The translations under genes were made by a program, and so were the position numbers. Positions 1 to 64,000 of a stretch of DNA of 64,000 nt are shown here, piece after piece. Within the stretch, counting starts at the first letter, position 1; each line of letters opens with the position of its first letter. The stretch comes from Moniliella sp. 'wahieum' (lineage: Eukaryota). Where the stretch lies: positions 310,001-374,000 of the forward strand of contig RSEE01000011.1 of assembly GCA_003971905.1 (NCBI GenBank). Direction: 5' to 3'. The notes under the pieces were generated by a model. That model saw nothing but the letters and a program-made list of their open reading frames with translations. It was not told where the DNA came from and made no database searches.

Positions 1-2273
1 TCTCTCTTGAACCTTTTTACTGAGGCAGGTCCGTACGTGTTATGGAAGCGGTCCCTAATGCCTCTTCTCGGCATTGGTGTTTTTTGCCCTAGGACACACA
101 CTACTTCAATAGTGCAAAACACGCATGTAGCGCGTTGGGACCTGACTTGTTGTATTAAGAGCCTCGTAGCATAACAAGTCCGGGCGCTGGGTGCAGCTGG
201 CACCTGTGCTTTTTTCCACGACTGCACAGTGCGTTTGCCAACGTGCGTGTCCAATAAAGAGGAGAGAACAACTGGAGGATCGGTTCTTTTACTGCAGCAT
301 ATCATCATCATGGGGGAAGCACCCTCCTCTCAGTGTGCATATATAAACGTACGACTTTTAACCAAAAGTAGAAACAATAATACTAGGTTGGGCTTGCCTA
401 TACTATGCGCATCACACACCTTCTCACATACTCGCCCTTCATTACAAACTAGTTCCCCATCATGTTTTTGACACCCTCTTTTGGCTCTGTTGCGGAGACG
501 AAAGAGAGTATGTAGTAAACATCTATAGAATCCATCTCTTATGCGGTATATACAGTGAGAGCCCCAAGTTGTGACCACACTGTACTGATGGAAGACGTAT
601 AGGTGCATTCACATGACAATGCATCTTTTCCATCATGTGTCCTATATCTCTTCGTCCCGGAGGTGGACCTTGCCCCCCTTTTGGCAGAGTCTGTCACAGG
701 CCTAGCTAGCGATGCTGGCGATGATGGATGGAGATGGCATTCGAGAGCTAAGGAGAGCTAGAGCTATGGGCCTTATTGATAGGCTCCTGGCCTGGAGGCC
801 AATGGAAACCCGTGGAAGGTCCGGAACTCACTGCCCCGGTGCACTGTGTGCATCGGGCCACGTGTCACTGAAGGCCGATGGGCTCTAGACCACTGGTGGT
901 CAACAGAGTCGGAGCTGCACTAAGGCAAAAGACCTTCGGCTTCACATCCTGTGGCGGGTCATCGGGGATATAAAACACAGACGTAACGGCGGTGAGGGAG
1001 AAGCGGTCCTTATACTTTTACGGTGTTTTTGTGCCCCAAATCGCAGCTGCATGTGATTCCCTTGGAAAAAGGAATCGGACTCACAGAAACAAGGGTAATC
1101 CTCTCGAAGACCGCGGCAGAACAAAAAAGGCGTCCATACGCAACTGTGGCCTCCCCACGCAACTGATCTCCACGCAGCTGCTCTCTCTGAGGGAATAACC
1201 TTCTGATCGCTCGCGGCTCGCTCGCCTAGCTGCTCCCCTAAAAAGTGATACCTGTGTTGCCGCGACAGAGACACTTCATTTTTGCGCATCCGTGTGAAGG
1301 AGAAAAAGACAAGTGTGCGAGACGGAGATTCAGCGTCTGGAGCGGCCCCACATACAGGAAAAAGTGAGAGGGACTCTCGTCGACATGGATACTGCTAAAT
1401 TCGCCGTGTCGAAAAGAGACTGTGATATGCTCCTCTCCACCTACGGACCTTCTCTCCCAATATGGCTATTACTGTATAGCAAGCGGCAACCAGGAACTAT
1501 CCTTCCGCCGCCGTGTCATTCTCATGATTGAGTATCGTTTTTATCTGCCTCCCCTATATCTCCATCATGACCGGTGACCGATGACCGTTGTCACCACGGC
1601 GGAGTTACATATATCAGGGTTGGGCACGTCAACACTGCCTCAACGGCTGAGCGCTGAGCCTCAGCGGGGAGAGTTTTTATATGGTTTCCACTCTCTATTC
1701 CCTCTGTGTATATGTTGATCCATGATCGGATACTTGGTACCCGGTACGACTGTGTGGGAGTCGACAACCCTCTGTACAGTAGTAACAATAACGTGAGACA
1801 CGTATAGCTCTCTCTCCGCTCGATGATGTTATTACGCGCGTGATATGATGAAGTGGTCGCGCATGCGTCAGATTCATCCGTAGTAATTAATAATTGAAGA
1901 CGTTGCTACCGTTGATCTCTATCAATTGTGATGCCAGTGATTAGTGATTTGGCAGTTATCCAAGAGTAGATAAGATTGTGTGCACATCATAGGTGCATGA
2001 AGATGCTTAATGCTTTTAAAGATTTTGCACTATATGGCCAACACACTCATTTTGGCCCTCTCGGTGCTTTTTGATGCTGATTGGTATAGATAGCCTATCC
2101 CAAGGACAATAGATATGGCGAGCACACACTTGGCTGGGTCGCCTTGTAGTACGGTGCAAGACTCGCGACTGATAACAATCATAATTGGACCCCCCAGAAC
2201 AGCTTACTTCGAAAAATCGCCATAAGATCTAAGAGCTGATAATAGCGCTGCCAGAAATAATCTATTGTTATGT

Positions 2274-2996
2274 CGCGTGACGTGTGACGTGTGACGTGTG
2301 ACGCGTGACGAGAGATGGGGAGGGGTGTTGCATGTTAGGGTCTTTGAAGCTTGAAGCTCTTGAAGCTTGAAGCTTGAAGAGAGGCAACCGGCAACCGATC
2401 TCCGCCGAGCAAGCGTTGAAGAACCTAACGCTACCAAAGACGCCCGCACTCAGCCATCGCTCGAGGCCCGTGCTCCATCTGTAAAACAAGCTGCCTTTCA
2501 AGCCGCCGGGGTGTGCATCATCATGCATCATGCATCATGCACCATGGATCGATTGATCATCAATATCTCAATCGTTAATTACTAATCGATAACAATTCAC
2601 CAGTCACTAGTCACTAGTCCTAGTCACGCCACACGTCACATGTCACACGTCATATGTCACAGTGTCACAGGATGGGCCGTGGGGCGTGGCACTGGCGGCC
2701 AGCCTCCCAATTCACGGGTTTAACGTTCCAGTCCGCTGGTAGTATGCCATAGTGGGCTTTAGTGCATTCTTAACCGGGAGAAGGTAGCCATAGTACGCGC
2801 GCTAGTCGGTGCCAAGTATTTAACGTCACGCGTCACGCGTCACACGTCAGGCCTCAGGGACGCGTCAGGCAATCGATAAGCGCTGCGCTAAGCGCTAATA
2901 AGCCAGGGTGGTAAAAGTGTTTCACTTTATCGCCACCGTCGCTGGGGGGTAGTGTCCGGGCGAATGTCTGTAGCCTTTAAATTTGAACGTTGAACG
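2274..2996. repeat. Cluster of 7-bp-period TNA+4-bp-palindrome arrays
   Basis: TGA-CGTG/CGCG x5 (2278-2310), TGA-AGCT (2345-2379), TCA-TGCA x3 (2521-2541), TAA/TCA in phase at 2583, 2590, 2597, 2604, 2611, TCA-CATG (2636-2668), TCA-CGCG/GGCC (2826-2856), TAA-GCGC-TAA (2889), TGA-ACGT-TGA (2984). Confidence 0.9.
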
Positions 2997-3333
2997 CCAT
3001 CGAGAGATCGAGAAAAAAGGTGACGTACGTGAGACGTTCGCGCGTGTCTTATCTGTGCTCTGCCGTGGGTTTACGCACTTTAAAGCAAGCCATATTTTCT
3101 TTCTTGGCTGAATCGTGTCTTCCTTTCGCAGCAGCTCTTCGGCGAGAGATATAAAGGATCAAGTGATCGGCAAACCACTCCTGGCCCTCCTCAGAATCCC
3201 CAACTGGGCGAAGCAGCCCCAAGACGCCGTTAACAGGCGTATTTGGAGACTGTTTGACGCGGTCAACGTTCACCGTTCACCACTGCCACAACTTCCACCT
3301 ATCCTGTGTCTGCTCTCCTCTGCACACGCCAGC

Positions 3334-4935
3334 ATGGGAAATATCCTTACCCGACTCGAAGCGATGGCGATCGCATGAATGACCGCTTTGAGGCTGTTGC
3401 CAATCCTTCGTTCATCAGGTTTTATCGGTCTGTGTATTTCCAGATTGTGCTGGTGGGCATCGTCGCGTTGGCCGATCCTGGCATCTTCAATGCGATAAAC
3501 GCTTGGGCCGGTGGCCTAGCTGCCCCTTGGCTATACAACGCAAGCACAGCTTTGACATACGCGATCATGATCCCAGGTTGCGCTCTTGCTGGGATATTGG
3601 CCAATGCGTTCATCGGGAACAAGTGGACAATCGTTCTAGGTGCAATCTTTTACACGCCATACGCGTCTGCCTTATACGTCAACAACCGCTACGGCCGAGT
3701 GGTATATGCTATTTGGGGCCGCTCTCTGTGGCATTGGCGCATCACTGTTTTGGGCTAGCGAGGGAGCAATTGCTGTGGGATATCCTCTTCCATCAGAGCG
3801 TGGGCGCTGCATATCGGTATGGATGCTACTGAGAAACGGGGGGCCTTTGATTGGTGGTGCCATCTCCTGTGCAGTCAATCTCCGGCACGGCTCAAAGGGA
3901 GCTGGCCATGTTGCGCCAACAACCTATCTCTGTTTGGTGGGCGTCCAGTGCATTGGCGTACCTGCTGCTCTTCTTCTTTCCCCGGTCAAGCGTGTTCGCC
4001 GATCGGATGGCACAGGCGTGCCTCACGTCACGAGGGGCCAAACCACCATTCTCAAAGAAACCAAGGCATTAGGGCGTGCCTTGATCACCCCTCATATTGT
4101 GCACTTATGCCTATATTCATTTGTGGATTGTGGGGAACGGTAGTGCTGTCCAACTTTCTGGCTGCTACTTTCTCGGTCAGGACTAGGAGTCTCGCTTCTC
4201 TCCTGACGGCCATCTTCAACCTATTGGCAGATGTTCTGGCCGGGCTGGCCATGGACTGGAAAGCGCTTGGTGCGAACCCCGTGTACGCGCACGCAACCTT
4301 TGGTTCTTCCTTGGCACTGTCACTACTGGACTTTGGGTCTGGATGACTGTCACCGAGGTCCACTTGTCTCGACATCTCACGACAGTCTGGTGCAAAGAAC
4401 GTCGCTGACTATGGCACCCAACGGGCAAGTTCAACAATGCTTTGCCTCTACATTTTATGGAAGTAAGTTTCTTCTTTCGCGAGAGACTATGGTTTACTGA
4501 CCTTTGTGTTCTTCTTTTGTCAGGTTCATGTACGAAGCACAGCTCACCTTTGTCTACTGGCTAGTGGGGGTATTTCCTCAAGTCCCGGGCTCGATTGAGC
4601 GGGAAATCGGGGTCTGCGTTCATTTGAGAGTATTGGCTCTACCTTCAGTTACGTTGCTGGCGCAACACATTTCTCTTTGCTTCATCAGGAAATCTTGTTT
4701 GCTTTGTGGGGGGTTGCATTGCTGCCCACCACATACGCTGTCTTCAGCATTCCCGAATCTCGGGCCGACGGAAGCGACGACGTTGGAGAAAGCCCTACCC
4801 CCAGTGACCATGCCTCTCAAGATGAAAAAATCAGCTCTATTTGCGATCCCCCATCAACGACTGTTTACGACGAGCAGAAGCAAACTGAACCTTACGATGA
4901 AGAGAAGAATGCCACGTCTCCGTGCTGGTTACTGA
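3334..4935 (+). CDS. MFS transporter, UNC-93-like (DUF895) family
   Basis: ORF pieces 3306-3758, 3640-4143, 3819-4346 and 4504-5030 give hydrophobic TM segments with family-like motifs (YRSVYFQIVLVG, PGIFNAIN, GAALCGIGASLFWASEGAIAVGYP, ERGRCIS, TFSVRTRSLAS). Intron GTAAGT..CAG at ~4462-4523. Several frameshifts; end approximate. Confidence 0.85.
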
Positions 4936-5665
4936 GGTGCCATAAACGGGGTATTCGCTTTACATGGCTATATCTCCATGACCTCACACTGTTGATACCA
5001 CCCGCGTGTGTGCACCTTTCTTATATATGATCCGTTGGCTTTTTCTGTTATTGCATGCCATGGATTACATCGAAAGACTGAGTACTCAACGGAAGAGTAC
5101 TGAGATGTGATACTTTATTAGTGTTGTGTGTTTGTGGACCTGCTGTCAGTTTGGCAGTCGCGTTACCGTCATTTCTCTTCTCCCCCTTTTCTTTTGACCT
5201 CAGAAAGTTACATGTATATACTGCAGCTTGTTCAACCCTCAGGTGGGAACAAGGCACAAGGGTTTTAGTATACGTAAACCACATCATCACCATTGGATCA
5301 TTAATCTACTTTTCTCCACTGACAGCGGGTGCCGCCACCCACAAAGGCACAGAACATGATGTCTGTTGTTGTTGAGAGAGCCGACGGGTATAGAATAGCG
5401 CCACACAGAGGCGACGCGTGGTCAGCTACATGCATGATGGCGCTGACATGTATCCACACTTTCCGAGACTCAACAGTTGACTTGGATGAGGGATAGGAAT
5501 GGCCGTTGTCCCATGTTTCCATGTATAGGCGCTAACTGGTCATGAACGAGCGACATGAGCAACGTGGGGCCTGCAGTCGATATTCCGTTCTTATAGTGCT
5601 GACGTGTTGATGCGCGCTGATGTCAAATTTTAATTCCGTCTTCAAGCTTGCGCAGCGCGCAGCCT

Positions 5666-5706
5666 TGAAGCTTGAAGCTTGAACGTTGTTGAACGTTGAA
5701 CGTTCA
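5666..5706. repeat. TGA-AGCT / TGA-ACGT heptamer array upstream of GH55
   Basis: TGA at 5666, 5673, 5680, then 5690, 5697, and TCA at 5704. Confidence 0.88.
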
Positions 5707-5804
5707 TTTCAACCGCCAGCCTGTCCACGTGTTCAACATCATTGGGCGCAGTTGCCATGTCGCCCCCCTGGTGAGCTGTCCCACTACCATTATCCCTTTC
5801 TGCG

Positions 5805-8415
5805 ATGGCTTCCGAGTTCGAACCCTTTTGGATGGAGTCCATCAAGCACAATGGGCAGTCCCCTTATCACCTTCCTCTTCCTATGTCGTCTTTCGCAACG
5901 TGCGTGACTATGGCGCAGTTGGAGATGGAATTGCTGATGACACCGCAGCTATCAATTCGGCCATCGCATCGCTTGCCCGTCCAACCAATGGGCAGCCAGC
6001 CCCGGGAGAGCGATGCGGGTTCATGGGAGAGAGCAGCACCGTTGCACCTGCTTTGGTATACTTTCCACCTGGTGTCTACAGGGTCAGCTCTCCTGTGATC
6101 AGTTTCTACTACACCCAGCTCGTGGGTTCAGCATCGGACGGCCAACGATCCTGGCCGATCCATCGTTCCAAGGCTTCGCAATCATCGATGAGGATCCATA
6201 TGGGCCTGGCGGGAAGAATTGGTACACTAACCAAAATAACTTGTACGCTATTGGTCTGGCTCTTGAATTAGTGTGAAGTCTTGCATGTAGCTGACCATGT
6301 CGGCAGTTTTCGCGAGGTCCGAAATCTAATCATCTGCATGACAGAGGTTCCCCCGGAGCGGGAGGCGACCGCTATTCACCACCAAGTTTCTCAAGCAACT
6401 GGCCTCTACAATGTCTACATTACCATGCGCCCTGGATCGTGTCACAGGGGTATTTTCATGGAGAATGGAAGTGGAGGACTTCTCCGTCAACTCAAGATTA
6501 CAGGTGGACATACTGGAGCCGTGTTCGGAAATCAGCAGTTCACGGCTCAAGACCTGGTCTTCGAGGACTGCAGTGTGGCAATTGATCACATTTGGAACTG
6601 GGGATGGGTCTTCCACCACATCCAAATCACTCGATGCAACGTTGGGATTATTGCTCGGGGGAAGCCTTCGATGGCGATCGATTCCGAGCGTAAGCATCAA
6701 GCTGCTAGTGCATGTACTCTCCTTGATTGGACAGTCATCGACACGCACACGGCAGTTTTGATTGAAGGAGATTGTACTAGTGTCAGTATGATAATGTGCG
6801 TTACCGCTTATCCGTCATGTTGAACCCGTCTTGCGCCGTTACTAACTTGAGCTGGGGACCCACAGTGACAACTTGACACTATGATTGTGCTGCGGCCGTG
6901 CGGGATGCCAAAAACTTCTTCTTCCTGGGCCTGGTGTTGACACGCACACCAACTTCAACATCCCATCGTGGATCTCCACCCTCCAGATCGCAGGGGCAAC
7001 CCTCCCTGGGTGCGGACGCCACGTGCACTCCCTCTTCTGGACCAAGATGGAACTACTTTCGTCGCGCAAGGCCCCAATGTACGCCCCCCTTTGCCCCTCA
7101 TTCCCTTCCTATGTTTATGTACTGAACAGATTGTTGGTACAGACGAGCATGAACCTCATATTTGTTCTACAATGCGAAAGAGTGGGGCGCCCGAGGAGAT
7201 GGCGAGACGGATGATACTCTCGCTTTGCAACGTGCACTTGATGCTTCTGCCAGAAGGGAAAATCCTGTTTGGTGCGTGCTCCTCAAACTAATGTGGTTCT
7301 GCGATCTGACGGAGGTTGTTTTTCCCCAGTGCCCCATGGAACGTACATGGTCGCATCCACACTTCATATACCATTGGGCACTCGTTTGGTCGGCGAAGTA
7401 TGGCAGTGTTCATGGGATATGGCGCAAAGTTCAGTGACGCGGACGATCCTCAAGTCGTTTTCCGTGCTGGGAACCCGGGGACGAAGGCATTCTCGAAGTT
7501 TCCGATATGATCTTTTCAATTCGTGGACCAGCCCCGGGAGCGATTGTGGTAGAATGGAATGCTCGGCAACCGAGGGGCAACCTGGTGCTGTGGGCATGTG
7601 GGACAGTCATATTCGGATTGGTGGGTTTGCAGGGTCGAATCTGGAGGCAACCACAACCCCAAGCCGTGTTTTCATGTGGAAGAGGCCGGGAGGGCCGGCT
7701 TCCTCGGCCTGCACATTACCAAGCCAGCTAGCATTTACGCTAGCAATGTGTGGGTCTGGGTTGGAGATCATGATCTCGATGGTTCTCACGACCAGATCAA
7801 CGTTTTTTGTTCCCGTGGTGTCTTGGTCGAAGCAGACCCTGGACCAGTCTGGTTATACGGGACGGGGAGCGAACACAGTGTGCTTTACCAGTACAACTTC
7901 AATCACGCGTCCAATGTGCTTATGCTTGTGGGACAAACCGAGACGCCTTACATGCTCGGGGGCGGGTTCCCATTGCCATGCACCATTTCCCAGCCTCTTG
8001 CGCGTTGGGGGATCCCACCCCCCTGTTCCCAGAAGGTCGCGGCTGTGGCGAGTCGCAGGATCCGCATGTGCATCGCAGCTGGGGCGCACTGATCCAGGAT
8101 TGCCACCGGTGCACCATCTATGGGTTGAACCTATACTCCTTTTTCGATGCGTACGATCAGACTGGTTTGACGAAGCCACAAGGCTGTCAGCGTGCGCTGC
8201 TGCGTGTGGAGTCTGAGGAGGAGGTGGATGGCCAAGACGCAGTATACATCTTCCAGTTGGTACAGGTGGGAAGCCAGCTACTGATGGTGAAGAACGGGAA
8301 CGACACTGTGCTTCCACTGGGGGAAAGTCGGCGCAACGGATTCAGCTCCTGTTGGGAAGATTGGTCCAACGCCCGCGTCGGGGGGAGGGGAGTAGAATCC
8401 TTGACCAGTGAATGA
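5805..8415 (+). CDS. GH55 exo-beta-1,3-glucanase (pectate_lyase_3 beta-helix)
   Basis: FWMESIKHNGQSPY, VFRNVRDYGAVGDGIADDTAAIN, VYFPPGVYRVSSP, FYYTQLVG, YTNQNN, HHQVSQATGL, GIFMENGSGG, GNQQFT, second repeat WGARGDGETDDT, NVWVWVGDHDLD, WLYGTGSEHSVLYQY, QTETPY. About 4 introns plus frameshifts. Confidence 0.92.
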
Positions 8416-9352
8416 ATGGAGCATACGCAAGAAATCCCATGCAGGATTGTATATGCGAGCCGCAAAACAGCAGTGTCCAGGGTAAACCAAGAATCTCTCA
8501 GAGATCGGGCCGGTAAGTGAAACCAAACAGGTTCGCTCGGCCGCTTATTATCAAGCCTCGCTCCAGATACGTGCACCGGACGCAGTGCTTTCCCAGTTAC
8601 CGCCAGGGGCTAGGCTGCAGACAAGGAAAACAGATGCGAGAACAAAACGGAACTCCTATGCCTGGATGTTGGCCAAAACGCACGAGCCATTGGCGGTGGC
8701 TCAACGAAAATATATTTAGTCACTCAGTGGGCCTCACGTGGACCATTCGCCGACCTGGCATTACGTACATGCCATACCGCATGTCGAGATATTAATTTCA
8801 TTCGACAACCCATGTCAGGTGCTGATGTCGTGACAGCACAGCTTGCACGCCATCCCTTCCAACTTGCCGTCGTCCACCCGACTCCACTAGCCACTAGTCT
8901 CGGCTGTGCCCGGCTCATCTTGATAACTAGACCCGTGCCATTGAGCGCGCACACACCCTTGAACGTTGGGTGTGGCGCCAACCGGCAGTTCTCTGGGTGT
9001 GCACCTCACCCTGATGGATCTCTCTCATCCGCGGAAATGCTACATGTCCCCACTCATGTCATCAAACAAGCCCCTGCTAGCATGCACGTCGGACATACAA
9101 TATGATACGCCATCTCGTCGCCATCCATTGCTATCTGAAACGTCCTCACCTGGCCCACTATCAACGTTCAACGCACTAACCACCTGCAAGGCTCGCGGCG
9201 TGCTGCGCTGCTGTACTAATCATAGCCTCTCCTTGTTGAATGAGTGGTGTCAGGTATCCTCTCCACACAGCTGTACACATATAAGTTATCGTGCTCTCCT
9301 GTCCACCACCCCGAGAAAATCCCAGCTTTCTCCCATCCTTTTCAAGGCCATC

Positions 9353-11232
9353 ATGAGTGGATTCGATCCTGTCCATCTGCAAGACGGTTCCTACCAGTTC
9401 CCCAACCCCATTCACAAGGTGGCTGTAATTGGCGGTGGCCCTTCCGGGGTAAGTTTCTAAATAGGTCATCCACATATTCGCATTACTGACGTCAGCTCTG
9501 TTTAGCTAGCTGCCGCTCGCCACCTCCGTGAGCATGGCCTTCAGCCTCGTCTGTTTGAGCGCCAAGCTGTGGTAGGTGGCACATGGAATTACAATCCGAT
9601 TCCGACACCTTCGCTACAGGCGATTCGGAATCCCGCCTCGGTGAACGACTACACCTTCACTCCCTCCAGCGGTCAAGAGCTTCCGTTTAAACAGCAGGAT
9701 GAATCGCTGCAGGAGCGGATTCTAGAGTTGTCCCCGCCACCGCCTGTGTACAACAGCCTGAAGAACAATATTTGTCTGCCGTTGATGCAGCTCAAAGACT
9801 TCCCTTGGCCTACCGAGGTTGGGTGGAACGAGCCGCATTATGTACTGGCCAAGTACTTACAAGACTATGCCCATCACTTTGGCTGACCATCCCGACATTC
9901 TGAGCACCTCGACCCGGGTGGAAGAGGTCAAAAAGGAACCCAGTGGATCTTGGAAGTTGACACTCAAGAGTGTTAAAGACGTTGGCGGGAAGGCGGAGAC
10001 AGTGTGGTGGACTGAGGAATTTGATGCGGTTATCCGCCTCCGGCCATTACTCTGCTCCCAACATCCCCACACGCCTGGCTTAAAACAACTATGGTCCAAG
10101 TTCAAGGACTCCCCAGGACAAGAGATCATCCACTCTAAGTCGTATCGTCATTCTGAAGGTTACAAGGACCAGACCGTTCTTCTCGTGGGCTGCGGGACCA
10201 GTGGGATCGACATCAACAATGACATCTCGTACGTTCTTGCCATTCAGTTCCCTTCATCAGTGCTAATTCCGGTACCACAGGGCTGTTGCCAAGCAAGTGT
10301 ACCAATCGGTGCGTGACACCATGCCCGAGAATCCAACCTACCGGTATTTACGACAGAAGCAGAGGGAGGGGATTACCAAGCCCAACTCTCAAGCCGTCGC
10401 CGAAGTCAAGTTGGTCCGGGAACCAACCGAGGGAGAGAAGGGCATTGCTGTATTTGAGCTGGAGGACGTTCAGTCCTGACAGGTGTGGATAGTGATTTAC
10501 TGCACCGGTTATCAGGTGTCCAAGCCCTATTTATCCCAGTTCCACGACGATCATCCTCGGCCGACGATCTGCTCGTCATCCCTGGAGCGGACGAGGTCTG
10601 GCTGGCCGCTTGAAACAAGCGCAAGCGCATCGCACCGCTATCGTGACCGACGGGCGTGGTACCAGAACTTGTGGGAGGATCTTCTTTACGCTTCGATCCC
10701 ACGCTGGCCTTCATTGGTAGCCCTGTGGGCACAGCAACATTTTCTTTCTTTGAGGTTTGTCTTTTTTCCTCGAGCGCTTCGGCTTCTGTGTACTGACTAC
10801 AGATTTACAGTTCCAAGGATTGCTCTCGCCCTTGTTTACTCTGGCAAGGCTCGCATCCCCTCACTGGCCAAGCAGGAGACGCTGTACTTCAACCGTATTC
10901 GATCCAAAGGCCCGGAAAGCTACTTCAAACAATGGGGAAGATGGTGAGATTGAGTATGTGGCTCAGATTACCAACTGGCTGAACTCGGAGGGCAACTCGG
11001 TTGTTGGCCACATCCCAAACTTTCGGGCGTTTACGCAAGTACAGCGTTGAGCGTATTCTCAGCAACATCGCTGGCCACCCACCCCCCCGCAAGTCCGTTA
11101 CAGATCTTTCTGTGCCGGACTCATCTTCGAAGCCGTTGTGGCCTTGGGTGATGATGAGAAAGACCCCCTCCTCTCCCGGCGGCCCTGCCTTCCAGCACCG
11201 TAGCCATCGGTGCTTGAAGTTTAAGGGCGATG
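9353..11232 (+). CDS. Flavin-containing monooxygenase (FMO-like)
   Basis: FAD Rossmann motif VAVIGGGPSG, FERQ..VGGTWNY, FMO-like GQEIIHSKSY, NADPH motif VGCGTSG, VIYCTGY. Introns ~9449-9506, ~10228-10280, ~10754-10802. C-terminal end uncertain. Confidence 0.88.
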
Positions 11233-12256
11233 AGAGAAGTATAGAGTGGTTTGTCAATATCGTTGACGTTCTATACATGCGTTCACACATACGAAGTGAA
11301 GGCATTATATATAGCCACACCGTATTCATTAACCATATGCTCCGCTCTTACATCTTTACGGGATGAATTCACGGGCTCTCCCTCAGACGTCTACAGCACA
11401 TGTTTTTATGAGCGAAGATGGTTCAACGAGATAAAATGACCGACTTCCATATAATCAGTATACAGTTTATGTGGGGATGCTACAATCAGAGCCCCTCCAA
11501 TTTCCTTTCCAAGCGGTATGCACACGTTTGCGCGCTAAACAGTGGAGAAGTTAGCTCGGAGGGCTCGACTGCAAAAAGTCAAAAGGAAAGAGTGGGAGCT
11601 GGAAGACACCTGTCACCGTATTAGATCTCTTTCCAAATGGTCCTTCTGACTCGGGTCTGTCGTGTGGTCTCTCCACCACACATTTTATTACGTGCATTAT
11701 GCACGTGTGTGGCCTGAGATTCAGCATACGCCTATCGACCGTACTTGGACAGGAGCCCGTGGTGACCTCACCGAAGAGCTTTTTCACCACACAATAAGTG
11801 TACTCTCTCTAATAATCATCGATATCATCTCGACTGCTTGCCGTATACACGCCGCGTCCTAATGAGACGCGTTTCGATGCACACACGTGTAATAAATACC
11901 CCGCACCGGGTGCGTTGTCCAAGATGCAAAGAATATACACCACACAGTCGCTGAAAAAGCTTCATCTGAATCCTGCCTGATTAATCCATCATGGCGTGCT
12001 TCCTTCATTTGTGCAGTAATTACTAGTTATCGATCCTGCTATTCCGAGAAAGTGTAGGGAAAAAATATGTATAGCCGCACTAGCATCATCATGCATGAGC
12101 TTCAATATATCAATTCTTGAGCGTTTTGAATACGCTCTCCGTATACCCCAGCCGTCTAACGTCTATCCTCCTGCTGTCACGCGTCAGGTCTCATACCGCC
12201 GCGAATCAAGAGGCGGGTATAACAGCAAACGCAAGAAGCTTTGTATTGTGTGCATG

Positions 12257-12335
12257 TGAGCTTCAAGCTTCAAGATTAGTGGCTAGTGGCTGGGACCTGG
12301 TGTCTGGGGACCGGTGACCGGTGACCGGTGACCAG
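12257..12335. repeat. TCA-AGCT and TGA-CCGG heptamer arrays upstream of TauD
   Basis: gagcttcaagcttcaag; accggtgaccggtgaccggtgacc. Confidence 0.85.
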
Positions 12336-13109
12336 TATATCATATCGCCTCTCCATGAATCTAATCGCCGATTATCGCCGACAAGGCGTGCTGCCTTGAA
12401 GCTTGACATGTGCATGACGGAAGGTAGGAAGGATTGAGCTTGGCGTGGGCAGTATGCCATTTGCATGGCTCTCTCTTAGATCTCACGCAAGGATACTTTC
12501 AATGACATCAGGCAAACCCGCATAATGTGTTTGCCCCACAGTGCCAAAACGCGTCCTGGTCTATAGCCGAGGAGACCATCATGATGCTCCTACTGATGTG
12601 CTGAGGACACGTTCGTTAGATACGAACGACGGTCGGATGCACCCTCTGGTATAAACCCAAGCTATCAGCACTCTATGGCATTACCCGCGGCCTTGGCCCG
12701 CCGATGTTCACACGCCACTGCAACCATCTGCGATGCCCTCTCCGAGAACTGTGTTAATATAGCCCCAACCTTGTGTTGACCCGAGGACGCGATGGCGCAA
12801 CTCAACAACGGCTTGCATCTCTATGCACATGTTGACCTAATAACCGCGGGGTATTCCCTTTCAGGGCGATTGCGAGCCCGCGTCTGCCGTGGATGCCATA
12901 AGCTCATTGGAGCTCCATGCCAGCGGCGAGTAGAAGTCCGACATTCGGATGCAAAGAACGCTGGGGTCTTATTTCCTCGTCTCCCGTATCTCTCCAATCT
13001 CTCTTGCGTAGAAGTATTAGAGAACTGCCAAGTCACATGCCAGTTTTTCCCTCCATCCTCCGTCCACATCCTCAAGAACCCATTACCCATTGCCCATTCC
13101 CCCACCACT

Positions 13110-14576
13110 ATGGCTGCTGCTTCCGTTGCCACCCCGGCCCACGATGTGGGCACCCTGTCGTCGAAGCTGGAAGCGGTGAATCTCCAGTCCACACGGCCGC
13201 CGTCCAAGTTGGAATACGACCCGAACGTGGACGAAAAAGTGATTCGCGAGCGTCTGTTTGGCACGCCGTACGAACCCAACGAGAAGCTTTGGAACGTGGA
13301 CCAGGCCAAGTGGGCGGCCCAGCCAGCGGCCAAGCGCCAAGAAGCTTTTGCCAAGTTTCGTGCGTGGTTGCCGCTTCGTGCTGAAGGCCCTGCGGTCTGG
13401 ACGGACGGGTGTTGCAAGGTCAGCCGGCCAAGTGGCTGTACGAGTTTAGCGAGAGCGAGAAGGAGGAAGCGCAACGTGCACTGGAGCACTTTAAGACCTT
13501 GCCTGTTGCCCATGAAAAGGAACCGTTCAACTTTGATGCCATCTCGCCGGCAACCTTCCCTTTGCCCACGCTGAGCACGGCGCTTCACGCGGCGGCGGAC
13601 AAGGTTCTGAATGGGGTTGGGATCCAAGTGTTCCGTGGCTTGGATCCGGACCAATGGAGTCGGGAAGAACAGATCATTGTCTATGCGGGCGTGGCATCGT
13701 ACATTGTGTAATCCGCCTGGCGCAGCAAAAGGATAAAGCGTTGATCCACCTTCGTGACCTGACCAAGTTTAAGAAGGAGGACCGACCTGCGATCACTCTG
13801 AAGGGTACGTTGGTTCTTTCCTTTGCTTATGACAAAATGCCATCCGAATCGGGGTACGCACGTCACGTAGTAGTCCCAAGCTAACATCGGTGGTTGTGCT
13901 TGCCTTCCCACTTTCCAGGTCAGACTTCGGGCAACCAAGTGGCTCACACGGACGCCGGCGACATCATCTCCCTCTTCACGCTGAGTCCTGCGGCGGAAGG
14001 AGGGTTGAGCCAGGTAGCGTCGTAGGAGAAGTGTACAACTGGTTTGCGGAGCACCGGCCTGACTTGCTCAGTGTGTTGACTGACCCGAGTTGGGAGTGGG
14101 GCGGGCACGCGGCCATCCCCTTGGTTCACTGGTACCAAGGGCGCATCCTGGCGCAGTATGCGCGTCGTCCTTGGTTCCCCTTTTTCGAGGGGGAGCGCTT
14201 GGCCAACACGGTGGAACTGCCGTATGACAAGCACATCGCTCTTGACGGTCTTCACTTTACGGCCGCCGAGCGGTTTATCAATCTCGATCTCCAAAAGGGC
14301 GATCTCGAGTTTATCAACAACCTCCAAGTCTTCCACGCTCGCAACGCCTCGAACGACAATGACAAGACCCAGCGTCACTTGCTGCGTCTGTGGCTGCGCA
14401 ACGAGGAGAAGCATGTGCCCATCCCGGACGCTCTCAAGCCGCTCTGGACGCCCCTTTTGGACAACAAGAACCTCAAGTGGCCCCTCGAGGCTTGGGAAAA
14501 GAAACCTAAACGTTTCCGCTGGGCAACTATGAGGGACGTCTGTATGTTCTGGCTAAGTATGATCTATGATTGGTGA
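13110..14576 (+). CDS. TauD/TfdA (clavaminate synthase-like) Fe(II)/2-oxoglutarate dioxygenase
   Basis: TFPLPTL, NGVGIQVFRGLDP, HTDAGDIISLF (HxD), LQKGDLEFINNLQVFHAR (distal His), RHLLRLWLRN. Intron ~13805-13918. Confidence 0.88.
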
Positions 14577-15113
14577 TGTGTGTGGGAAACGGAGCAAAAT
14601 GTTGGTTCCATAGGATGTAGCAGTGTGGCCGTCTGTAGTAGGATACTCAGAGCGCGGTTTCGCCTGTCGAAACCCCGAGGGGGGGAAGGTAGGCCATAAT
14701 GACTCCTTCTCTCACTTGGCAGTCGTCTCTTCCTTACATTTAACTAGCCTAGATGTTTTTTACAGAGACCAGGGATGGGCGGACAAAGATGAAGAGCCAA
14801 GAGCAAACGGGCTTGTTGGCTCAAGGGGTGGTTTGCAACACATTTTCTTATTAGTACGGAATGGATCTACGTAGCGTAGATGGCAGGCACGGTGCACCAG
14901 CGTCGCAACCGAGAACAAAACGCACAAGTCGTGGACTGTCGCAAGACCGGGACCGGTGCGGCCCAAGCGCCAAAATTAAAGCACGGAGACGTGACATGGC
15001 ATGCCATCAAGCGGGACGAGCAAAAAGAGAGGGAAGAAGAGCCAAGCGAAAAAGCGCTGAGCTACTCAACTTGTAAGGAACTGGGGTAGCTTCCACGTTG
15101 GCTCTCTCCGAGA

Positions 15114-15147
15114 AAGAGAGAGAGTGTGTGTGCGTGTGTGTATGTGT

Positions 15148-15178
<31 letters not shown>
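15114..15178. repeat. Compound (AG)n/(TG)n microsatellite
   Basis: agagagagagtgtgtgtgcgtgtgtgtatgtgtgagagagagagagagagagagacagacag. Confidence 0.9.
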
Positions 15179-15828
15179 GCTGCACCAACCTCAGCTCTGT
15201 GACAAATTGGTTCACCACCAATCGCCCTTTCTTTGCCGGGCTGAGCGCTCACGAGCCCTGCAACACGGTAGCAGGGGTAGAATTTCTACATCTCGACGCC
15301 TTGGCTTTTTGGCGCGCTGCAAATATTGTTTCTTGACAAACGTGCCATCTTACAAAAACAATCAAACAGACAAACAAACAGACAGACCGACAGAGTTGGG
15401 GAAAGGGCCGATAAACCGTTTCGCATCGTCCACCACGTGGCGGCGCGTGGATGCGAGTAGGATGATTGTAGAGGGAACATGTCGTATGCTTCAAGCTGGG
15501 CGGAGACGGGTGTGGAGGGTAGCAGGGGGGAGAGGGGGAGGGGGGAGGGGGAGAGAGCAGGATAGACGTGAAGACGATGGTATACCAAGATACCTCAAAT
15601 ATGCGGTCATATGCGACAAAAAAGGCGACTGGCTGACAAGACGGGCGAGAGGGGATGCGATGCAGAACGGTGCGTTGGCGAGCAAAGTCCCAGAGGGGAA
15701 GAGAACTACCTACCCGACCCGAGCCAGCACCCTCAACGACCGAGGACAGACAGGCAGGGAACGTACCCTGCTTCTGACCCGATGGTACTTCTCCCGAGGA
15801 ACGCTACCGTGCCAGTTGCCACGTACCC

Positions 15829-17107
15829 TTATTCCATGGGAGAGACCGAGGATCGCTCGACAGGCGTGAGGATGCGTCGACGCGCATTGATGAACCAATT
15901 GGAGATCTGGTTCATGCTCAGTCCCGTTGTTTCGCACAGGTGGCGCTTTTCGTCCTCGGTGGGGTAGGGGTGGTTGACATGGTCCAGCAACCAGGTGCGA
16001 AGCAAGTCCGTTACTTCCTTGGGAAGTTTGCCGCGTCGCTTGACGGTCGACGTGGGAGGAAAGGGGGGGAGGGTACATGTAAGCAGGTAGTGGGAATCGC
16101 GGTGGGGCGCCTTCGGCCATGCGAGCGAGGGCGGGCAAGGGTTCCTTGGGACTAGGCCGGGCGGTAGGATGGGGTGAAAGGGCTTTTTCCCGGCTAGGGC
16201 GGGGCGGCGAGGGCACGCGGGCATAGGGATGATGCCGCACACCAGGACCCACATCCCTACTCTGGCTTGGGCGGGCAAGCCCATCACTCTCTGCGTTGGA
16301 GGAGCGAGGCGAAAGAGTGTGCACAGTGGTTGTCAAAGGTGGGCAGCATCGTGCTCGGCATAGATACCCGGTGGCGGGGGTACGTAATTGCCATACCTTG
16401 GGTCGAGGTAGGCAGCGTTCATCGCAGGCCCCTTGGGGCCATCCAGATGGGGGGGAGATGGCTCGAGGGATCGGGATAGTAGTACCTGCAGAAGCTGGGG
16501 CATAGTGAGGCGATTGCGGTTGCCCTTGGGGATAGGAAGCCACCGTCTCACTCGCATCTGCTTCACCGGGGCAGGGCGGTCGCGGCTGTCTCGCGGGTAC
16601 GGGTACGGCGGCGGTGCCTGGGACGAAGGATGGGGCACATAGGGCGCACTAGCCTGGCGCGCGGGTAACAGCGGCACCCCTTCCTTGGGCTGGAAATGCG
16701 AGCGGGAAGGAGCCGGGGCGGTAACCGAGTGAGCACGGGCATGTTGGTGGAAGAAGTCGGTGGGGAGGAACTGGTCGATGTAGGAGATGCAGGTAGGCGC
16801 TGCTTGGACGAAGGCAGGGCCGAGAGCGAGGTGCGAGGGCCGCGCGACGGATCTGCATCGTCCGGGCGGGGGGTGGGGGGTCCTGGCTGGAGGAGAGGGG
16901 GCAGAGACAGGCGGCTGGGGCGGTTCTGGCTGGCGAAGACAGTGGCGAGGCCGGGCAGAGGCAGGCGGGGCGGAGGCGGGATGGGGGGGGCGCACTGGGG
17001 GTCGAGGCCATGTCGGCCGTGGGCGGCTGTGGGCAGGGCAGGTCAGTATGTCTGCAAGCGAGGCCGGGAGAAGGGGGGGGCGAGAGACGTACAGCGACAC
17101 AGGACAT
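15829..17107 (-). CDS. TALE-class homeodomain transcription factor (Tos8/Cup9/KN-homeobox like)
   Basis: KRRGKLPKEVTDLLRTWLLDHVNHPYPTEDEKRHLCETTGLSMNQISNWFINARRR has the TALE PYP loop and WFIN. Pro/Ser-rich N-terminus. Probable first exon MSCVA, then an intron with a TACTGAC branch point at ~17027-17091; start tentative. Confidence 0.9.
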
Positions 17108-17861
17108 GGAGGCGATGGGCGGAGGGGGCGGAGGCGGCAGGAGCAGCGGAGGCGGAGGTGGAGGTGGAGGTGGAGGTGGGCCGAGGCAGGCGGCAGGGCA
17201 GGGGGGCCAGGAGGCACGAGGGCGTGCTGGTCCAGACAGGGTCCACGGCCAGGGCGCCGACAGCGCAGCTGGGCAGGCGGGCGCTGTGTGTGCCTGGCCA
17301 GCCGGAGCGCAGGCAACAAGCACCGCCGCCCCGCCGCCACGGGGGCAGTCGCACATGCACATGCTCTTCGACCGGCCATCGATCCATGAGCGATCCAAAG
17401 GCGGCGCTGGCAGACGCAGCTCTGGGCACGCCCTCGCACCCTCCGCTGCCCTCCCCTCGCACACCCTCCCAGCAGTGCTTGGCAAGGCTGCGCCCGCGCT
17501 GCGTTCGGTGCGCACATCAGCCGCACAGCCCGGCCACTGCCCCTGTGCCTCGCGATCACCCGGGGGGCCGCCTGGGGTGGCACGGGACGCATGACGAGCG
17601 ACTAGTGACTCGTCGTGATCGTGGTGACATGGTGACATGCGACATGCTGCAGGCGACAGGCGACATGCGCCAGGCGGCAACAGGCGGCAACCGACGCCTG
17701 CTGCTGGCTCTGGCCCCAGGGCGTGTTGGGCACACGCTTTGCCAGCGCAGCTGCATCCCACCTCCTGCATGGCCATCGGCGAACCGAGCACCGAGCATCG
17801 GGCACCGAGCATCCCAGCCTCCCTCCCGCACTGGGCCTCAGCACCAGTGTGCGGTGGCACC

Positions 17862-19365
17862 TGTCACATGTCACATGTCACATGTCATGCATCATGCATC
17901 TTGTAACATGTGACACATGCTCCGACAGGTGCGCGTGACATGCACACGGGCGACATGCGACAGCGCACCCTAGCGCCCTCCCCCGCCCCCTGCTGTGCCT
18001 GCCCCCTGCGCTCCTCCTCTGCCCCTGCCGCTGTTGCAGCGTGTTTGCGCCCCATGCGGCATCTGTTACGCGGCAAGTATGTACCCCGGGCTTGACGCCG
18101 GCCGGCTTGAAGCTTGAAGCTTGACGCGTGACACGCGTGACGCCTCAGCCTGAGGCTCACCTGAGGGATTAATGATCGATGATGTTCAGTGTGCATGATG
18201 CAGATGACATAATGCATGATGCTCAGCTAGATAATCGATACCTTCGATAATCGATAATCGATAACTAGACCTGGCGCCAAATCGGTGACGCGCACGTAAC
18301 AAGTAACGCGTACACAGTAATCCTAGTAGCCGGGTAGCCGGTAACCGGTAACCTGCACCCGGCTGCTCAGCGCGCGTCCCAAGCAACCGGTAAGTATCAA
18401 GTGTCCAGGGTGTTATTTACGTGTTGAACGTTGAACGTACGTTGACGCATTAACGGGTTGAACGTGTTGGACGTTCAAGTTGAGTTGATCGTTCGTTGAA
18501 CGCTAACAGCGTCCATGGTCTCCTGCGTCCGGATTCCACGTTCCACGTTCAACCGAACGTTCAACGTTCAACATCCCCAGCTGTTGGGAGTATAGCACAC
18601 CCGCGGTCAAATCCACCGTTCCCACCATGCGCCATGCTGTTTTCGGGGAGGATTGGACGTTGGACGTTGGGGGCTGGCTACTTCAGTCACACATGTAATC
18701 ACAGGAGCCTAACTAGTAACTAGTAACTAGTAACTAGTAACTAGGGAGTAGAGTGCGGGGGGGCCTGGATGTCTGGCTGTGACATGTGACATGTGACATG
18801 TGAGCCGCCGCGAGCGTGAGGCGTGACGCGTGAGGCCAGCGCGTTATAGACGCGGAGCCCGCGCTTGAAGCTTGAAGCTTGACTCGGTAGCTATAGCTTT
18901 TGCCCGCCTGAAGCTTGAGCGTTTTTGAGCCCTACATCAGTTTATGGTTTAGGCACAGCGTTTCTTTGTCCCAGCCTTACGCTTAGGCGCTTAAGCTCTG
19001 TAGATGATCGAGGATAGATGAGACTGAGTACTGAGTCTCAGTACTGAGTTCTCAGAAGTACTAACTAACAACTTAAAAGAACGCGTCATGAGACGTGCCT
19101 GACGTGTGGCGTGATCATAATAAAGGAGGTGATAATTATCCGTGGCGCTCTTCACAGGCAGGCTCACACTCACCTCAAGCCTCAAGCTATATCCGCAAAA
19201 CCTGGCCATCGATCATGATCGCAGAGGCACATTAGGGTACGGGAAGGCAGCCCAGCCATGGCTACTCTGGACCTCGCGTGTCTACGACCGCTGTTGAATA
19301 CACACAGAGTAGGGCCGCCATGTATCAGCTGACACATCTGTGATCTCAACGTTCAACGTTCAACA
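17862..19365. repeat. Dense cluster of TNA+4-bp-palindrome heptamer arrays upstream of the homeobox gene
   Basis: TCA-CATG x3 then TCA-TGCA x2 (17864-17898), TGA-AGCT/CGCG (18108-18131), TAA-TCGA (18248-18264), TAA-CCGG (~18342-18352), TGA-ACGT (~18425-18437), (TAACTAG)5 18710-18744, TGA-CATG x3 (18780-18803), TGA-AGCT (~18866-18882), TGA-GTAC (19025-19047), TCA-ACGT (~19346-19363). Confidence 0.92.
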
Positions 19366-22300
19366 TGCAATCCTCCTCCCTCAAGTAAGCGGGTGATGTC
19401 TTGAGCGGAGGAATGTAGCACGATCACTAGCACTGGTCACTATAGCACTCATGAGTATATTGATGTGTACCCTGATAGTATCCCACCAACTGACGGGGCC
19501 GATGACATGCATGGCCGGGTGGTGTATTCGCCCGTTCTGTCCCGGGCTGCGTTGGATCTGAGCGGGGCCCGCCCGTGACACTTTCTTTGATTGGAAGTTG
19601 GACAGCTCTCCTGTGGTGCCACCATTCTGTAGCCACATATATGAGTACGAGGAAGTGCTATCGGATGACATTCTTAGTGCCTTCGCAGCTTCCGCTTGCT
19701 TCTGTTGGGGGGTAGTGTTATAGGCTTCCCCTGCACCCCTCAATGGATCGGTGACGCTCACTTAACCGGGCGGAAGAGTTCCGCTGGCAGGGCGCGCGCC
19801 CTGCTCGCTTCATCTCCCTTCTCTCTCTCCTGTCTCCTTCCCTTCAATTCAGATGTTGCCTGAAGACTTGTGGCTCACTTCTTTGCCTTCACGCCTGTCT
19901 GAAGGCTGCTTTGCAGCCCATCCATAGGATCGCGAGTGCTCCCAAGTCGGACTCTATCTTTCCATCTGCCCAGTCGCGCGAGCCTTCCATCAGCCGCGTC
20001 GGTTCTCCGTACCTCAGCATGTCGCGTGGGTTCCTTTCACAGCCACTGCCATGCCTCAGCCCTGGAAGTGTCTGTCCGCTCCACTCTATATCTACCTGTC
20101 GCTCAGCCCCGGAGGCTTCAGACACGTTACTACCCTTCAGCCGGCGTATACGCAGCTTGCCACGCGCGCAGCCGCCTCGGATTCACGTCCAAAGGCTTCT
20201 CCTCCTCTCGGATCCACCAAGTAGGCCAACCCCGAAACTACCGTGAGTCGTCCTTCACCTAAGGGATTGTACCCCACCAACCTGAGTGACCCACCACGTT
20301 ACATAGCCCTCGATGGCAGTGGGGGCACAACCGTGGGCGTGGATTGAAGGGGCACCGTGTGCCAGTGTGGGCGTCGGTGTCGCAATGGGGCACCGGCGGG
20401 GAGTACGGGTAGGGGGTATTTAAGGGGTGGAGGGGCGCGTCGACGCGACTCTGTCATATGCCCGATGATTGGCGTGGCCCGCCCCGGCCAGTCACGTGTA
20501 GGTCGGGGCAGTAGGGTTGTTGGCACTTTCTTCCACCCTCCGATATGGAACTAAGAGATCTCTCCTCCATTGAAATTCAAGTACCTTCTGTGAGTCCTGA
20601 GTGTTCCGACTGAACCTCAGGCCTCACTCCTCACTCCATAAGGAACACAATCCTTCCCCCTTCCCCTTGTCTTTACTTGGTCTTAGCGCCTTATTAGCGC
20701 TTAGCCCTCATCCCGCGACAGTGGCCCAGAGGGGAAGCGTTTCTGACAAGGATGCTAGAAAACAGAGCAAAAAAATAGGAACAAAAACCCGCCCCGCCGG
20801 CGCACCGAGAGCTTATTTTCATGATGTAGTAGCCAGAAGGACAGACAGGTTTTATGAGACCCCCGAGACGGGAGAGGCCGAGGCAAGTGAGGCCGAGGCC
20901 TCGGTGAATATACGCGTGAGCGCGCAGACAGGTGCATGCCAAACTGATATCACACGCTCATGGGATTAACCGATTATCGATAAACGCTTAACGTTTTTTA
21001 CGGTTCAACTTATCGATGACAGCTCTCCATTTTCTCACAGTCTGCAGAGTTGTGTCGGCGCGCGGTCAAGTTCACGTTCACACATTCAACGTTTAACACG
21101 TTCAACGCGCCGAATCCAACTCTCATGGGTCAATGACCGGCTACCTCGCCTCAATTTAGCATACCTTGGCCCATGCCATCTGCCTTCCAAAAGAAGTACA
21201 CAGTGGTGAGGTTCCAATTTCTCAGCAGAACTCAAATCTCCGATCTCAGATCCCGCTTCTTATTCAGAGCAAAAGCAGGTCTCCTGATCGCTGGAACACA
21301 GGATATGGGGATTCACAGATCGAGCCCTATATGTAATAGGTCATATATAGTGCCGGATGGAAGTGTGGGTGAGGTCTGTCTGAAACCCTCTGACGAGGCC
21401 CTGAAGCCTGAGGTATACTAGGAATTTGAAGCGTCACACTCACTCATCACGCGTAACAGATCGACGCACAGTAACTAGTACACTAGTCACATATGTCCGC
21501 ATGCACGGCTATACCAAACACCCTACCTTCTGCACCCCCAAAGAAGTACAGAAGTACAAGCTCTATAAATGCCAAGCTTTTCTTAGCACAAACTCTATAC
21601 ATGGTAAAACGGAGGAGACTATCCTTTTGTCTTCTTGCTGAAGCGTGGAGGGTCTACTAACAGTTCCTACCGCTCTTCTTGTCCATCGAGACAGCCGAGG
21701 AGGACGACGTGGTGCTGTTAGCTTTTGCATTCGCGTTCACGTTTACTCCTCCGGTGCCTGTGCAATGCCTCTGCAAACCATCCTGATGGACTAGGTGGCC
21801 CATTTCATCGGTTCGACTCCGGGTCCTGCTTCTTCCTTCGCCGTTAGTAGGGTATCCTGTTGACGTGAAAGTTCCCTGTCCCAGAGTGTCCCCCGGAGGA
21901 CGGGAGAGGTAAACCACGCAAGGGGACCCCATGGATGAAGGTAAAAATGAGAGGGAAAGGGATATAATGGCCCTGGGACGGACGACGACAGCATAGTTAA
22001 TCATTAAGACCCAAAGAAGTGGAAGATGGTGGGGGGCTGTGGGCCCGAAGGGGTACCATTCCACCGTACTCGGGGGCACCGACAACGGGGTATAGCTCTT
22101 TGGACAGGATTGGACAAGCGGGCCGCAAGAGCGACGGGGACAAACCTTAGTTGGATCCATAACACAAAGTGCACGGTGGCCGATGAGAATATTCACACGT
22201 TTCCCCGCACCGCCACCAACAATAAGGCACCATGAACGATGGTCTGTACGTTCGGTTGCGTTAATGTGGATCTGTCACATGTCCACTGTTGATCAAACGT

Positions 22301-22931
22301 TGCCTTAAGCGCTGTTGGTGCATCGCATCTCACACCTTATGTAGTGTCATGCTCTCAATATATATAGTCATCTCTCCTTCACAGTGGCGGGGGGAGGGGG
22401 GGTTAGGGGTAGGTCATGGTACAGCGGAAACAATCCACGGAAGGGCGGCTTAGTACCCCGATTTGGGAAGAATCCTCTTGCAGATATCGGTCGGTTGGAT
22501 GATGACTCGTTGATGTATATACTCCGTGAGATGCTGGGCGGGCGACAAAAAGGTAAAAAATGCGAAACGAAAACAGGATGTTAACCTCCAGCCCCAAGAA
22601 ACCCACCTGCGATCACAATGCACTGCCCCGGAAGAGGGCGCGCGGACGTACAGGACATCTTCACGTGGTATGGGCAAGACAGCTTGGTGTTGTAGGTGTT
22701 GCTCTCTCCTGTCTGCTGGGCTCGGCTGTATACCGCCCTCGCCTTGTTTGCAGCTCAGGCGCTGAGGCTGAGGTATGCCGAATTGAAACTTTCACGGGTT
22801 CCACGTGGCCACATCGCTGGCTTCGCTCACCAAAGGATGGATCGTTTGATATGCCCCCACCATCCTGAAGCTTCGAGGTTGACGTCTCGCCTCTGCTTCC
22901 TGCCCAGTTGACGCCCAAGGCGACGACTGCC

Positions 22932-24987
22932 ATGTCCTCCTCCTCCTCCGCCTACGATGACGATGATGAGTCGGGGATGCTCAGCGTTCTGATGATCATC
23001 GCCTTCACCCTAACCGTACTTGTCCTTGCCCTGTTGGCCGGCGTGCTCAAGTATTTGAGCGCCATGTGCGCACGGCGCGCCGACGTAACCGTGCCAGAAG
23101 AGGCCTTGATCCGAGACTCGGTCTTCCCCCCACTTTCTCTCCCGATTCAACTCCACCCCGACGTGGCGATCACCTCAGCCACCAACGTTTCTTCTGGCCG
23201 CCCCCCTGTGGCCCCACAGCAGCCTCGGCCCCTACGGAAGATGGGTACTTGCTTGTGGGCTTCTTGCACCCCTATGCCAATGCCGGTGGTGTGTGGGAGC
23301 GCGTTCTGTTCCATGCGCTGGACTGGGTCATCAGAGAACATCCTTCGGCCGTGTTCGTTGTCTACACGGGCGACATCCTCCGGACCTGGCTTGGGAACTC
23401 AATTTTCTTCCAGTTCGCTGACGCGGTCATGTCTGCTATCCCCTCTGCCCGTGCCACGGCCGTTTCTATTGCGGAAGCGAGTGCTGCTCAGCCCCGCTCC
23501 CTTGTTGCGCCCGATGGATCCAAATATGTGGATGGGGCGGAGATCCTCGAGCAAGCCCACAAACGGTTTGGTGTCCACTTGCCCTCGAACCGAGTTTACT
23601 TTTTGCCAGTCAAGTCACGTCATTTGCTCGGCGACAGCTGGAAACGGTTCACTCTTGCTGGGCAAGCGTTTGGCGCGGCCATGGTGGCTTCCGAAGCTAT
23701 GACCCAGGTCACTCCCGATCTGCTCATTGACACTACCGGTTTGGCCTTTGCTTCTCCAATGGCACGCGCCTACAACTCTCGCTTGCCTGTGGCTAGTTAC
23801 ACCCACTATCCTGCTCTCACACGTACCATGCTCGGCCGTGTTGCGTCACGGCAGCAGGGTCACACCAACTCGGCCGATGTGGCAAGCAGCGCTTGGCGGT
23901 CGCGTGCCAAGTTACTGTACTACCGCCTCTTTGCTCGTTTCTACACATGGGCCTTGCGTTCGCCAGATGCCTTGGTGGCCAATGGCTCGTGGACGCGCGC
24001 TCAACTCCGTGCCCTGCTCTATCCAACCGCGTACGATTTGGATTCCCAATTGGTGCCCGTCACCCGGGCCGGCCCGACTTGGCCTCTGCCTCGGACCAGG
24101 CACAAGCACCGCCCCCGCGCAAGAGGGGCACCAAGGCGGCGGACATTGAAATTGTTTACCCGCCGGTGGATGTGGCTGCCTTGTCAGTCTGCCCTCTCGA
24201 CCCGCCCGGCGGACGGGGGGGATTGTGTCTCTGGCCCAGTTCCGGCCTGAGAAGGAACATGTGACGCAACTGTACGCCCTTGCGGCGCTCCATGCACTCC
24301 AAACTTCCCCCCTTCCCAAGCCGAACAAGGCGACGAGAAAATTGAACCCAGCTTGAGCCCACTGCCTTTGCCCAAGCTCACACTCATTGGTGGCGTGCGG
24401 AACGCAACGGACGAGCGTCGGGTGGCGGCGCTCAAGCAGCTGACGGCTCAGTTGGGATTGGAAGATCATGTGAGTTTGTTGTCAATGCGCCTTGGACCCA
24501 AGTAGTGGACTTGCTTGCGCATGCCTCCATCGGCTTTTCCACCATGGTAGACGAACATTTTGGCATTGGTGGTGGAGTTTATGGTACGTGCTGCGTCGGC
24601 CTGGCTAGCGTGTCCTTCCTTCCCTTACTAACTCTCGGACTTCAGGCCGCCGGGTTGATTACCCTCTCGCACACCTCGGCCGGGCCGTGGCTCGATATCG
24701 CGGTACCTGAGTGGGAAGAGGTAGAGCAGGACGGCACGCCTACCTGGACCTTATCTCGCACTGGCTTCCACGCGAGTGATGTCGACTCGTACGCTGCCAC
24801 TCTGGATTCGATTCTGCGCCTGCCTAGCGAGGCGCAGATGGCCATCCGCCGTGCGGCGCGCGGGAGCGAGCGGAGCGGGTGTTTTCTGCCTCGGCATTCG
24901 AACGTTCGTTTGCCCTCCACATCTGGGCGCCGCTCCAGGACAAGATGCTGGCTCAGACCCGTAAGAAGCAGTGACAGGCCAGGGTAG
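22932..24987 (+). CDS. ALG11: GDP-Man:Man3GlcNAc2-PP-Dol alpha-1,2-mannosyltransferase (GT4)
   Basis: N-terminal TM anchor, VGFLHPYANAGG..ERVL, RFTLAGQ, PDLLIDTTGLAF, ASYTHYP, NGSWTR, IVYPPVD, AQFRPEK, TMVDEHFGI, AAGLI..H.SAGPWLDI. Confidence 0.93.
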
Positions 24988-25194
24988 GAGGAGATCTGCT
25001 CATCGAACTTTTCTATGATACGAATGCATTCTGTCGTGGGGTAGGGAGAGTCTGCCAGCAGCGTGCAGCTGGACGTTCTTCCAATGTATCTTTGAACCGT
25101 ACAGGGAAGGGGACACTGTGCGAGCCCAGTCGGATGTGATGTCACGGATCGAATAGCAGCATGAGAATCCGATGTGGCCATGGGACCGACGCGC

Positions 25195-25769
25195 TTAGAA
25201 CAGTTTCTTGTTCTGTTCCGACGCCTTCTTGGTCGCCGCATACCCTTCCGCTCCACCACAGCCACCGTCACAGCCGCTGCACCAGCCAGAACAGGCGGTT
25301 CAATCTTCTTGACCTCCTCTTGGTGCGTGTAGATGTAGTACCCAGCTCCGCCAAGCAACAGCAGGTTGACCGCACCGAGGGCCGAGACCCAGTAGGCCGG
25401 GGTGGTGCTAAACACCTGCCAAAAGTGCTTGGCTTCCTTTTTGGCGTCGGCCGCCGCCTTGGCCGCTCTAATTCCGTCCCGCGCGTCCGTCGTCAGTACT
25501 CAACTCAGCGATCAAGATGAACAGGATGTGTCCGTGGGTACAAAGTAAGGGTTCGGCACGCACTTGTCTTCCCATTCCTGGGCGGCCTTGTTGAGCTCCG
25601 CGGCGAGGCGGCGAGACTCGGCATCGGCGTTGCCCGCAGCCTGCTTGGCCTGCTTGCGCAGGTCCTTGGCCTTGGCACTGGCTGCCTTGTGGACTTCCTG
25701 CGCCTTGGCACTCGCGTCGTCCACCACGGCCTTGGCGGTGGAGTCGATCTTTTGCTCGGTAGAGACCAT
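25195..25769 (-). CDS. Small membrane protein with Ala/Lys-rich helical N-terminus (possibly OM14-like mitochondrial outer membrane protein)
   Basis: MVSTEQKIDSTAKAVVDD...WEDK, intron GTGCGT..TACTGAC..TAG (~25468-25563), then GAVNLLLLGGAGYYIY and AEGYAATKK...KLF*. Family call is from memory and tentative. Confidence 0.6.
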
Positions 25770-26887
25770 GATGGAGCGGTGGATGGGGTAGGGATGCAGG
25801 AACAACCGGAGGTGGTGGATGGAAGGGGAAATGGGAAGAGAAGACCCGGGGGGGGGAATGGATGGTGCTATTCACCTGGCCAAGGGGAGTGTCCAAGGGT
25901 GCGGGTGATCCCGATCGGCGCGGGAGGAGCCGGGGGCAGCACGGGGAGGCTGTGGCGGCAAGAGAGGGGCAATGGAGGGACACCGTGCATCGAGAGGATC
26001 GAATACGAGAGCACATGAGACACATTCACAGATTCCGATTCCGTGCCCATCGCCTGGCTGGCGCGCTGCCTGCCGCTTTCCCAGCCGGTGCCGGCGAGGC
26101 AGTGGGCGACACCTGGGGCCTGGAGCCATGGTGGCTCGCCAATGGGACCGACGCCCAATGCTTCTGCTTTGACGGATTGGCCGTGGATTCTACCGTGTGT
26201 GGTTTTCATGTCGAAGAAGGGCGGTGGCGCCAACCGCACGGGCCTGCATCCCATCATGCATCCCGGCTGCCCAGCCGCACGGGGCCAGTGCGTGTGGTGC
26301 CCCGATCACATTCCCCCTCGCGATCTTCGATCGAAGATTGGAGCGTCAGATTCCGATTCAGATCCCAGACGGCCTCGCAGCGCCTCGGCCGCAGAGCCCC
26401 AGATTATGCTGTCACCCGGTCACACCCACGAGCCAGCCTGGGCGCCGCGCGGACCATTCATCGACGTCATCGCGTCACGCGTCACTGGCCACCAGTGAGC
26501 AATGGCACGTGGCATGTGGGCTTGCACCGAACGCAGGTGGAATGTGAAAGAGGGCATTGGAACTGCTGGGGGCCGATTACGCAATTGGCGCTGGCGATGG
26601 CGCGTCGATGGCGGGGGCCAGCGGGTGGCGAGCAGCGGAATGGGCAGAGGCGGAATGGGTGCACGCGCCATGCTGGCCTCAGCCTGAGGAGCGCCTCAGC
26701 GCTTAGCTCAGCAGCTTCGGGCTGGTCGTGGTGGCGAGTCAGGCGGTGGCGCGCAAAGTCCAACTCCGGTTGAAGCTTCAGTGACTAGTGAAGGCCGAAG
26801 GCACGCGCACTGGACAACACAATACACCACAGCGTGTTCTGTCCGTCCTCCCTTCGCCCCACCACCACCACCACCATCCCCCCCCAC

Positions 26888-28270
26888 ATGTGCCGCCTGC
26901 TTGTCTTCAAGGGCGCCGAGCCCATCCAGCTCAGCGAGCTCGTCACCCGGCCTGCCCACAGCATCATCAACCAGGCCTACGACTCTCGTCTCCGCCTCGA
27001 CGCCACCCGCGCCGTCAACGGTGACGGCTTTGGCGTTGGCTGGTACGACGCCGACCTGCCCTCCTCTCCCCCCGCGTCCATTCCATCCGACGATGACCAT
27101 TCCCTTTCCTCCGACGCATCTACCCCTTCTACTGCCTCCGCCGAACTTGACGCAGCCGATGCCCCCGACCGTGGTGGCAACGACCACGACGCCAACCCCG
27201 CTGCGCCGTGCATCTTCACCTCTGTCACGCCCGCCTGGAACAATGCCAACCTGCACCGCCTGGCTGACAAGATTCGCAGCCCCCTCGTTTTTGCCCACGT
27301 TCGTGCCTCCACAGCCGGGGCTCTTGCGGAAACCAATTGCCACCCATGGCGGTACGGACGGGTAATGTGGATGCATAATGGCCAAGTCGCCCAGTTCTCT
27401 TCCCACATCAAACGCCGCCTTCTTGCCTCTTTGCCCGACCATCTGTTTGCGTTCCCCCAGGGTCAGACCGACTCGGAGCATGCGTTTGCCCTCTTCTGTC
27501 TCACTTGACCAATCCGGAACGTGCGACGCCCTTCGCGTGGCGCGAGCTGCGCGATGCGTTGCTTGCCACCATTGCCGATCTGAATCGCTGGGCAACGGAA
27601 GCAGGCGTGACCGAGCCTTCGCTTCTCAACTTTGTCGCTACAGACGGCTGCAGTGTCGTAGCTTCCCGCTACGTTTCGTCCGCCACCGACGAAGCCGCGA
27701 GCCTCTACTTTTCTTCGGGCACCTCGTTTTACCCCGCCAGTCCTGGCAAGTACCGCATGGTCAAGGCCGACAAGCGCGAGCGCTTGGCTGTCATCACATC
27801 CGAACCTCTCACCTTGAGAAGGCCGACTGGATCCAAATCCCGACCAACACCTGTGTCGTCATCACACCTCGGATCAACATTCTTCAAGAGCCCATCCGCG
27901 ACCAATTTGCGTCCGAACCGGGCGCGCCAGAACGCTCGCCTTCCTTTATTCTTCGCTCGGGATACCAGCCCAACATTCCTGTCGGCCCTGCGGCGGAGCG
28001 GGCAAAGCAAGACACGTCGCAGGTGGTTCCCCCTGCTTCCCCCGCCGTCGCAGTACCTCCTGCTTCTGCTTCTGCTTCTACTTCTGCTCCTGCCTCTGAG
28101 TCTACCGCTTCCGTTCCCGAGGTTCGGCTGACTGATCCCCCTCTTGCCACCAAGCCCATTTCCTCGCCCTCCGCGACCACGCCCCAAGCCCCGTTGGTGG
28201 AGGCCAAAAAGGACGCATTGGCTGCGCTCCTGAAACGGCCCTCCAAGGCCCCCTCGCCCCTGCTTCTGTG
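26888..28270 (+). CDS. DUG3: Class II (Ntn) glutamine amidotransferase, Dug3-like; probably the N-terminal half of a fusion with the PTPA domain
   Basis: MCRLLVFKG (Cys2 nucleophile), RPAHSIINQ, NGDGFGVGWY, TSVTPAWNNANL, FAHVRAST, NCHP, WMHNG, GQTDSE, SLLNF, SLYFSSGT, SEPLT, followed by a Pro/Ala/Ser-rich linker. Confidence 0.9.
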
Positions 28271-29538
28271 ACCAAAGAGGAGACCGATACCAGGTCCCCG
28301 ATCCCCTTGGAGACGCCTAGCCTCAAGGTCACCCCCGTCCCTGCTGCTCAGCTGGAAGGCAGGAAGTTCGAGGCGCCGCCCAAGCGGATCCTCAGTGCGC
28401 ATGGCATGGACCGCTGGCGCACTTCGCAGACATTTGATGAAGTGTTGTCTTTCATTTGGGTTTTGAACCAGGCGGCATGGGGCCGGACGCTGCGGGACCC
28501 GCAGGTGCAAGATTCAGCGCCGGTCCAAGCGCTGCGTCAGTTGGTCCGCTCTGTCGATGCGTTGGTCCAGGCCACCCCGGCCGTGGAAACCAATTCGCGG
28601 TTTGGCAACCCCGCCTTCCGTCAATTTCACGCCAAGTTGGTGGCGGCCGTGCCGGAGCTGCATCGTGCGTTGCGTCAAGCTGCGCCGCTTCCTCCAGGGG
28701 TGGAGGAAGAAGTAGGGGTGTACCTGACCGAGTCGTGGGGGTCGGTACAACGGTTGGATTATGGTTCGGGGATGGAGCTGTCGTTTGTGTTGTATCTGGG
28801 GTTGGTCAAGGTGGGCTACCTGAACTTGGAGAGGGATGGTGCGGCGATGGTGCTACACGTGTTTTGGGATTACATCCAAGTCATGCGCCGGATCCAACAG
28901 ACGTATTGGCTCGAACCGGCCGGCTCACATGGCGTGTGGGGGTTGGACGATTACCATTTCCTTCCGTTTGTCTGGGGCTCGGCGCAGCTTGCCCCGCACA
29001 AGCATTTGCGTCCGCGCGCGATTCACGATGCCGGCCTGGTACAGGACTTGGGCGACGAGTATATGTATTTCGCGTGTGTACGCCAAGTCAATTCGGTCAA
29101 GACGGCTTCCCTCCGCTGGCACTCGCCCATGCTCGATGACATTTCCGCCGTCAAGACCTGGTCTAAGGTGAACGAAGGATTGCTGAAAATGTATCGGGCG
29201 GAAGTGCTGCTCAAGTTGCCCATTGCCAGCACATTCGCTTTGGCAGCTTGCTCCCTTTCCCTCCTGCTACACCGAGGCGGAAGCCCAAGAAGACGCTATG
29301 GCCGCATTGGACGAACCCCGAGACCACGATCATGCCCACTCAGATGCCGAGGGCACAGTGGACTGTGGTCATGCCCACGGCGCCGCCGATGGCCAAGCAG
29401 CCGGGTGGGGCGATTGCTGCGGCATCCCCATCCAGCCGCGTTTGGCGCGGCACAGGCAGCAGCCAAACAGGGCACACTGCGTGACCAGCCGCCGGCTTGG
29501 GCTTGGGCAGCAGCGTTCGCCGGATTCCGTTCGATTGA
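28268..29538 (+). CDS. RRD2: Phosphotyrosyl phosphatase activator (PP2A activator, PTPA) domain, Rrd2/Ypa2-like
   Basis: FEAPPKRIL, SRFGNPAFR, SWGS..RLDYGSGMEL, YWLEPAGSHGVWGLDDYHFLPF.WGSAQL, SLRWHSPMLDDIS.VKTWSKVNEGL.KMY.AEVL.KLPI, GWGDCCGIP, ends RRIPFD* at 29538. Confidence 0.93.
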
Positions 29539-29967
29539 TCCGCCTCCCCCTCTTCGGAGATTCTTGCGCTACGTGGCTGCCATTGCACACTTTTTTTTCG
29601 AGCACTATGGCGGCTGTCTCGGGACCGGCTGAGGGAGAGGGATGGATGAATGGATTGATAGGGATTGATATTCGCCCCATGGATTGAGAATGCATCCGGT
29701 AGTAGCTTGCTGCGGCAGGGGCCAGGGGCCAGGGGCCAGAGCAGCAGGGCAAGCCAACAGGCCAGCGTACAGGCCGGAACCCCCATGGTTGATCAACAGA
29801 GGGGGGGGGGGGAGATCACAGGAGAGGACCGAAAATGATGGGGAGTAGGTACTACAAGCGAGCGGACGGAGAGGCGAGAAGGTAAAGATAGAACATTGTT
29901 TCCTCTCATGGTGGGGTGGGACAGAAGTGGGTAGACAATATGGTACGGTACGTGTGGTGGCGCCCTG

Positions 29968-32721
29968 CTACCATACATACGCCCGCGCCGTCGGGTCGGG
30001 CTGGGTCGGGGGCATGGCAGGCACCGCTTCCCTGCGACAGAGGGGGCAGGAATGGAGGCCTGGGTGATCCATCGATCGACGCACTCGACATGGAACGCAT
30101 GCTTGCACGGCAAAACCGGGCGGCAGTCGTCGTTCCACTCCTCGTAGCACACGGCACAGCAGTGGTCCGCCTCTCCACCTTGGATCTGGCCCTTCTCAAA
30201 CGCTTCCACAATCGCCGGGCGGCCGTGTAAGATGATAGTGTCCGAGGCATCAATCTCCTCTTGCGTGGCCTTCTTAACTCGGGCATCGCGGCACTCGCAA
30301 ATGTCTGCAGCCTGGACAGCAGCTCCATAAGGTACATGATTTCCCAGCCCGGGCACTTGAAGCGGTAACGTACGCAGCGGATGGTCGGGTTCGTAGTACC
30401 CTCCTGTAATGATGATGCTTGTACCGCACCGGCGCCGACTCGTTCTCCCCGGCCCCACCGGCCTCAGGGGGCAAGTGAGTGGAGCGAATGCCAACGACCA
30501 AATGCGGGACAAGGTTGTTAGCCGACGAGGGTTCGGATCCCTCTGCTCCCCCTCGACTTGGCTGGGACCTTGCTGCGTCGGTCCGGCCCTCAGACGTCGA
30601 GGCCGTCGCCGTGCCTTCATGGTCGTGCACGCATTGGGACGCACCACGTCCGGCCTGGGCTGCGGGTCGAAACGGAACATGCGCAAAAAGACAATCTCAT
30701 CCTCCGTCACATCGTCCACCGGCCGCCGTACTCTTCGGGCACTGCTGCGGTCTCTGCTGCATTGACAGGCATCCGTTGTAGCGTTCTGCTCGGCGCCCTG
30801 CTGCCCAGCAAGCCGATACCTCCACGCCATCTCAATGGCAGCGACGAGGGTCCGTAGAGAGGGTGTGGAGCCAATGGTCAAAGGAATGCTCAGGACCATC
30901 GTCCACCGGCCCAAACGGGCACGTCGAAGCGAGGACTCCAACGAAGCATGCGTCCACCTGCCGACGAGGTCAGACCCGACTCGATCGCTCCGCCTCGGCC
31001 CGATCAGAGGCAGTGGCAGAGGAGTTGGGTCCCTGCGACTCGCTCGCATCGGCCAGAACAGGCAATCGGGTCCCGGGGCCACGGCCGGCTCTCGGCGTGC
31101 AGGTGGGGGCAGGGCCGGGGCCAGGCGTATCACCGGCCCAAGCAGAGCGCAGCATCGCAGGCAAACCAGGCGCTGCGAGTTGCCCTGCATCCCTCGGTGT
31201 TTGGCGCAGCAGAAGAGAGGGGGCGGTCGCGGTCGCGTCTCGGATGAGGGAGGAGGGCTTGTCTGGGGTACGCCCGGGCCCGCTGCGTCCGAGCCCGGCA
31301 TGCGAAGCCCCTCGGTGCCGCCCTGCGTGGTATCCTCAGCGCCAGAGGCGGGGACAGGTTCGGGACGGGAGTAGCCGGGCGGAACGGACCCTCGCATGTT
31401 CCGGCTGGTAATCTGTGCCGGATCGAGTAGGCTGGTTGCCACCGCCGAGGCTGCAACTGTAATCATGCGGGTCAGGAGAGCTCCATGTTCGCTTGCATTG
31501 GACTGCTCCGAGGCATTCGTCCTCGTCGATCCCGAGGCATGCGGGGCACTGTCTCCCCCTCCCCACCTGGGTTCGGTAGGAGGCAAAGCGGCTGCATCGG
31601 CCTCCTCTTCGGCCGGGTTGGAGTTGGACTCAGCAGTACTGGGACCTTGCATGGTACAGAACAGATGCCGCGTCGGGAGGAGAAGGTTGAGGCTGTTCCT
31701 GCGATTCCTGAGCAGGCACCGCGTTTGGCTCAGAGATGGTAGTTGAGGAAGGAGGTTGTGAGTCTGGGTTGGATGGGTTGGATGATGAAGTGGCACCGGG
31801 AGGGTGGTATCGCGCCATAAAGACGCCCTGGACGACATGAAAGTACCCGAGGTGACCAAACTAGGATCGGGCGGCCTCCCATTGGGGACGTTGGCCGTTC
31901 TGTTGATCCAGCGAGCGGCGTTGCAACAAATCGTGAATGGCACGCCCCATATCCAGTCCTGCGCCGGGTCCACGACCCAGTCCAGGCCGACGCGGACGGC
32001 TGGAACCTAAGGGAGAATGATCGTCATGGGACGATTCGTTGGGACCTGGGTCAATGAAAGGCGCACCACGCTCCCGTGTTAGTCGCGTGAGCAAGGCAGG
32101 CAGACGCAAGCGATTTAAACGGCTCGTAGAGTTAGAGCGGGGGCGGCCGGAAGGCACACTGTCACCCATGCTAGGTTCCGACTGTTGCTCCGTCTGGTCC
32201 AAGGGCGGGGAGTGAAGCGGCCGGGGAGCGGGGCTGGGGGTTATCCGTGCCCGAGGGAGTAGCGCCACCTACCCCAGAAGGGCGGCCGGCAGTGCCATAG
32301 CCAGCGCATCGATCAGGGAATTCGGCTCAGGAGGTCGTGCTTGGGTTCCTTCATCCGAAGGCTCGCCGGTGGCAGAGGCAGTGATGGGGTCCGTACCCGA
32401 ACTAGAGTGCGTGTCGGCACCTGCCGGCGTGGCAGGCTCGGTGGGTTGAGCTAAGCGGAGCGGGCGAACGGAGGATGGGAGAGGACGGAGCAGACGCCGA
32501 CGTAGTGATGGGCGCGGATCCGAGGTTCCCGGCGCATTCTCCTGGGAATCACGCCGGCGACGTTGGCCAGCAAGCGAGAGGGGCGGGGGAAGCGGAAGCT
32601 CGCGCTCTGGGCCCGGGGCGCTCGGGGTGGCCGGGGCGCCGGGAGACGAGTGGCGGGTGGCGGGGGCCATCGGCTCGTCCTCCGAGTCGTCAGAGCGGAT
32701 GCGGGACTGGGCGGTGCCCAT
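29968..32721 (-). CDS. Long disordered protein with C-terminal RING-H2 finger (putative E3 ubiquitin ligase)
   Basis: CAVCYEEW...LPCKHAFHVECVDRWITQ...SCPLCR, preceded by IITGGYYEPDHP and LMELLSRL..ATQEEIDAS. Starts MGTAQSR. Multiple frameshifts. Confidence 0.8.
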
Positions 32722-33575
32722 GGTGGGGATCGGCGCGGGGGACGCCACAGGAAGGAGCACACGCGAAAGAAGAGGAGGAGGTGGCGGTGGGAGTGGCGTG
32801 GAGATGTGCTGTCGGATCTGGGATCTGGGATAGGGATCTGGCAACCGACGAGCGGCCAGCCAATGCCGATGCCGAAAGCGCAAGAAGCGACCCAGCAGGT
32901 CGGTCATGCCGCAACCCTAGCGGGCGTGCAAGCCAGTGGGCAGTGGCCCAGCGGTGGCAAGCGACGCCCCCCGCCAAACCACCCCACGGCGCGAGTGCTG
33001 CGCCGCCAAGCCCACACACCCCCCTGCAGCCAGGTTACGTCAACAGCTGCCCCCTCGCCCGCAGGCGCCAGTCGCCGGAGAAAGCCACAGAAGCATGCAT
33101 CATCCATCGCGCATGCATCAACCGTACCCCTGCATCAGCGCGTCAGCGCGTCAGCACCAATGCACAATGTTTCAATGTGGCACGCGTCGCCTCTGGTCGC
33201 CACCCACAGCCTGGCCACAGTGGCATACAACACCGCATCAAAAAAGAACAAACGACACATACTAAACTACTTTGTACAGCCGGTGAGGCCACCTCCTGTC
33301 TCCCTCTCGGCAATGCCAATGGGGGGAAGAAATGCATGGAACGAGAGAAAGGCCAGTAGCCCTGGGTGCAATGGAGGTGTAACAAAAGTGTGACGCGCAC
33401 ATATCCGAAGAAGGGTTTGTTCACATAATGACACGAAGGTGACTGCCACAAAAAATGTGCACACACTTTTTAGTACACACTCTTTCCCTAACATGGAAGG
33501 GAAAGAGGGGTTAAGAGGAGCTTACGCCAAAACGGAGGCCAGAAGAGTTGGCGAAAACGAAGCGCATCTTGTAGT

Positions 33576-33637
33576 TGACATCAAAAGTGGTAAGTGTGTG
33601 TCCATCATCAAAAGGTGTGGTAAGTGTTGTGTCCATC
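33576..33637. repeat. Imperfect tandem duplication of about 29 bp
   Basis: catcaaaagtggtaagtgtgtgtccat followed by catcaaaaggtgtggtaagtgttgtgtccat. Confidence 0.75.
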
Positions 33638-33689
33638 GAATGAGAAAGGGTGAGTTGAATCTTGTGAGTGTCGATATGCCTAGAGGTCT

Positions 33690-34106
33690 GAGTGAAAAAC
33701 AGCAGCAAATAAGAGAAGATCGAACCGTTCAGTATTAGGAAACAGGCATTGCGTTGAGGAGTTTCATCGACGTATATGTCCTTTGCGTAGGCCATGCGGC
33801 TAGAAGAAGGAAGTTGACAGGTGAAAGAGAATGGCGTGGATGGACACTTACTACAGAGGGTTGCCGCAACAAAGCGAGAGGGGTTCATGTTATGCTTGCG
33901 GGAACAGGTGTGGGTGAATGCCGGTGCGTAGGTACCCACATTGATCACCCCGTTCGCGCCGTGTCCATAATAAAGGAGAACAGCGACAGCCGACGACCCA
34001 GCTGCCGACGAGCATAATACCGACTTGCGCGACAGGCGATAAGAATGGCGGTGAAGTGGAAGGGAGCGCGTCGGGCAAGGAAAGTGATTGGGCGAGCACC
34101 GGCCAT
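33690..34106 (-). CDS. Putative small single-TM protein, multi-exon
   Basis: MAGARPITFLARRAPFHFTAILIA..GIMLVGSWVVG..PLLWTRRERGDQ, then a plausible intron ending CTTCTAG. Needs frameshift correction. Confidence 0.3.
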
Positions 34107-34986
34107 GGTGAAAGAGAGACCCAAGAGGGGGGCGTCGAGAGCAGGTGTTTGGTGTGTGGTGGTGGCGAGGGCTGGAAAGGCACACGGGCGTGCGGGTTTG
34201 GATGCGGCGGGGGGTGGCTGGGCGGGGGTCCGTCAGGCGAGGCGCGGGCGTGCTCGTGTGGTGTGGCCGAAACATGGCTGCATGCATTCGAGAAGCATGG
34301 TCTTGTTTGCCTGATCGAGATTAAGCTCGCAGCGCTTGCTGAGCTTTTGCTTGTGGGCTGTGTGGGCATGCAAAGGGAGGAGGATTAGTTGAACTTACAC
34401 CCATGTGCGTATAAGCAAGACAACAAGACGCTGTGAAAGCATCCCCGAGAGGAAGAGGCCCCTCTGTCTCCCTTAATCTTGCAGCATGTTCGGAGATTCA
34501 GCCGTGCTGGTGGGAGAGAAAGACGCGTCTGTTTTGCGTGCGCATAGTATACACTCACAGTTGCTGGTTGGCTTGGACCACCACACCACCACTGGTGCGA
34601 TTGCATCACTCCCCAGGACCACACATCATCTCACCAGATCCACTTTGCTCTTCGATTGTGGTGGTGGGGTTGTCATGTTTATCAGCTGTGGAGGAAGCGG
34701 TGTATATATGAAATGGCCGTGACGTTTCCATTAATTGAACCAAAGAAGGGATAGCTCGGACTAGGTCACTTGAAGAGCTGAAGCACAAAGCAAGAAAGAG
34801 TACAGTAACGTGCCCAATTACACGCACCCAATGTCCCACAGAGTTGCACAATAATACGACGTTATACACATGTCGGACACAGGACAGGTATACTCGGATA
34901 TCTGTTCAGGAAAGAGAAAGGAACGTCAAAGGCTTCCATCCCCCTCTCTTCTCTCCAAACCATGGGCCAAGGGTTTCTCGAATCTT

Positions 34987-36043
34987 TCAATCCATACGGT
35001 TGAAGAGTTTACTTCCGGGGCTTAGGTCTCCAATGGGGAGGGTAAAGTAGGAGCTTGTCGAATCGAGCAGCGAGCTGGTTGAGGTCCAGAAGCCAGTCAT
35101 GGCGTAGCTAAGCCAAATGCTCCACCGGCGAGTTGCCATGCGGTGTGCCCAGTAAAGTAGTAGCCCATCAGCATCCCAATCGTGACAAGCAGCCAGAACA
35201 GCGTTACAGCTAGTGCGATCGAAGCGCGCAATGTGGCGAGAAGGAGAATGAAGGTCACGATAAACCACCCCCGAGGAAGATCCCAATACTTGACTCGAGT
35301 TCATCAGGGGGAACGGCGGCACCAATCCCAAACCAAGGGATTTGAATAATGGCAAAGCTAATCCAGAAGCTGCCGTACTGATTGGGGGGGGAGTCAGTGG
35401 TGTCCAACTCATGAGGAAGGTAAGCCCCCTGAGAACAAAAACAATGCCTCAGGGAGACGTTCCACGTACCATACAGAAAGCCGTGGCAGCGAATGTGTTA
35501 CCTGGGAAATGTGAAGAGAATAGATATATGGAGCGTCAGTTTGCCGTCATGGTTGAGTGGGATATGCCATGAAAGAACGGTAACGTACCAGTGGCAAACT
35601 CCCAGATACCGGCGACAAACTGGGCCAAACCACCGGTCGCCAGGGAAGGGCCTACGATGAGATTCGCATGGAGGATTCCACGAGCCCGGACGTTAAACAT
35701 CGAAAGCATGAAGACAGTGCACGAGAAGGCCATAAGACCCAAAGGTGTGGGTGAAGCCAGGCGACTTTATTGTTTCGGTTAGTTTGAACACTCTACGCTT
35801 GATCTCCGGAGAGAAAGGGATTCGGGTGCAGAGGGAAGTGTGGTGCTTACCGATGGTATACCGGAACGCAGGTTGTGAGTTGTCAACAAAATGCCCGCCA
35901 TCAGTGCGGGCACGCTGAAGGGTGTAGCCATCTTCGGAGCTGGGGAATTTGTTCACCTTGGCTACGGGAGCGGTACTGCCCGTGACGGTATGGTCCAACG
36001 GTGCAGTCATGTCCGGCAGAGAGGACGGGTCGTGAGACGTCAT
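34987..36043 (-). CDS. Gpr1/Fun34/YaaH (Ady2/Ato) acetate/ammonia transporter family
   Basis: DNSQPAF..YHR, ASPTPLGLMAF (variant of the NPAPLGL signature), GGLAQFVAGIWEFATGNTFAATAF. Two introns. Confidence 0.9.
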
Positions 36044-36769
36044 GGCGTGTGGATGAAGGGAAAAGGAGGACGTGGTGTCAAAGGGGGGGGGACAAGAGAC
36101 GGGGGTTTGAGTAGCAGCTCCCGCAGACATCCACAGGGGTTTATGTATCTCCATCAACCTGACTTCTAAACATGCAGCAGATCATCACTTGATTCATTCG
36201 AGAGGCTCCCTCTCCCCCACACTACTACCAATGTATAGCACCACTGGTGGATACTCCCTTCATGCTTTTGTTTTAGATGATAAAATGTCACGGCGTGGGG
36301 ACAGTACACAGTACCTTCGTCCAATCGCAGTAGATGGATAGAGTACTGATTTGGCCTTCTCGCGGTTGCGCACCCGCCCTTACCCCCACCCAGTCCGCCA
36401 GCTCCATCGGCATCGCTGCCTGTGTGTGCCCCATCCCTTATTCAGTCGGCGGCTGGGGATTTCTCCCCTTTGGTTACTTCGTCCCATACGCGCATAGGCC
36501 AACTGTGACGAGGTACAGAAGCGCGGCCTATCTGGCCAGGCCAACGCTCTGGTGCTCCCAAGTGTGCCCTCCTTGTCCCTAAAGTTACAGGCCTGTCACA
36601 TGTCACTCTTAATTCCACCCCAACGTGTTTCTAAACCCGCCTCCTTCACTATAGCCACCCGTACTCACGCTGCTTTTTCACTACCTACTGTGTACCAACA
36701 TCACATAGTCACGAAAACACCTTTGAGGCTGAAGCTCTGATGGGCTGCAGCTGTTGAGTACATATTGAG

Positions 36770-38230
36770 TTGAAGCCTGAGGCTCAGGTCCTCAGGCCTG
36801 GTCTTGTGTTTTGGCTGCTGGCATTGCCGTCATTGTCTTGACAACACTCTCAAGCGGGACCTTTTTTTTCGTGGATACCATACCAGTAAGCCACGAAAAG
36901 GTTCGGTTGGGGTGGGTTGTTGGCCGCGGTGGATCGAGGATCGCTGTTGCGTGCTACACAATCAAGTTTTCCAGAGAGAAGCGGTGTAGACTCGTATTGG
37001 CCAGCATCCTGAGCCAGGAACCCCCAGCCGGCCATACTTCTAAGAGGGCGTCGAGCTGCGGCCCCCACCAGTCACTGATCATCGATCATGCATCATACAT
37101 CATGCATCTACCGCCCCACAACTTGCGTGACACGTGACTGGATGGTCAATTAGGCACGGGCTGTGGACCGTCCAGCGCTCGATGGAAAAGAGGATCCGGA
37201 TATCTACCGCTGCTTCTTCGGGCCCGCCGGGACCGGGCGCTCATGCTATGGCTCGCTCTCACACCAAGATGTGTACGACGACATGCCGCCTCTTCGGCCC
37301 CATTCTCAGTGACGCGGTGACGCTGAGCGGAAGAGCAAGTTTCTTCTGTGGTTGGTGGCTTCGGAAGTCGGGAAATGGGCCAAGTGGGAAATTTATGGTG
37401 TTTTCCACCATCAGTATCAGTAGCGCGACGAGACCGCCACCACCGCCATCACCACGCCCCGCCTTGGGGACCTCCCGGTCACGAAGCTGGGGTGTATCGT
37501 ATTCCGTGGCTCTCTTCTAGTCTGGCTTTGGGGCTAGCTCGGATCGGCCTCTCCCTCGGCACTTTTCAGTTTGCATATATAATGGCGTGGAAGGCACAAT
37601 GATTAATGAGGCGCTGAGCTCAGCCTGAGCGCTGCCGGTTGACGCGGTTGACGGGTGACGTTGAGTAAACTGAATTGTGCGGGGTAGTCCGTATGTATAT
37701 CGTCTACCGCCAACCAAAACCACGGGTGATCGAGACACCACGCGACGCGCATACGGAGTAAGAATCAAGCCGGAAGCCGGACAAGGGGATGTGGGGAGTG
37801 TTGGCTACTTTGGCCGTGCAAGTTGCGTTACCGTCGGAGGTCAGTGGATTGGGATGCCGATGCAGGGCATATGGTGAGTGGGAACCCACCGGCTATGGGG
37901 CCGAGGGGATGTTAGGATAGCGCTTGGCCCGGTGAGGACGACTCCATCGATAGATGGGTTACCGGTTACCGGTTACCAGTTGAACAATGATTTACCTAAG
38001 CCCTAAAAGACCCCAACAAGCTGTGGAAACATAGGAACAATCGGGGTATTGTGTGTGGTCTTCGTATAGGTGTTTTGAGAGTGCGGGGGGAAGGATACCT
38101 GAGTACTACCAATGTAGCTGCAACTATGGCTGCTATGTTCAGAGTGGGGCAGAAGAGCAGTTCTGTTCTAAGATCTGACGGCCGTATCGGCACGTGGGTG
38201 GAGGCTTGCCGGTTACCGGCTACCGGTTAT
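36770..38230. repeat. Heptamer array cluster between the Ady2-like gene and the retrotransposon
   Basis: TCA in phase at 37072, 37079, 37086, 37093, 37100; TGA-GCGC (~37608-37632); TTA-CCGG-TTA-CCGG-TTA (37959-37975); CCGG-TTA-CCGG-CTA-CCGG-TTA (38209-38229). Confidence 0.88.
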
Positions 38231-39836
38231 TATGGGCCAAAAATCCACACTCAAACAATTTCTTCGCGCCGGTAGATGCTTGCCTCGGGGTCCCGGTGGG
38301 GCAGTTTGTACCAGCGAAGATAGTAGGCGCGGGCGCGCTTGGGGACAATGTAGAAGACCAGAGAGCAGGCAGTTGATGGTGTATTGCATTGCACATGAGC
38401 TACAGAGGCTAGAGAACGTCCATTTCATTGGCAGACTTAAGAAGGCTAGGACAGGGGGAACGCTACGTCTAAACCGAACCGTTCATCTTGCGGGGTTACT
38501 TAGGGGCGCCACCAGGGTCAAGGAACCAGGGGGATCGCCAGGATATCAGGACCCTCCGGCTCACGCCATCCGGTCCCGTACCCTAGGAAGCGCGTATGGA
38601 CACGGAGGAACGTGGTTGACATCCGAGCGAGGAACCAGTTCCACTGAGACTTAGTAGCCAACTCCTTCCAATGCGCAAACAACTTGCTCGCCGTCTTGGT
38701 GCCGTAGTATCCTCGCGTCGTCAAAACCAGGGGAAAAACGTCTCTTGAGTGCTTCCCTGGTACTTGGCGTTCTTCTCGCATTCTGCTTGTTCAAGCATCC
38801 GAAGCAGCTCCTTCTCCCGGCGTTCCAAGGGGGTTGCGGTGCTCGCATGCACCACCCTTCGGAACGCGCTCTGCGCTGCCAGTGATCCCGTGTCACGCAG
38901 CGTGTGGTCGACCTCCATTCCTGATCCTCCGAGTGCTCCGGGTCCCATCACGCGGTAGTCAGTGCGCTGTGTCCTCTGTCTCCGGCCATCCTCGTCCTCC
39001 ACCATTGGTTCGTTGTGGACATGGGTGTCGGGAATGGAGCCTAGGAGCTGGAGAATGGGCTCCCGCACTGCGTCATGCAACGCTCCAAACTTGGCCTGGG
39101 AGCGAGTGCAATACATGATGTGCTCCAGCGAGGACATGACACCGCACTTGCACATGCTGCGCGTGGTGCGGCACAGCGTGCGGAGCTGGAGACCAACCTG
39201 GACCTGCTGGTCGGAGAGCCTGAGGTACGGGACGGACGGAATGGCGGAGAGCCAGTTGTGGCTCAGCGGGTTGCTGTGCTCAACCACGTGACGACCATCG
39301 GCAGCGTCCAGCTTCTGGAGCAGCTCCTGTCGACAATTCTCCCACATCTCGCGGCAGCGCTGGCGTTGCTTCGTAAATGCGTTGGCCTCTGCTGTTTGCG
39401 GTCCCGAACGGTCAACATAAGTGGTAATAAGATAGTCGTTGACCTCGTTGGCCGCGGCACGGGCGTGGGGCGCGATATACGAGTAAAGCGGGCTGCCGCA
39501 TCCTCCTAGTCGGAGAGGCAGGCTCATGAGCATGTCGAAGTGGTCGTCCTTGGCACCTTGGGGATCCTCGTCGCCCCGGATCCGTCGGAACTCCGTACAG
39601 ATAAAGGCATCGATCTCGGCCAGCACTTCGTCTAGCTCTCCTTCCATCTGCATGGTGCGGAGCAGGTGGCGCAGCTTGGTCTGAGTGCTGAGCCGCCATA
39701 GTAAGAGGCGTCCCTGGCGGGTGATGCCATCAAACTTAGGCATGTTCTTCCTCAGACTGGCCAGTTGGGCCCGGAGCCACGATAGACGACAGTCTACCCC
39801 TCCCACACAAGTGCCCAGAACCTGCAGAAATATTCC
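38227..39836 (-). mobile_element. 5'-truncated non-LTR retrotransposon with restriction-like endonuclease (CRE/Cnl1/MoTeR-like)
   Basis: RT C-terminal LQVLGTCVG, LMSLPLRLGGCG, WLSAIP...LRLSD..VQVGLQLR, zinc knuckle CKC-x7-H-x3-C, RLE motifs LHDAVR, RTD, EVD, EKNAKY, F.PLVLTTRG. ORF ends at 38518 after a frameshift. Candidate TSD CTACCGG at 38220-38226 and 39837-39843; 3' end ..ATAATAA. Confidence 0.85.
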
Positions 39837-40429
39837 CTACCGGCACCACTACACCAGTTGTGATGTCACAGACAAGAAGACGCGAGCGTTCGTTAGTAGT
39901 TACTCCCATCAGGATTCAGGTAGTACCGGTTACCGGTCGGGGCGATGGGGGGGTATTGGAATCACTAGCACTTCTCAGCACCCCCCGCTCTTACACCTTC
40001 CTATTTCAGTCCACACAACATGCGATGTGCTGAACACAGCATCCGATCCGACGCCCATATGGAGCTGGTGCCGCCCACCACACCCGGGGTGAAACAATGG
40101 ACCGATAGCGCCAGTCCCGAGGACCCGGTCTGACGCGTGACGTGTTGGTGCCCAACCTCTTTGGTTGGGAAATACTTCGAGTACTGAAGGCCACGCTGAG
40201 ACCATGCTGACTGTGTATGAGGACTGAATGTTCCATGTTCCAATCTTAACAAAGCCATGGATTTCCGCACAAACGGCGCGACGCAACAATGGGGAACGCT
40301 GGAAGATGGTGGTACTGAGTACCTTTTGAAGGGGGTGGGAGGAGCAGGACCAAGAGGGATTTGTCTATGTGCGCGTGAGGGAGGATGTAGGGGGGGGGGA
40401 TTGAGGAGATAGAGGGGAACACGAACGGT

Positions 40430-42200
40430 TCAAAGAACTAGCGCTTGATCTGCACAATCGACCACATCCAACAACAATTCCCACAAGCCATCCGTATCCA
40501 CTTCCTCCAGCACTTGCACATTTTTCCCGCCCTTGCCCCATGTGTCCTTGGGCTTGCCCCAAGTATGATAAAAATCCACCACCGTCGCACCCGAGGCCAA
40601 GCCTTGGCCCGTCTCAACCTCGACACGGTACCGTAAAGGGGGGAAAGTCCGACGCGGGTCGGAATAGGGTATTGGGCTCACCTCGGTGCTGGGGCGGGTG
40701 CGATCTTGGGGACTAGGGGGGTGGTCGCCCAGGGCTTCTGCTTTTCCATGAGCCGTATGGATCCCTGCCGCATGAGGGCCCATGTGGGTGGTCGGAAGGT
40801 CATACGTGTAGAACAGCTGCGGCTCCGCCACGTACACCACCGTCAAGAGGTCATGGACGGGAGGACCATACTTAAACCCAAAGTCATTGCAATAGGTAGA
40901 GGCAAAAAGTGACCGCCGAGGATACGAGCTTGCGCACGTTACTGGGCACGTTTGGACGCATGGGGGGGCGGGGGGCTTGGGACGTGGAGCCTGCTGGTCC
41001 TGCTGACCCGGCACCAGGTGGTCCGGCCGGGACATGCTGGAGCAGACGGTCATGCACCTGGGGCGTAAAGATCGCTTGGTGTGTCACGTTGAGGCCAGCC
41101 ATGACGACTTTGACCGGATGGTACATGACAATTGCAGTTGCCTCCGGGTCACACGCTGCGTTGAACTCCCCCAGGGCCCATCGGTTGCCTGCCGAACCTG
41201 CTGCTCCACCCATGATTACGATAGAGGCGACCGTGTCTGGCGCAACGAGCGCCGGGTGGAGCTTGATGAGTAAGGCAATGTTGGTACAAGGCCCCGTGAT
41301 GCATATATGAAGTGGGGGCGCAGCAGCGTTCCGACGGCGTCGGAGCTCGGTTGCGAGAGCCGCTACGACACGGTCGGGCGAAGCCGAAGGGACGGCAAGG
41401 TGAGGTGCGACAGGCTCGGTGTGCGTTTCGTCAGGCGTAGGGTCTTCCACTAACTGTGGGTCGTACCCAGCATACGAAGCCCATATCCGTTTGGCCAGTG
41501 TCGGATCGTCCAACGACGGCAGGCCCAGAACACCCCTAAACCATCTTGCCCATGAATCGAGGCGTCGTGCCGCACAGCTTGGAGCAGGGGGGCGTCAGCA
41601 CCACGAATTAACACGGGATACATCACGTCCGGATCATCACTAGGGGGTGTGGGAGGGACTCCTGCAGTAGTGCGGGTGGGGTCGGAAGCACGCGAGCGCA
41701 AGACCCAGTCGGCACCAACTGCAACCAAGACACGAGCTGCGTTAATGTAGGTGGCACGTCCGGGCGCATTCCCTGAGACGGTACTGACGCCAATGAGCCG
41801 AAGGGACGGGTGGTGAGTGGCCATGAGCAAGGCAAGCGCATCGTCATGGCCTGGGTCACAGTCGATCCAAACATCCTTCGTGGGCTGAATCGAAGCATTG
41901 TACTGCACCCTGACTGGCCCGCCGGCAGCTGGCGAGTCCGCTCGCCTGTGTGCATAAGATGGGTAAGCTGCGGCGGGCGGAAAGGCTCCCGTACGGATGA
42001 TTGACGAGGGGAACGGAGGCGACACCACCCTTGAGCGGGACTGAACCGGAGACAGGGACCGAGGGGGTTGGGGCCAACTCGGCTGGCTTGGATTCGGGCG
42101 AGACGGTCTTGCCGAGGCCGACGCGACTGAGGCGGCGCAAGAGGGACGACTTGACGCCATCATGCGTCGGCGAGGCAGACTCGGCAGACGAAGACAGCAT
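40430..42200 (-). CDS. Inosine/uridine-preferring nucleoside hydrolase (Urh1-like)
   Basis: VWIDCDPGHDDA (DxDxxxDD), GVSTVSGNA, IHGQDGLG, TGPCTNIALL, IMGG, EFNAACDPEA, GLNVTHQA, PPVHD, GATVVD. Start approximate. Confidence 0.92.
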
Positions 42201-43804
42201 GGGGCATGGGGCAGCTGGCGGCGGCCAGGGACAGGAGTGGTGCGGCAAGAACGGGAAGGATGATGGGGAGAGGGGGGATGGTGGGGAGATGGAGGACATA
42301 AACAGGCATTCGAACGCAGCCGGTGGTTGCGCCACGCAGGCGGCGGCGAGTGTGCGTCTCTTACAGCCGCATGGCAGCGCCGTCGCCCAGGCTCCTGGCC
42401 GGTGACCGGTGGTCAGGTGACTACCGGTGACTAGTGACTGGCGGGACAGCGATGGATGATGCATGCACCATGCATCCTGCTGCGAGGGGTGGCCGGTGGC
42501 AAGGGTGTGAATGTGAGCGAGTGGCCGGAAAGCGCTATATAAGCGCTACGCGTTAACCGAGGACCGCTGACCTCACCGCTACCAGAGATCGTTCGCAGGC
42601 GAGGAATAGGGTTCTCGCTTCCCTCTCAACTATTAGACTCGATCCACACTACGCCTTCCCTCCCAGCCCCTGCCCCAAGAGAAGGGCATTATTTTGGTGA
42701 TCCCGACGAGAAGGGAAAAGAAAAGGACGTGACATCAGAGGACACAGCTTTCAATTACACATCGGATGAGCACTGAAAACGACAAGAATCCGAACCAAAA
42801 ATGGGAAGTCTCATGTGGAGGGGCCTCTCTTGCTTATGCGTGCACCAACAGAAGATGCTGCGCGCGTCCGACAAACGAGATGTTATTGGGATGCATATAA
42901 CAGTGCTATAGTATAGCGAAAATAGAGATGGGACGGAGGTTCATCTTAGTATAGATGCGGACAACAATAAGCCGTGACAGAAACTATCACTAGAGTGTGT
43001 CATGTGTGTGCATGCCCCACCAACGCACGTGCATTGTGTATAGACGGTGCCATAACCAGGTGGGCACATATATAACTGTGCTATATATACGAGAGAGCAG
43101 AGAAGTCATAATATTAGTGGTGTTGATCCTATTGTCAGAGACCTATAACATGTGACAGAGGAGAGTCGGGGGAGGTTGAACAACTTTATTTCTCCCCATC
43201 TGCCTCATATATACATCCTCTGTCAGTTGCCCTACTAAACGCTATACATATACCCCTGAGACCCGGGCGCTGATGCGTATGTATGTAATGTGCTGTGTCT
43301 GCTGTAAATCGATAATCGCGATAACTGGCGCGAGGGGCATCGTATGGCATTTAAAAGAGAGGATGCGCATATAACGAAGCCACAGCCTTCGTAGCCTCTG
43401 AGGAGGCATGCGAAGGGTTTTAGACCTGAGGGGGCCCTGAAGAGACCCTAAACCCCTTTATGAATATACAAGTGGTTAAACGTTAATCGTCGGTCCTTAA
43501 TCGATCATATTGATCTCCGCATGACTGTGTAATGCTTCTCTCCTCTCTCATTACATTCTTGCCTGTATACTGTAGACATACACCGAACGGAAGCGCGACG
43601 TGATTTGCTGGTGGTCAACAGGGTGGCAAGGAGGGTGTGTGGGCACTCCCTAATGCTCCGATGCAGTTGATGAAAAAGTATTACGTTGCTGAGGCCCGGA
43701 GGGGCGTCAAAAAGCAGCGCAACCCATATGATATTGCGCTCGTCCCATATATATGGCTGCACTCAATGACTCTTCCACCCTGCAGTTGAATACGCTTTCA
43801 CTTC

Positions 43805-43833
43805 CCACCACCACCACCACCACCACCACCACC
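43805..43833. repeat. (CCA)n trinucleotide repeat immediately upstream of the tetraspanin ATG
   Basis: cccaccaccaccaccaccaccaccaccacc. Confidence 0.9.
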
Positions 43834-43835
43834 CC

Positions 43836-46270
43836 ATGGCTGAAGAGGAGCGTCTCCTGGTTTCCGACTTGCCTTTGGCGTACGTCTTTTCCTTTTTCTT
43901 TTCTTTCTGCCCATCAACACGCAACAGCCCCCACAACACAGTCACTAACCCCCCCCCCCTCCCCCCGTCCCCCCCCTCTCTCTCTTTCCAGAAACAGCCA
44001 GCGCCCTCAGTCTCTCCCCGCAAGCTATCTCTCATGCGAACCAACAAATTTTACGGCCCCACGTGTTCGCCACTCGGTCGCAGCAGGGGGTGCAACACAG
44101 CGGGTCTCCTATGCTGCCATGACCCCTTCTCCCACAGCTTCACCCCCCCATCTCGCCTCCGACGGCCCAGCCTATCCCTTTTCACCTGAAGAAGTGGGCC
44201 ATCTTTCCTTGGCTAGCCACTATTACTCGAGCAAGGTGGGAAGAATGCACCGCCTGGGGTCACGTCGGCACCGCGGATCGTCACCCTACATCGATCAGCA
44301 GCAACGCACTCGCTACCACATTGGCTCCTCTAATGACTCGGACGAGAGTGATGGAGAGTCACTGGTGGGCAACATATCATGCTCAACGTCAATCTCTAGT
44401 ACGCTCCCTAATAGGCTCTCCCACGTCTAGTACGAGGTTCAGTCTCCTCTCTGATGGGGGCGTTTCCGCCGTTCAGAGCGTCCCGTCAGCTTCCCTCCTG
44501 CTTCTCATAATAGCGGCACTTCCACTATGCCGACGGCTCCAAAGATAACGATGGAAGCGCTAGGCGCTATGGGAGACCTGTCCAACGTAACTTTACCTAA
44601 GCTCCCTTTGCTTGGTGGCCATCGCCCTCATCATACTGCCGAAAGTGGGATCAGTACCCTGGATCCAAGCCGGACCACGTCTATGGTCAACTTTAGCCAA
44701 CTTGACCCGACCCCACGGCGCGGCGCTGGAAGGGCTGCATGGGGCCCCAACGGCGGCGGCCACATTGTCCTCGGTGCAGGCGGATACGAGGATGATGACG
44801 GAATCAACTTGAATATCGGCTCTTTTGGCCGCACAACTGCCGCCTATCGTGCTCCCCGAGACGAGGAAGCAGGTTCGCTGCGTCGCCGAAATGGGTTTGC
44901 CATTACTACTGAAGATGCCATGGCAACCTACGGCGACGACGACGATGACGACGACGGGAAGAACAAGTCTCAGGTGGCCCAGCGGCTCTTGAATGGCATT
45001 TTAGGTCGCGGGGTGGACAAAGAGTACAGATGCAAGATGCGTTGGAACAAGTTCAAGGTTGCCATGTTGGTTAGCAACGCTTACTTGACGTGCATCGCCA
45101 TTGCCGGCCTGGTTGGGACAATCCTGACGTGGACCAATGTATGGAACCGGTCAGACATTGTACGTGTTGTGAACCGCACCGAGCTCATTTTGGGCACGAT
45201 CGCCATGTCGCTCTTACTGGTGACTTCCATCATTGGATGGGTGGGCATTCTGCTCAACAACCGAGCCTTTCTCTCTGTCTGGGCGCTTTTGCTCTGGGCC
45301 TGTTTTGCCTTCACTGTTGCACCCGGGTACATTGCTTACAAGCGCCACACGTTTAACCTCGATGGCAAAATGAACGAGGCATGGTCCCGGGACCTCGATG
45401 AGGAAAAGAGGGCCATGGTGCAGAATACACTTACCTGTTGTGGATGGTTCAGCCCCTCCAGAATAGCATCCGAGACCAACCTGTGTTATGCACGGTCAGT
45501 CCTTCCTGGGTGCAAGGGCCGAGTGCTCCGGTTTGAAAGGGCGGCGTTGCGATACATTTACACATGTGCGTTCAGTCTAGTTGGTCCGCATCTGGTTGTC
45601 ATTGTCGTCTCGCTCTTGTCCAGCAACCATGTGACCTATCGCTTTGGAAAGGGCGTCACCCCACGAGCCTACCATCTTACCCCAGCAACCGTGGCGCTGA
45701 TCCAACAGGAGTTCTATAATAATTTGACCGACATGTATGGCGCTGGGATTGTGCCAGAGTACGCGCTGTGCAGCAGCGGATGAGCGCTTTGTCGACCTTG
45801 AGCAGAGCGCAAACCAGTGTTGTGACCGTTCAAGATCGAACTCACCTCCTGAATGAGGGGGAAGAGGGGGGGCGGAGGAGGAGGAGGAGGGAGGAGGAGG
45901 AGGAGGAGGAGAGGAGGAGGCGGAGGAGGAGAGGGAGGAGGCGGAGGAGGAGGAGGACAACGAGGAGACTGAATTGGAACGTTCCAAGGGCAAAACGGTC
46001 AGAGCGGACTGTCGGATTCGGTCACGAAAAAAATCCAAGCACGCCACTGCTCATACCTACGATGAAACACCGGACGACGCTTCGGACGGCGTTGTATCCT
46101 ACAATGCTGAATCCGACGATGCAATCTCGGTGTTTCTCAACCCCACTTGCTGGCGGCTTCCAGCCGCACGGCTGGCTCCTCCTCACCCACGGGATATATC
46201 AGCTCTTCCAGCCTTTCTCTTCACCCTCACAGACGAATCAGGGCCATACGTGAGGCCTAGCCCCCCTTGA
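43836..46270 (+). CDS. Tetraspanin, basidiomycete Tsp2 family, with long N- and C-terminal tails
   Basis: Core ORF 44527-45783: RWNKFK, four TM segments, GILLNNRAFL, PGYIAYKRHTFNL.GK, QNTLTCCGWF (CCG), CYARSVLPGCKG, SNHVTYRFGKG.TP. First exon MAEEERLL plus intron 43860-43990. C-terminal extent uncertain. Confidence 0.85.
45857..45957. repeat. Purine-rich (GAG/GGA)n tract, probably encoding poly-Glu
   Basis: About 100 bp of gaggaggag with interruptions. Confidence 0.85.
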
Positions 46271-46893
46271 CGTCATCTACCTGTTGCCCCTCAGTTGAAT
46301 ACTACGTCCCACCCTCGTTCTCTGTATGATTTCCTTTGCTGTGATTGATGTTTGCTGGACGACCCTATGTGCTCTCTCATGGGGATACTGCGTTGTGTTG
46401 ATGCCCTACAACAGCGTATCCCCTCCTGATCTCTCTTTCTGCTGGGGTCCATCTGTTTGATGTGCGCGTATTCCGACTTGGACTTGGACCCGGCTGATCA
46501 CCTAGCTAGCTGACGTTCCAATGGATGATGAATGACGAGAAGAAGGGGCCGTGCCGCAGAACCGACAGGAGAAGAGAGCATTCGAGTGATGTGCTCATGT
46601 GCAAAAGAAGCTCCCTGTTGTCGCGGCGCGGGCTGCGTGTTGCTGCCTGGGCTGCGCGGCGCACGAGCCACGTGGTCCAGCCGCGCGGGATGATGAGACG
46701 ATGGATGATGGATGGTCACTATCCATGCGTCGGCGCTGGGCCACAGCCCTCCTGCCATTTCCTCGTGGCAATTCCACCCACGACCGCGCGGTCCGCTGTG
46801 GGGCGGAATGCGCGTGTATTTAACACGCCAGCGTCCCGCGTCCGCCCCCCGTTTCCTCTTCTCTCCCACCCCCGTTTCTGCTCCCCCCCAACC

Positions 46894-49802
46894 ATGGCAT
46901 CCCCGAGTCTGAGAAGAACCCATGGCTGACGCCTGCGCTCGCCAAGCCCACCCACTACGACCTGCTCATCAAGTCGGATCTGGAGCAGCTCACCTTTACT
47001 GGCCTGGTCACCATTTCCCTTGAGACGCTCGTTGACACGGCTGAGTTGACGCTCAATGTGGGTCCCAGCTGGTGGTCAGCAAGGCCCTGGTGGCCAGCGA
47101 TGTGCTGAAGAGCTCCACCTCCACCCTTGTGCCTTGAGCTCGACACGGACCACGAGCGTGCTACCCTGCGCCTGCCCCACACCCTTCCTGCAGGCAGCAA
47201 GGCCAGCGTGACGTTGCCTTTGGCGCCGAAATTGACAAATCGATGGCGGGCTACTACCGCTCCAGTTGGGAGCACAAGGGGCAGAAGGGCTTTTATGCCT
47301 TGACCCAGTTTGAGCCCACCTCAGCCCGCAAGGTTTCCCCTCGTTTGACGAACCTGCGCTCAAGGCCACGTTTGCGCTTCGCTTGATCCACCGTACCCAC
47401 ACGGTTGCGCTGGGCAACATGCCTGTGGCCGAGGCCAAGCCCGTTTCGGAGGCAGAGATCACTCAGTTGCTGCGTGCCAAGGAGCTGGAACTGGAAGAGG
47501 ACAAGATCGTGCCCCCTCGGATGCGACGCTGAAGACTGAGAAGGCCGAATGGGACTGACTCGGTTTGACGTTACGCCCATCATGTCGACCTACCTCGTTG
47601 CTTTGCCGACGGCAACTTCCTCCATCTCGCTTCGACCTACACCTCCCCCCTGACGGGCAAGACGGTGGACGTGAAAGTGTACACCACACCCGAATATTCA
47701 CCAGGCTAAGTTTTCGCTCGAGGTGACGACGCGTGTGATGCCCGAGTACGAGAAGGTGTTTGATATCCCCTACCCTCTTCCCAAGCTCGACACACTTGTT
47801 GCCAGTGACTTTGATGCGGGTGCGATGGAAAACTGGGGGTTGATCACCGGTCGCACCTCCATCTACCTCGTCGACGAGGAGAAAGGTGGATTGAGCGCCC
47901 GCAAGCTTGCTGCCAGCGTTCAAAGCCACGAATGTGCCCACCAATGGTTCGGGAACATTACTACCATGGCATCTGGGAGAGGTACGTTCTCTACGTTCTT
48001 CCTTCCCCCCTAACCCCTTTGCTCAGCCTCAGAAGGGTGGAAGCAATGCTAACGCAGTTCCAGTTTGTACCTGAACGAGGCTTGGGCCTCTTTGGCCGGC
48101 GAGGTGATTATCTTGGACCGTTGCTGGCCGGAATGGACGTCAGACCGTGAATTTATTGTGGCCCACTTGTCGCGCGCGCTCGAGTTGGACGCCAAGCGTT
48201 CTTCGCATCCGATTCAAGTCCCGCTCAAGGGCGAGAATGTCGAGGCGGCGATCAATGAAATTTTCGATGCGATTTCCTACTCCAAGGGCGCTTCGGTCCT
48301 GCGCATGCTGATGAAGATGGTGGGGAGGATGTGTTCCTGAAGGGTACCTCGATTTACCTGAAGAAGCACTTGTAGGAAACGCGAACCCGGAGGATCTGTG
48401 GAAGGGTATTGCCGAGTCGTCGGGCCTGGACATTTCCGCCATTATGGGCAAGTGGGTACTGAAACAAGGCTTCCCCGTTTTGACCGTCACCGAGACGGAG
48501 GACGCGATCCAGGTGCGCCAGAACCGTTCTTGGCCACGGGCGATGTGAAGCCAGAGGAGGACGAGACGTTGTGGTATGTTCCGCTCAACCTCAAGACGGT
48601 GGCACGATGGTGCGCCCACGGTGAATGCTGGCCTGGTGCTGAACGAGGAGCGGGAGACAACCATCCCGCTCAAGGGCGCTTCGACTGCACCCTGGAAGCT
48701 AAATGCCGATACGGTGGGAGTGTATCGGGTGGCCTACACGCCAGCCCGCTTGGCTCTGTTGGGTGAGGAGGCAGCCCGGGCCGATTCGGCTTTCTCGTTG
48801 GAAGACCGGGTGGGGCTGGTGAACGATGCGCATACCTTGGCTCGGGCCGGGTACGCCAAGACAAGTGGGACACTGACCCTGCTCAAGAAGATTGCGCGGG
48901 AACCTTCCTTCCTGGTAACTCGGCGGCGCTCAAGGCGTTTGCTGACCTCAACTCGGTGTGGTACGAGGAGCCCGAGGAGGTGCAAGCTGCGCTGAAGAAG
49001 TTCCAAGTCGATTTTGGAGCCCCAAGGCTCAGGCCCTTGGGTTTGAGGGCAAGCCGGATGATTCGGTGGACGTACAGCAGTTGCGTGCCCTGGTACGTAT
49101 TTCTTTTCTTTTTGCCTGTTGGCGTTTATCTTGGCATGATCATGGCAACCCAACTAACGACCTTGTGCAAACTTGATGATTAGGCAATTGGTGGTGCGGC
49201 GAGTGCGGAGACCCTTGGACTGTCAAGGAGATTCAGAAGCTGTACGCGGCCATGCTGGAGGGCAAGGACACGATCCCTTCGGACCTGCTTTCCCCCGTGT
49301 ACATGACGGCGGTCAAGTACGGCGGAGAGAAGGAATACGAGCGCTGCTCAACATCTACCGTGCCCCCCCCACGCCGGCCCACAAGGTGGCGAGTATGTAC
49401 GGCATGTGCGCGACGGAGGATGCAGCGCTACTGAAACGGACGGTGGACTTCCTGTATTCCGGGGAGGTGAAGGAGCAGGATTTTTGTACTACTTCCGCTG
49501 CATGTCGGTGCGTCCCAAGGCGCGGCGTGTGTTGTGGGCGTCGACGCAGGAAAAGTACGATGTTCTGGCCAGCCTGTTTGCCGGCAACTTTGGTCTGGGC
49601 CGCCTGATCGAGTCGTCGTTTGATGGCTTGGCAACGGAGAAGGATGCCGAGGAGGTGGAGACGTTCTTTGCTTCGAAGGATGTGCGGCGCTTCACCATGG
49701 CCCTTTCCCAGGGCTGGAGAGCGTCCGTGCACGGGCCGCGTGGCTGGCGCGGGCGCGGGAGGATGTACAGGCTTGGCTGACGACGATGGCTACCTGGCCT
49801 GA
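46894..49802 (+). CDS. M1 family zinc aminopeptidase (Ape2/puromycin-sensitive type)
   Basis: THYDL, GYYRS, LTQFEPT.AR, TPIMSTYLVA, PLPKLD, GAMENWGL, HECAHQWFGN (HExxH), YLNE, FDAISYSKGASVLRM, QGFPVLTV. Introns ~47982-48063 and ~49093-49183. Confidence 0.95.
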
Positions 49803-50039
49803 GCCTGGGCGCCTGAGCTAAGAGTCTGCCTGCCTGGGGCGCTGGTTTACACGGATGGTCTCCCTCGATCATCTAGATGTCGATTAGTGCTGGTCGGCAG
49901 GACTGGGACCGCTGTCAGCTGCCACTGACAATCTACTGCCCATTTGTTCTGCAGTCCCTTCCAAGCGGCTGGTCTTATCTTGCCGTGGCGGCACTGCCTC
50001 AGCTTCCGTCTGTGGGTTAGGGATGGGCGGATGCTCATC

Positions 50040-51935
50040 TCAGATCTCAGATCTCATTGAAGACATCTTTTGGTTTGCTGTCTCGATAGATTGGGGCGGG
50101 CAATGGATCGAACGTCTCTTCCTGATCGGATGAATCAGCCAATCAATAACTTAATCAACTGTTGACAGTATAGATGGGCAGTTCGGACTATTCAATTGAA
50201 TGTTGACATGGACAACGTTCAGTTGAACGTTGAACGTTGAACGAACGTTGACACTACGCTGACAGACGCAAGTGGTGAATGGTCGTCCATATGTGGGGGG
50301 CGATCATCTGTATGTCATCGAAGGTATCATCGGGTACCACCACATGGGGCCATGCATCTTAAGATCTTGCCACAAATCATTACATCCGCTAGGCTAGAGG
50401 GTGACGTCATCCGTAACGCTTGGGTCGGGCGGCTCTCGCAAGCGCATGGCATATGGACGCGGACGCCTGAAAGTACCAACGCGACGCGAAAGGGATGGGA
50501 CGTAAGGCTCAGCGCGTGCGTGTGAGGGCCGGAGTCACCGGTCACGGTCCGACCTGACGCTCCCGAAGAGGTGTTGTAACGAACATGACTTTTCTGTCGG
50601 CCAAGAAGCCAAGGCTTGCAGAAGACCTGCCGACTTTCTTTGAACGGTGGGGCAATCTCATCAGAATTCAAGTTTTGCGTGTTCACGATGTGCGCAAACT
50701 ATTGCACCATGCACTACCACGTGTTGTCGCATGTCGGGCGCCACCTGTCTCAACGCCATCGAAGCCAGGGCGGCGGGCCAGGCGGGGTCTCGCTGATGGG
50801 CTGCGAGGGGAAGGAACGTAAGGAAGAAGACCTAAGGAACCCTCTGGGACAGCTGAGGCCTGAGATCCTGAGAGGATGGGGGGATGGGGGGATTGGATCC
50901 AGAGCACAGGATCCGTTGCAGACTGACAGACTGGCCTCGGGCTGGCCAGGCACGAATCCGATCACGTCGATCAATAAGTTGATCACCAAGGCGATCATCG
51001 ATCATCGATCTCGATCAGGGCGATCACACAGATCACCACCGGGCTCAGCGCGCGCTGGGCCTCAGCATGATACTGCACATACTCCACCTCCCAGCGTTGA
51101 GCCGCTGTGGACAGGGTGCACTCTTTCTTTGTTTCTGGCGGCTGAGCCTTAGCGCCTCAGCAGATGTGCAGCCGCAAGCTGCGTAAATGCAACCGGTAAG
51201 GCCTATGGCCGAAACTCGATAACCGGTACCGGGCGACTGGCGACCGGTGACGGTGAGCGGATATAACCCACCGGTAACTAAAGATGATCGATGAATGACT
51301 AGGTAAACGTTACCGCACAAGGGTAAGAACCCGGTAGCCAGTCGCTGGCAACTAGCAACGGCTACCGGGTATTGATCTCGACGGCGAAGGTGATTAAATT
51401 GGAGGTGCGCAAGGGCCTGCTACCAAGAGAAAGAGGCGTCATTAATCATGCATCCTTCGGACACTGTGGATGGCTTTTTGTGGTATGGCCGAATAAAGCT
51501 GTGGCCACCCATCATCCCATTCATAGTACGGCGCACATGCCGTCAATGCCACCGCGCGTGCCATCCTGTCACAATTGGCAGAGCGTCGCTGCATCATTCA
51601 TGTGAAGCAAACCGACGCGCAGCTGACGCGTTACGTGTTACGCGTTACGCCTCGACGAGCACAGACCATGGTGCACGATGGATGATGCCCTCTCACAACT
51701 TGCTCATCCCGTTGTCCTGGGCACCCCCGCTTGCCTGTGACACATGCATGACGGAGTGATGCAGGTGATGTATGCACGCCACCACGCGTGACAGGTGATG
51801 GGTGGCGCGCAGCGCGTGACGCGTGATGTGACATGTGATATGCGCCGCCTGAAGCCAAGTGACATGTGACGCGTGACGCGACGCTGCACTCGGCTAAAGC
51901 TCGCTTGCGCTGTGCGCCATGGGTGACCGGTGACG
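50040..51935. repeat. Heptamer array cluster upstream of the F-box-like gene
   Basis: TCA-GATC x2 (50040-50056), TGA-ACGT (50224-50240), TGA-GGCC-TGA (~50854), TCA-TCGA (~50995-51010), CCGG arrays (51219-51280), TGA-CATG/CGCG (51860-51880), TGA-CCGG (~51924-51941). Confidence 0.88.
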
Positions 51936-52299
51936 GGTGACAGCTGCCGACACTGGTGTGTGTGGCGCAGGGCGATCCTCCGCGGCCTCAGCCGGCGAGA
52001 AGGGCCAGCCCCTACAGGGGCAGTCTCATCCCGAGTTCGACCCTTGCATGCCCAGCGCCAGCACCCGCCATCGGGCCCAGAAGCACCCCGTGCGTCGTCC
52101 GTCCGCAGCGCCACCCGGCCCGCACGGCGCCACTGGGCCCACCGCCCCCGACACAGTGCGAATATTTGTGCGCCCATACAGACCCTGGACTGCGCCGGCC
52201 TTTTTCTCAGCGCCCACATCCCCGCCCTCTCTCCGCTCCTCGTCCCTCTCCCCCACCATCCCAGCATCCACCCTCCACCGCCCCTCTGCCCCTGCCACC

Positions 52300-55200
52300 A
52301 TGGGGCTTCTCCGCCGCCCCTCCCATCCAAGGCCTCTGCCCCCGCCCTCCCCCCCCGCCGCCCGCGGTGGAGCAGGTCAGCCGGCTCCCACAGACGGTGG
52401 AGGAGGAGGACGATGCTCCACCCATGCTGCGCTACTCGATCGTCGGATTCGACCTCGCCGACGCTCTCCAAGCATTTGATGTCGATCCCACCCCTGACCC
52501 GAGCCCGAGCCCCAGTCCAGGCTACCGTCTCAACCTCAGCCTCAGCCTCAGCCTCAGCCTCAACTTCAACCTCAGTCCCTGTTGTCCCAACCTCTTTTCC
52601 AATCCGTCGGTTCCTTGCCGTCAAATCCGTCCAGCCAGCGTTTGCACCCTGCTGTGCCTTCCCCTCAGCCCAAACGCAGCCCCCGGCACAGCAGCAGCCC
52701 TCCGCTCCCCTCCAATTCCATCCGGGAGAGCTTGTCCCTGCTCCTGCTGCCCCCGCCCCCCACATGGGGCGGCTGGGCGGCCCGCCTACCTTAGTGTCTA
52801 TGCCCAAGAGCCCAACTACCCTGTTCTTCCCAAAAGCGTCAGCCACAACGCCGTGCACATGGCTCGGGTCAACCCCTCCCCAGCCCACCTTCCATCCATT
52901 GCGTCACAGCCGGTGCTTTCCCCTGCTGTGGTGCCCATGCCTGCGCTGGCTTCGGCAAATGCTATGTTTCCCCAATACGCCCTCCAGCCAGCAAGCCTTC
53001 GTTGCGCATTCTCACCAAGAGACCAAGTCCAAGGCGTCCACCTCCACCCACTCTCTCCGGCCTTCCTCGCACGTCGCAGACCGGTTCGGCCCCGCCTATG
53101 TCCCCCAGACGGCGGCCGTCAACGCTGGCTCGGGTCGCTACCTCTCCCACTCCCAAAGCAGTCTACCCCATGCGGACAACGTTCCTAAGCGCTCTGGTAG
53201 CCGCCTGATCAAGCTTTTAGTCGGCGGCGTAAGGAAAAGCCAGCCCCCATCGTTCCCGGCTCCGCCCCCGTGTCCCCTGTTGGTACTCCCATTTCCCCTA
53301 TTCGGGATGGCGGTCCGTCCTCCGATGCGTTTTCACCCCCCGCGAGCGCACAGGTTAGCGCTGTAAACCTTTCCTCTCCCCGCTCGCCGCTCAACCGAGC
53401 CTACCCCCCCGTCTCGGCGTCTGCACGCGCGTCGCAAGCTCACCAAACGCGCCAGAGCACGGAGTCCTTCTCCTCCGCCATGAGCTCAGGCAAAGATGCC
53501 TCGTACTCGGCGGCGGACATGTATGCGACACCCCTCCCGGTGGTCAGGCTGCGGCGCATCCTCAGTCTGCCCCACTCGTCTGCCCGTCACCAAGGACCCT
53601 GTTTCTCCCTCGCCCCATCCGCATCGGCTACCGCAACCGTTACCTCCCCCTTGAATACGGGGAGCGTATCCCCGCTGTCGAACCCGACGCGTAGCAGCTC
53701 GCTTGCGTCGGCCATTAGCATCGACTCCTCTGCTCACGACGAGGGACGGGAAGGCGTGCAAGGGACCAAAGCTCCTCTGACGCGACCGAAGCTTCGGAGC
53801 GCCTCGATGTACCGCAGGAGGAGTCAGAAGAGGAGGAAGAGGAGGAGAAAGAGGAGGAGGTGCCCGAACCGCCTCCTCGTCCTCCACTCCCATTCCAGAG
53901 GTGGACCCGGCGATCCAGCGCTTGGGCAAAGCGGTGCCCACTCTCTCCCATACCATTCTTCGCTACGCACGGAGCAACACGGGCTTGTATCTTCCCTCTG
54001 CTACCGATGGCGACGAGTCCTTTTCCACCGCAGAGTCATCCACGCCATCACCCTTTGCAGCAGCGAGCAGCCGTCGCCCGCAGCGGCAGCGCGAAAAACG
54101 TACCTACACCCGTGGCTTGGCCGCCGTGTTCTCGGCTGCCACTCCAGTCCTCTTGGCCACGCTGCTGCACTACCTCGAGATTGATGATGTAGTGGAGCTA
54201 GGCATGACGTGCCGTTCTATCCGGGACACCTTCTCCTCTGCTCTGGGTGCGGAGCTGGTGCTACACCGCTTCCTTGCTCCGATTGGGTACCAAACCTGGG
54301 CTGGGCAGTTGGCTGTGTTGGATGCAACAGCGGTCGATGGACCAGGAAGCGTAGCGCTCCTGCCACGGCAAGGGGAAGAGCCAGTGGAGCTGACGGCGCT
54401 GGATGTGATGAACTATGCTTTGGCGAACCAAGTGCGATACGATTACTTGCCCTGGCTGCGGCGGTGAAGAGGGGTGGTGTGGACCGCCGTTGGCCCCGCT
54501 TTGCACGCTGTACCACCCGCGCGCACAACCGCGTACTGGCTCGTCTCCGTGCTCAGCCGAACTACGACCCTACCCCACGCGAGGGGGCACGCGCACGGGT
54601 GTTGGATGAGGTGCAGGGCACCACCTTGGGCCCGCTCTTGCCCATCTACGCCATGGTCCCCTGGAAACCATGCGGCGCCACCCCACTTGGACGTCTTGTC
54701 GGAACGCTCAGTCTGGGCATGGCAACAGCTCGGATTCTCGCGTCGCCAGGCTGTGCGCAAGGCACAGGCCGAACCCGCACTGACGGTGCGTGTGCCCTGG
54801 CGGCCTGGGCGGGCGCCTGTGTGCGGGTCTGGGTGCCAGTCGCCAACTCAGGAGGCTGGTTGGAAGACGAAGACTTGGCGTTGGCCGGGGAGAGCTGTCT
54901 CGTTCCGGCGTCCGAGCGCACGCCAAGGCGGACCATTTGATGGTCGAAGGCGATGTGGTCTGGGATATGGCTGTTGGGACCGAGCGCAACGAAGGCAAAT
55001 TCATCTACGACGGCACCTTTATCCGGTATGTTCTTTCCCTTGCTCGGAACGTCCTGGACGTATGTGCACAGCGTAGAAAACTGATGTTATGAGAACAGCG
55101 ATTTGTCCTTTACCTACGATCTCTGGGGCCACCTGCCCTCATGGCTCAATGCGATGACCCTGCCCCCCGGGTGGTACCACAACGTAATCCACCCTTCGAC

Positions 55201-55777
55201 GTCCTTGCGTCCGGTCGTGTTCCTTGATTTGCTACCGTTCCGAGACGAGTTGATGAGCAGCCTGCACCTATCGCAGTCGCTATTGCAGGGCCCACGCTAC
55301 GCCTTGCACAAGTGGATGGCGCATGCACGGGCTTCTGTGCCGCCTCCCAAACCGGAAAAGGAGCCAGTCAAGGGGACACCAGCTGCTCACATTGCCCAAG
55401 TGGTCGCCTCCCTAGACTCGGGTTGGAATGGGGAACTGCAGATCGAGCTGGAAGGCACTGCGGAGGCCTTGCACGACTTGATCGTGCGCTGTGCGGGACC
55501 TCATGCTTCCTCGTCCCAAACCCGTTCCATTTTGGCGGCTGTGCTGGACCCGCGGGCGGATGTGGCGGCGCGAAAGTTACCCCCGCTTCGCCAACAGTTC
55601 CTCTCCCCGATCCTACCAAGTTCTCCTTCCCCTTCCATGTGCTGCGAGAAAAATGCTCGCCTGGAAAGATCGTGCTCCATCCACTCGCTGTACAGGGGGG
55701 CAGCGGTAGATTGTCTCCCCCACCGCCATTGCCACCGCCACCGCTACTTCTCTCATCTCCGCCTCTGCCTCAACTGA
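52300..55777 (+). CDS. Hypothetical protein with Pro/Ser-rich N-terminus, F-box-like segment and a conserved-looking C-terminal domain
   Basis: LLATLLHYLEIDDVVELGMTCRSIR (F-box-like), RAHNRVLARLR, VRVWVP, HLMVEGDVVWDMAVG...GKFIYDG, GHLPSWLNAMTLPPGWYHNVI, FLDLLP, IELEGTAE. Intron ~55026-55099. Confidence 0.65.
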
Positions 55778-57786
55778 CTCGATACTGGTTACCCACTCCG
55801 ATTTATATGATAAAAGAAACCCCGGCAAGGTACCCACCACACAGCCATGATTGAAGGTTGTTTACTACCCTTCTCAAGGGGGCCCACAGCAGGGACTTTG
55901 TCCTTGCTCTGGGCCCCCTCCTCTCGCTACTCTTGTCCCTTGTGCAACGACCAACTGCTTTTTGGATTGCTTCGATACTACCCTGCTTCTTCTTCTTCTT
56001 CGTTTCTCCCCGGCCCGGAGCCCGATGGGGATACCCCCTACCAATATCCCATACCTGTTTACCCTGGCCATCTTCTTTTCCCGTTTCGTTCTCGCTACCC
56101 CTCGTCTGTGATCGTGATCGTTCTGAATTCTGTCCAAGACCACCACCCTTTTGCTTGCTCACCTTGCTTGTCCTCTTGTGGTCATCAACTTGTCCCTCGT
56201 CTTCTCCGTCTCCGTGTTCCATCTTGCTTCGTGTCTCGTTCTTGCCCGCCCTCCCCCGCCCTCCACCCCTCCGAGCCTTACCCCCAATCGGATTCGGCCT
56301 CCTTGCTGAGGCGCTGAGGGCGCCCTACCTTCTCTGGTTCTCTGATGTCTTCCAATGAGTAAAATCAACGTTGAAATGTTCTTCTGCCTGATTCCATCCC
56401 TTGTGGGACCCACTATCATCCTCTCGCACTCTTATATCGTGTCTCTTTCGTACGCGGACAACCACCAGCCTCTTGCGGAGACTGTTCTCTATACCGCAGT
56501 ATGCTTCACTGCTTCCTATATGTTGTGGATGGGTTAGGATTATGGACGCTTGTGCATGATGCTCCGACCTCGGGTAAAGTCAAGATCCTATATACGTCTG
56601 ATGGGAAGAGCTGGCCTGGATATGTTCTTGGAGTTGTCAACAGACAAATGGAGCTTCCCTGGCCCATTATATTGCTTCCACCGTCGACACCGTCCGAGTT
56701 AACCTACGGCTGGTATAGTTTCGGTCACTACGGTTATTAGCAGTCACTGTGGAGTGAATATTGAATGCTGTTAGCCACGTGGCTCTTCCAACTGACGCAG
56801 CAATAGCTTATTCTTCGAGGCTGACCTCTCGCCACATTGCTCGTGGCCTCAATGTAACAGGGACATAAGATGTCGTGAGAGCCATCCGTCCATCAACGAC
56901 TGGTTCAACTTGCTTAGTATGCGCCTACCACCGATTCTGGCCTTGTCGCCGTGTCTGCTGGGCGCTTCGCTACTGCCTCACCTCACAGACGGCTACTATT
57001 GTACGTCCCCCAGAACGAGTTCCAAGTCGTTCCCAATAATATGGTGAGCCGAACCGAGTGAAGTTTGCTATCAGCCGAGACCGCGCGGCACCGAGCGCAC
57101 GTACTCAGCTTTGTTTGGTGGAGATCACGCGCGCCTTCCTCAGTATCTGTCCCAAGGTAGATGGCCAACGTGGTCGTGTGCTGCGCAAGTTGGGGACGAA
57201 CACATTCACCACGCCCCTCTAGGTGGGTGTGGAGCCCTGAGGCCTACTATAAGCCAAAAGGTAGCCCAACACGAGCTGTGTGGTATCAATGCTTGGCGTA
57301 CCAGGTCCCTCGGCGTTTTCTCTTCTGTATTTGGTTGGTTCATTCGCGTCATTGGCCAGTGCGAACATGCGTGCCCCGAACGGAGCGCACCGACAGCTTG
57401 AGAACCGGCTCTTGGTGAGGAGCGCCCCATGGATATATGGTAGGTCGTGCTTTTAAATATGCCTCGGAGAAGGAGGCGCAGAGAACCACATGCATTGAAA
57501 GGAACAAAAGCGGAATTGGAGGCGGCTGGCGTTCCGCTGACCTCCCTAGCTTGGCTAAGCGCTAAGCTTAGCCTTAGCGCCCAATGTGGCGGGATTGCTC
57601 GTCTGCGTTTCGATTCCACACCCCTGTCGCCTGAATACCTCGTAGTGACTCTCCCTGTAAGCCTTTGTTGCCCTGCCCTTGGCTGGCTCTGTTCTTGAAG
57701 GATGCCTCGGGGCTGGTAAGGCATGCGCGTCCTGACTCGGTGTGGTGTGTGATTGTGTTGTGTCGATTCCCGTTCTTTTCCTTCAG

Positions 57787-58330
57787 ATGGTGGCTAAAAT
57801 CTACGTCGGCAACCTCAGCTGGGACACGACCGACGATGGTCTCGCCCACGCCTTTGCCCCGTTTGCGACCCAAGGCGAACTGCTGGACTACATTGTGATG
57901 AAGGATCGTGAAACTGGCCGCTCGCGCGGCTTTGGCTTTGTTACCTACTCGACCCAGGAGGAGGCTGACGCGGCCATGCAGACGCTTAATGAGACCCAGC
58001 TCGACGGTCGTACCATCCGCGTCAACATGGCCAACTCGCGCCCGCGCGACCAACCGCCCTCGTTCGGTTACGGTGGAGGATATGGCAGCCCTTATCAGGC
58101 ACCCGCGCTTCAGGGCTTCAACGGCTACCAACAGGGCTTTGCCGACTTGTCTTATGGTCAGGTTCCCTATGCTTCTCAGCCTACGGCCTTTGCCCAACCC
58201 TACCCGCAGGGCTTCCAGTACCCCCCTCCCACTCAGGGTGGGTTTGCCGGACAGTATGGGTATTTTGCTCGAACGGGCGCTAGTAAAAGGGAACAGATAC
58301 TGACAGTTTGACAAGCAACTACCCGACTAA
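57787..58330 (+). CDS. Single-RRM glycine/tyrosine-rich RNA-binding protein (CIRBP/GRP-like)
   Basis: RNP2 IYVGNL, MKDRETGRSRGFGFVTY (RNP1), LDGRTIRVNMA, G/Y/Q-rich tail. 5'UTR intron 57716-57786 and a terminal intron ~58260-58316. Confidence 0.92.
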
Positions 58331-58647
58331 CATGTAATCGATGATGGTTCGCTTGCCCTGTCCTATCGTATCCTCAATTGCGCCTCGTCTCAAGTGCCAT
58401 TTCTTGCATTATTTGACGTTATCAACGTTCAACCATCGTTTTCTATGGCCACGCGGTCTTTGAACGGTAAGTGACTACCAAGTCTCTCTGTCTCACCTAT
58501 CCATACAGAGTAAGCCATGAGCAGATTCATGGGCATAGCCAGGGCAGCAGAGCTGTCCGTTTTGTGTGTGACCATCAGAGAGGGAGGACATAGGAGGAGT
58601 ACCCCACTTGAAAGAGAGGGCGCTCACGACCAGGAGGATGCCCAAGC

Positions 58648-59577
58648 TTAAAGGACAGAGAAGATGCGGATCTCGTTGTCCGAGTAGCCGGCGAAGAGAG
58701 TCTGACCGTCGGCCGACCAGGCAAGCGAGAGCGCCTCGGGGGCCTTGCCGTTGCCCTCAATCTCGGGCACCAGGGTGTCGACAATGGACTGCGACTCAAG
58801 GTCAAAGATCTTGATGCAGGACGAGGTGGCAGCGCAGAGCCAGTAGCGGTTGGGCGAGAAGACGAGGGCGTTGACATTGTCGCCAGCCTCGAGGGAGTAC
58901 AGGTGCTTGTCCACGGACAGCTCCCAGAGCATGACAGTGCCCTCCTTGCCGCCCGAAGCGCACAGCGAGCCATCGGGAGAGATGGTGACCGTGTTAACGT
59001 AGCCCGAGTGGCCAAAGTGGTTGGCCTTGAGACGCATCTGCGACAGGTCCCACACCTTCACAGCCTTGTCCCAGCCGCCCGAGACAATGATGGGGGTTTG
59101 CGGGTTGGGAGAGAACTTGACGGTGCTCACCCACTCGGTGTGGCCGTGGTCGGTGAGGTTGAACTTGCACTCACCCAGAGTGTTCCACAGCTTGATCGTC
59201 TTGTCGCGCGAAGCGGACACGATCTGGCGGTTGTCAGCCGAGAAGGAGACAGAGAGAACATCGGCCTGGTGACCAACAAAGCGGTGCACAGTGTTGCCCG
59301 TGTTCAGGTCCCAAAGGCGCAGGGTCTGTCCCACGACGACGACAGAGCAAACTGGCCGTCGGAAGAGAGGACAACATCCGACAAAGTGGTTGTGGCCGTG
59401 GAGGATCTTCTTGGGGTATCCGAGATCGTCCTCGCCACGCTTGAGGTTCCAGACAATCACGTGCTTGTCCCGCGACGACGAGACGAGCAGGTCAGGGTTC
59501 TCGCTCGAGGTAGCGAGGCCGGTGACCCAGCCCTGGTGCCCAGTGAGGCTGCCCTTGAATTGCAGCGACTCGCTCAT
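58648..59577 (-). CDS. ASC1: RACK1/Asc1/Cpc2, 40S ribosomal WD40 protein
   Basis: [94 protein letters not shown]. Short compensating frameshift near 59330-59380. Confidence 0.97.
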
Positions 59578-59856
59578 GTTGAGTTGCTGCTAGCGCACAA
59601 GGAATGGTAAGGAATGGTAGGTCAGTATCAAGGAATGCGACAACAGCGCAACCACAGTATGGGACACTCACAAGGTCGGTTGCGGGGTGGAAGATCTCTG
59701 GCGGCGCCAACGACGACGAGCCTCACTGGAAACCCACGAGGATTTGGCGACAGGGTTACCCGCAGCATGCATTTAATAGGGTTCCGCAATAAATCGACCG
59801 CGCAATTATAAACCCTAACGTACTGGTGAAGAATATGAGGATCACTTTCACCACAA

Positions 59857-59940
59857 GGGTTCGTGGTGTAGTGGTATCATGCCTCTTTAGGGTTTCACAA
59901 CTCGTAGAGGTGGTCCTCGGTTCGATCCCGGGCGGACCCC
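59857..59940 (+). tRNA. tRNA-Pro(AGG) with 12-nt intron
   Basis: Acceptor GGGTTCG/CGGACCC, D-arm GTG-TAGTGGTAT-CAT, anticodon stem CCTCT/AGAGG, anticodon AGG at 59889-59891, intron 59893-59904, T-arm CTCGG-TTCGATC-CCGGG. Confidence 0.93.
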
Positions 59941-59942
59941 TA

Positions 59943-59947
59943 TTTTT
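59943..59947 (+). terminator. Pol III oligo-T terminator of tRNA-Pro
   Basis: TTTTT 3 nt after the discriminator base. Confidence 0.75.
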
Positions 59948-60132
59948 GGCCTCGTCTGTTTCCCAGGTATTGATTGCGAAGGCGTTGGTGTCTCCTGTTG
60001 CCGGTGCAATCGGGCTGGGCGGAATAAGCCAGCTGGCACTTCCGTCAATATTTTTCCTGCCCTCACATTACCTAGTTGGCCTGCGGTTGACACCCTCTCC
60101 TGCAGGTTCTCTTATCCCTCTGGTTCCATATA

Positions 60133-61755
60133 ATGGTCAAGCTCAAGCCCACACCTTCCAAGCGCCAGTCCACCAAGCAGCGCGTTAAGATCAAGAAGCG
60201 CGTTGCTGAACACCACCGCAAGGCCCGGCGTGACGCTAAGAAAAACCCGCAGTGGACCAGCCGCATCAAGAAAGACCCAGGCATCCCCAACTCGTATCCG
60301 TTCAAAGAACAATTACTCGAAGAGATCCGCCAAAAGCGCGTAGCTGAGGAGGCAGCTAAGCTCGAGGCCAAGGAGCGTGCCAGGGAAGAGCGTGCACGCA
60401 AGGGTGCCCCTGCGCCGAGGAGAGCGAGGATGAAGTGGACGATGAGTTTGTGGATGCTGCACAGGCTCTTCTACTCCAGGCTCCTGTGTACCGTTCCACT
60501 CTTACAGAGGCTCGATGACGACGAAGTAGGCACAATTTTGGTTGCAATCGATGCGCGTGACCCCTGTCGGGGTCACACCGTCGTTGCAAACAGAGCACTC
60601 AGGCCAAAGGCAAAAATTTTGCCTATGTCATGACGCACGGATCTCGTGCCGCGCGAGGTGGTTAATGCGTGGACCACCGTCCTCCATACCCGTTTCTCGA
60701 CACGGTATTCCCCGTATCTCTCGGCGAGCAGCCTTTGGGTCTGTCGCCTATCCTGGAGCAGGTACGAGCTTGGGGGGGCAAAGATGGGAGCCACATTGCA
60801 ATCTGTGGCATGGAAAATGCCGGCCGCTCCGCTTTAGCTTCTGCTCTGGGCATGCTGGCTCAAGCCAGGGAGGGTGCACCTGTCACGGTCTATGACACGG
60901 CTCATCTCATCTTGGCCGAGGACCCAGGGAAGGATGATGAGGCGGCGATGCTACGCACTTTGGTACGCAACAAGGGCCCCATGCAAAAGTCCAGGACGAT
61001 CGAACCTCTTGCGCGGGCCCTTATCACCCGCATCGCTCGGTCTTAGACCTGCAGCTTCTTTACCGGCTCCCCGCTTTTGCTGCCAATGCCGAGACGCGCT
61101 CGGGTGCAGATCTCACCGAGTCCGAGTTCGACGAGCTTTGTGTTCATCTCGCTCGCTCCATTGGCCTAATCTCGCGCCGTGGCGCGCCATCACTCACCCC
61201 CATCATGCGCAAACTCGTCTTCGATTGGTGTCACGACAAGATGATGTACTACGCTACGCCACCACTTTCTAGGTCCGAAGCCAGTGCCCAGGCATCGACT
61301 TTAGGCGATCAACTGCCCACCACCGTGGCTGGGTTGGAGGAGACTGTTCTCCCTCTTTCCCAGTGGAGGGAACAGTATGCATCCCGCCAGCTTCGTCTGC
61401 TCCCAGGCCCCGTGGACCCACGTACCCATGAATGGGAGTACATGTTCTTTGTCCCGCCTTCGGAGCGACCTGCAAGGAGGGCAAGAAGGCTGTCAAGTTT
61501 GCCGACCCAGATGGGTCGGAGGAGGAGGAGGAGGCGGAGCTGACCGATGGCGAGTCGGATGGGTGGGAAGAGGTGGATCCTGAAAGCGAATCTGAAGAGG
61601 AGGTTGAGCAGGAGATCCTGGAAGAGCCTGCTGCCCCACCAAAGAAAACCAGGGGCAAAGGTAACAAGCGCAAGGCTGAATCCGAGGAGGAACCCCCTCA
61701 GAAAAGGCCCCCTGTACAACCAGGGGACAAGTACAACTTCTTGGCTCACTTCTGA
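60133..61755 (+). CDS. NUG1: Nug1/Grn1/GNL3-like nucleolar circularly permuted GTPase with degenerate G motifs
   Basis: GN3L_Grn1 N-terminus (RVKIKKRVAEHHRKARRDAKK..KKDPGIPNSYPFKEQLL), DARDP, TRTDLVPREVVNAW, ICGMENAGRSAL, ARKLVFDW, YYATPP, acidic tail ending YNFLAHF. Confidence 0.85.
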
Positions 61756-62667
61756 TCCAACATTGTTCTTGCGTCCCATGCATTCTTGCTGCAATATCGA
61801 TGACGACTCGTTAGTGATATTGTCGCCCCATGACCGATTTTGGATTCATTGCTGACTTGGAGGGGTGCCCCGTTCCCAAATAGCCAGGAATCGCACTATG
61901 GAGTAAGTAGGCAGTGCATTGTTGTCATCGGCGTCTTTTCGGACAGCGCTTTCTTATGTCGATGGAGATAAAATGCCTGCAAAGCTCTATCGTAACAGCC
62001 TCAACTCGTTTTGGCTACCTCTGTAACGTGTTTTCACTTGGTAGCAGTGCCTCGAAGTGGTGCAGCGGATCGGGTGGGGAATGGGGAATACTTGGGTAGT
62101 GCAGTTGATGACAAGCTTTTCAGGGCGAGTCACAAGTAGGCGCTAGGCCAGACGCGTAACATCAGTGTGCCCGGTTGCGTGTGTCTGGTGCAGCCGGGAC
62201 AATTGCCACCAAAGTTGTGAGTTCTGTGAGTTGCGTGGCGTGGATGATCATATCAAGGCCAGAGTAGAGAAGACGGAGAACAGCACGATTAGGCAGTTGT
62301 CCCCGTCAAGACCCCCAGCGCAGTGTGTCAAATTAACGTTCCTCAGCCGACTGGAAGTGTCCCCCCAGCATCCCCCCGGCGACGTGTCTGTCGATGCCAG
62401 AGGAGGGGAGGTGGATTTAAGGGGCTGCTGCCGGCGAGTGAAGCTTGAAGGCGGTAGCAGCGACCCGGGGGGAGGGGCGCGGCGAGCTGGCCCTGAAGCA
62501 GGCGTGCTGTCTGCGGCGATTAGCGTGGCTCGCTTAATAGGAGTGGAGCCCGTCTCAAATTTGCGCGCAGCTGGCTGGATTCGATTGGAATTACGCCGAA
62601 ATCAAACCGGGTTGCGCTCCTCCGCCCCACCACCTTCTCCCGCAGCCTGCTCCCACTGGATGCGCCC

Positions 62668-64000
62668 ATGAGTGTGAACAGTGGGCGAGTCCGCCGCCAG
62701 CGCAGCTCCGCCACCCGCAGCGACAGCGGCGACGGTGCTGCTGCCCATGCCCACGCCCATGCGCGCCGTGTCCGTGCTCTTGGCGCCCGCCAACTCCGTG
62801 CTGTCGGCAACTACCGTTTGGGACGCACCATTGGCGAAGGCTCCTTTGGTCGCGTCCGTTTGGCCCACCATGCCCTGATCCCTCATTGTGCCGTGGCGGA
62901 ACAGATCGCGCGTGCCCGCACTGGCGGCGAGGAGCTCGCGGCGCTCGCGCGCGAGGTGGACCTGCATGCCCGTCTGCGCCACCGCCATGTCATGCAGCTG
63001 CTGGAGGTGGTAAGGACAGAGGGCAGCATCTGGCTTGTGTGAGCTGTGCCCTGGAGGAGAGCTGTACGACTATTTGGTGGAACAGCCCACCGGTCGGCTT
63101 GAGGAGCGCGAGGCGCGCCGCCTTCTCGGCCAGTTATGCCTGGCGGTGGCGTATGTGCATGACGCGGGCATCGTGCACCGCGATTCAAGCTGGAGAATGT
63201 GCTGTTGGATGAGCGGTGTAATGTCAAGCTGGCAGACTTTGGCTTTGTGTCCCAATTTGACGACGACGAGCTGCTTGACACACACTGCGGCACGACCGGC
63301 TATGCTGCCCCTGAGATGATCCGCGGCGAACGGTACCGCGGCCGCCAAGTGGACATCTGGTCTCCGTGTCATTTTATGCACTATCACTGGTGCTCTCCCG
63401 TTGACGATGACAGCGAGGACGTAATGCGCGCCAAAATCTTACTCGGCACATTTGACATCCCTCAGCACGTGTCTCCCGGTAAGCTGGTCTTCCCCACCCC
63501 CTACCCCTTTACGGCAGCTGACATTACGACTCCAGAGGCCGCCGATCTACTTCGGGCCATCCTTATCCGCTGACCCTTCAAGCGGCTCACTATTCCTCAG
63601 ATCCTCCAGCATCCTTGGTTCCACAAGAAGATGCCCCGCCGCCCCTTCAACCACCGCCTCTCCCATGGCCACCCCCACCTCCCGTAACGCTAGCGTCCGC
63701 AGCTTCCTCGTAGGGCTCACTCATACTCTGCTCCTTCGGTGGAAGAGATTGGCGCAGACCACCACGCAGGCCTCCCGTCGAGCTTGGCGCCCGTTCCTGA
63801 AGCGCCTGGCATCGTGGATGATGCCCGTTCCGACACAGACGTGTCTCGATGCGATTGCCCAGTCCGATGATGGCGCTACTCCAGACGAAGTTCCTGCTGA
63901 AACTACCGATACCGACGTTGCCTCTGACGACGCCGAAGTCACTCCTGCTCGCTTACCCACCCCGCCCGGAAGGAGCTTGCCTGCCTCTCCGCGGGTGCTG
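62668..64000 (+). CDS. Ser/Thr protein kinase, CAMK-like; runs off the window end
   Basis: VGNYRLGRTIGEGSFGRVRLA, RE, HRD(L)KLEN, KLADFGF, THCGTTGYAAPEM, DIWS, ILQHPWF. Intron ~63479-63535. Confidence 0.92.

What the first reader, a model, noticed from the sequence alone, without database searches (positions are those of the whole stretch)
1568..57580. Window-wide intergenic heptamer grammar: tandem TNA + 4-bp palindrome arrays using all 12 C/G-containing palindromic tetramers
Seen directly: many independent intergenic arrays repeat a 7-bp unit made of TNA followed by a self-complementary tetramer. Examples are AGCT (2345, 5666, 18108), ACGT (5690, 50224), CATG (17864, 18780), CCGG (12315, 37959), CGCG (2826), CTAG (2604, 18710 x5), GATC (50040), GCGC (1648, 2889, 57556), GGCC (2847, 50854), GTAC (19025), TCGA (18248) and TGCA (2521). 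I saw no clear tandem arrays of the four all-A/T tetramers. Each array alternates a perfect 6-bp palindrome (A-xyy'x'-T) with a 7-bp interrupted palindrome centred on N, so it can fold back at either axis. Ordinary slippage explains tandem copies but not a fixed period, fixed T-N-A and a palindromic spacer shared by unrelated units. Inference: either a dedicated generative process (staggered 7-nt cutting with fill-in, or hairpin/snap-back extension of the kind known for palindromic repeats in vitro) or a factor that reads TNA-N4-TNA geometry. From memory, smut fungi have 7-bp intergenic repeats of the TCACGAT/TCGTGAT type that fit TNA-N4; this needs checking.
Basis: partly seen in the sequence, partly recalled or inferred. 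Interest (0 to 1): 0.9.

Follow-up and report, generated by a model that had tools for sequence, protein, structure and literature searches.

The report
Palindromic 7-base repeats between genes
The gaps between genes of this smut-related fungus are peppered with short head-to-tail repeats of many different 7-base units that all obey one rule (a mirror-symmetric unit centred on T-any-A), which looks like the scar of an undescribed, lineage-specific DNA duplication process and not like a set of protein-binding sites.

Summary
Perfect period-7 tandem runs number 63 against about 4 in shuffles. Of these, 34 have a unit of TNA plus a palindromic tetramer, i.e. the 7-bp interrupted palindrome xy-TNA-y'x' (2.7% expected). 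Only T..A occurs beside the centre: 34, against 1 for the other three complementary pairs. Runs of period 6, 8 or 10 have no palindromic units.

Arrays tend to start and end at the edges of the palindrome (24 of 68 ends, 9.7 expected). They avoid Pfam-matched coding stretches.

The grammar is not general. In 642 kb of metagenome DNA, class units stay at the chance level (23 of 898 runs, against 65 of 205 here). A Lactarius-like contig and two short contigs do share it.

The host is an Ustilaginomycotina-like basidiomycete. No genome is held.

My best reading (0.4) is mutational. A dyad-symmetric activity makes 7-nt staggered breaks that are filled in, and slippage then changes copy number. Basidiomycete transposons with 7-bp target duplications (Kyakuja, hAT7) are candidate agents. 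The base-independent complementarity of the outer pairs remains unexplained.

Hairpin-assisted slippage (0.25) and a regulatory role (0.12) are the rivals. Nine literature searches found no description.

The parts
1646..1659 (.). (GCTGAGC)x2.0; TGA+GCGC
   Evidence: perfect period-7 run, class unit
2277..2310 (.). (GTGACGT)x4.9, one C>T step from TGA+CGCG; its last unit is still TGACGCG
2344..2379 (.). (CTTGAAG) array, two perfect runs split by a 2-bp indel; TGA+AGCT
2519..2541 (.). (CATCATG)x3.3; TCA+TGCA
2602..2619 (.). (AGTCACT)x2.6; TCA+CTAG
2625..2661 (.). imperfect array TCACATG/TCACACG/TCATATG (CATG with C/T transitions)
2824..2843 (.). (CGTCACG)x2.9; TCA+CGCG. A low-depth contig of run X1 differs here in a pattern that fits one unit fewer
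2847..2858 (.). TCAGGCCTCAGG, 1.7 copies; the only GGCC form besides 50853
2885..2898 (.). (GCTAAGC)x2.0; TAA+GCGC
2983..2996 (.). (GTTGAAC)x2.0; TGA+ACGT
5664..5683 (.). (CTTGAAG)x2.9; TGA+AGCT; 75-140 bp upstream of the first ATGs of the pectate-lyase-like gene
5688..5704 (.). (GTTGAAC)x2.4; TGA+ACGT; abuts the AGCT array
12259..12274 (.). (CTTCAAG)x2.3; TCA+AGCT
12309..12333 (.). (GGTGACC)x3.6; TGA+CCGG
17862..17887 (.). (TGTCACA)x3.7; TCA+CATG
   Evidence: identical in a 235-nt contig of run X1
17885..17900 (.). (CATCATG)x2.3; TCA+TGCA; shares its TCA with the previous array
18105..18124 (.). (CTTGAAG)x2.9; TGA+AGCT
18244..18264 (.). (GATAATC)x3.0; TAA+TCGA
18338..18353 (.). (GGTAACC)x2.3; TAA+CCGG
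18423..18438 (.). (GTTGAAC)x2.3; TGA+ACGT
18556..18572 (.). (GTTCAAC)x2.4; TCA+ACGT
18710..18744 (.). (TAACTAG)x5.0, the longest perfect array; TAA+CTAG
18778..18803 (.). (TGTGACA)x3.7; TGA+CATG; inverted copy of the array at 17862
18863..18882 (.). (CTTGAAG)x2.9; TGA+AGCT
19023..19036 (.). (ACTGAGT)x2.0; TGA+GTAC; lies in an imperfect array 19019-19055 that mixes TGA and TCA
19346..19364 (.). (GTTCAAC)x2.7; TCA+ACGT
26471..26485 (.). (CGTCACG)x2.1; TCA+CGCG; inside a long stop-free frame with no Pfam match, coding status not known
37957..37977 (.). (GGTTACC)x3.0; TTA+CCGG
39924..39937 (.). (GGTTACC)x2.0; TTA+CCGG
50037..50056 (.). (TCTCAGA)x2.9; TCA+GATC
50222..50243 (.). (GTTGAAC)x3.1; TGA+ACGT
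50853..50864 (.). CTGAGGCCTGAG, 1.7 copies; TGA+GGCC
50992..51010 (.). (GATCATC)x2.7; TCA+TCGA
51637..51650 (.). (CGTTACG)x2.0; TTA+CGCG
51813..51880 (.). (CGTGACG)x2.0 at 51813-51826 and x2.1 at 51866-51880, with TGACATG runs (51826-51838, 51859-51870) and unique sequence between them
57554..57567 (.). (GCTAAGC)x2.0; TAA+GCGC; upstream of the RRM gene

Best explanation
The arrays are mutational scars, not a code.

Proposed mechanism. In this lineage some activity with two-fold symmetry acts on 7-bp interrupted palindromes of the form S-K-T-N-A-M-S, with T and A flanking the centre. It duplicates exactly those 7 bp in place. The simplest chemistry is a pair of nicks staggered by 7 nt around the centre, followed by fill-in and ligation. 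This is the reaction that makes target-site duplications, and a tandem copy remains when the inserted DNA leaves or the integration aborts.

Later history. Once two copies exist, ordinary replication slippage adds and removes whole units. Point mutations, mostly transitions, erode the arrays.

Candidate agents. These are cut-and-paste DNA transposons of Basidiomycota that make 7-bp target duplications (Kyakuja, hAT7) or a relative.

Shown:
- the grammar and its restriction to period 7;
- the strict T..A rule;
- copying of whole units;
- array ends at the edges of the palindrome;
- restriction to certain lineages;
- location in non-coding DNA.

Inferred: the staggered break, the fill-in and the identity of the enzyme.
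For: 1. Separate component. The excess of perfect runs over shuffles falls smoothly with period: 37, 40, [59], 9.5, 7 and 5 for periods 5 to 10. Removing the 34 class arrays leaves 25 at period 7, which fits that curve.

2. Symmetry about one point. Of 35 interrupted-palindrome units, 34 have T(-1)/A(+1) and 1 has C/G. Among all 16 base pairs beside the centre only TNA is enriched: 34 vs 1.3. GNA, recalled as the stable triloop, scores 1 vs 1.8.

3. The copied unit is the palindrome itself. Start phase 1 occurs in 14 of 34 arrays, end phase 7 in 10 of 34, and L mod 7 = 0 in 12 of 34. Together 24 of 68 ends lie at the edges, with 9.7 expected (P = 1e-5). Phases that start at the A....T hexamer are rare (1 and 2 of 34), although such hexamers abound (273 vs 176).

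4. Protein-like base preference at +/-2. y is G or T in 25 of 34 arrays against 89 of 197 single-copy seeds (P = 8e-4).

5. No dependence on stem strength. Stems with 0/1/2 G:C pairs number 0/22/12 in arrays and 23/133/75 in seeds.

6. Restricted to lineages. Class share among runs of at least 12 bp is 65 of 205 here, against 23 of 898 (2.6%, the chance level) in 121 metagenome loci. A Russulales (Lactarius-like) contig, L062, has three unit types.

7. Enzymes that make 7-bp duplications exist in the phylum. Kyakuja makes 7-bp TSDs and occurs in five orders of Agaricomycotina, Russulales among them. hAT7 of Pucciniales also makes 7-bp TSDs (PMC12730594, passages read).

8. Recalled, not tested here: DDE transposases and integrases often prefer dyad-symmetric targets with T-N-A or Y-N-R at the centre. 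Examples are Tn10 GCTNAGC, PIF CWCTTAGWG and HIV GTWAC.

9. Dynamics. Paralogous copies in L062 differ in unit number and variants. A low-depth contig differs from the window at 2837-2846 in a pattern that fits minus one unit and plus one unit (my reading of five listed substitutions). Class arrays reach 2.4 or more copies more often than others: 19 of 34 vs 7 of 29 (P = 0.01).
Against: - Outer complementarity. The two outer pairs are complementary in 34 of 41 TNA-centred units (1/16 expected) with almost any bases. By my arithmetic, independent half-site preferences would give about 11%. Reading by a protein does not explain complementarity without identity; nucleic-acid pairing does.
- No transposon found. 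Pfam matched no transposase in 213 of 339 ORFs of at least 85 aa, plus 12 longer ones. A scan for identical 7-mers flanking terminal inverted repeats found 0 pairs, against 0 to 2 in shuffles.
- Kyakuja and hAT7 are reported for Agaricomycotina and Pucciniomycotina. The paper does not mention Ustilaginomycotina.
- As I recall, excision by known cut-and-paste elements seldom leaves two perfect duplications.
- Arrays of up to 5 copies need repeated hits or later slippage.
- The longest array, 18710-18744, is in phase TAACTAG, not in the palindrome's phase.
Confidence: 0.4

Rival explanations
1. Hairpin-assisted replication slippage with no dedicated enzyme. A 7-nt unit xy-TNA-y'x' is the smallest possible hairpin, with a 2-bp stem and a 3-nt loop. 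Looped-out units that fold escape proofreading and loop repair. Self-complementary units are therefore born and expand faster than others.
For: - This is the only reading that explains complementarity of the outer pairs without base identity (34 of 41).
- Three-copy arrays are predicted to fold with TNA as the triloop, at -3.8 to -6.6 kcal/mol and z down to -3.3. Two non-class arrays do not fold better than shuffles.
- Class arrays reach higher copy numbers (19 of 34 vs 7 of 29).
- No array has an all-A:T stem (0 of 34, P = 0.03).
Against: - Physics should be universal, yet control DNA shows the class at chance level (23 of 898).
- No palindromic units occur at periods 6, 8 or 10; there is 1 of 7 at period 9, and period 5 is at chance (21 of 89 vs 27%).
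- C..G, G..C and A..T beside the centre are absent (1, 0, 0 against 34), although nearest-neighbour energies do not separate them. GNA loops are not enriched.
- There is no gradient with G:C content of the stem.
- The preferred closing pairs are 5'-G..C and 5'-T..A, not the 5'-C..G that I recall as stabilising DNA triloops.
- A 2-bp stem is marginal.
Confidence: 0.25
2. Selected cis-elements. The arrays would be promoter or chromatin elements, for example sites for a factor that reads T-N-A at 7-bp spacing on both strands, nucleosome-excluding or kinkable DNA, or self-complementary RNA when transcribed. Selection would then maintain them.
For: - The arrays sit in non-coding DNA, often on the 5' side of genes: the MFS, pectate-lyase-like, TALE-homeobox, nucleoside-hydrolase and RRM genes.
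- The 1.8-kb region upstream of the homeobox gene holds about 20 arrays.
- The same grammar occurs in two distant basidiomycete lineages.
- TNA-tetramer-TNA 10-mers with a different N are also enriched (22 vs 5.0).
Against: - Eleven different tetramers, four centre bases and both orientations are mixed within one spacer, so no single core exists for a sequence-specific factor.
- Many arrays are perfect and differ between paralogues, which points to fast turnover and not conservation.
- Mismatches between neighbouring units do not spare the 'rule' positions: 1:9, 2:4, 3:4, N:2, 5:4, 6:7, 7:7.
- No expression or chromatin data could be brought in.
Confidence: 0.12
3. Assembly or sequencing artefact.
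For: Only one independent stretch could be checked, and the run that holds it may come from the same source as the window.
Against: - A 235-nt contig of a public run is identical over 17747-17981, including two arrays. A second contig covers 2779-2988 with the arrays present.
- The same grammar is seen in unrelated metagenome contigs L062, L034 and L100.
- Arrays are 14-35 bp, far below read length.
Confidence: 0.02

Closest known systems
Target-site duplications and excision footprints of DNA transposons with 7-bp TSDs: Kyakuja (KDZ) of Agaricomycotina and hAT7 of Pucciniales (PMC12730594, passages read). Galileo/1360 of the P superfamily was seen only in a search listing (PMC2775673); its GTANTAC target is recalled.
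   Same: A 7-bp duplication made by a dyad-symmetric enzyme. The elements are present in Basidiomycota, including Russulales, where contig L062 shows the grammar. A palindromic target with a free centre base is known for 7-bp TSDs (recalled for Galileo).
   Different: No element, transposase or TIR was found here. The targets of Kyakuja and hAT7 are unknown to me. Footprints are not known to build arrays of 3 to 5 copies. The outer pairs here are complementary without preferred bases.
Palindromic targets centred on T-N-A: Tn10/IS10 (GCTNAGC, 9-bp TSD) and PIF/Harbinger (CWCTTAGWG, 3-bp TNA TSD).
   Same: T at -1 and A at +1 around a free centre base within a dyad-symmetric site. GCTGAGC and GCTAAGC are units here (1646, 2885, 57554).
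   Different: Those enzymes prefer particular bases at the outer positions and duplicate 9 or 3 bp, not 7. They leave no tandem arrays.
Ordinary micro- and minisatellites that grow by replication slippage
   Same: Head-to-tail copies. Unit number varies between paralogues, and probably between strains. Decay is by point mutation.
   Different: Slippage predicts no fixed period, no fixed T..A and no self-complementary unit shared by unrelated arrays. The class is an extra component at period 7 only.
Heptamer repeats of bacteria: GGGAATC-type repeats of Xanthomonas and Nostoc (Rehm et al. 2015, PMC4692102, abstract start only), and the intergenic heptamer-array hairpins reported by earlier agents of this scan
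   Same: A 7-bp period in intergenic DNA.
   Different: Those use one unit per genome or locus, often as opposed arrays that form long hairpins, in prokaryotes. Here many units share one rule, lie in direct arrays of 2 to 5 copies, and occur in a fungus.
In-vitro elongation of palindromic tandem repeats by hairpin self-priming with thermophilic polymerases
   Same: Self-complementary repeat units.
   Different: Fold-back copying would alternate N with its complement. Here the same N dominates (all perfect arrays; 33 vs 8 among short forms).

Membership tests
Tandem repeat (micro/minisatellite) | Head-to-tail copies of one unit | tested here: met
   63 perfect period-7 runs; 57 TRF rows of period 7
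Tandem repeat (micro/minisatellite) | Unit number varies between alleles or copies | tested here: inconclusive
   Three paralogous copies in L062 differ in unit number. One low-depth contig fits a change of minus one and plus one unit at 2824-2858. No population data.
Transposon target-site duplication / excision footprint | A resident element whose TSD length equals the duplicated unit (7 bp) | not testable with these tools
   No genome is held. 7-bp-TSD families exist in Basidiomycota, but they are not reported for this subphylum.
Transposon target-site duplication / excision footprint | Filled sites: the same 7-mer on both sides of an insert with element termini | tested here: not met
   0 pairs of identical 7-mers flanking 12-nt terminal inverted repeats in 64 kb, against 0 to 2 in shuffles. 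Elements without TIRs would be missed.
Transposon target-site duplication / excision footprint | The duplication is bounded by the enzyme's symmetric cut sites | tested here: met
   24 of 68 array ends lie at the edges of xyTNAy'x', with 9.7 expected
Transposon target-site duplication / excision footprint | The element's target logo matches xyTNAy'x' | not testable with these tools
   TSD sequences of Kyakuja and hAT7 are in a figure that is not held, and not in the supplement
Transcription-factor binding-site array | One conserved core shared by the copies at different loci | tested here: not met
   Eleven tetramers and four centre bases are used. Only T..A and self-complementarity are shared.
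Hairpin- or cruciform-forming repeat | Self-complementarity that gives a fold more stable than composition predicts | tested here: inconclusive
   Of 6 class arrays folded, four 3-copy ones have z between -1.6 and -3.3, and two have z = -1.3 and +0.5. Energies are only -3.8 to -6.6 kcal/mol.
Hairpin- or cruciform-forming repeat | Abundance follows stem or loop stability | tested here: not met
   No gradient with G:C pairs in the stem. GNA, CNG and GNC centres are not enriched.
Bacterial intergenic heptamer-array hairpins (STRR-like) | Opposed arrays of one unit that form a long hairpin, in a prokaryote | tested here: not met
   The host is a eukaryote. Arrays are direct. Only distant inverted pairs occur, e.g. 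17864/18780, which lie 892 nt apart.

The most novel reading that the evidence does not exclude
Some basidiomycetes carry an active dyad-symmetric nuclease or transposase, free-living or domesticated. It writes 7-bp duplications at T-N-A-centred palindromes into open, promoter-proximal DNA. That would create a fast-evolving layer of repeat-number variation next to genes. It would be an enzyme-driven mutational signature not yet described in eukaryotes, and its target rule (complementarity without base identity) would imply recognition of a DNA structure and not of bases.
Probability: 0.3. Interest if true: 0.85.

Novelty: new variant of a known kind. Interest (0 to 1): 0.72.

Why it matters
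Short tandem repeats are usually treated as products of unspecific slippage. Here one rule (period 7, T..A beside a free centre, a self-complementary unit) governs dozens of unrelated arrays in one 64-kb window. That rule is absent from 642 kb of control DNA. This pattern is the signature of a specific molecular process, and genomics and mutation-accumulation lines can pursue it.

If an enzyme is behind it, the arrays record where it acts, mostly upstream of genes. They could be a source of rapid regulatory variation in smut-related and mushroom-forming fungi.

If hairpins alone are behind it, the strict T..A rule points to an unknown property of 7-nt DNA loops in replication or repair.

In either case the arrays offer ready-made, highly variable markers for strain typing.

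Tried and rejected
- Whole genome. None is held, so there is no genome-wide census and no transposon search.
- Sequencing runs. One study holds traces (share 0.11). Only short low-depth contigs lay on the window; uncovered parts say nothing.
- Earlier notes of this scan. There is nothing on this genome, by sequence, or for fungi. One search lists bacterial heptamer hairpins only.
- Literature. Nine searches found no description of this grammar and nothing on TCACGAT-type smut repeats.
- Footprint model with a 3-bp TNA duplication plus 4 nt from the element ends. It predicts runs TNA..TNA, i.e. phase 3 to 5 and L mod 7 = 3. Observed: start phase 3 in 3 of 34, L mod 7 = 3 in 2 of 34, and 6 of 44 among 10-bp runs. 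Rejected.
- hAT-type hairpin footprints, worked through on paper. They give A-N-T centres or a period of 10, not the arrays seen. Rejected as the sole source.
- Is N free while the other positions are constrained? No: 2 of 37 mismatches fall on N.
- Neighbouring arrays related by swapping the two central bases of the tetramer (AGCT/ACGT, CATG/CTAG and so on). 6 of 16 pairs within 60 bp, against 1.5 in permutations (P = 0.001) for runs of at least 12 bp. Only 2 of 7 (P = 0.18) for runs of at least 14 bp. I formed the idea on the same data, so it is a lead only.
- Mini-hairpin thermodynamics. Not supported.
- Taxon of contig L034. No homologue was found.
- Stop codons in all three frames as the selected feature. 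Rejected, because TAG units are absent, both orientations are mixed upstream of one gene, and it would not explain the palindrome.

Full report
WHAT IS THERE

The window is eukaryotic. It encodes PTPA, ALG11, a tetraspanin, WD40 and RING proteins, an MFS transporter, a pectate-lyase-like protein, a TALE homeobox protein, peptidase M1 and others, split over short frames as expected for genes with introns. The best PTPA relatives are Ustilaginomycotina: Tilletiaria at 59% identity, then Pseudozyma, Thecaphora, Violaceomyces and others. None is close, and no whole genome is held.

Perfect tandem runs of at least two copies, observed against 20 dinucleotide-preserving shuffles:
- period 5: 89 vs 51.8
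- period 6: 54 vs 13.6
- period 7: 63 vs 4.05
- period 8: 10 vs 0.5
- period 9: 7 vs 0.1
- period 10: 5 vs 0

TRF gives 57 of 140 rows with period 7. TNA occurrences are autocorrelated at lag 7 (227 vs 134 +/- 10, z = 9) and at lag 14 (z = 2.9), but not at lags 6 or 8.

Of the 63 perfect period-7 runs, 34 have a unit that in some rotation is TNA plus a palindromic tetramer. This is the same thing as a 7-bp interrupted palindrome xy-TNA-y'x'. Random 7-mers give 2.7% (P = 3e-36). Thirty-five units are interrupted palindromes. Of these, 34 carry T and A next to the centre and one carries C and G (CGCAGCG at 5650).

Among all sixteen possible bases beside the centre, with the outer two pairs complementary, only TNA is enriched: 34 vs 1.3 expected. 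GNA scores 1 vs 1.8, and CNG 1, GNC 0 and ANT 0. No unit of period 6, 8 or 10 is palindromic. One of seven is at period 9, and period 5 is at chance.

- GGCC reaches only 1.7 copies, at two loci.
- All-A/T tetramers do occur at 1.7 copies, at three loci.
- Their absence among the 34 arrays is only P = 0.03 against the single-copy background.
- 29 period-7 runs do not fit the rule. Several are one transition away, such as TGACGTG from TGACGCG at 2277 and GGCAACC from GGTAACC.

ANATOMY

Whole units are copied, including the free centre base. Among 37 neighbouring unit pairs with one mismatch, only 2 differ at N. The outermost positions differ most: 9 and 7.

Array ends coincide with the edges of the palindrome. 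Start phase 1 occurs in 14 of 34 arrays, end phase 7 in 10 of 34, and length is a multiple of 7 in 12 of 34. Together that is 24 of 68 ends, with 9.7 expected (P = 1e-5). Phases that would start at the A....T hexamer are rare, although such hexamers are themselves enriched outside arrays (273 vs 176 +/- 17). Single-copy xyTNAy'x' sites are enriched only mildly (231 vs 188 +/- 15).

The share of class units rises with run length:
- 9 bp: 3%
- 10 bp: 6.5%
- 12 bp: 21%
- 14 bp: 50%
- 17 bp and more: 19 of 26

Class arrays reach 2.4 or more copies more often than others: 19 of 34 vs 7 of 29 (P = 0.01).

The centre base is G or C in 26 of 34 arrays, which simply mirrors the seeds at 174 of 231. Stem strength does not matter: stems with 0/1/2 G:C pairs number 0/22/12 in arrays and 23/133/75 in seeds.

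There is a base preference at +/-2. y is G or T in 25 of 34 arrays against 89 of 197 seeds (P = 8e-4). x is G or C in 28 of 34 against 138 of 197 (P = 0.08).

Even so, complementarity itself is the rule. Of 41 arrays whose unit holds a TNA, 34 have both outer pairs complementary, 3 only the outer pair, 2 only the inner pair and 2 neither.

LOCATION

None of the 34 arrays overlaps a Pfam-matched stretch. They cluster in spacers at 1.5-3.3, 5.65, 12.3, 17.6-19.4, 37-40, 42.4, 50-52 and 57.5 kb. These spacers mostly lie on the 5' side of genes. One array, at 26471, lies in a long open frame with no known family.

The 1.8-kb spacer upstream of the TALE homeobox gene is almost filled with arrays of different units, in both orientations.

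No repeat family other than the arrays turned up. No tested frame matched a transposase family. I tested 213 of 339 frames of at least 85 aa, plus 12 long ORFs. There were 0 cases of identical 7-mers flanking terminal inverted repeats.

IS THE GRAMMAR GENERAL? NO

Such arrays of one unit are therefore common.

In the 642,623 bases around them, only 11 of 173 other perfect period-7 runs are of the class, and several of those are AGCT again. Among runs of at least 12 bp, leaving out AGCT types, 23 of 898 (2.6%) are of the class. That equals chance. In the window the figure is 65 of 205.

The exceptions are informative.
- L062 holds TGAAGCT, TGAGATC and TAACCGG arrays. It comes from a Lactarius-like fungus of the Russulales, since a helicase fragment is 85% identical to a Lactarius protein. 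Its three paralogous gene copies carry the AGCT array with different unit numbers and variants.
- L034 holds TCAGGCC and TCAGTAC. Its taxon is unknown.
- L100 holds TCAGATC and a mixed AGCT/AATT/ACGT array.

The rule thus occurs in at least two distant basidiomycete lineages, and not in DNA at large.

INDEPENDENT READS

Only one study holds traces of the window. A 235-nt contig is identical over 17747-17981, which includes two arrays. Another contig covers 2779-2988 with nine differences. Five of these, at 2837-2846, turn the series CGTCACG-CGTCACG-CGTCACA-CGTCAGG-CCTCAGG into one with one CGTCACG fewer and one CCTCAGG more. That interpretation is mine, and depth is only 2.

HOW IT MOST LIKELY WORKS

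The class is an added component at one period. It has strict two-fold symmetry about a free base, a fixed T..A, ends at the symmetric positions +/-3.5 bp, a mild protein-like base preference at +/-2, no dependence on pairing strength, and restriction to certain lineages.

This points to an enzyme-driven in-place duplication. I propose 7-nt staggered breaks around T-N-A followed by fill-in, which is the chemistry of target-site duplication. Slippage and point mutation follow. CGCG, CGTG/CACG and CATG units lie side by side at 2277, 2625 and 51813-51880, as expected from CpG transitions.

Enzymes that duplicate 7 bp exist in the phylum. Kyakuja elements make 7-bp TSDs, have 5'-CA..TG-3' termini and no TIRs, and are found in five orders of Agaricomycotina including Russulales. 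hAT7 elements of rust fungi also make 7-bp TSDs (PMC12730594, passages). Cryptococcus KDZ elements of the Dileera clade make 8-bp TSDs (bioRxiv 10.1101/2024.08.15.608186, passages).

From memory, dyad-symmetric targets with T-N-A at the centre are typical of several DDE enzymes: Tn10 GCTNAGC, PIF CWCTTAGWG and HIV GTWAC.

WHAT THIS DOES NOT EXPLAIN

Both outer pairs must be complementary while nearly any base is allowed. That is the mark of nucleic-acid pairing.

This keeps the hairpin rival alive. The unit is the smallest possible hairpin, and three-copy arrays are predicted to fold with TNA as the loop. But hairpin physics fails on lineage restriction, on the exclusive period, on the T..A rule, on the lack of GNA units and on the lack of a G:C gradient.

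A hybrid remains open: an enzyme that acts on a small folded or melted target.

A regulatory role cannot be excluded. It does not fit the diversity of units or the turnover.

COMPARISON AND NOVELTY

Nine searches of the open literature found no account of this grammar. Subscription journals are not covered.

The bacterial heptamer repeats noted earlier in this scan and by Rehm et al. (PMC4692102, abstract start only) are a different thing. They use one unit, often as opposed arrays, in prokaryotes.

I file the finding as a new variant of short tandem repeats with an unexplained, probably enzymatic, origin.

Noticed in passing
window 15713-17601 (- strand), upstream spacer 17600-19750: A TALE-class homeobox gene (Homeobox_KN, E = 8e-22 at 15832-16332) with a very G+C-rich (0.68), repeat-laden 5' part. 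Its 1.8-kb upstream spacer is the densest array field in the window. I did not test whether this is a mating-type HD gene, and no second homeodomain frame was found next to it at E <= 1e-5.
   Followed up: partly
window 2277-2310, 2625-2661, 51784-51880: CGCG-type units sit beside CGTG/CACG and CATG units. This is the pattern expected from CpG-to-TpG transitions on both strands, and hints at CpG hypermutability (possibly cytosine methylation) in this fungus.
   Followed up: no
window, pairs such as 5664/5688, 2602/2635, 2847/2885, 18710/18778, 37077/37085, 51866/51922: Neighbouring arrays are often related by exchange of the two central bases of the tetramer (AGCT/ACGT, CTAG/CATG, GGCC/GCGC, TCGA/TGCA, CGCG/CCGG). 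That is 6 of 16 pairs within 60 bp against 1.5 in permutations, but I formed the idea on the same data and it is not significant for runs of at least 14 bp.
   Followed up: partly
window 18124-18141: The only palindromic unit outside period 7: (ACGCGTGAC)x2, which in rotation is the 9-bp interrupted palindrome CGTG-A-CACG.
   Followed up: no
L062 1-16021: A Lactarius-like contig with at least two, probably three, tandem copies (about 5.4 kb apart) of a MOV10/SDE3-like helicase gene (AAA_11). Each copy is preceded by a TGAAGCT-type array of different length.
   Followed up: partly
window 45855-45957, 52529-52575, 53816-53860: Long GAG/GGA triplet and CTCAGC hexamer repeats lie inside open frames, probably coding low-complexity acidic or Gly-rich stretches. 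They are unrelated to the heptamer grammar.
   Followed up: no
L100 301-355: One array mixes units with AGCT, AATT and ACGT tetramers and then switches from TGA to TCA, which forms the perfect 12-bp palindrome TTGAAGCTTCAA. This is an example of symmetric changes within an array.
   Followed up: no
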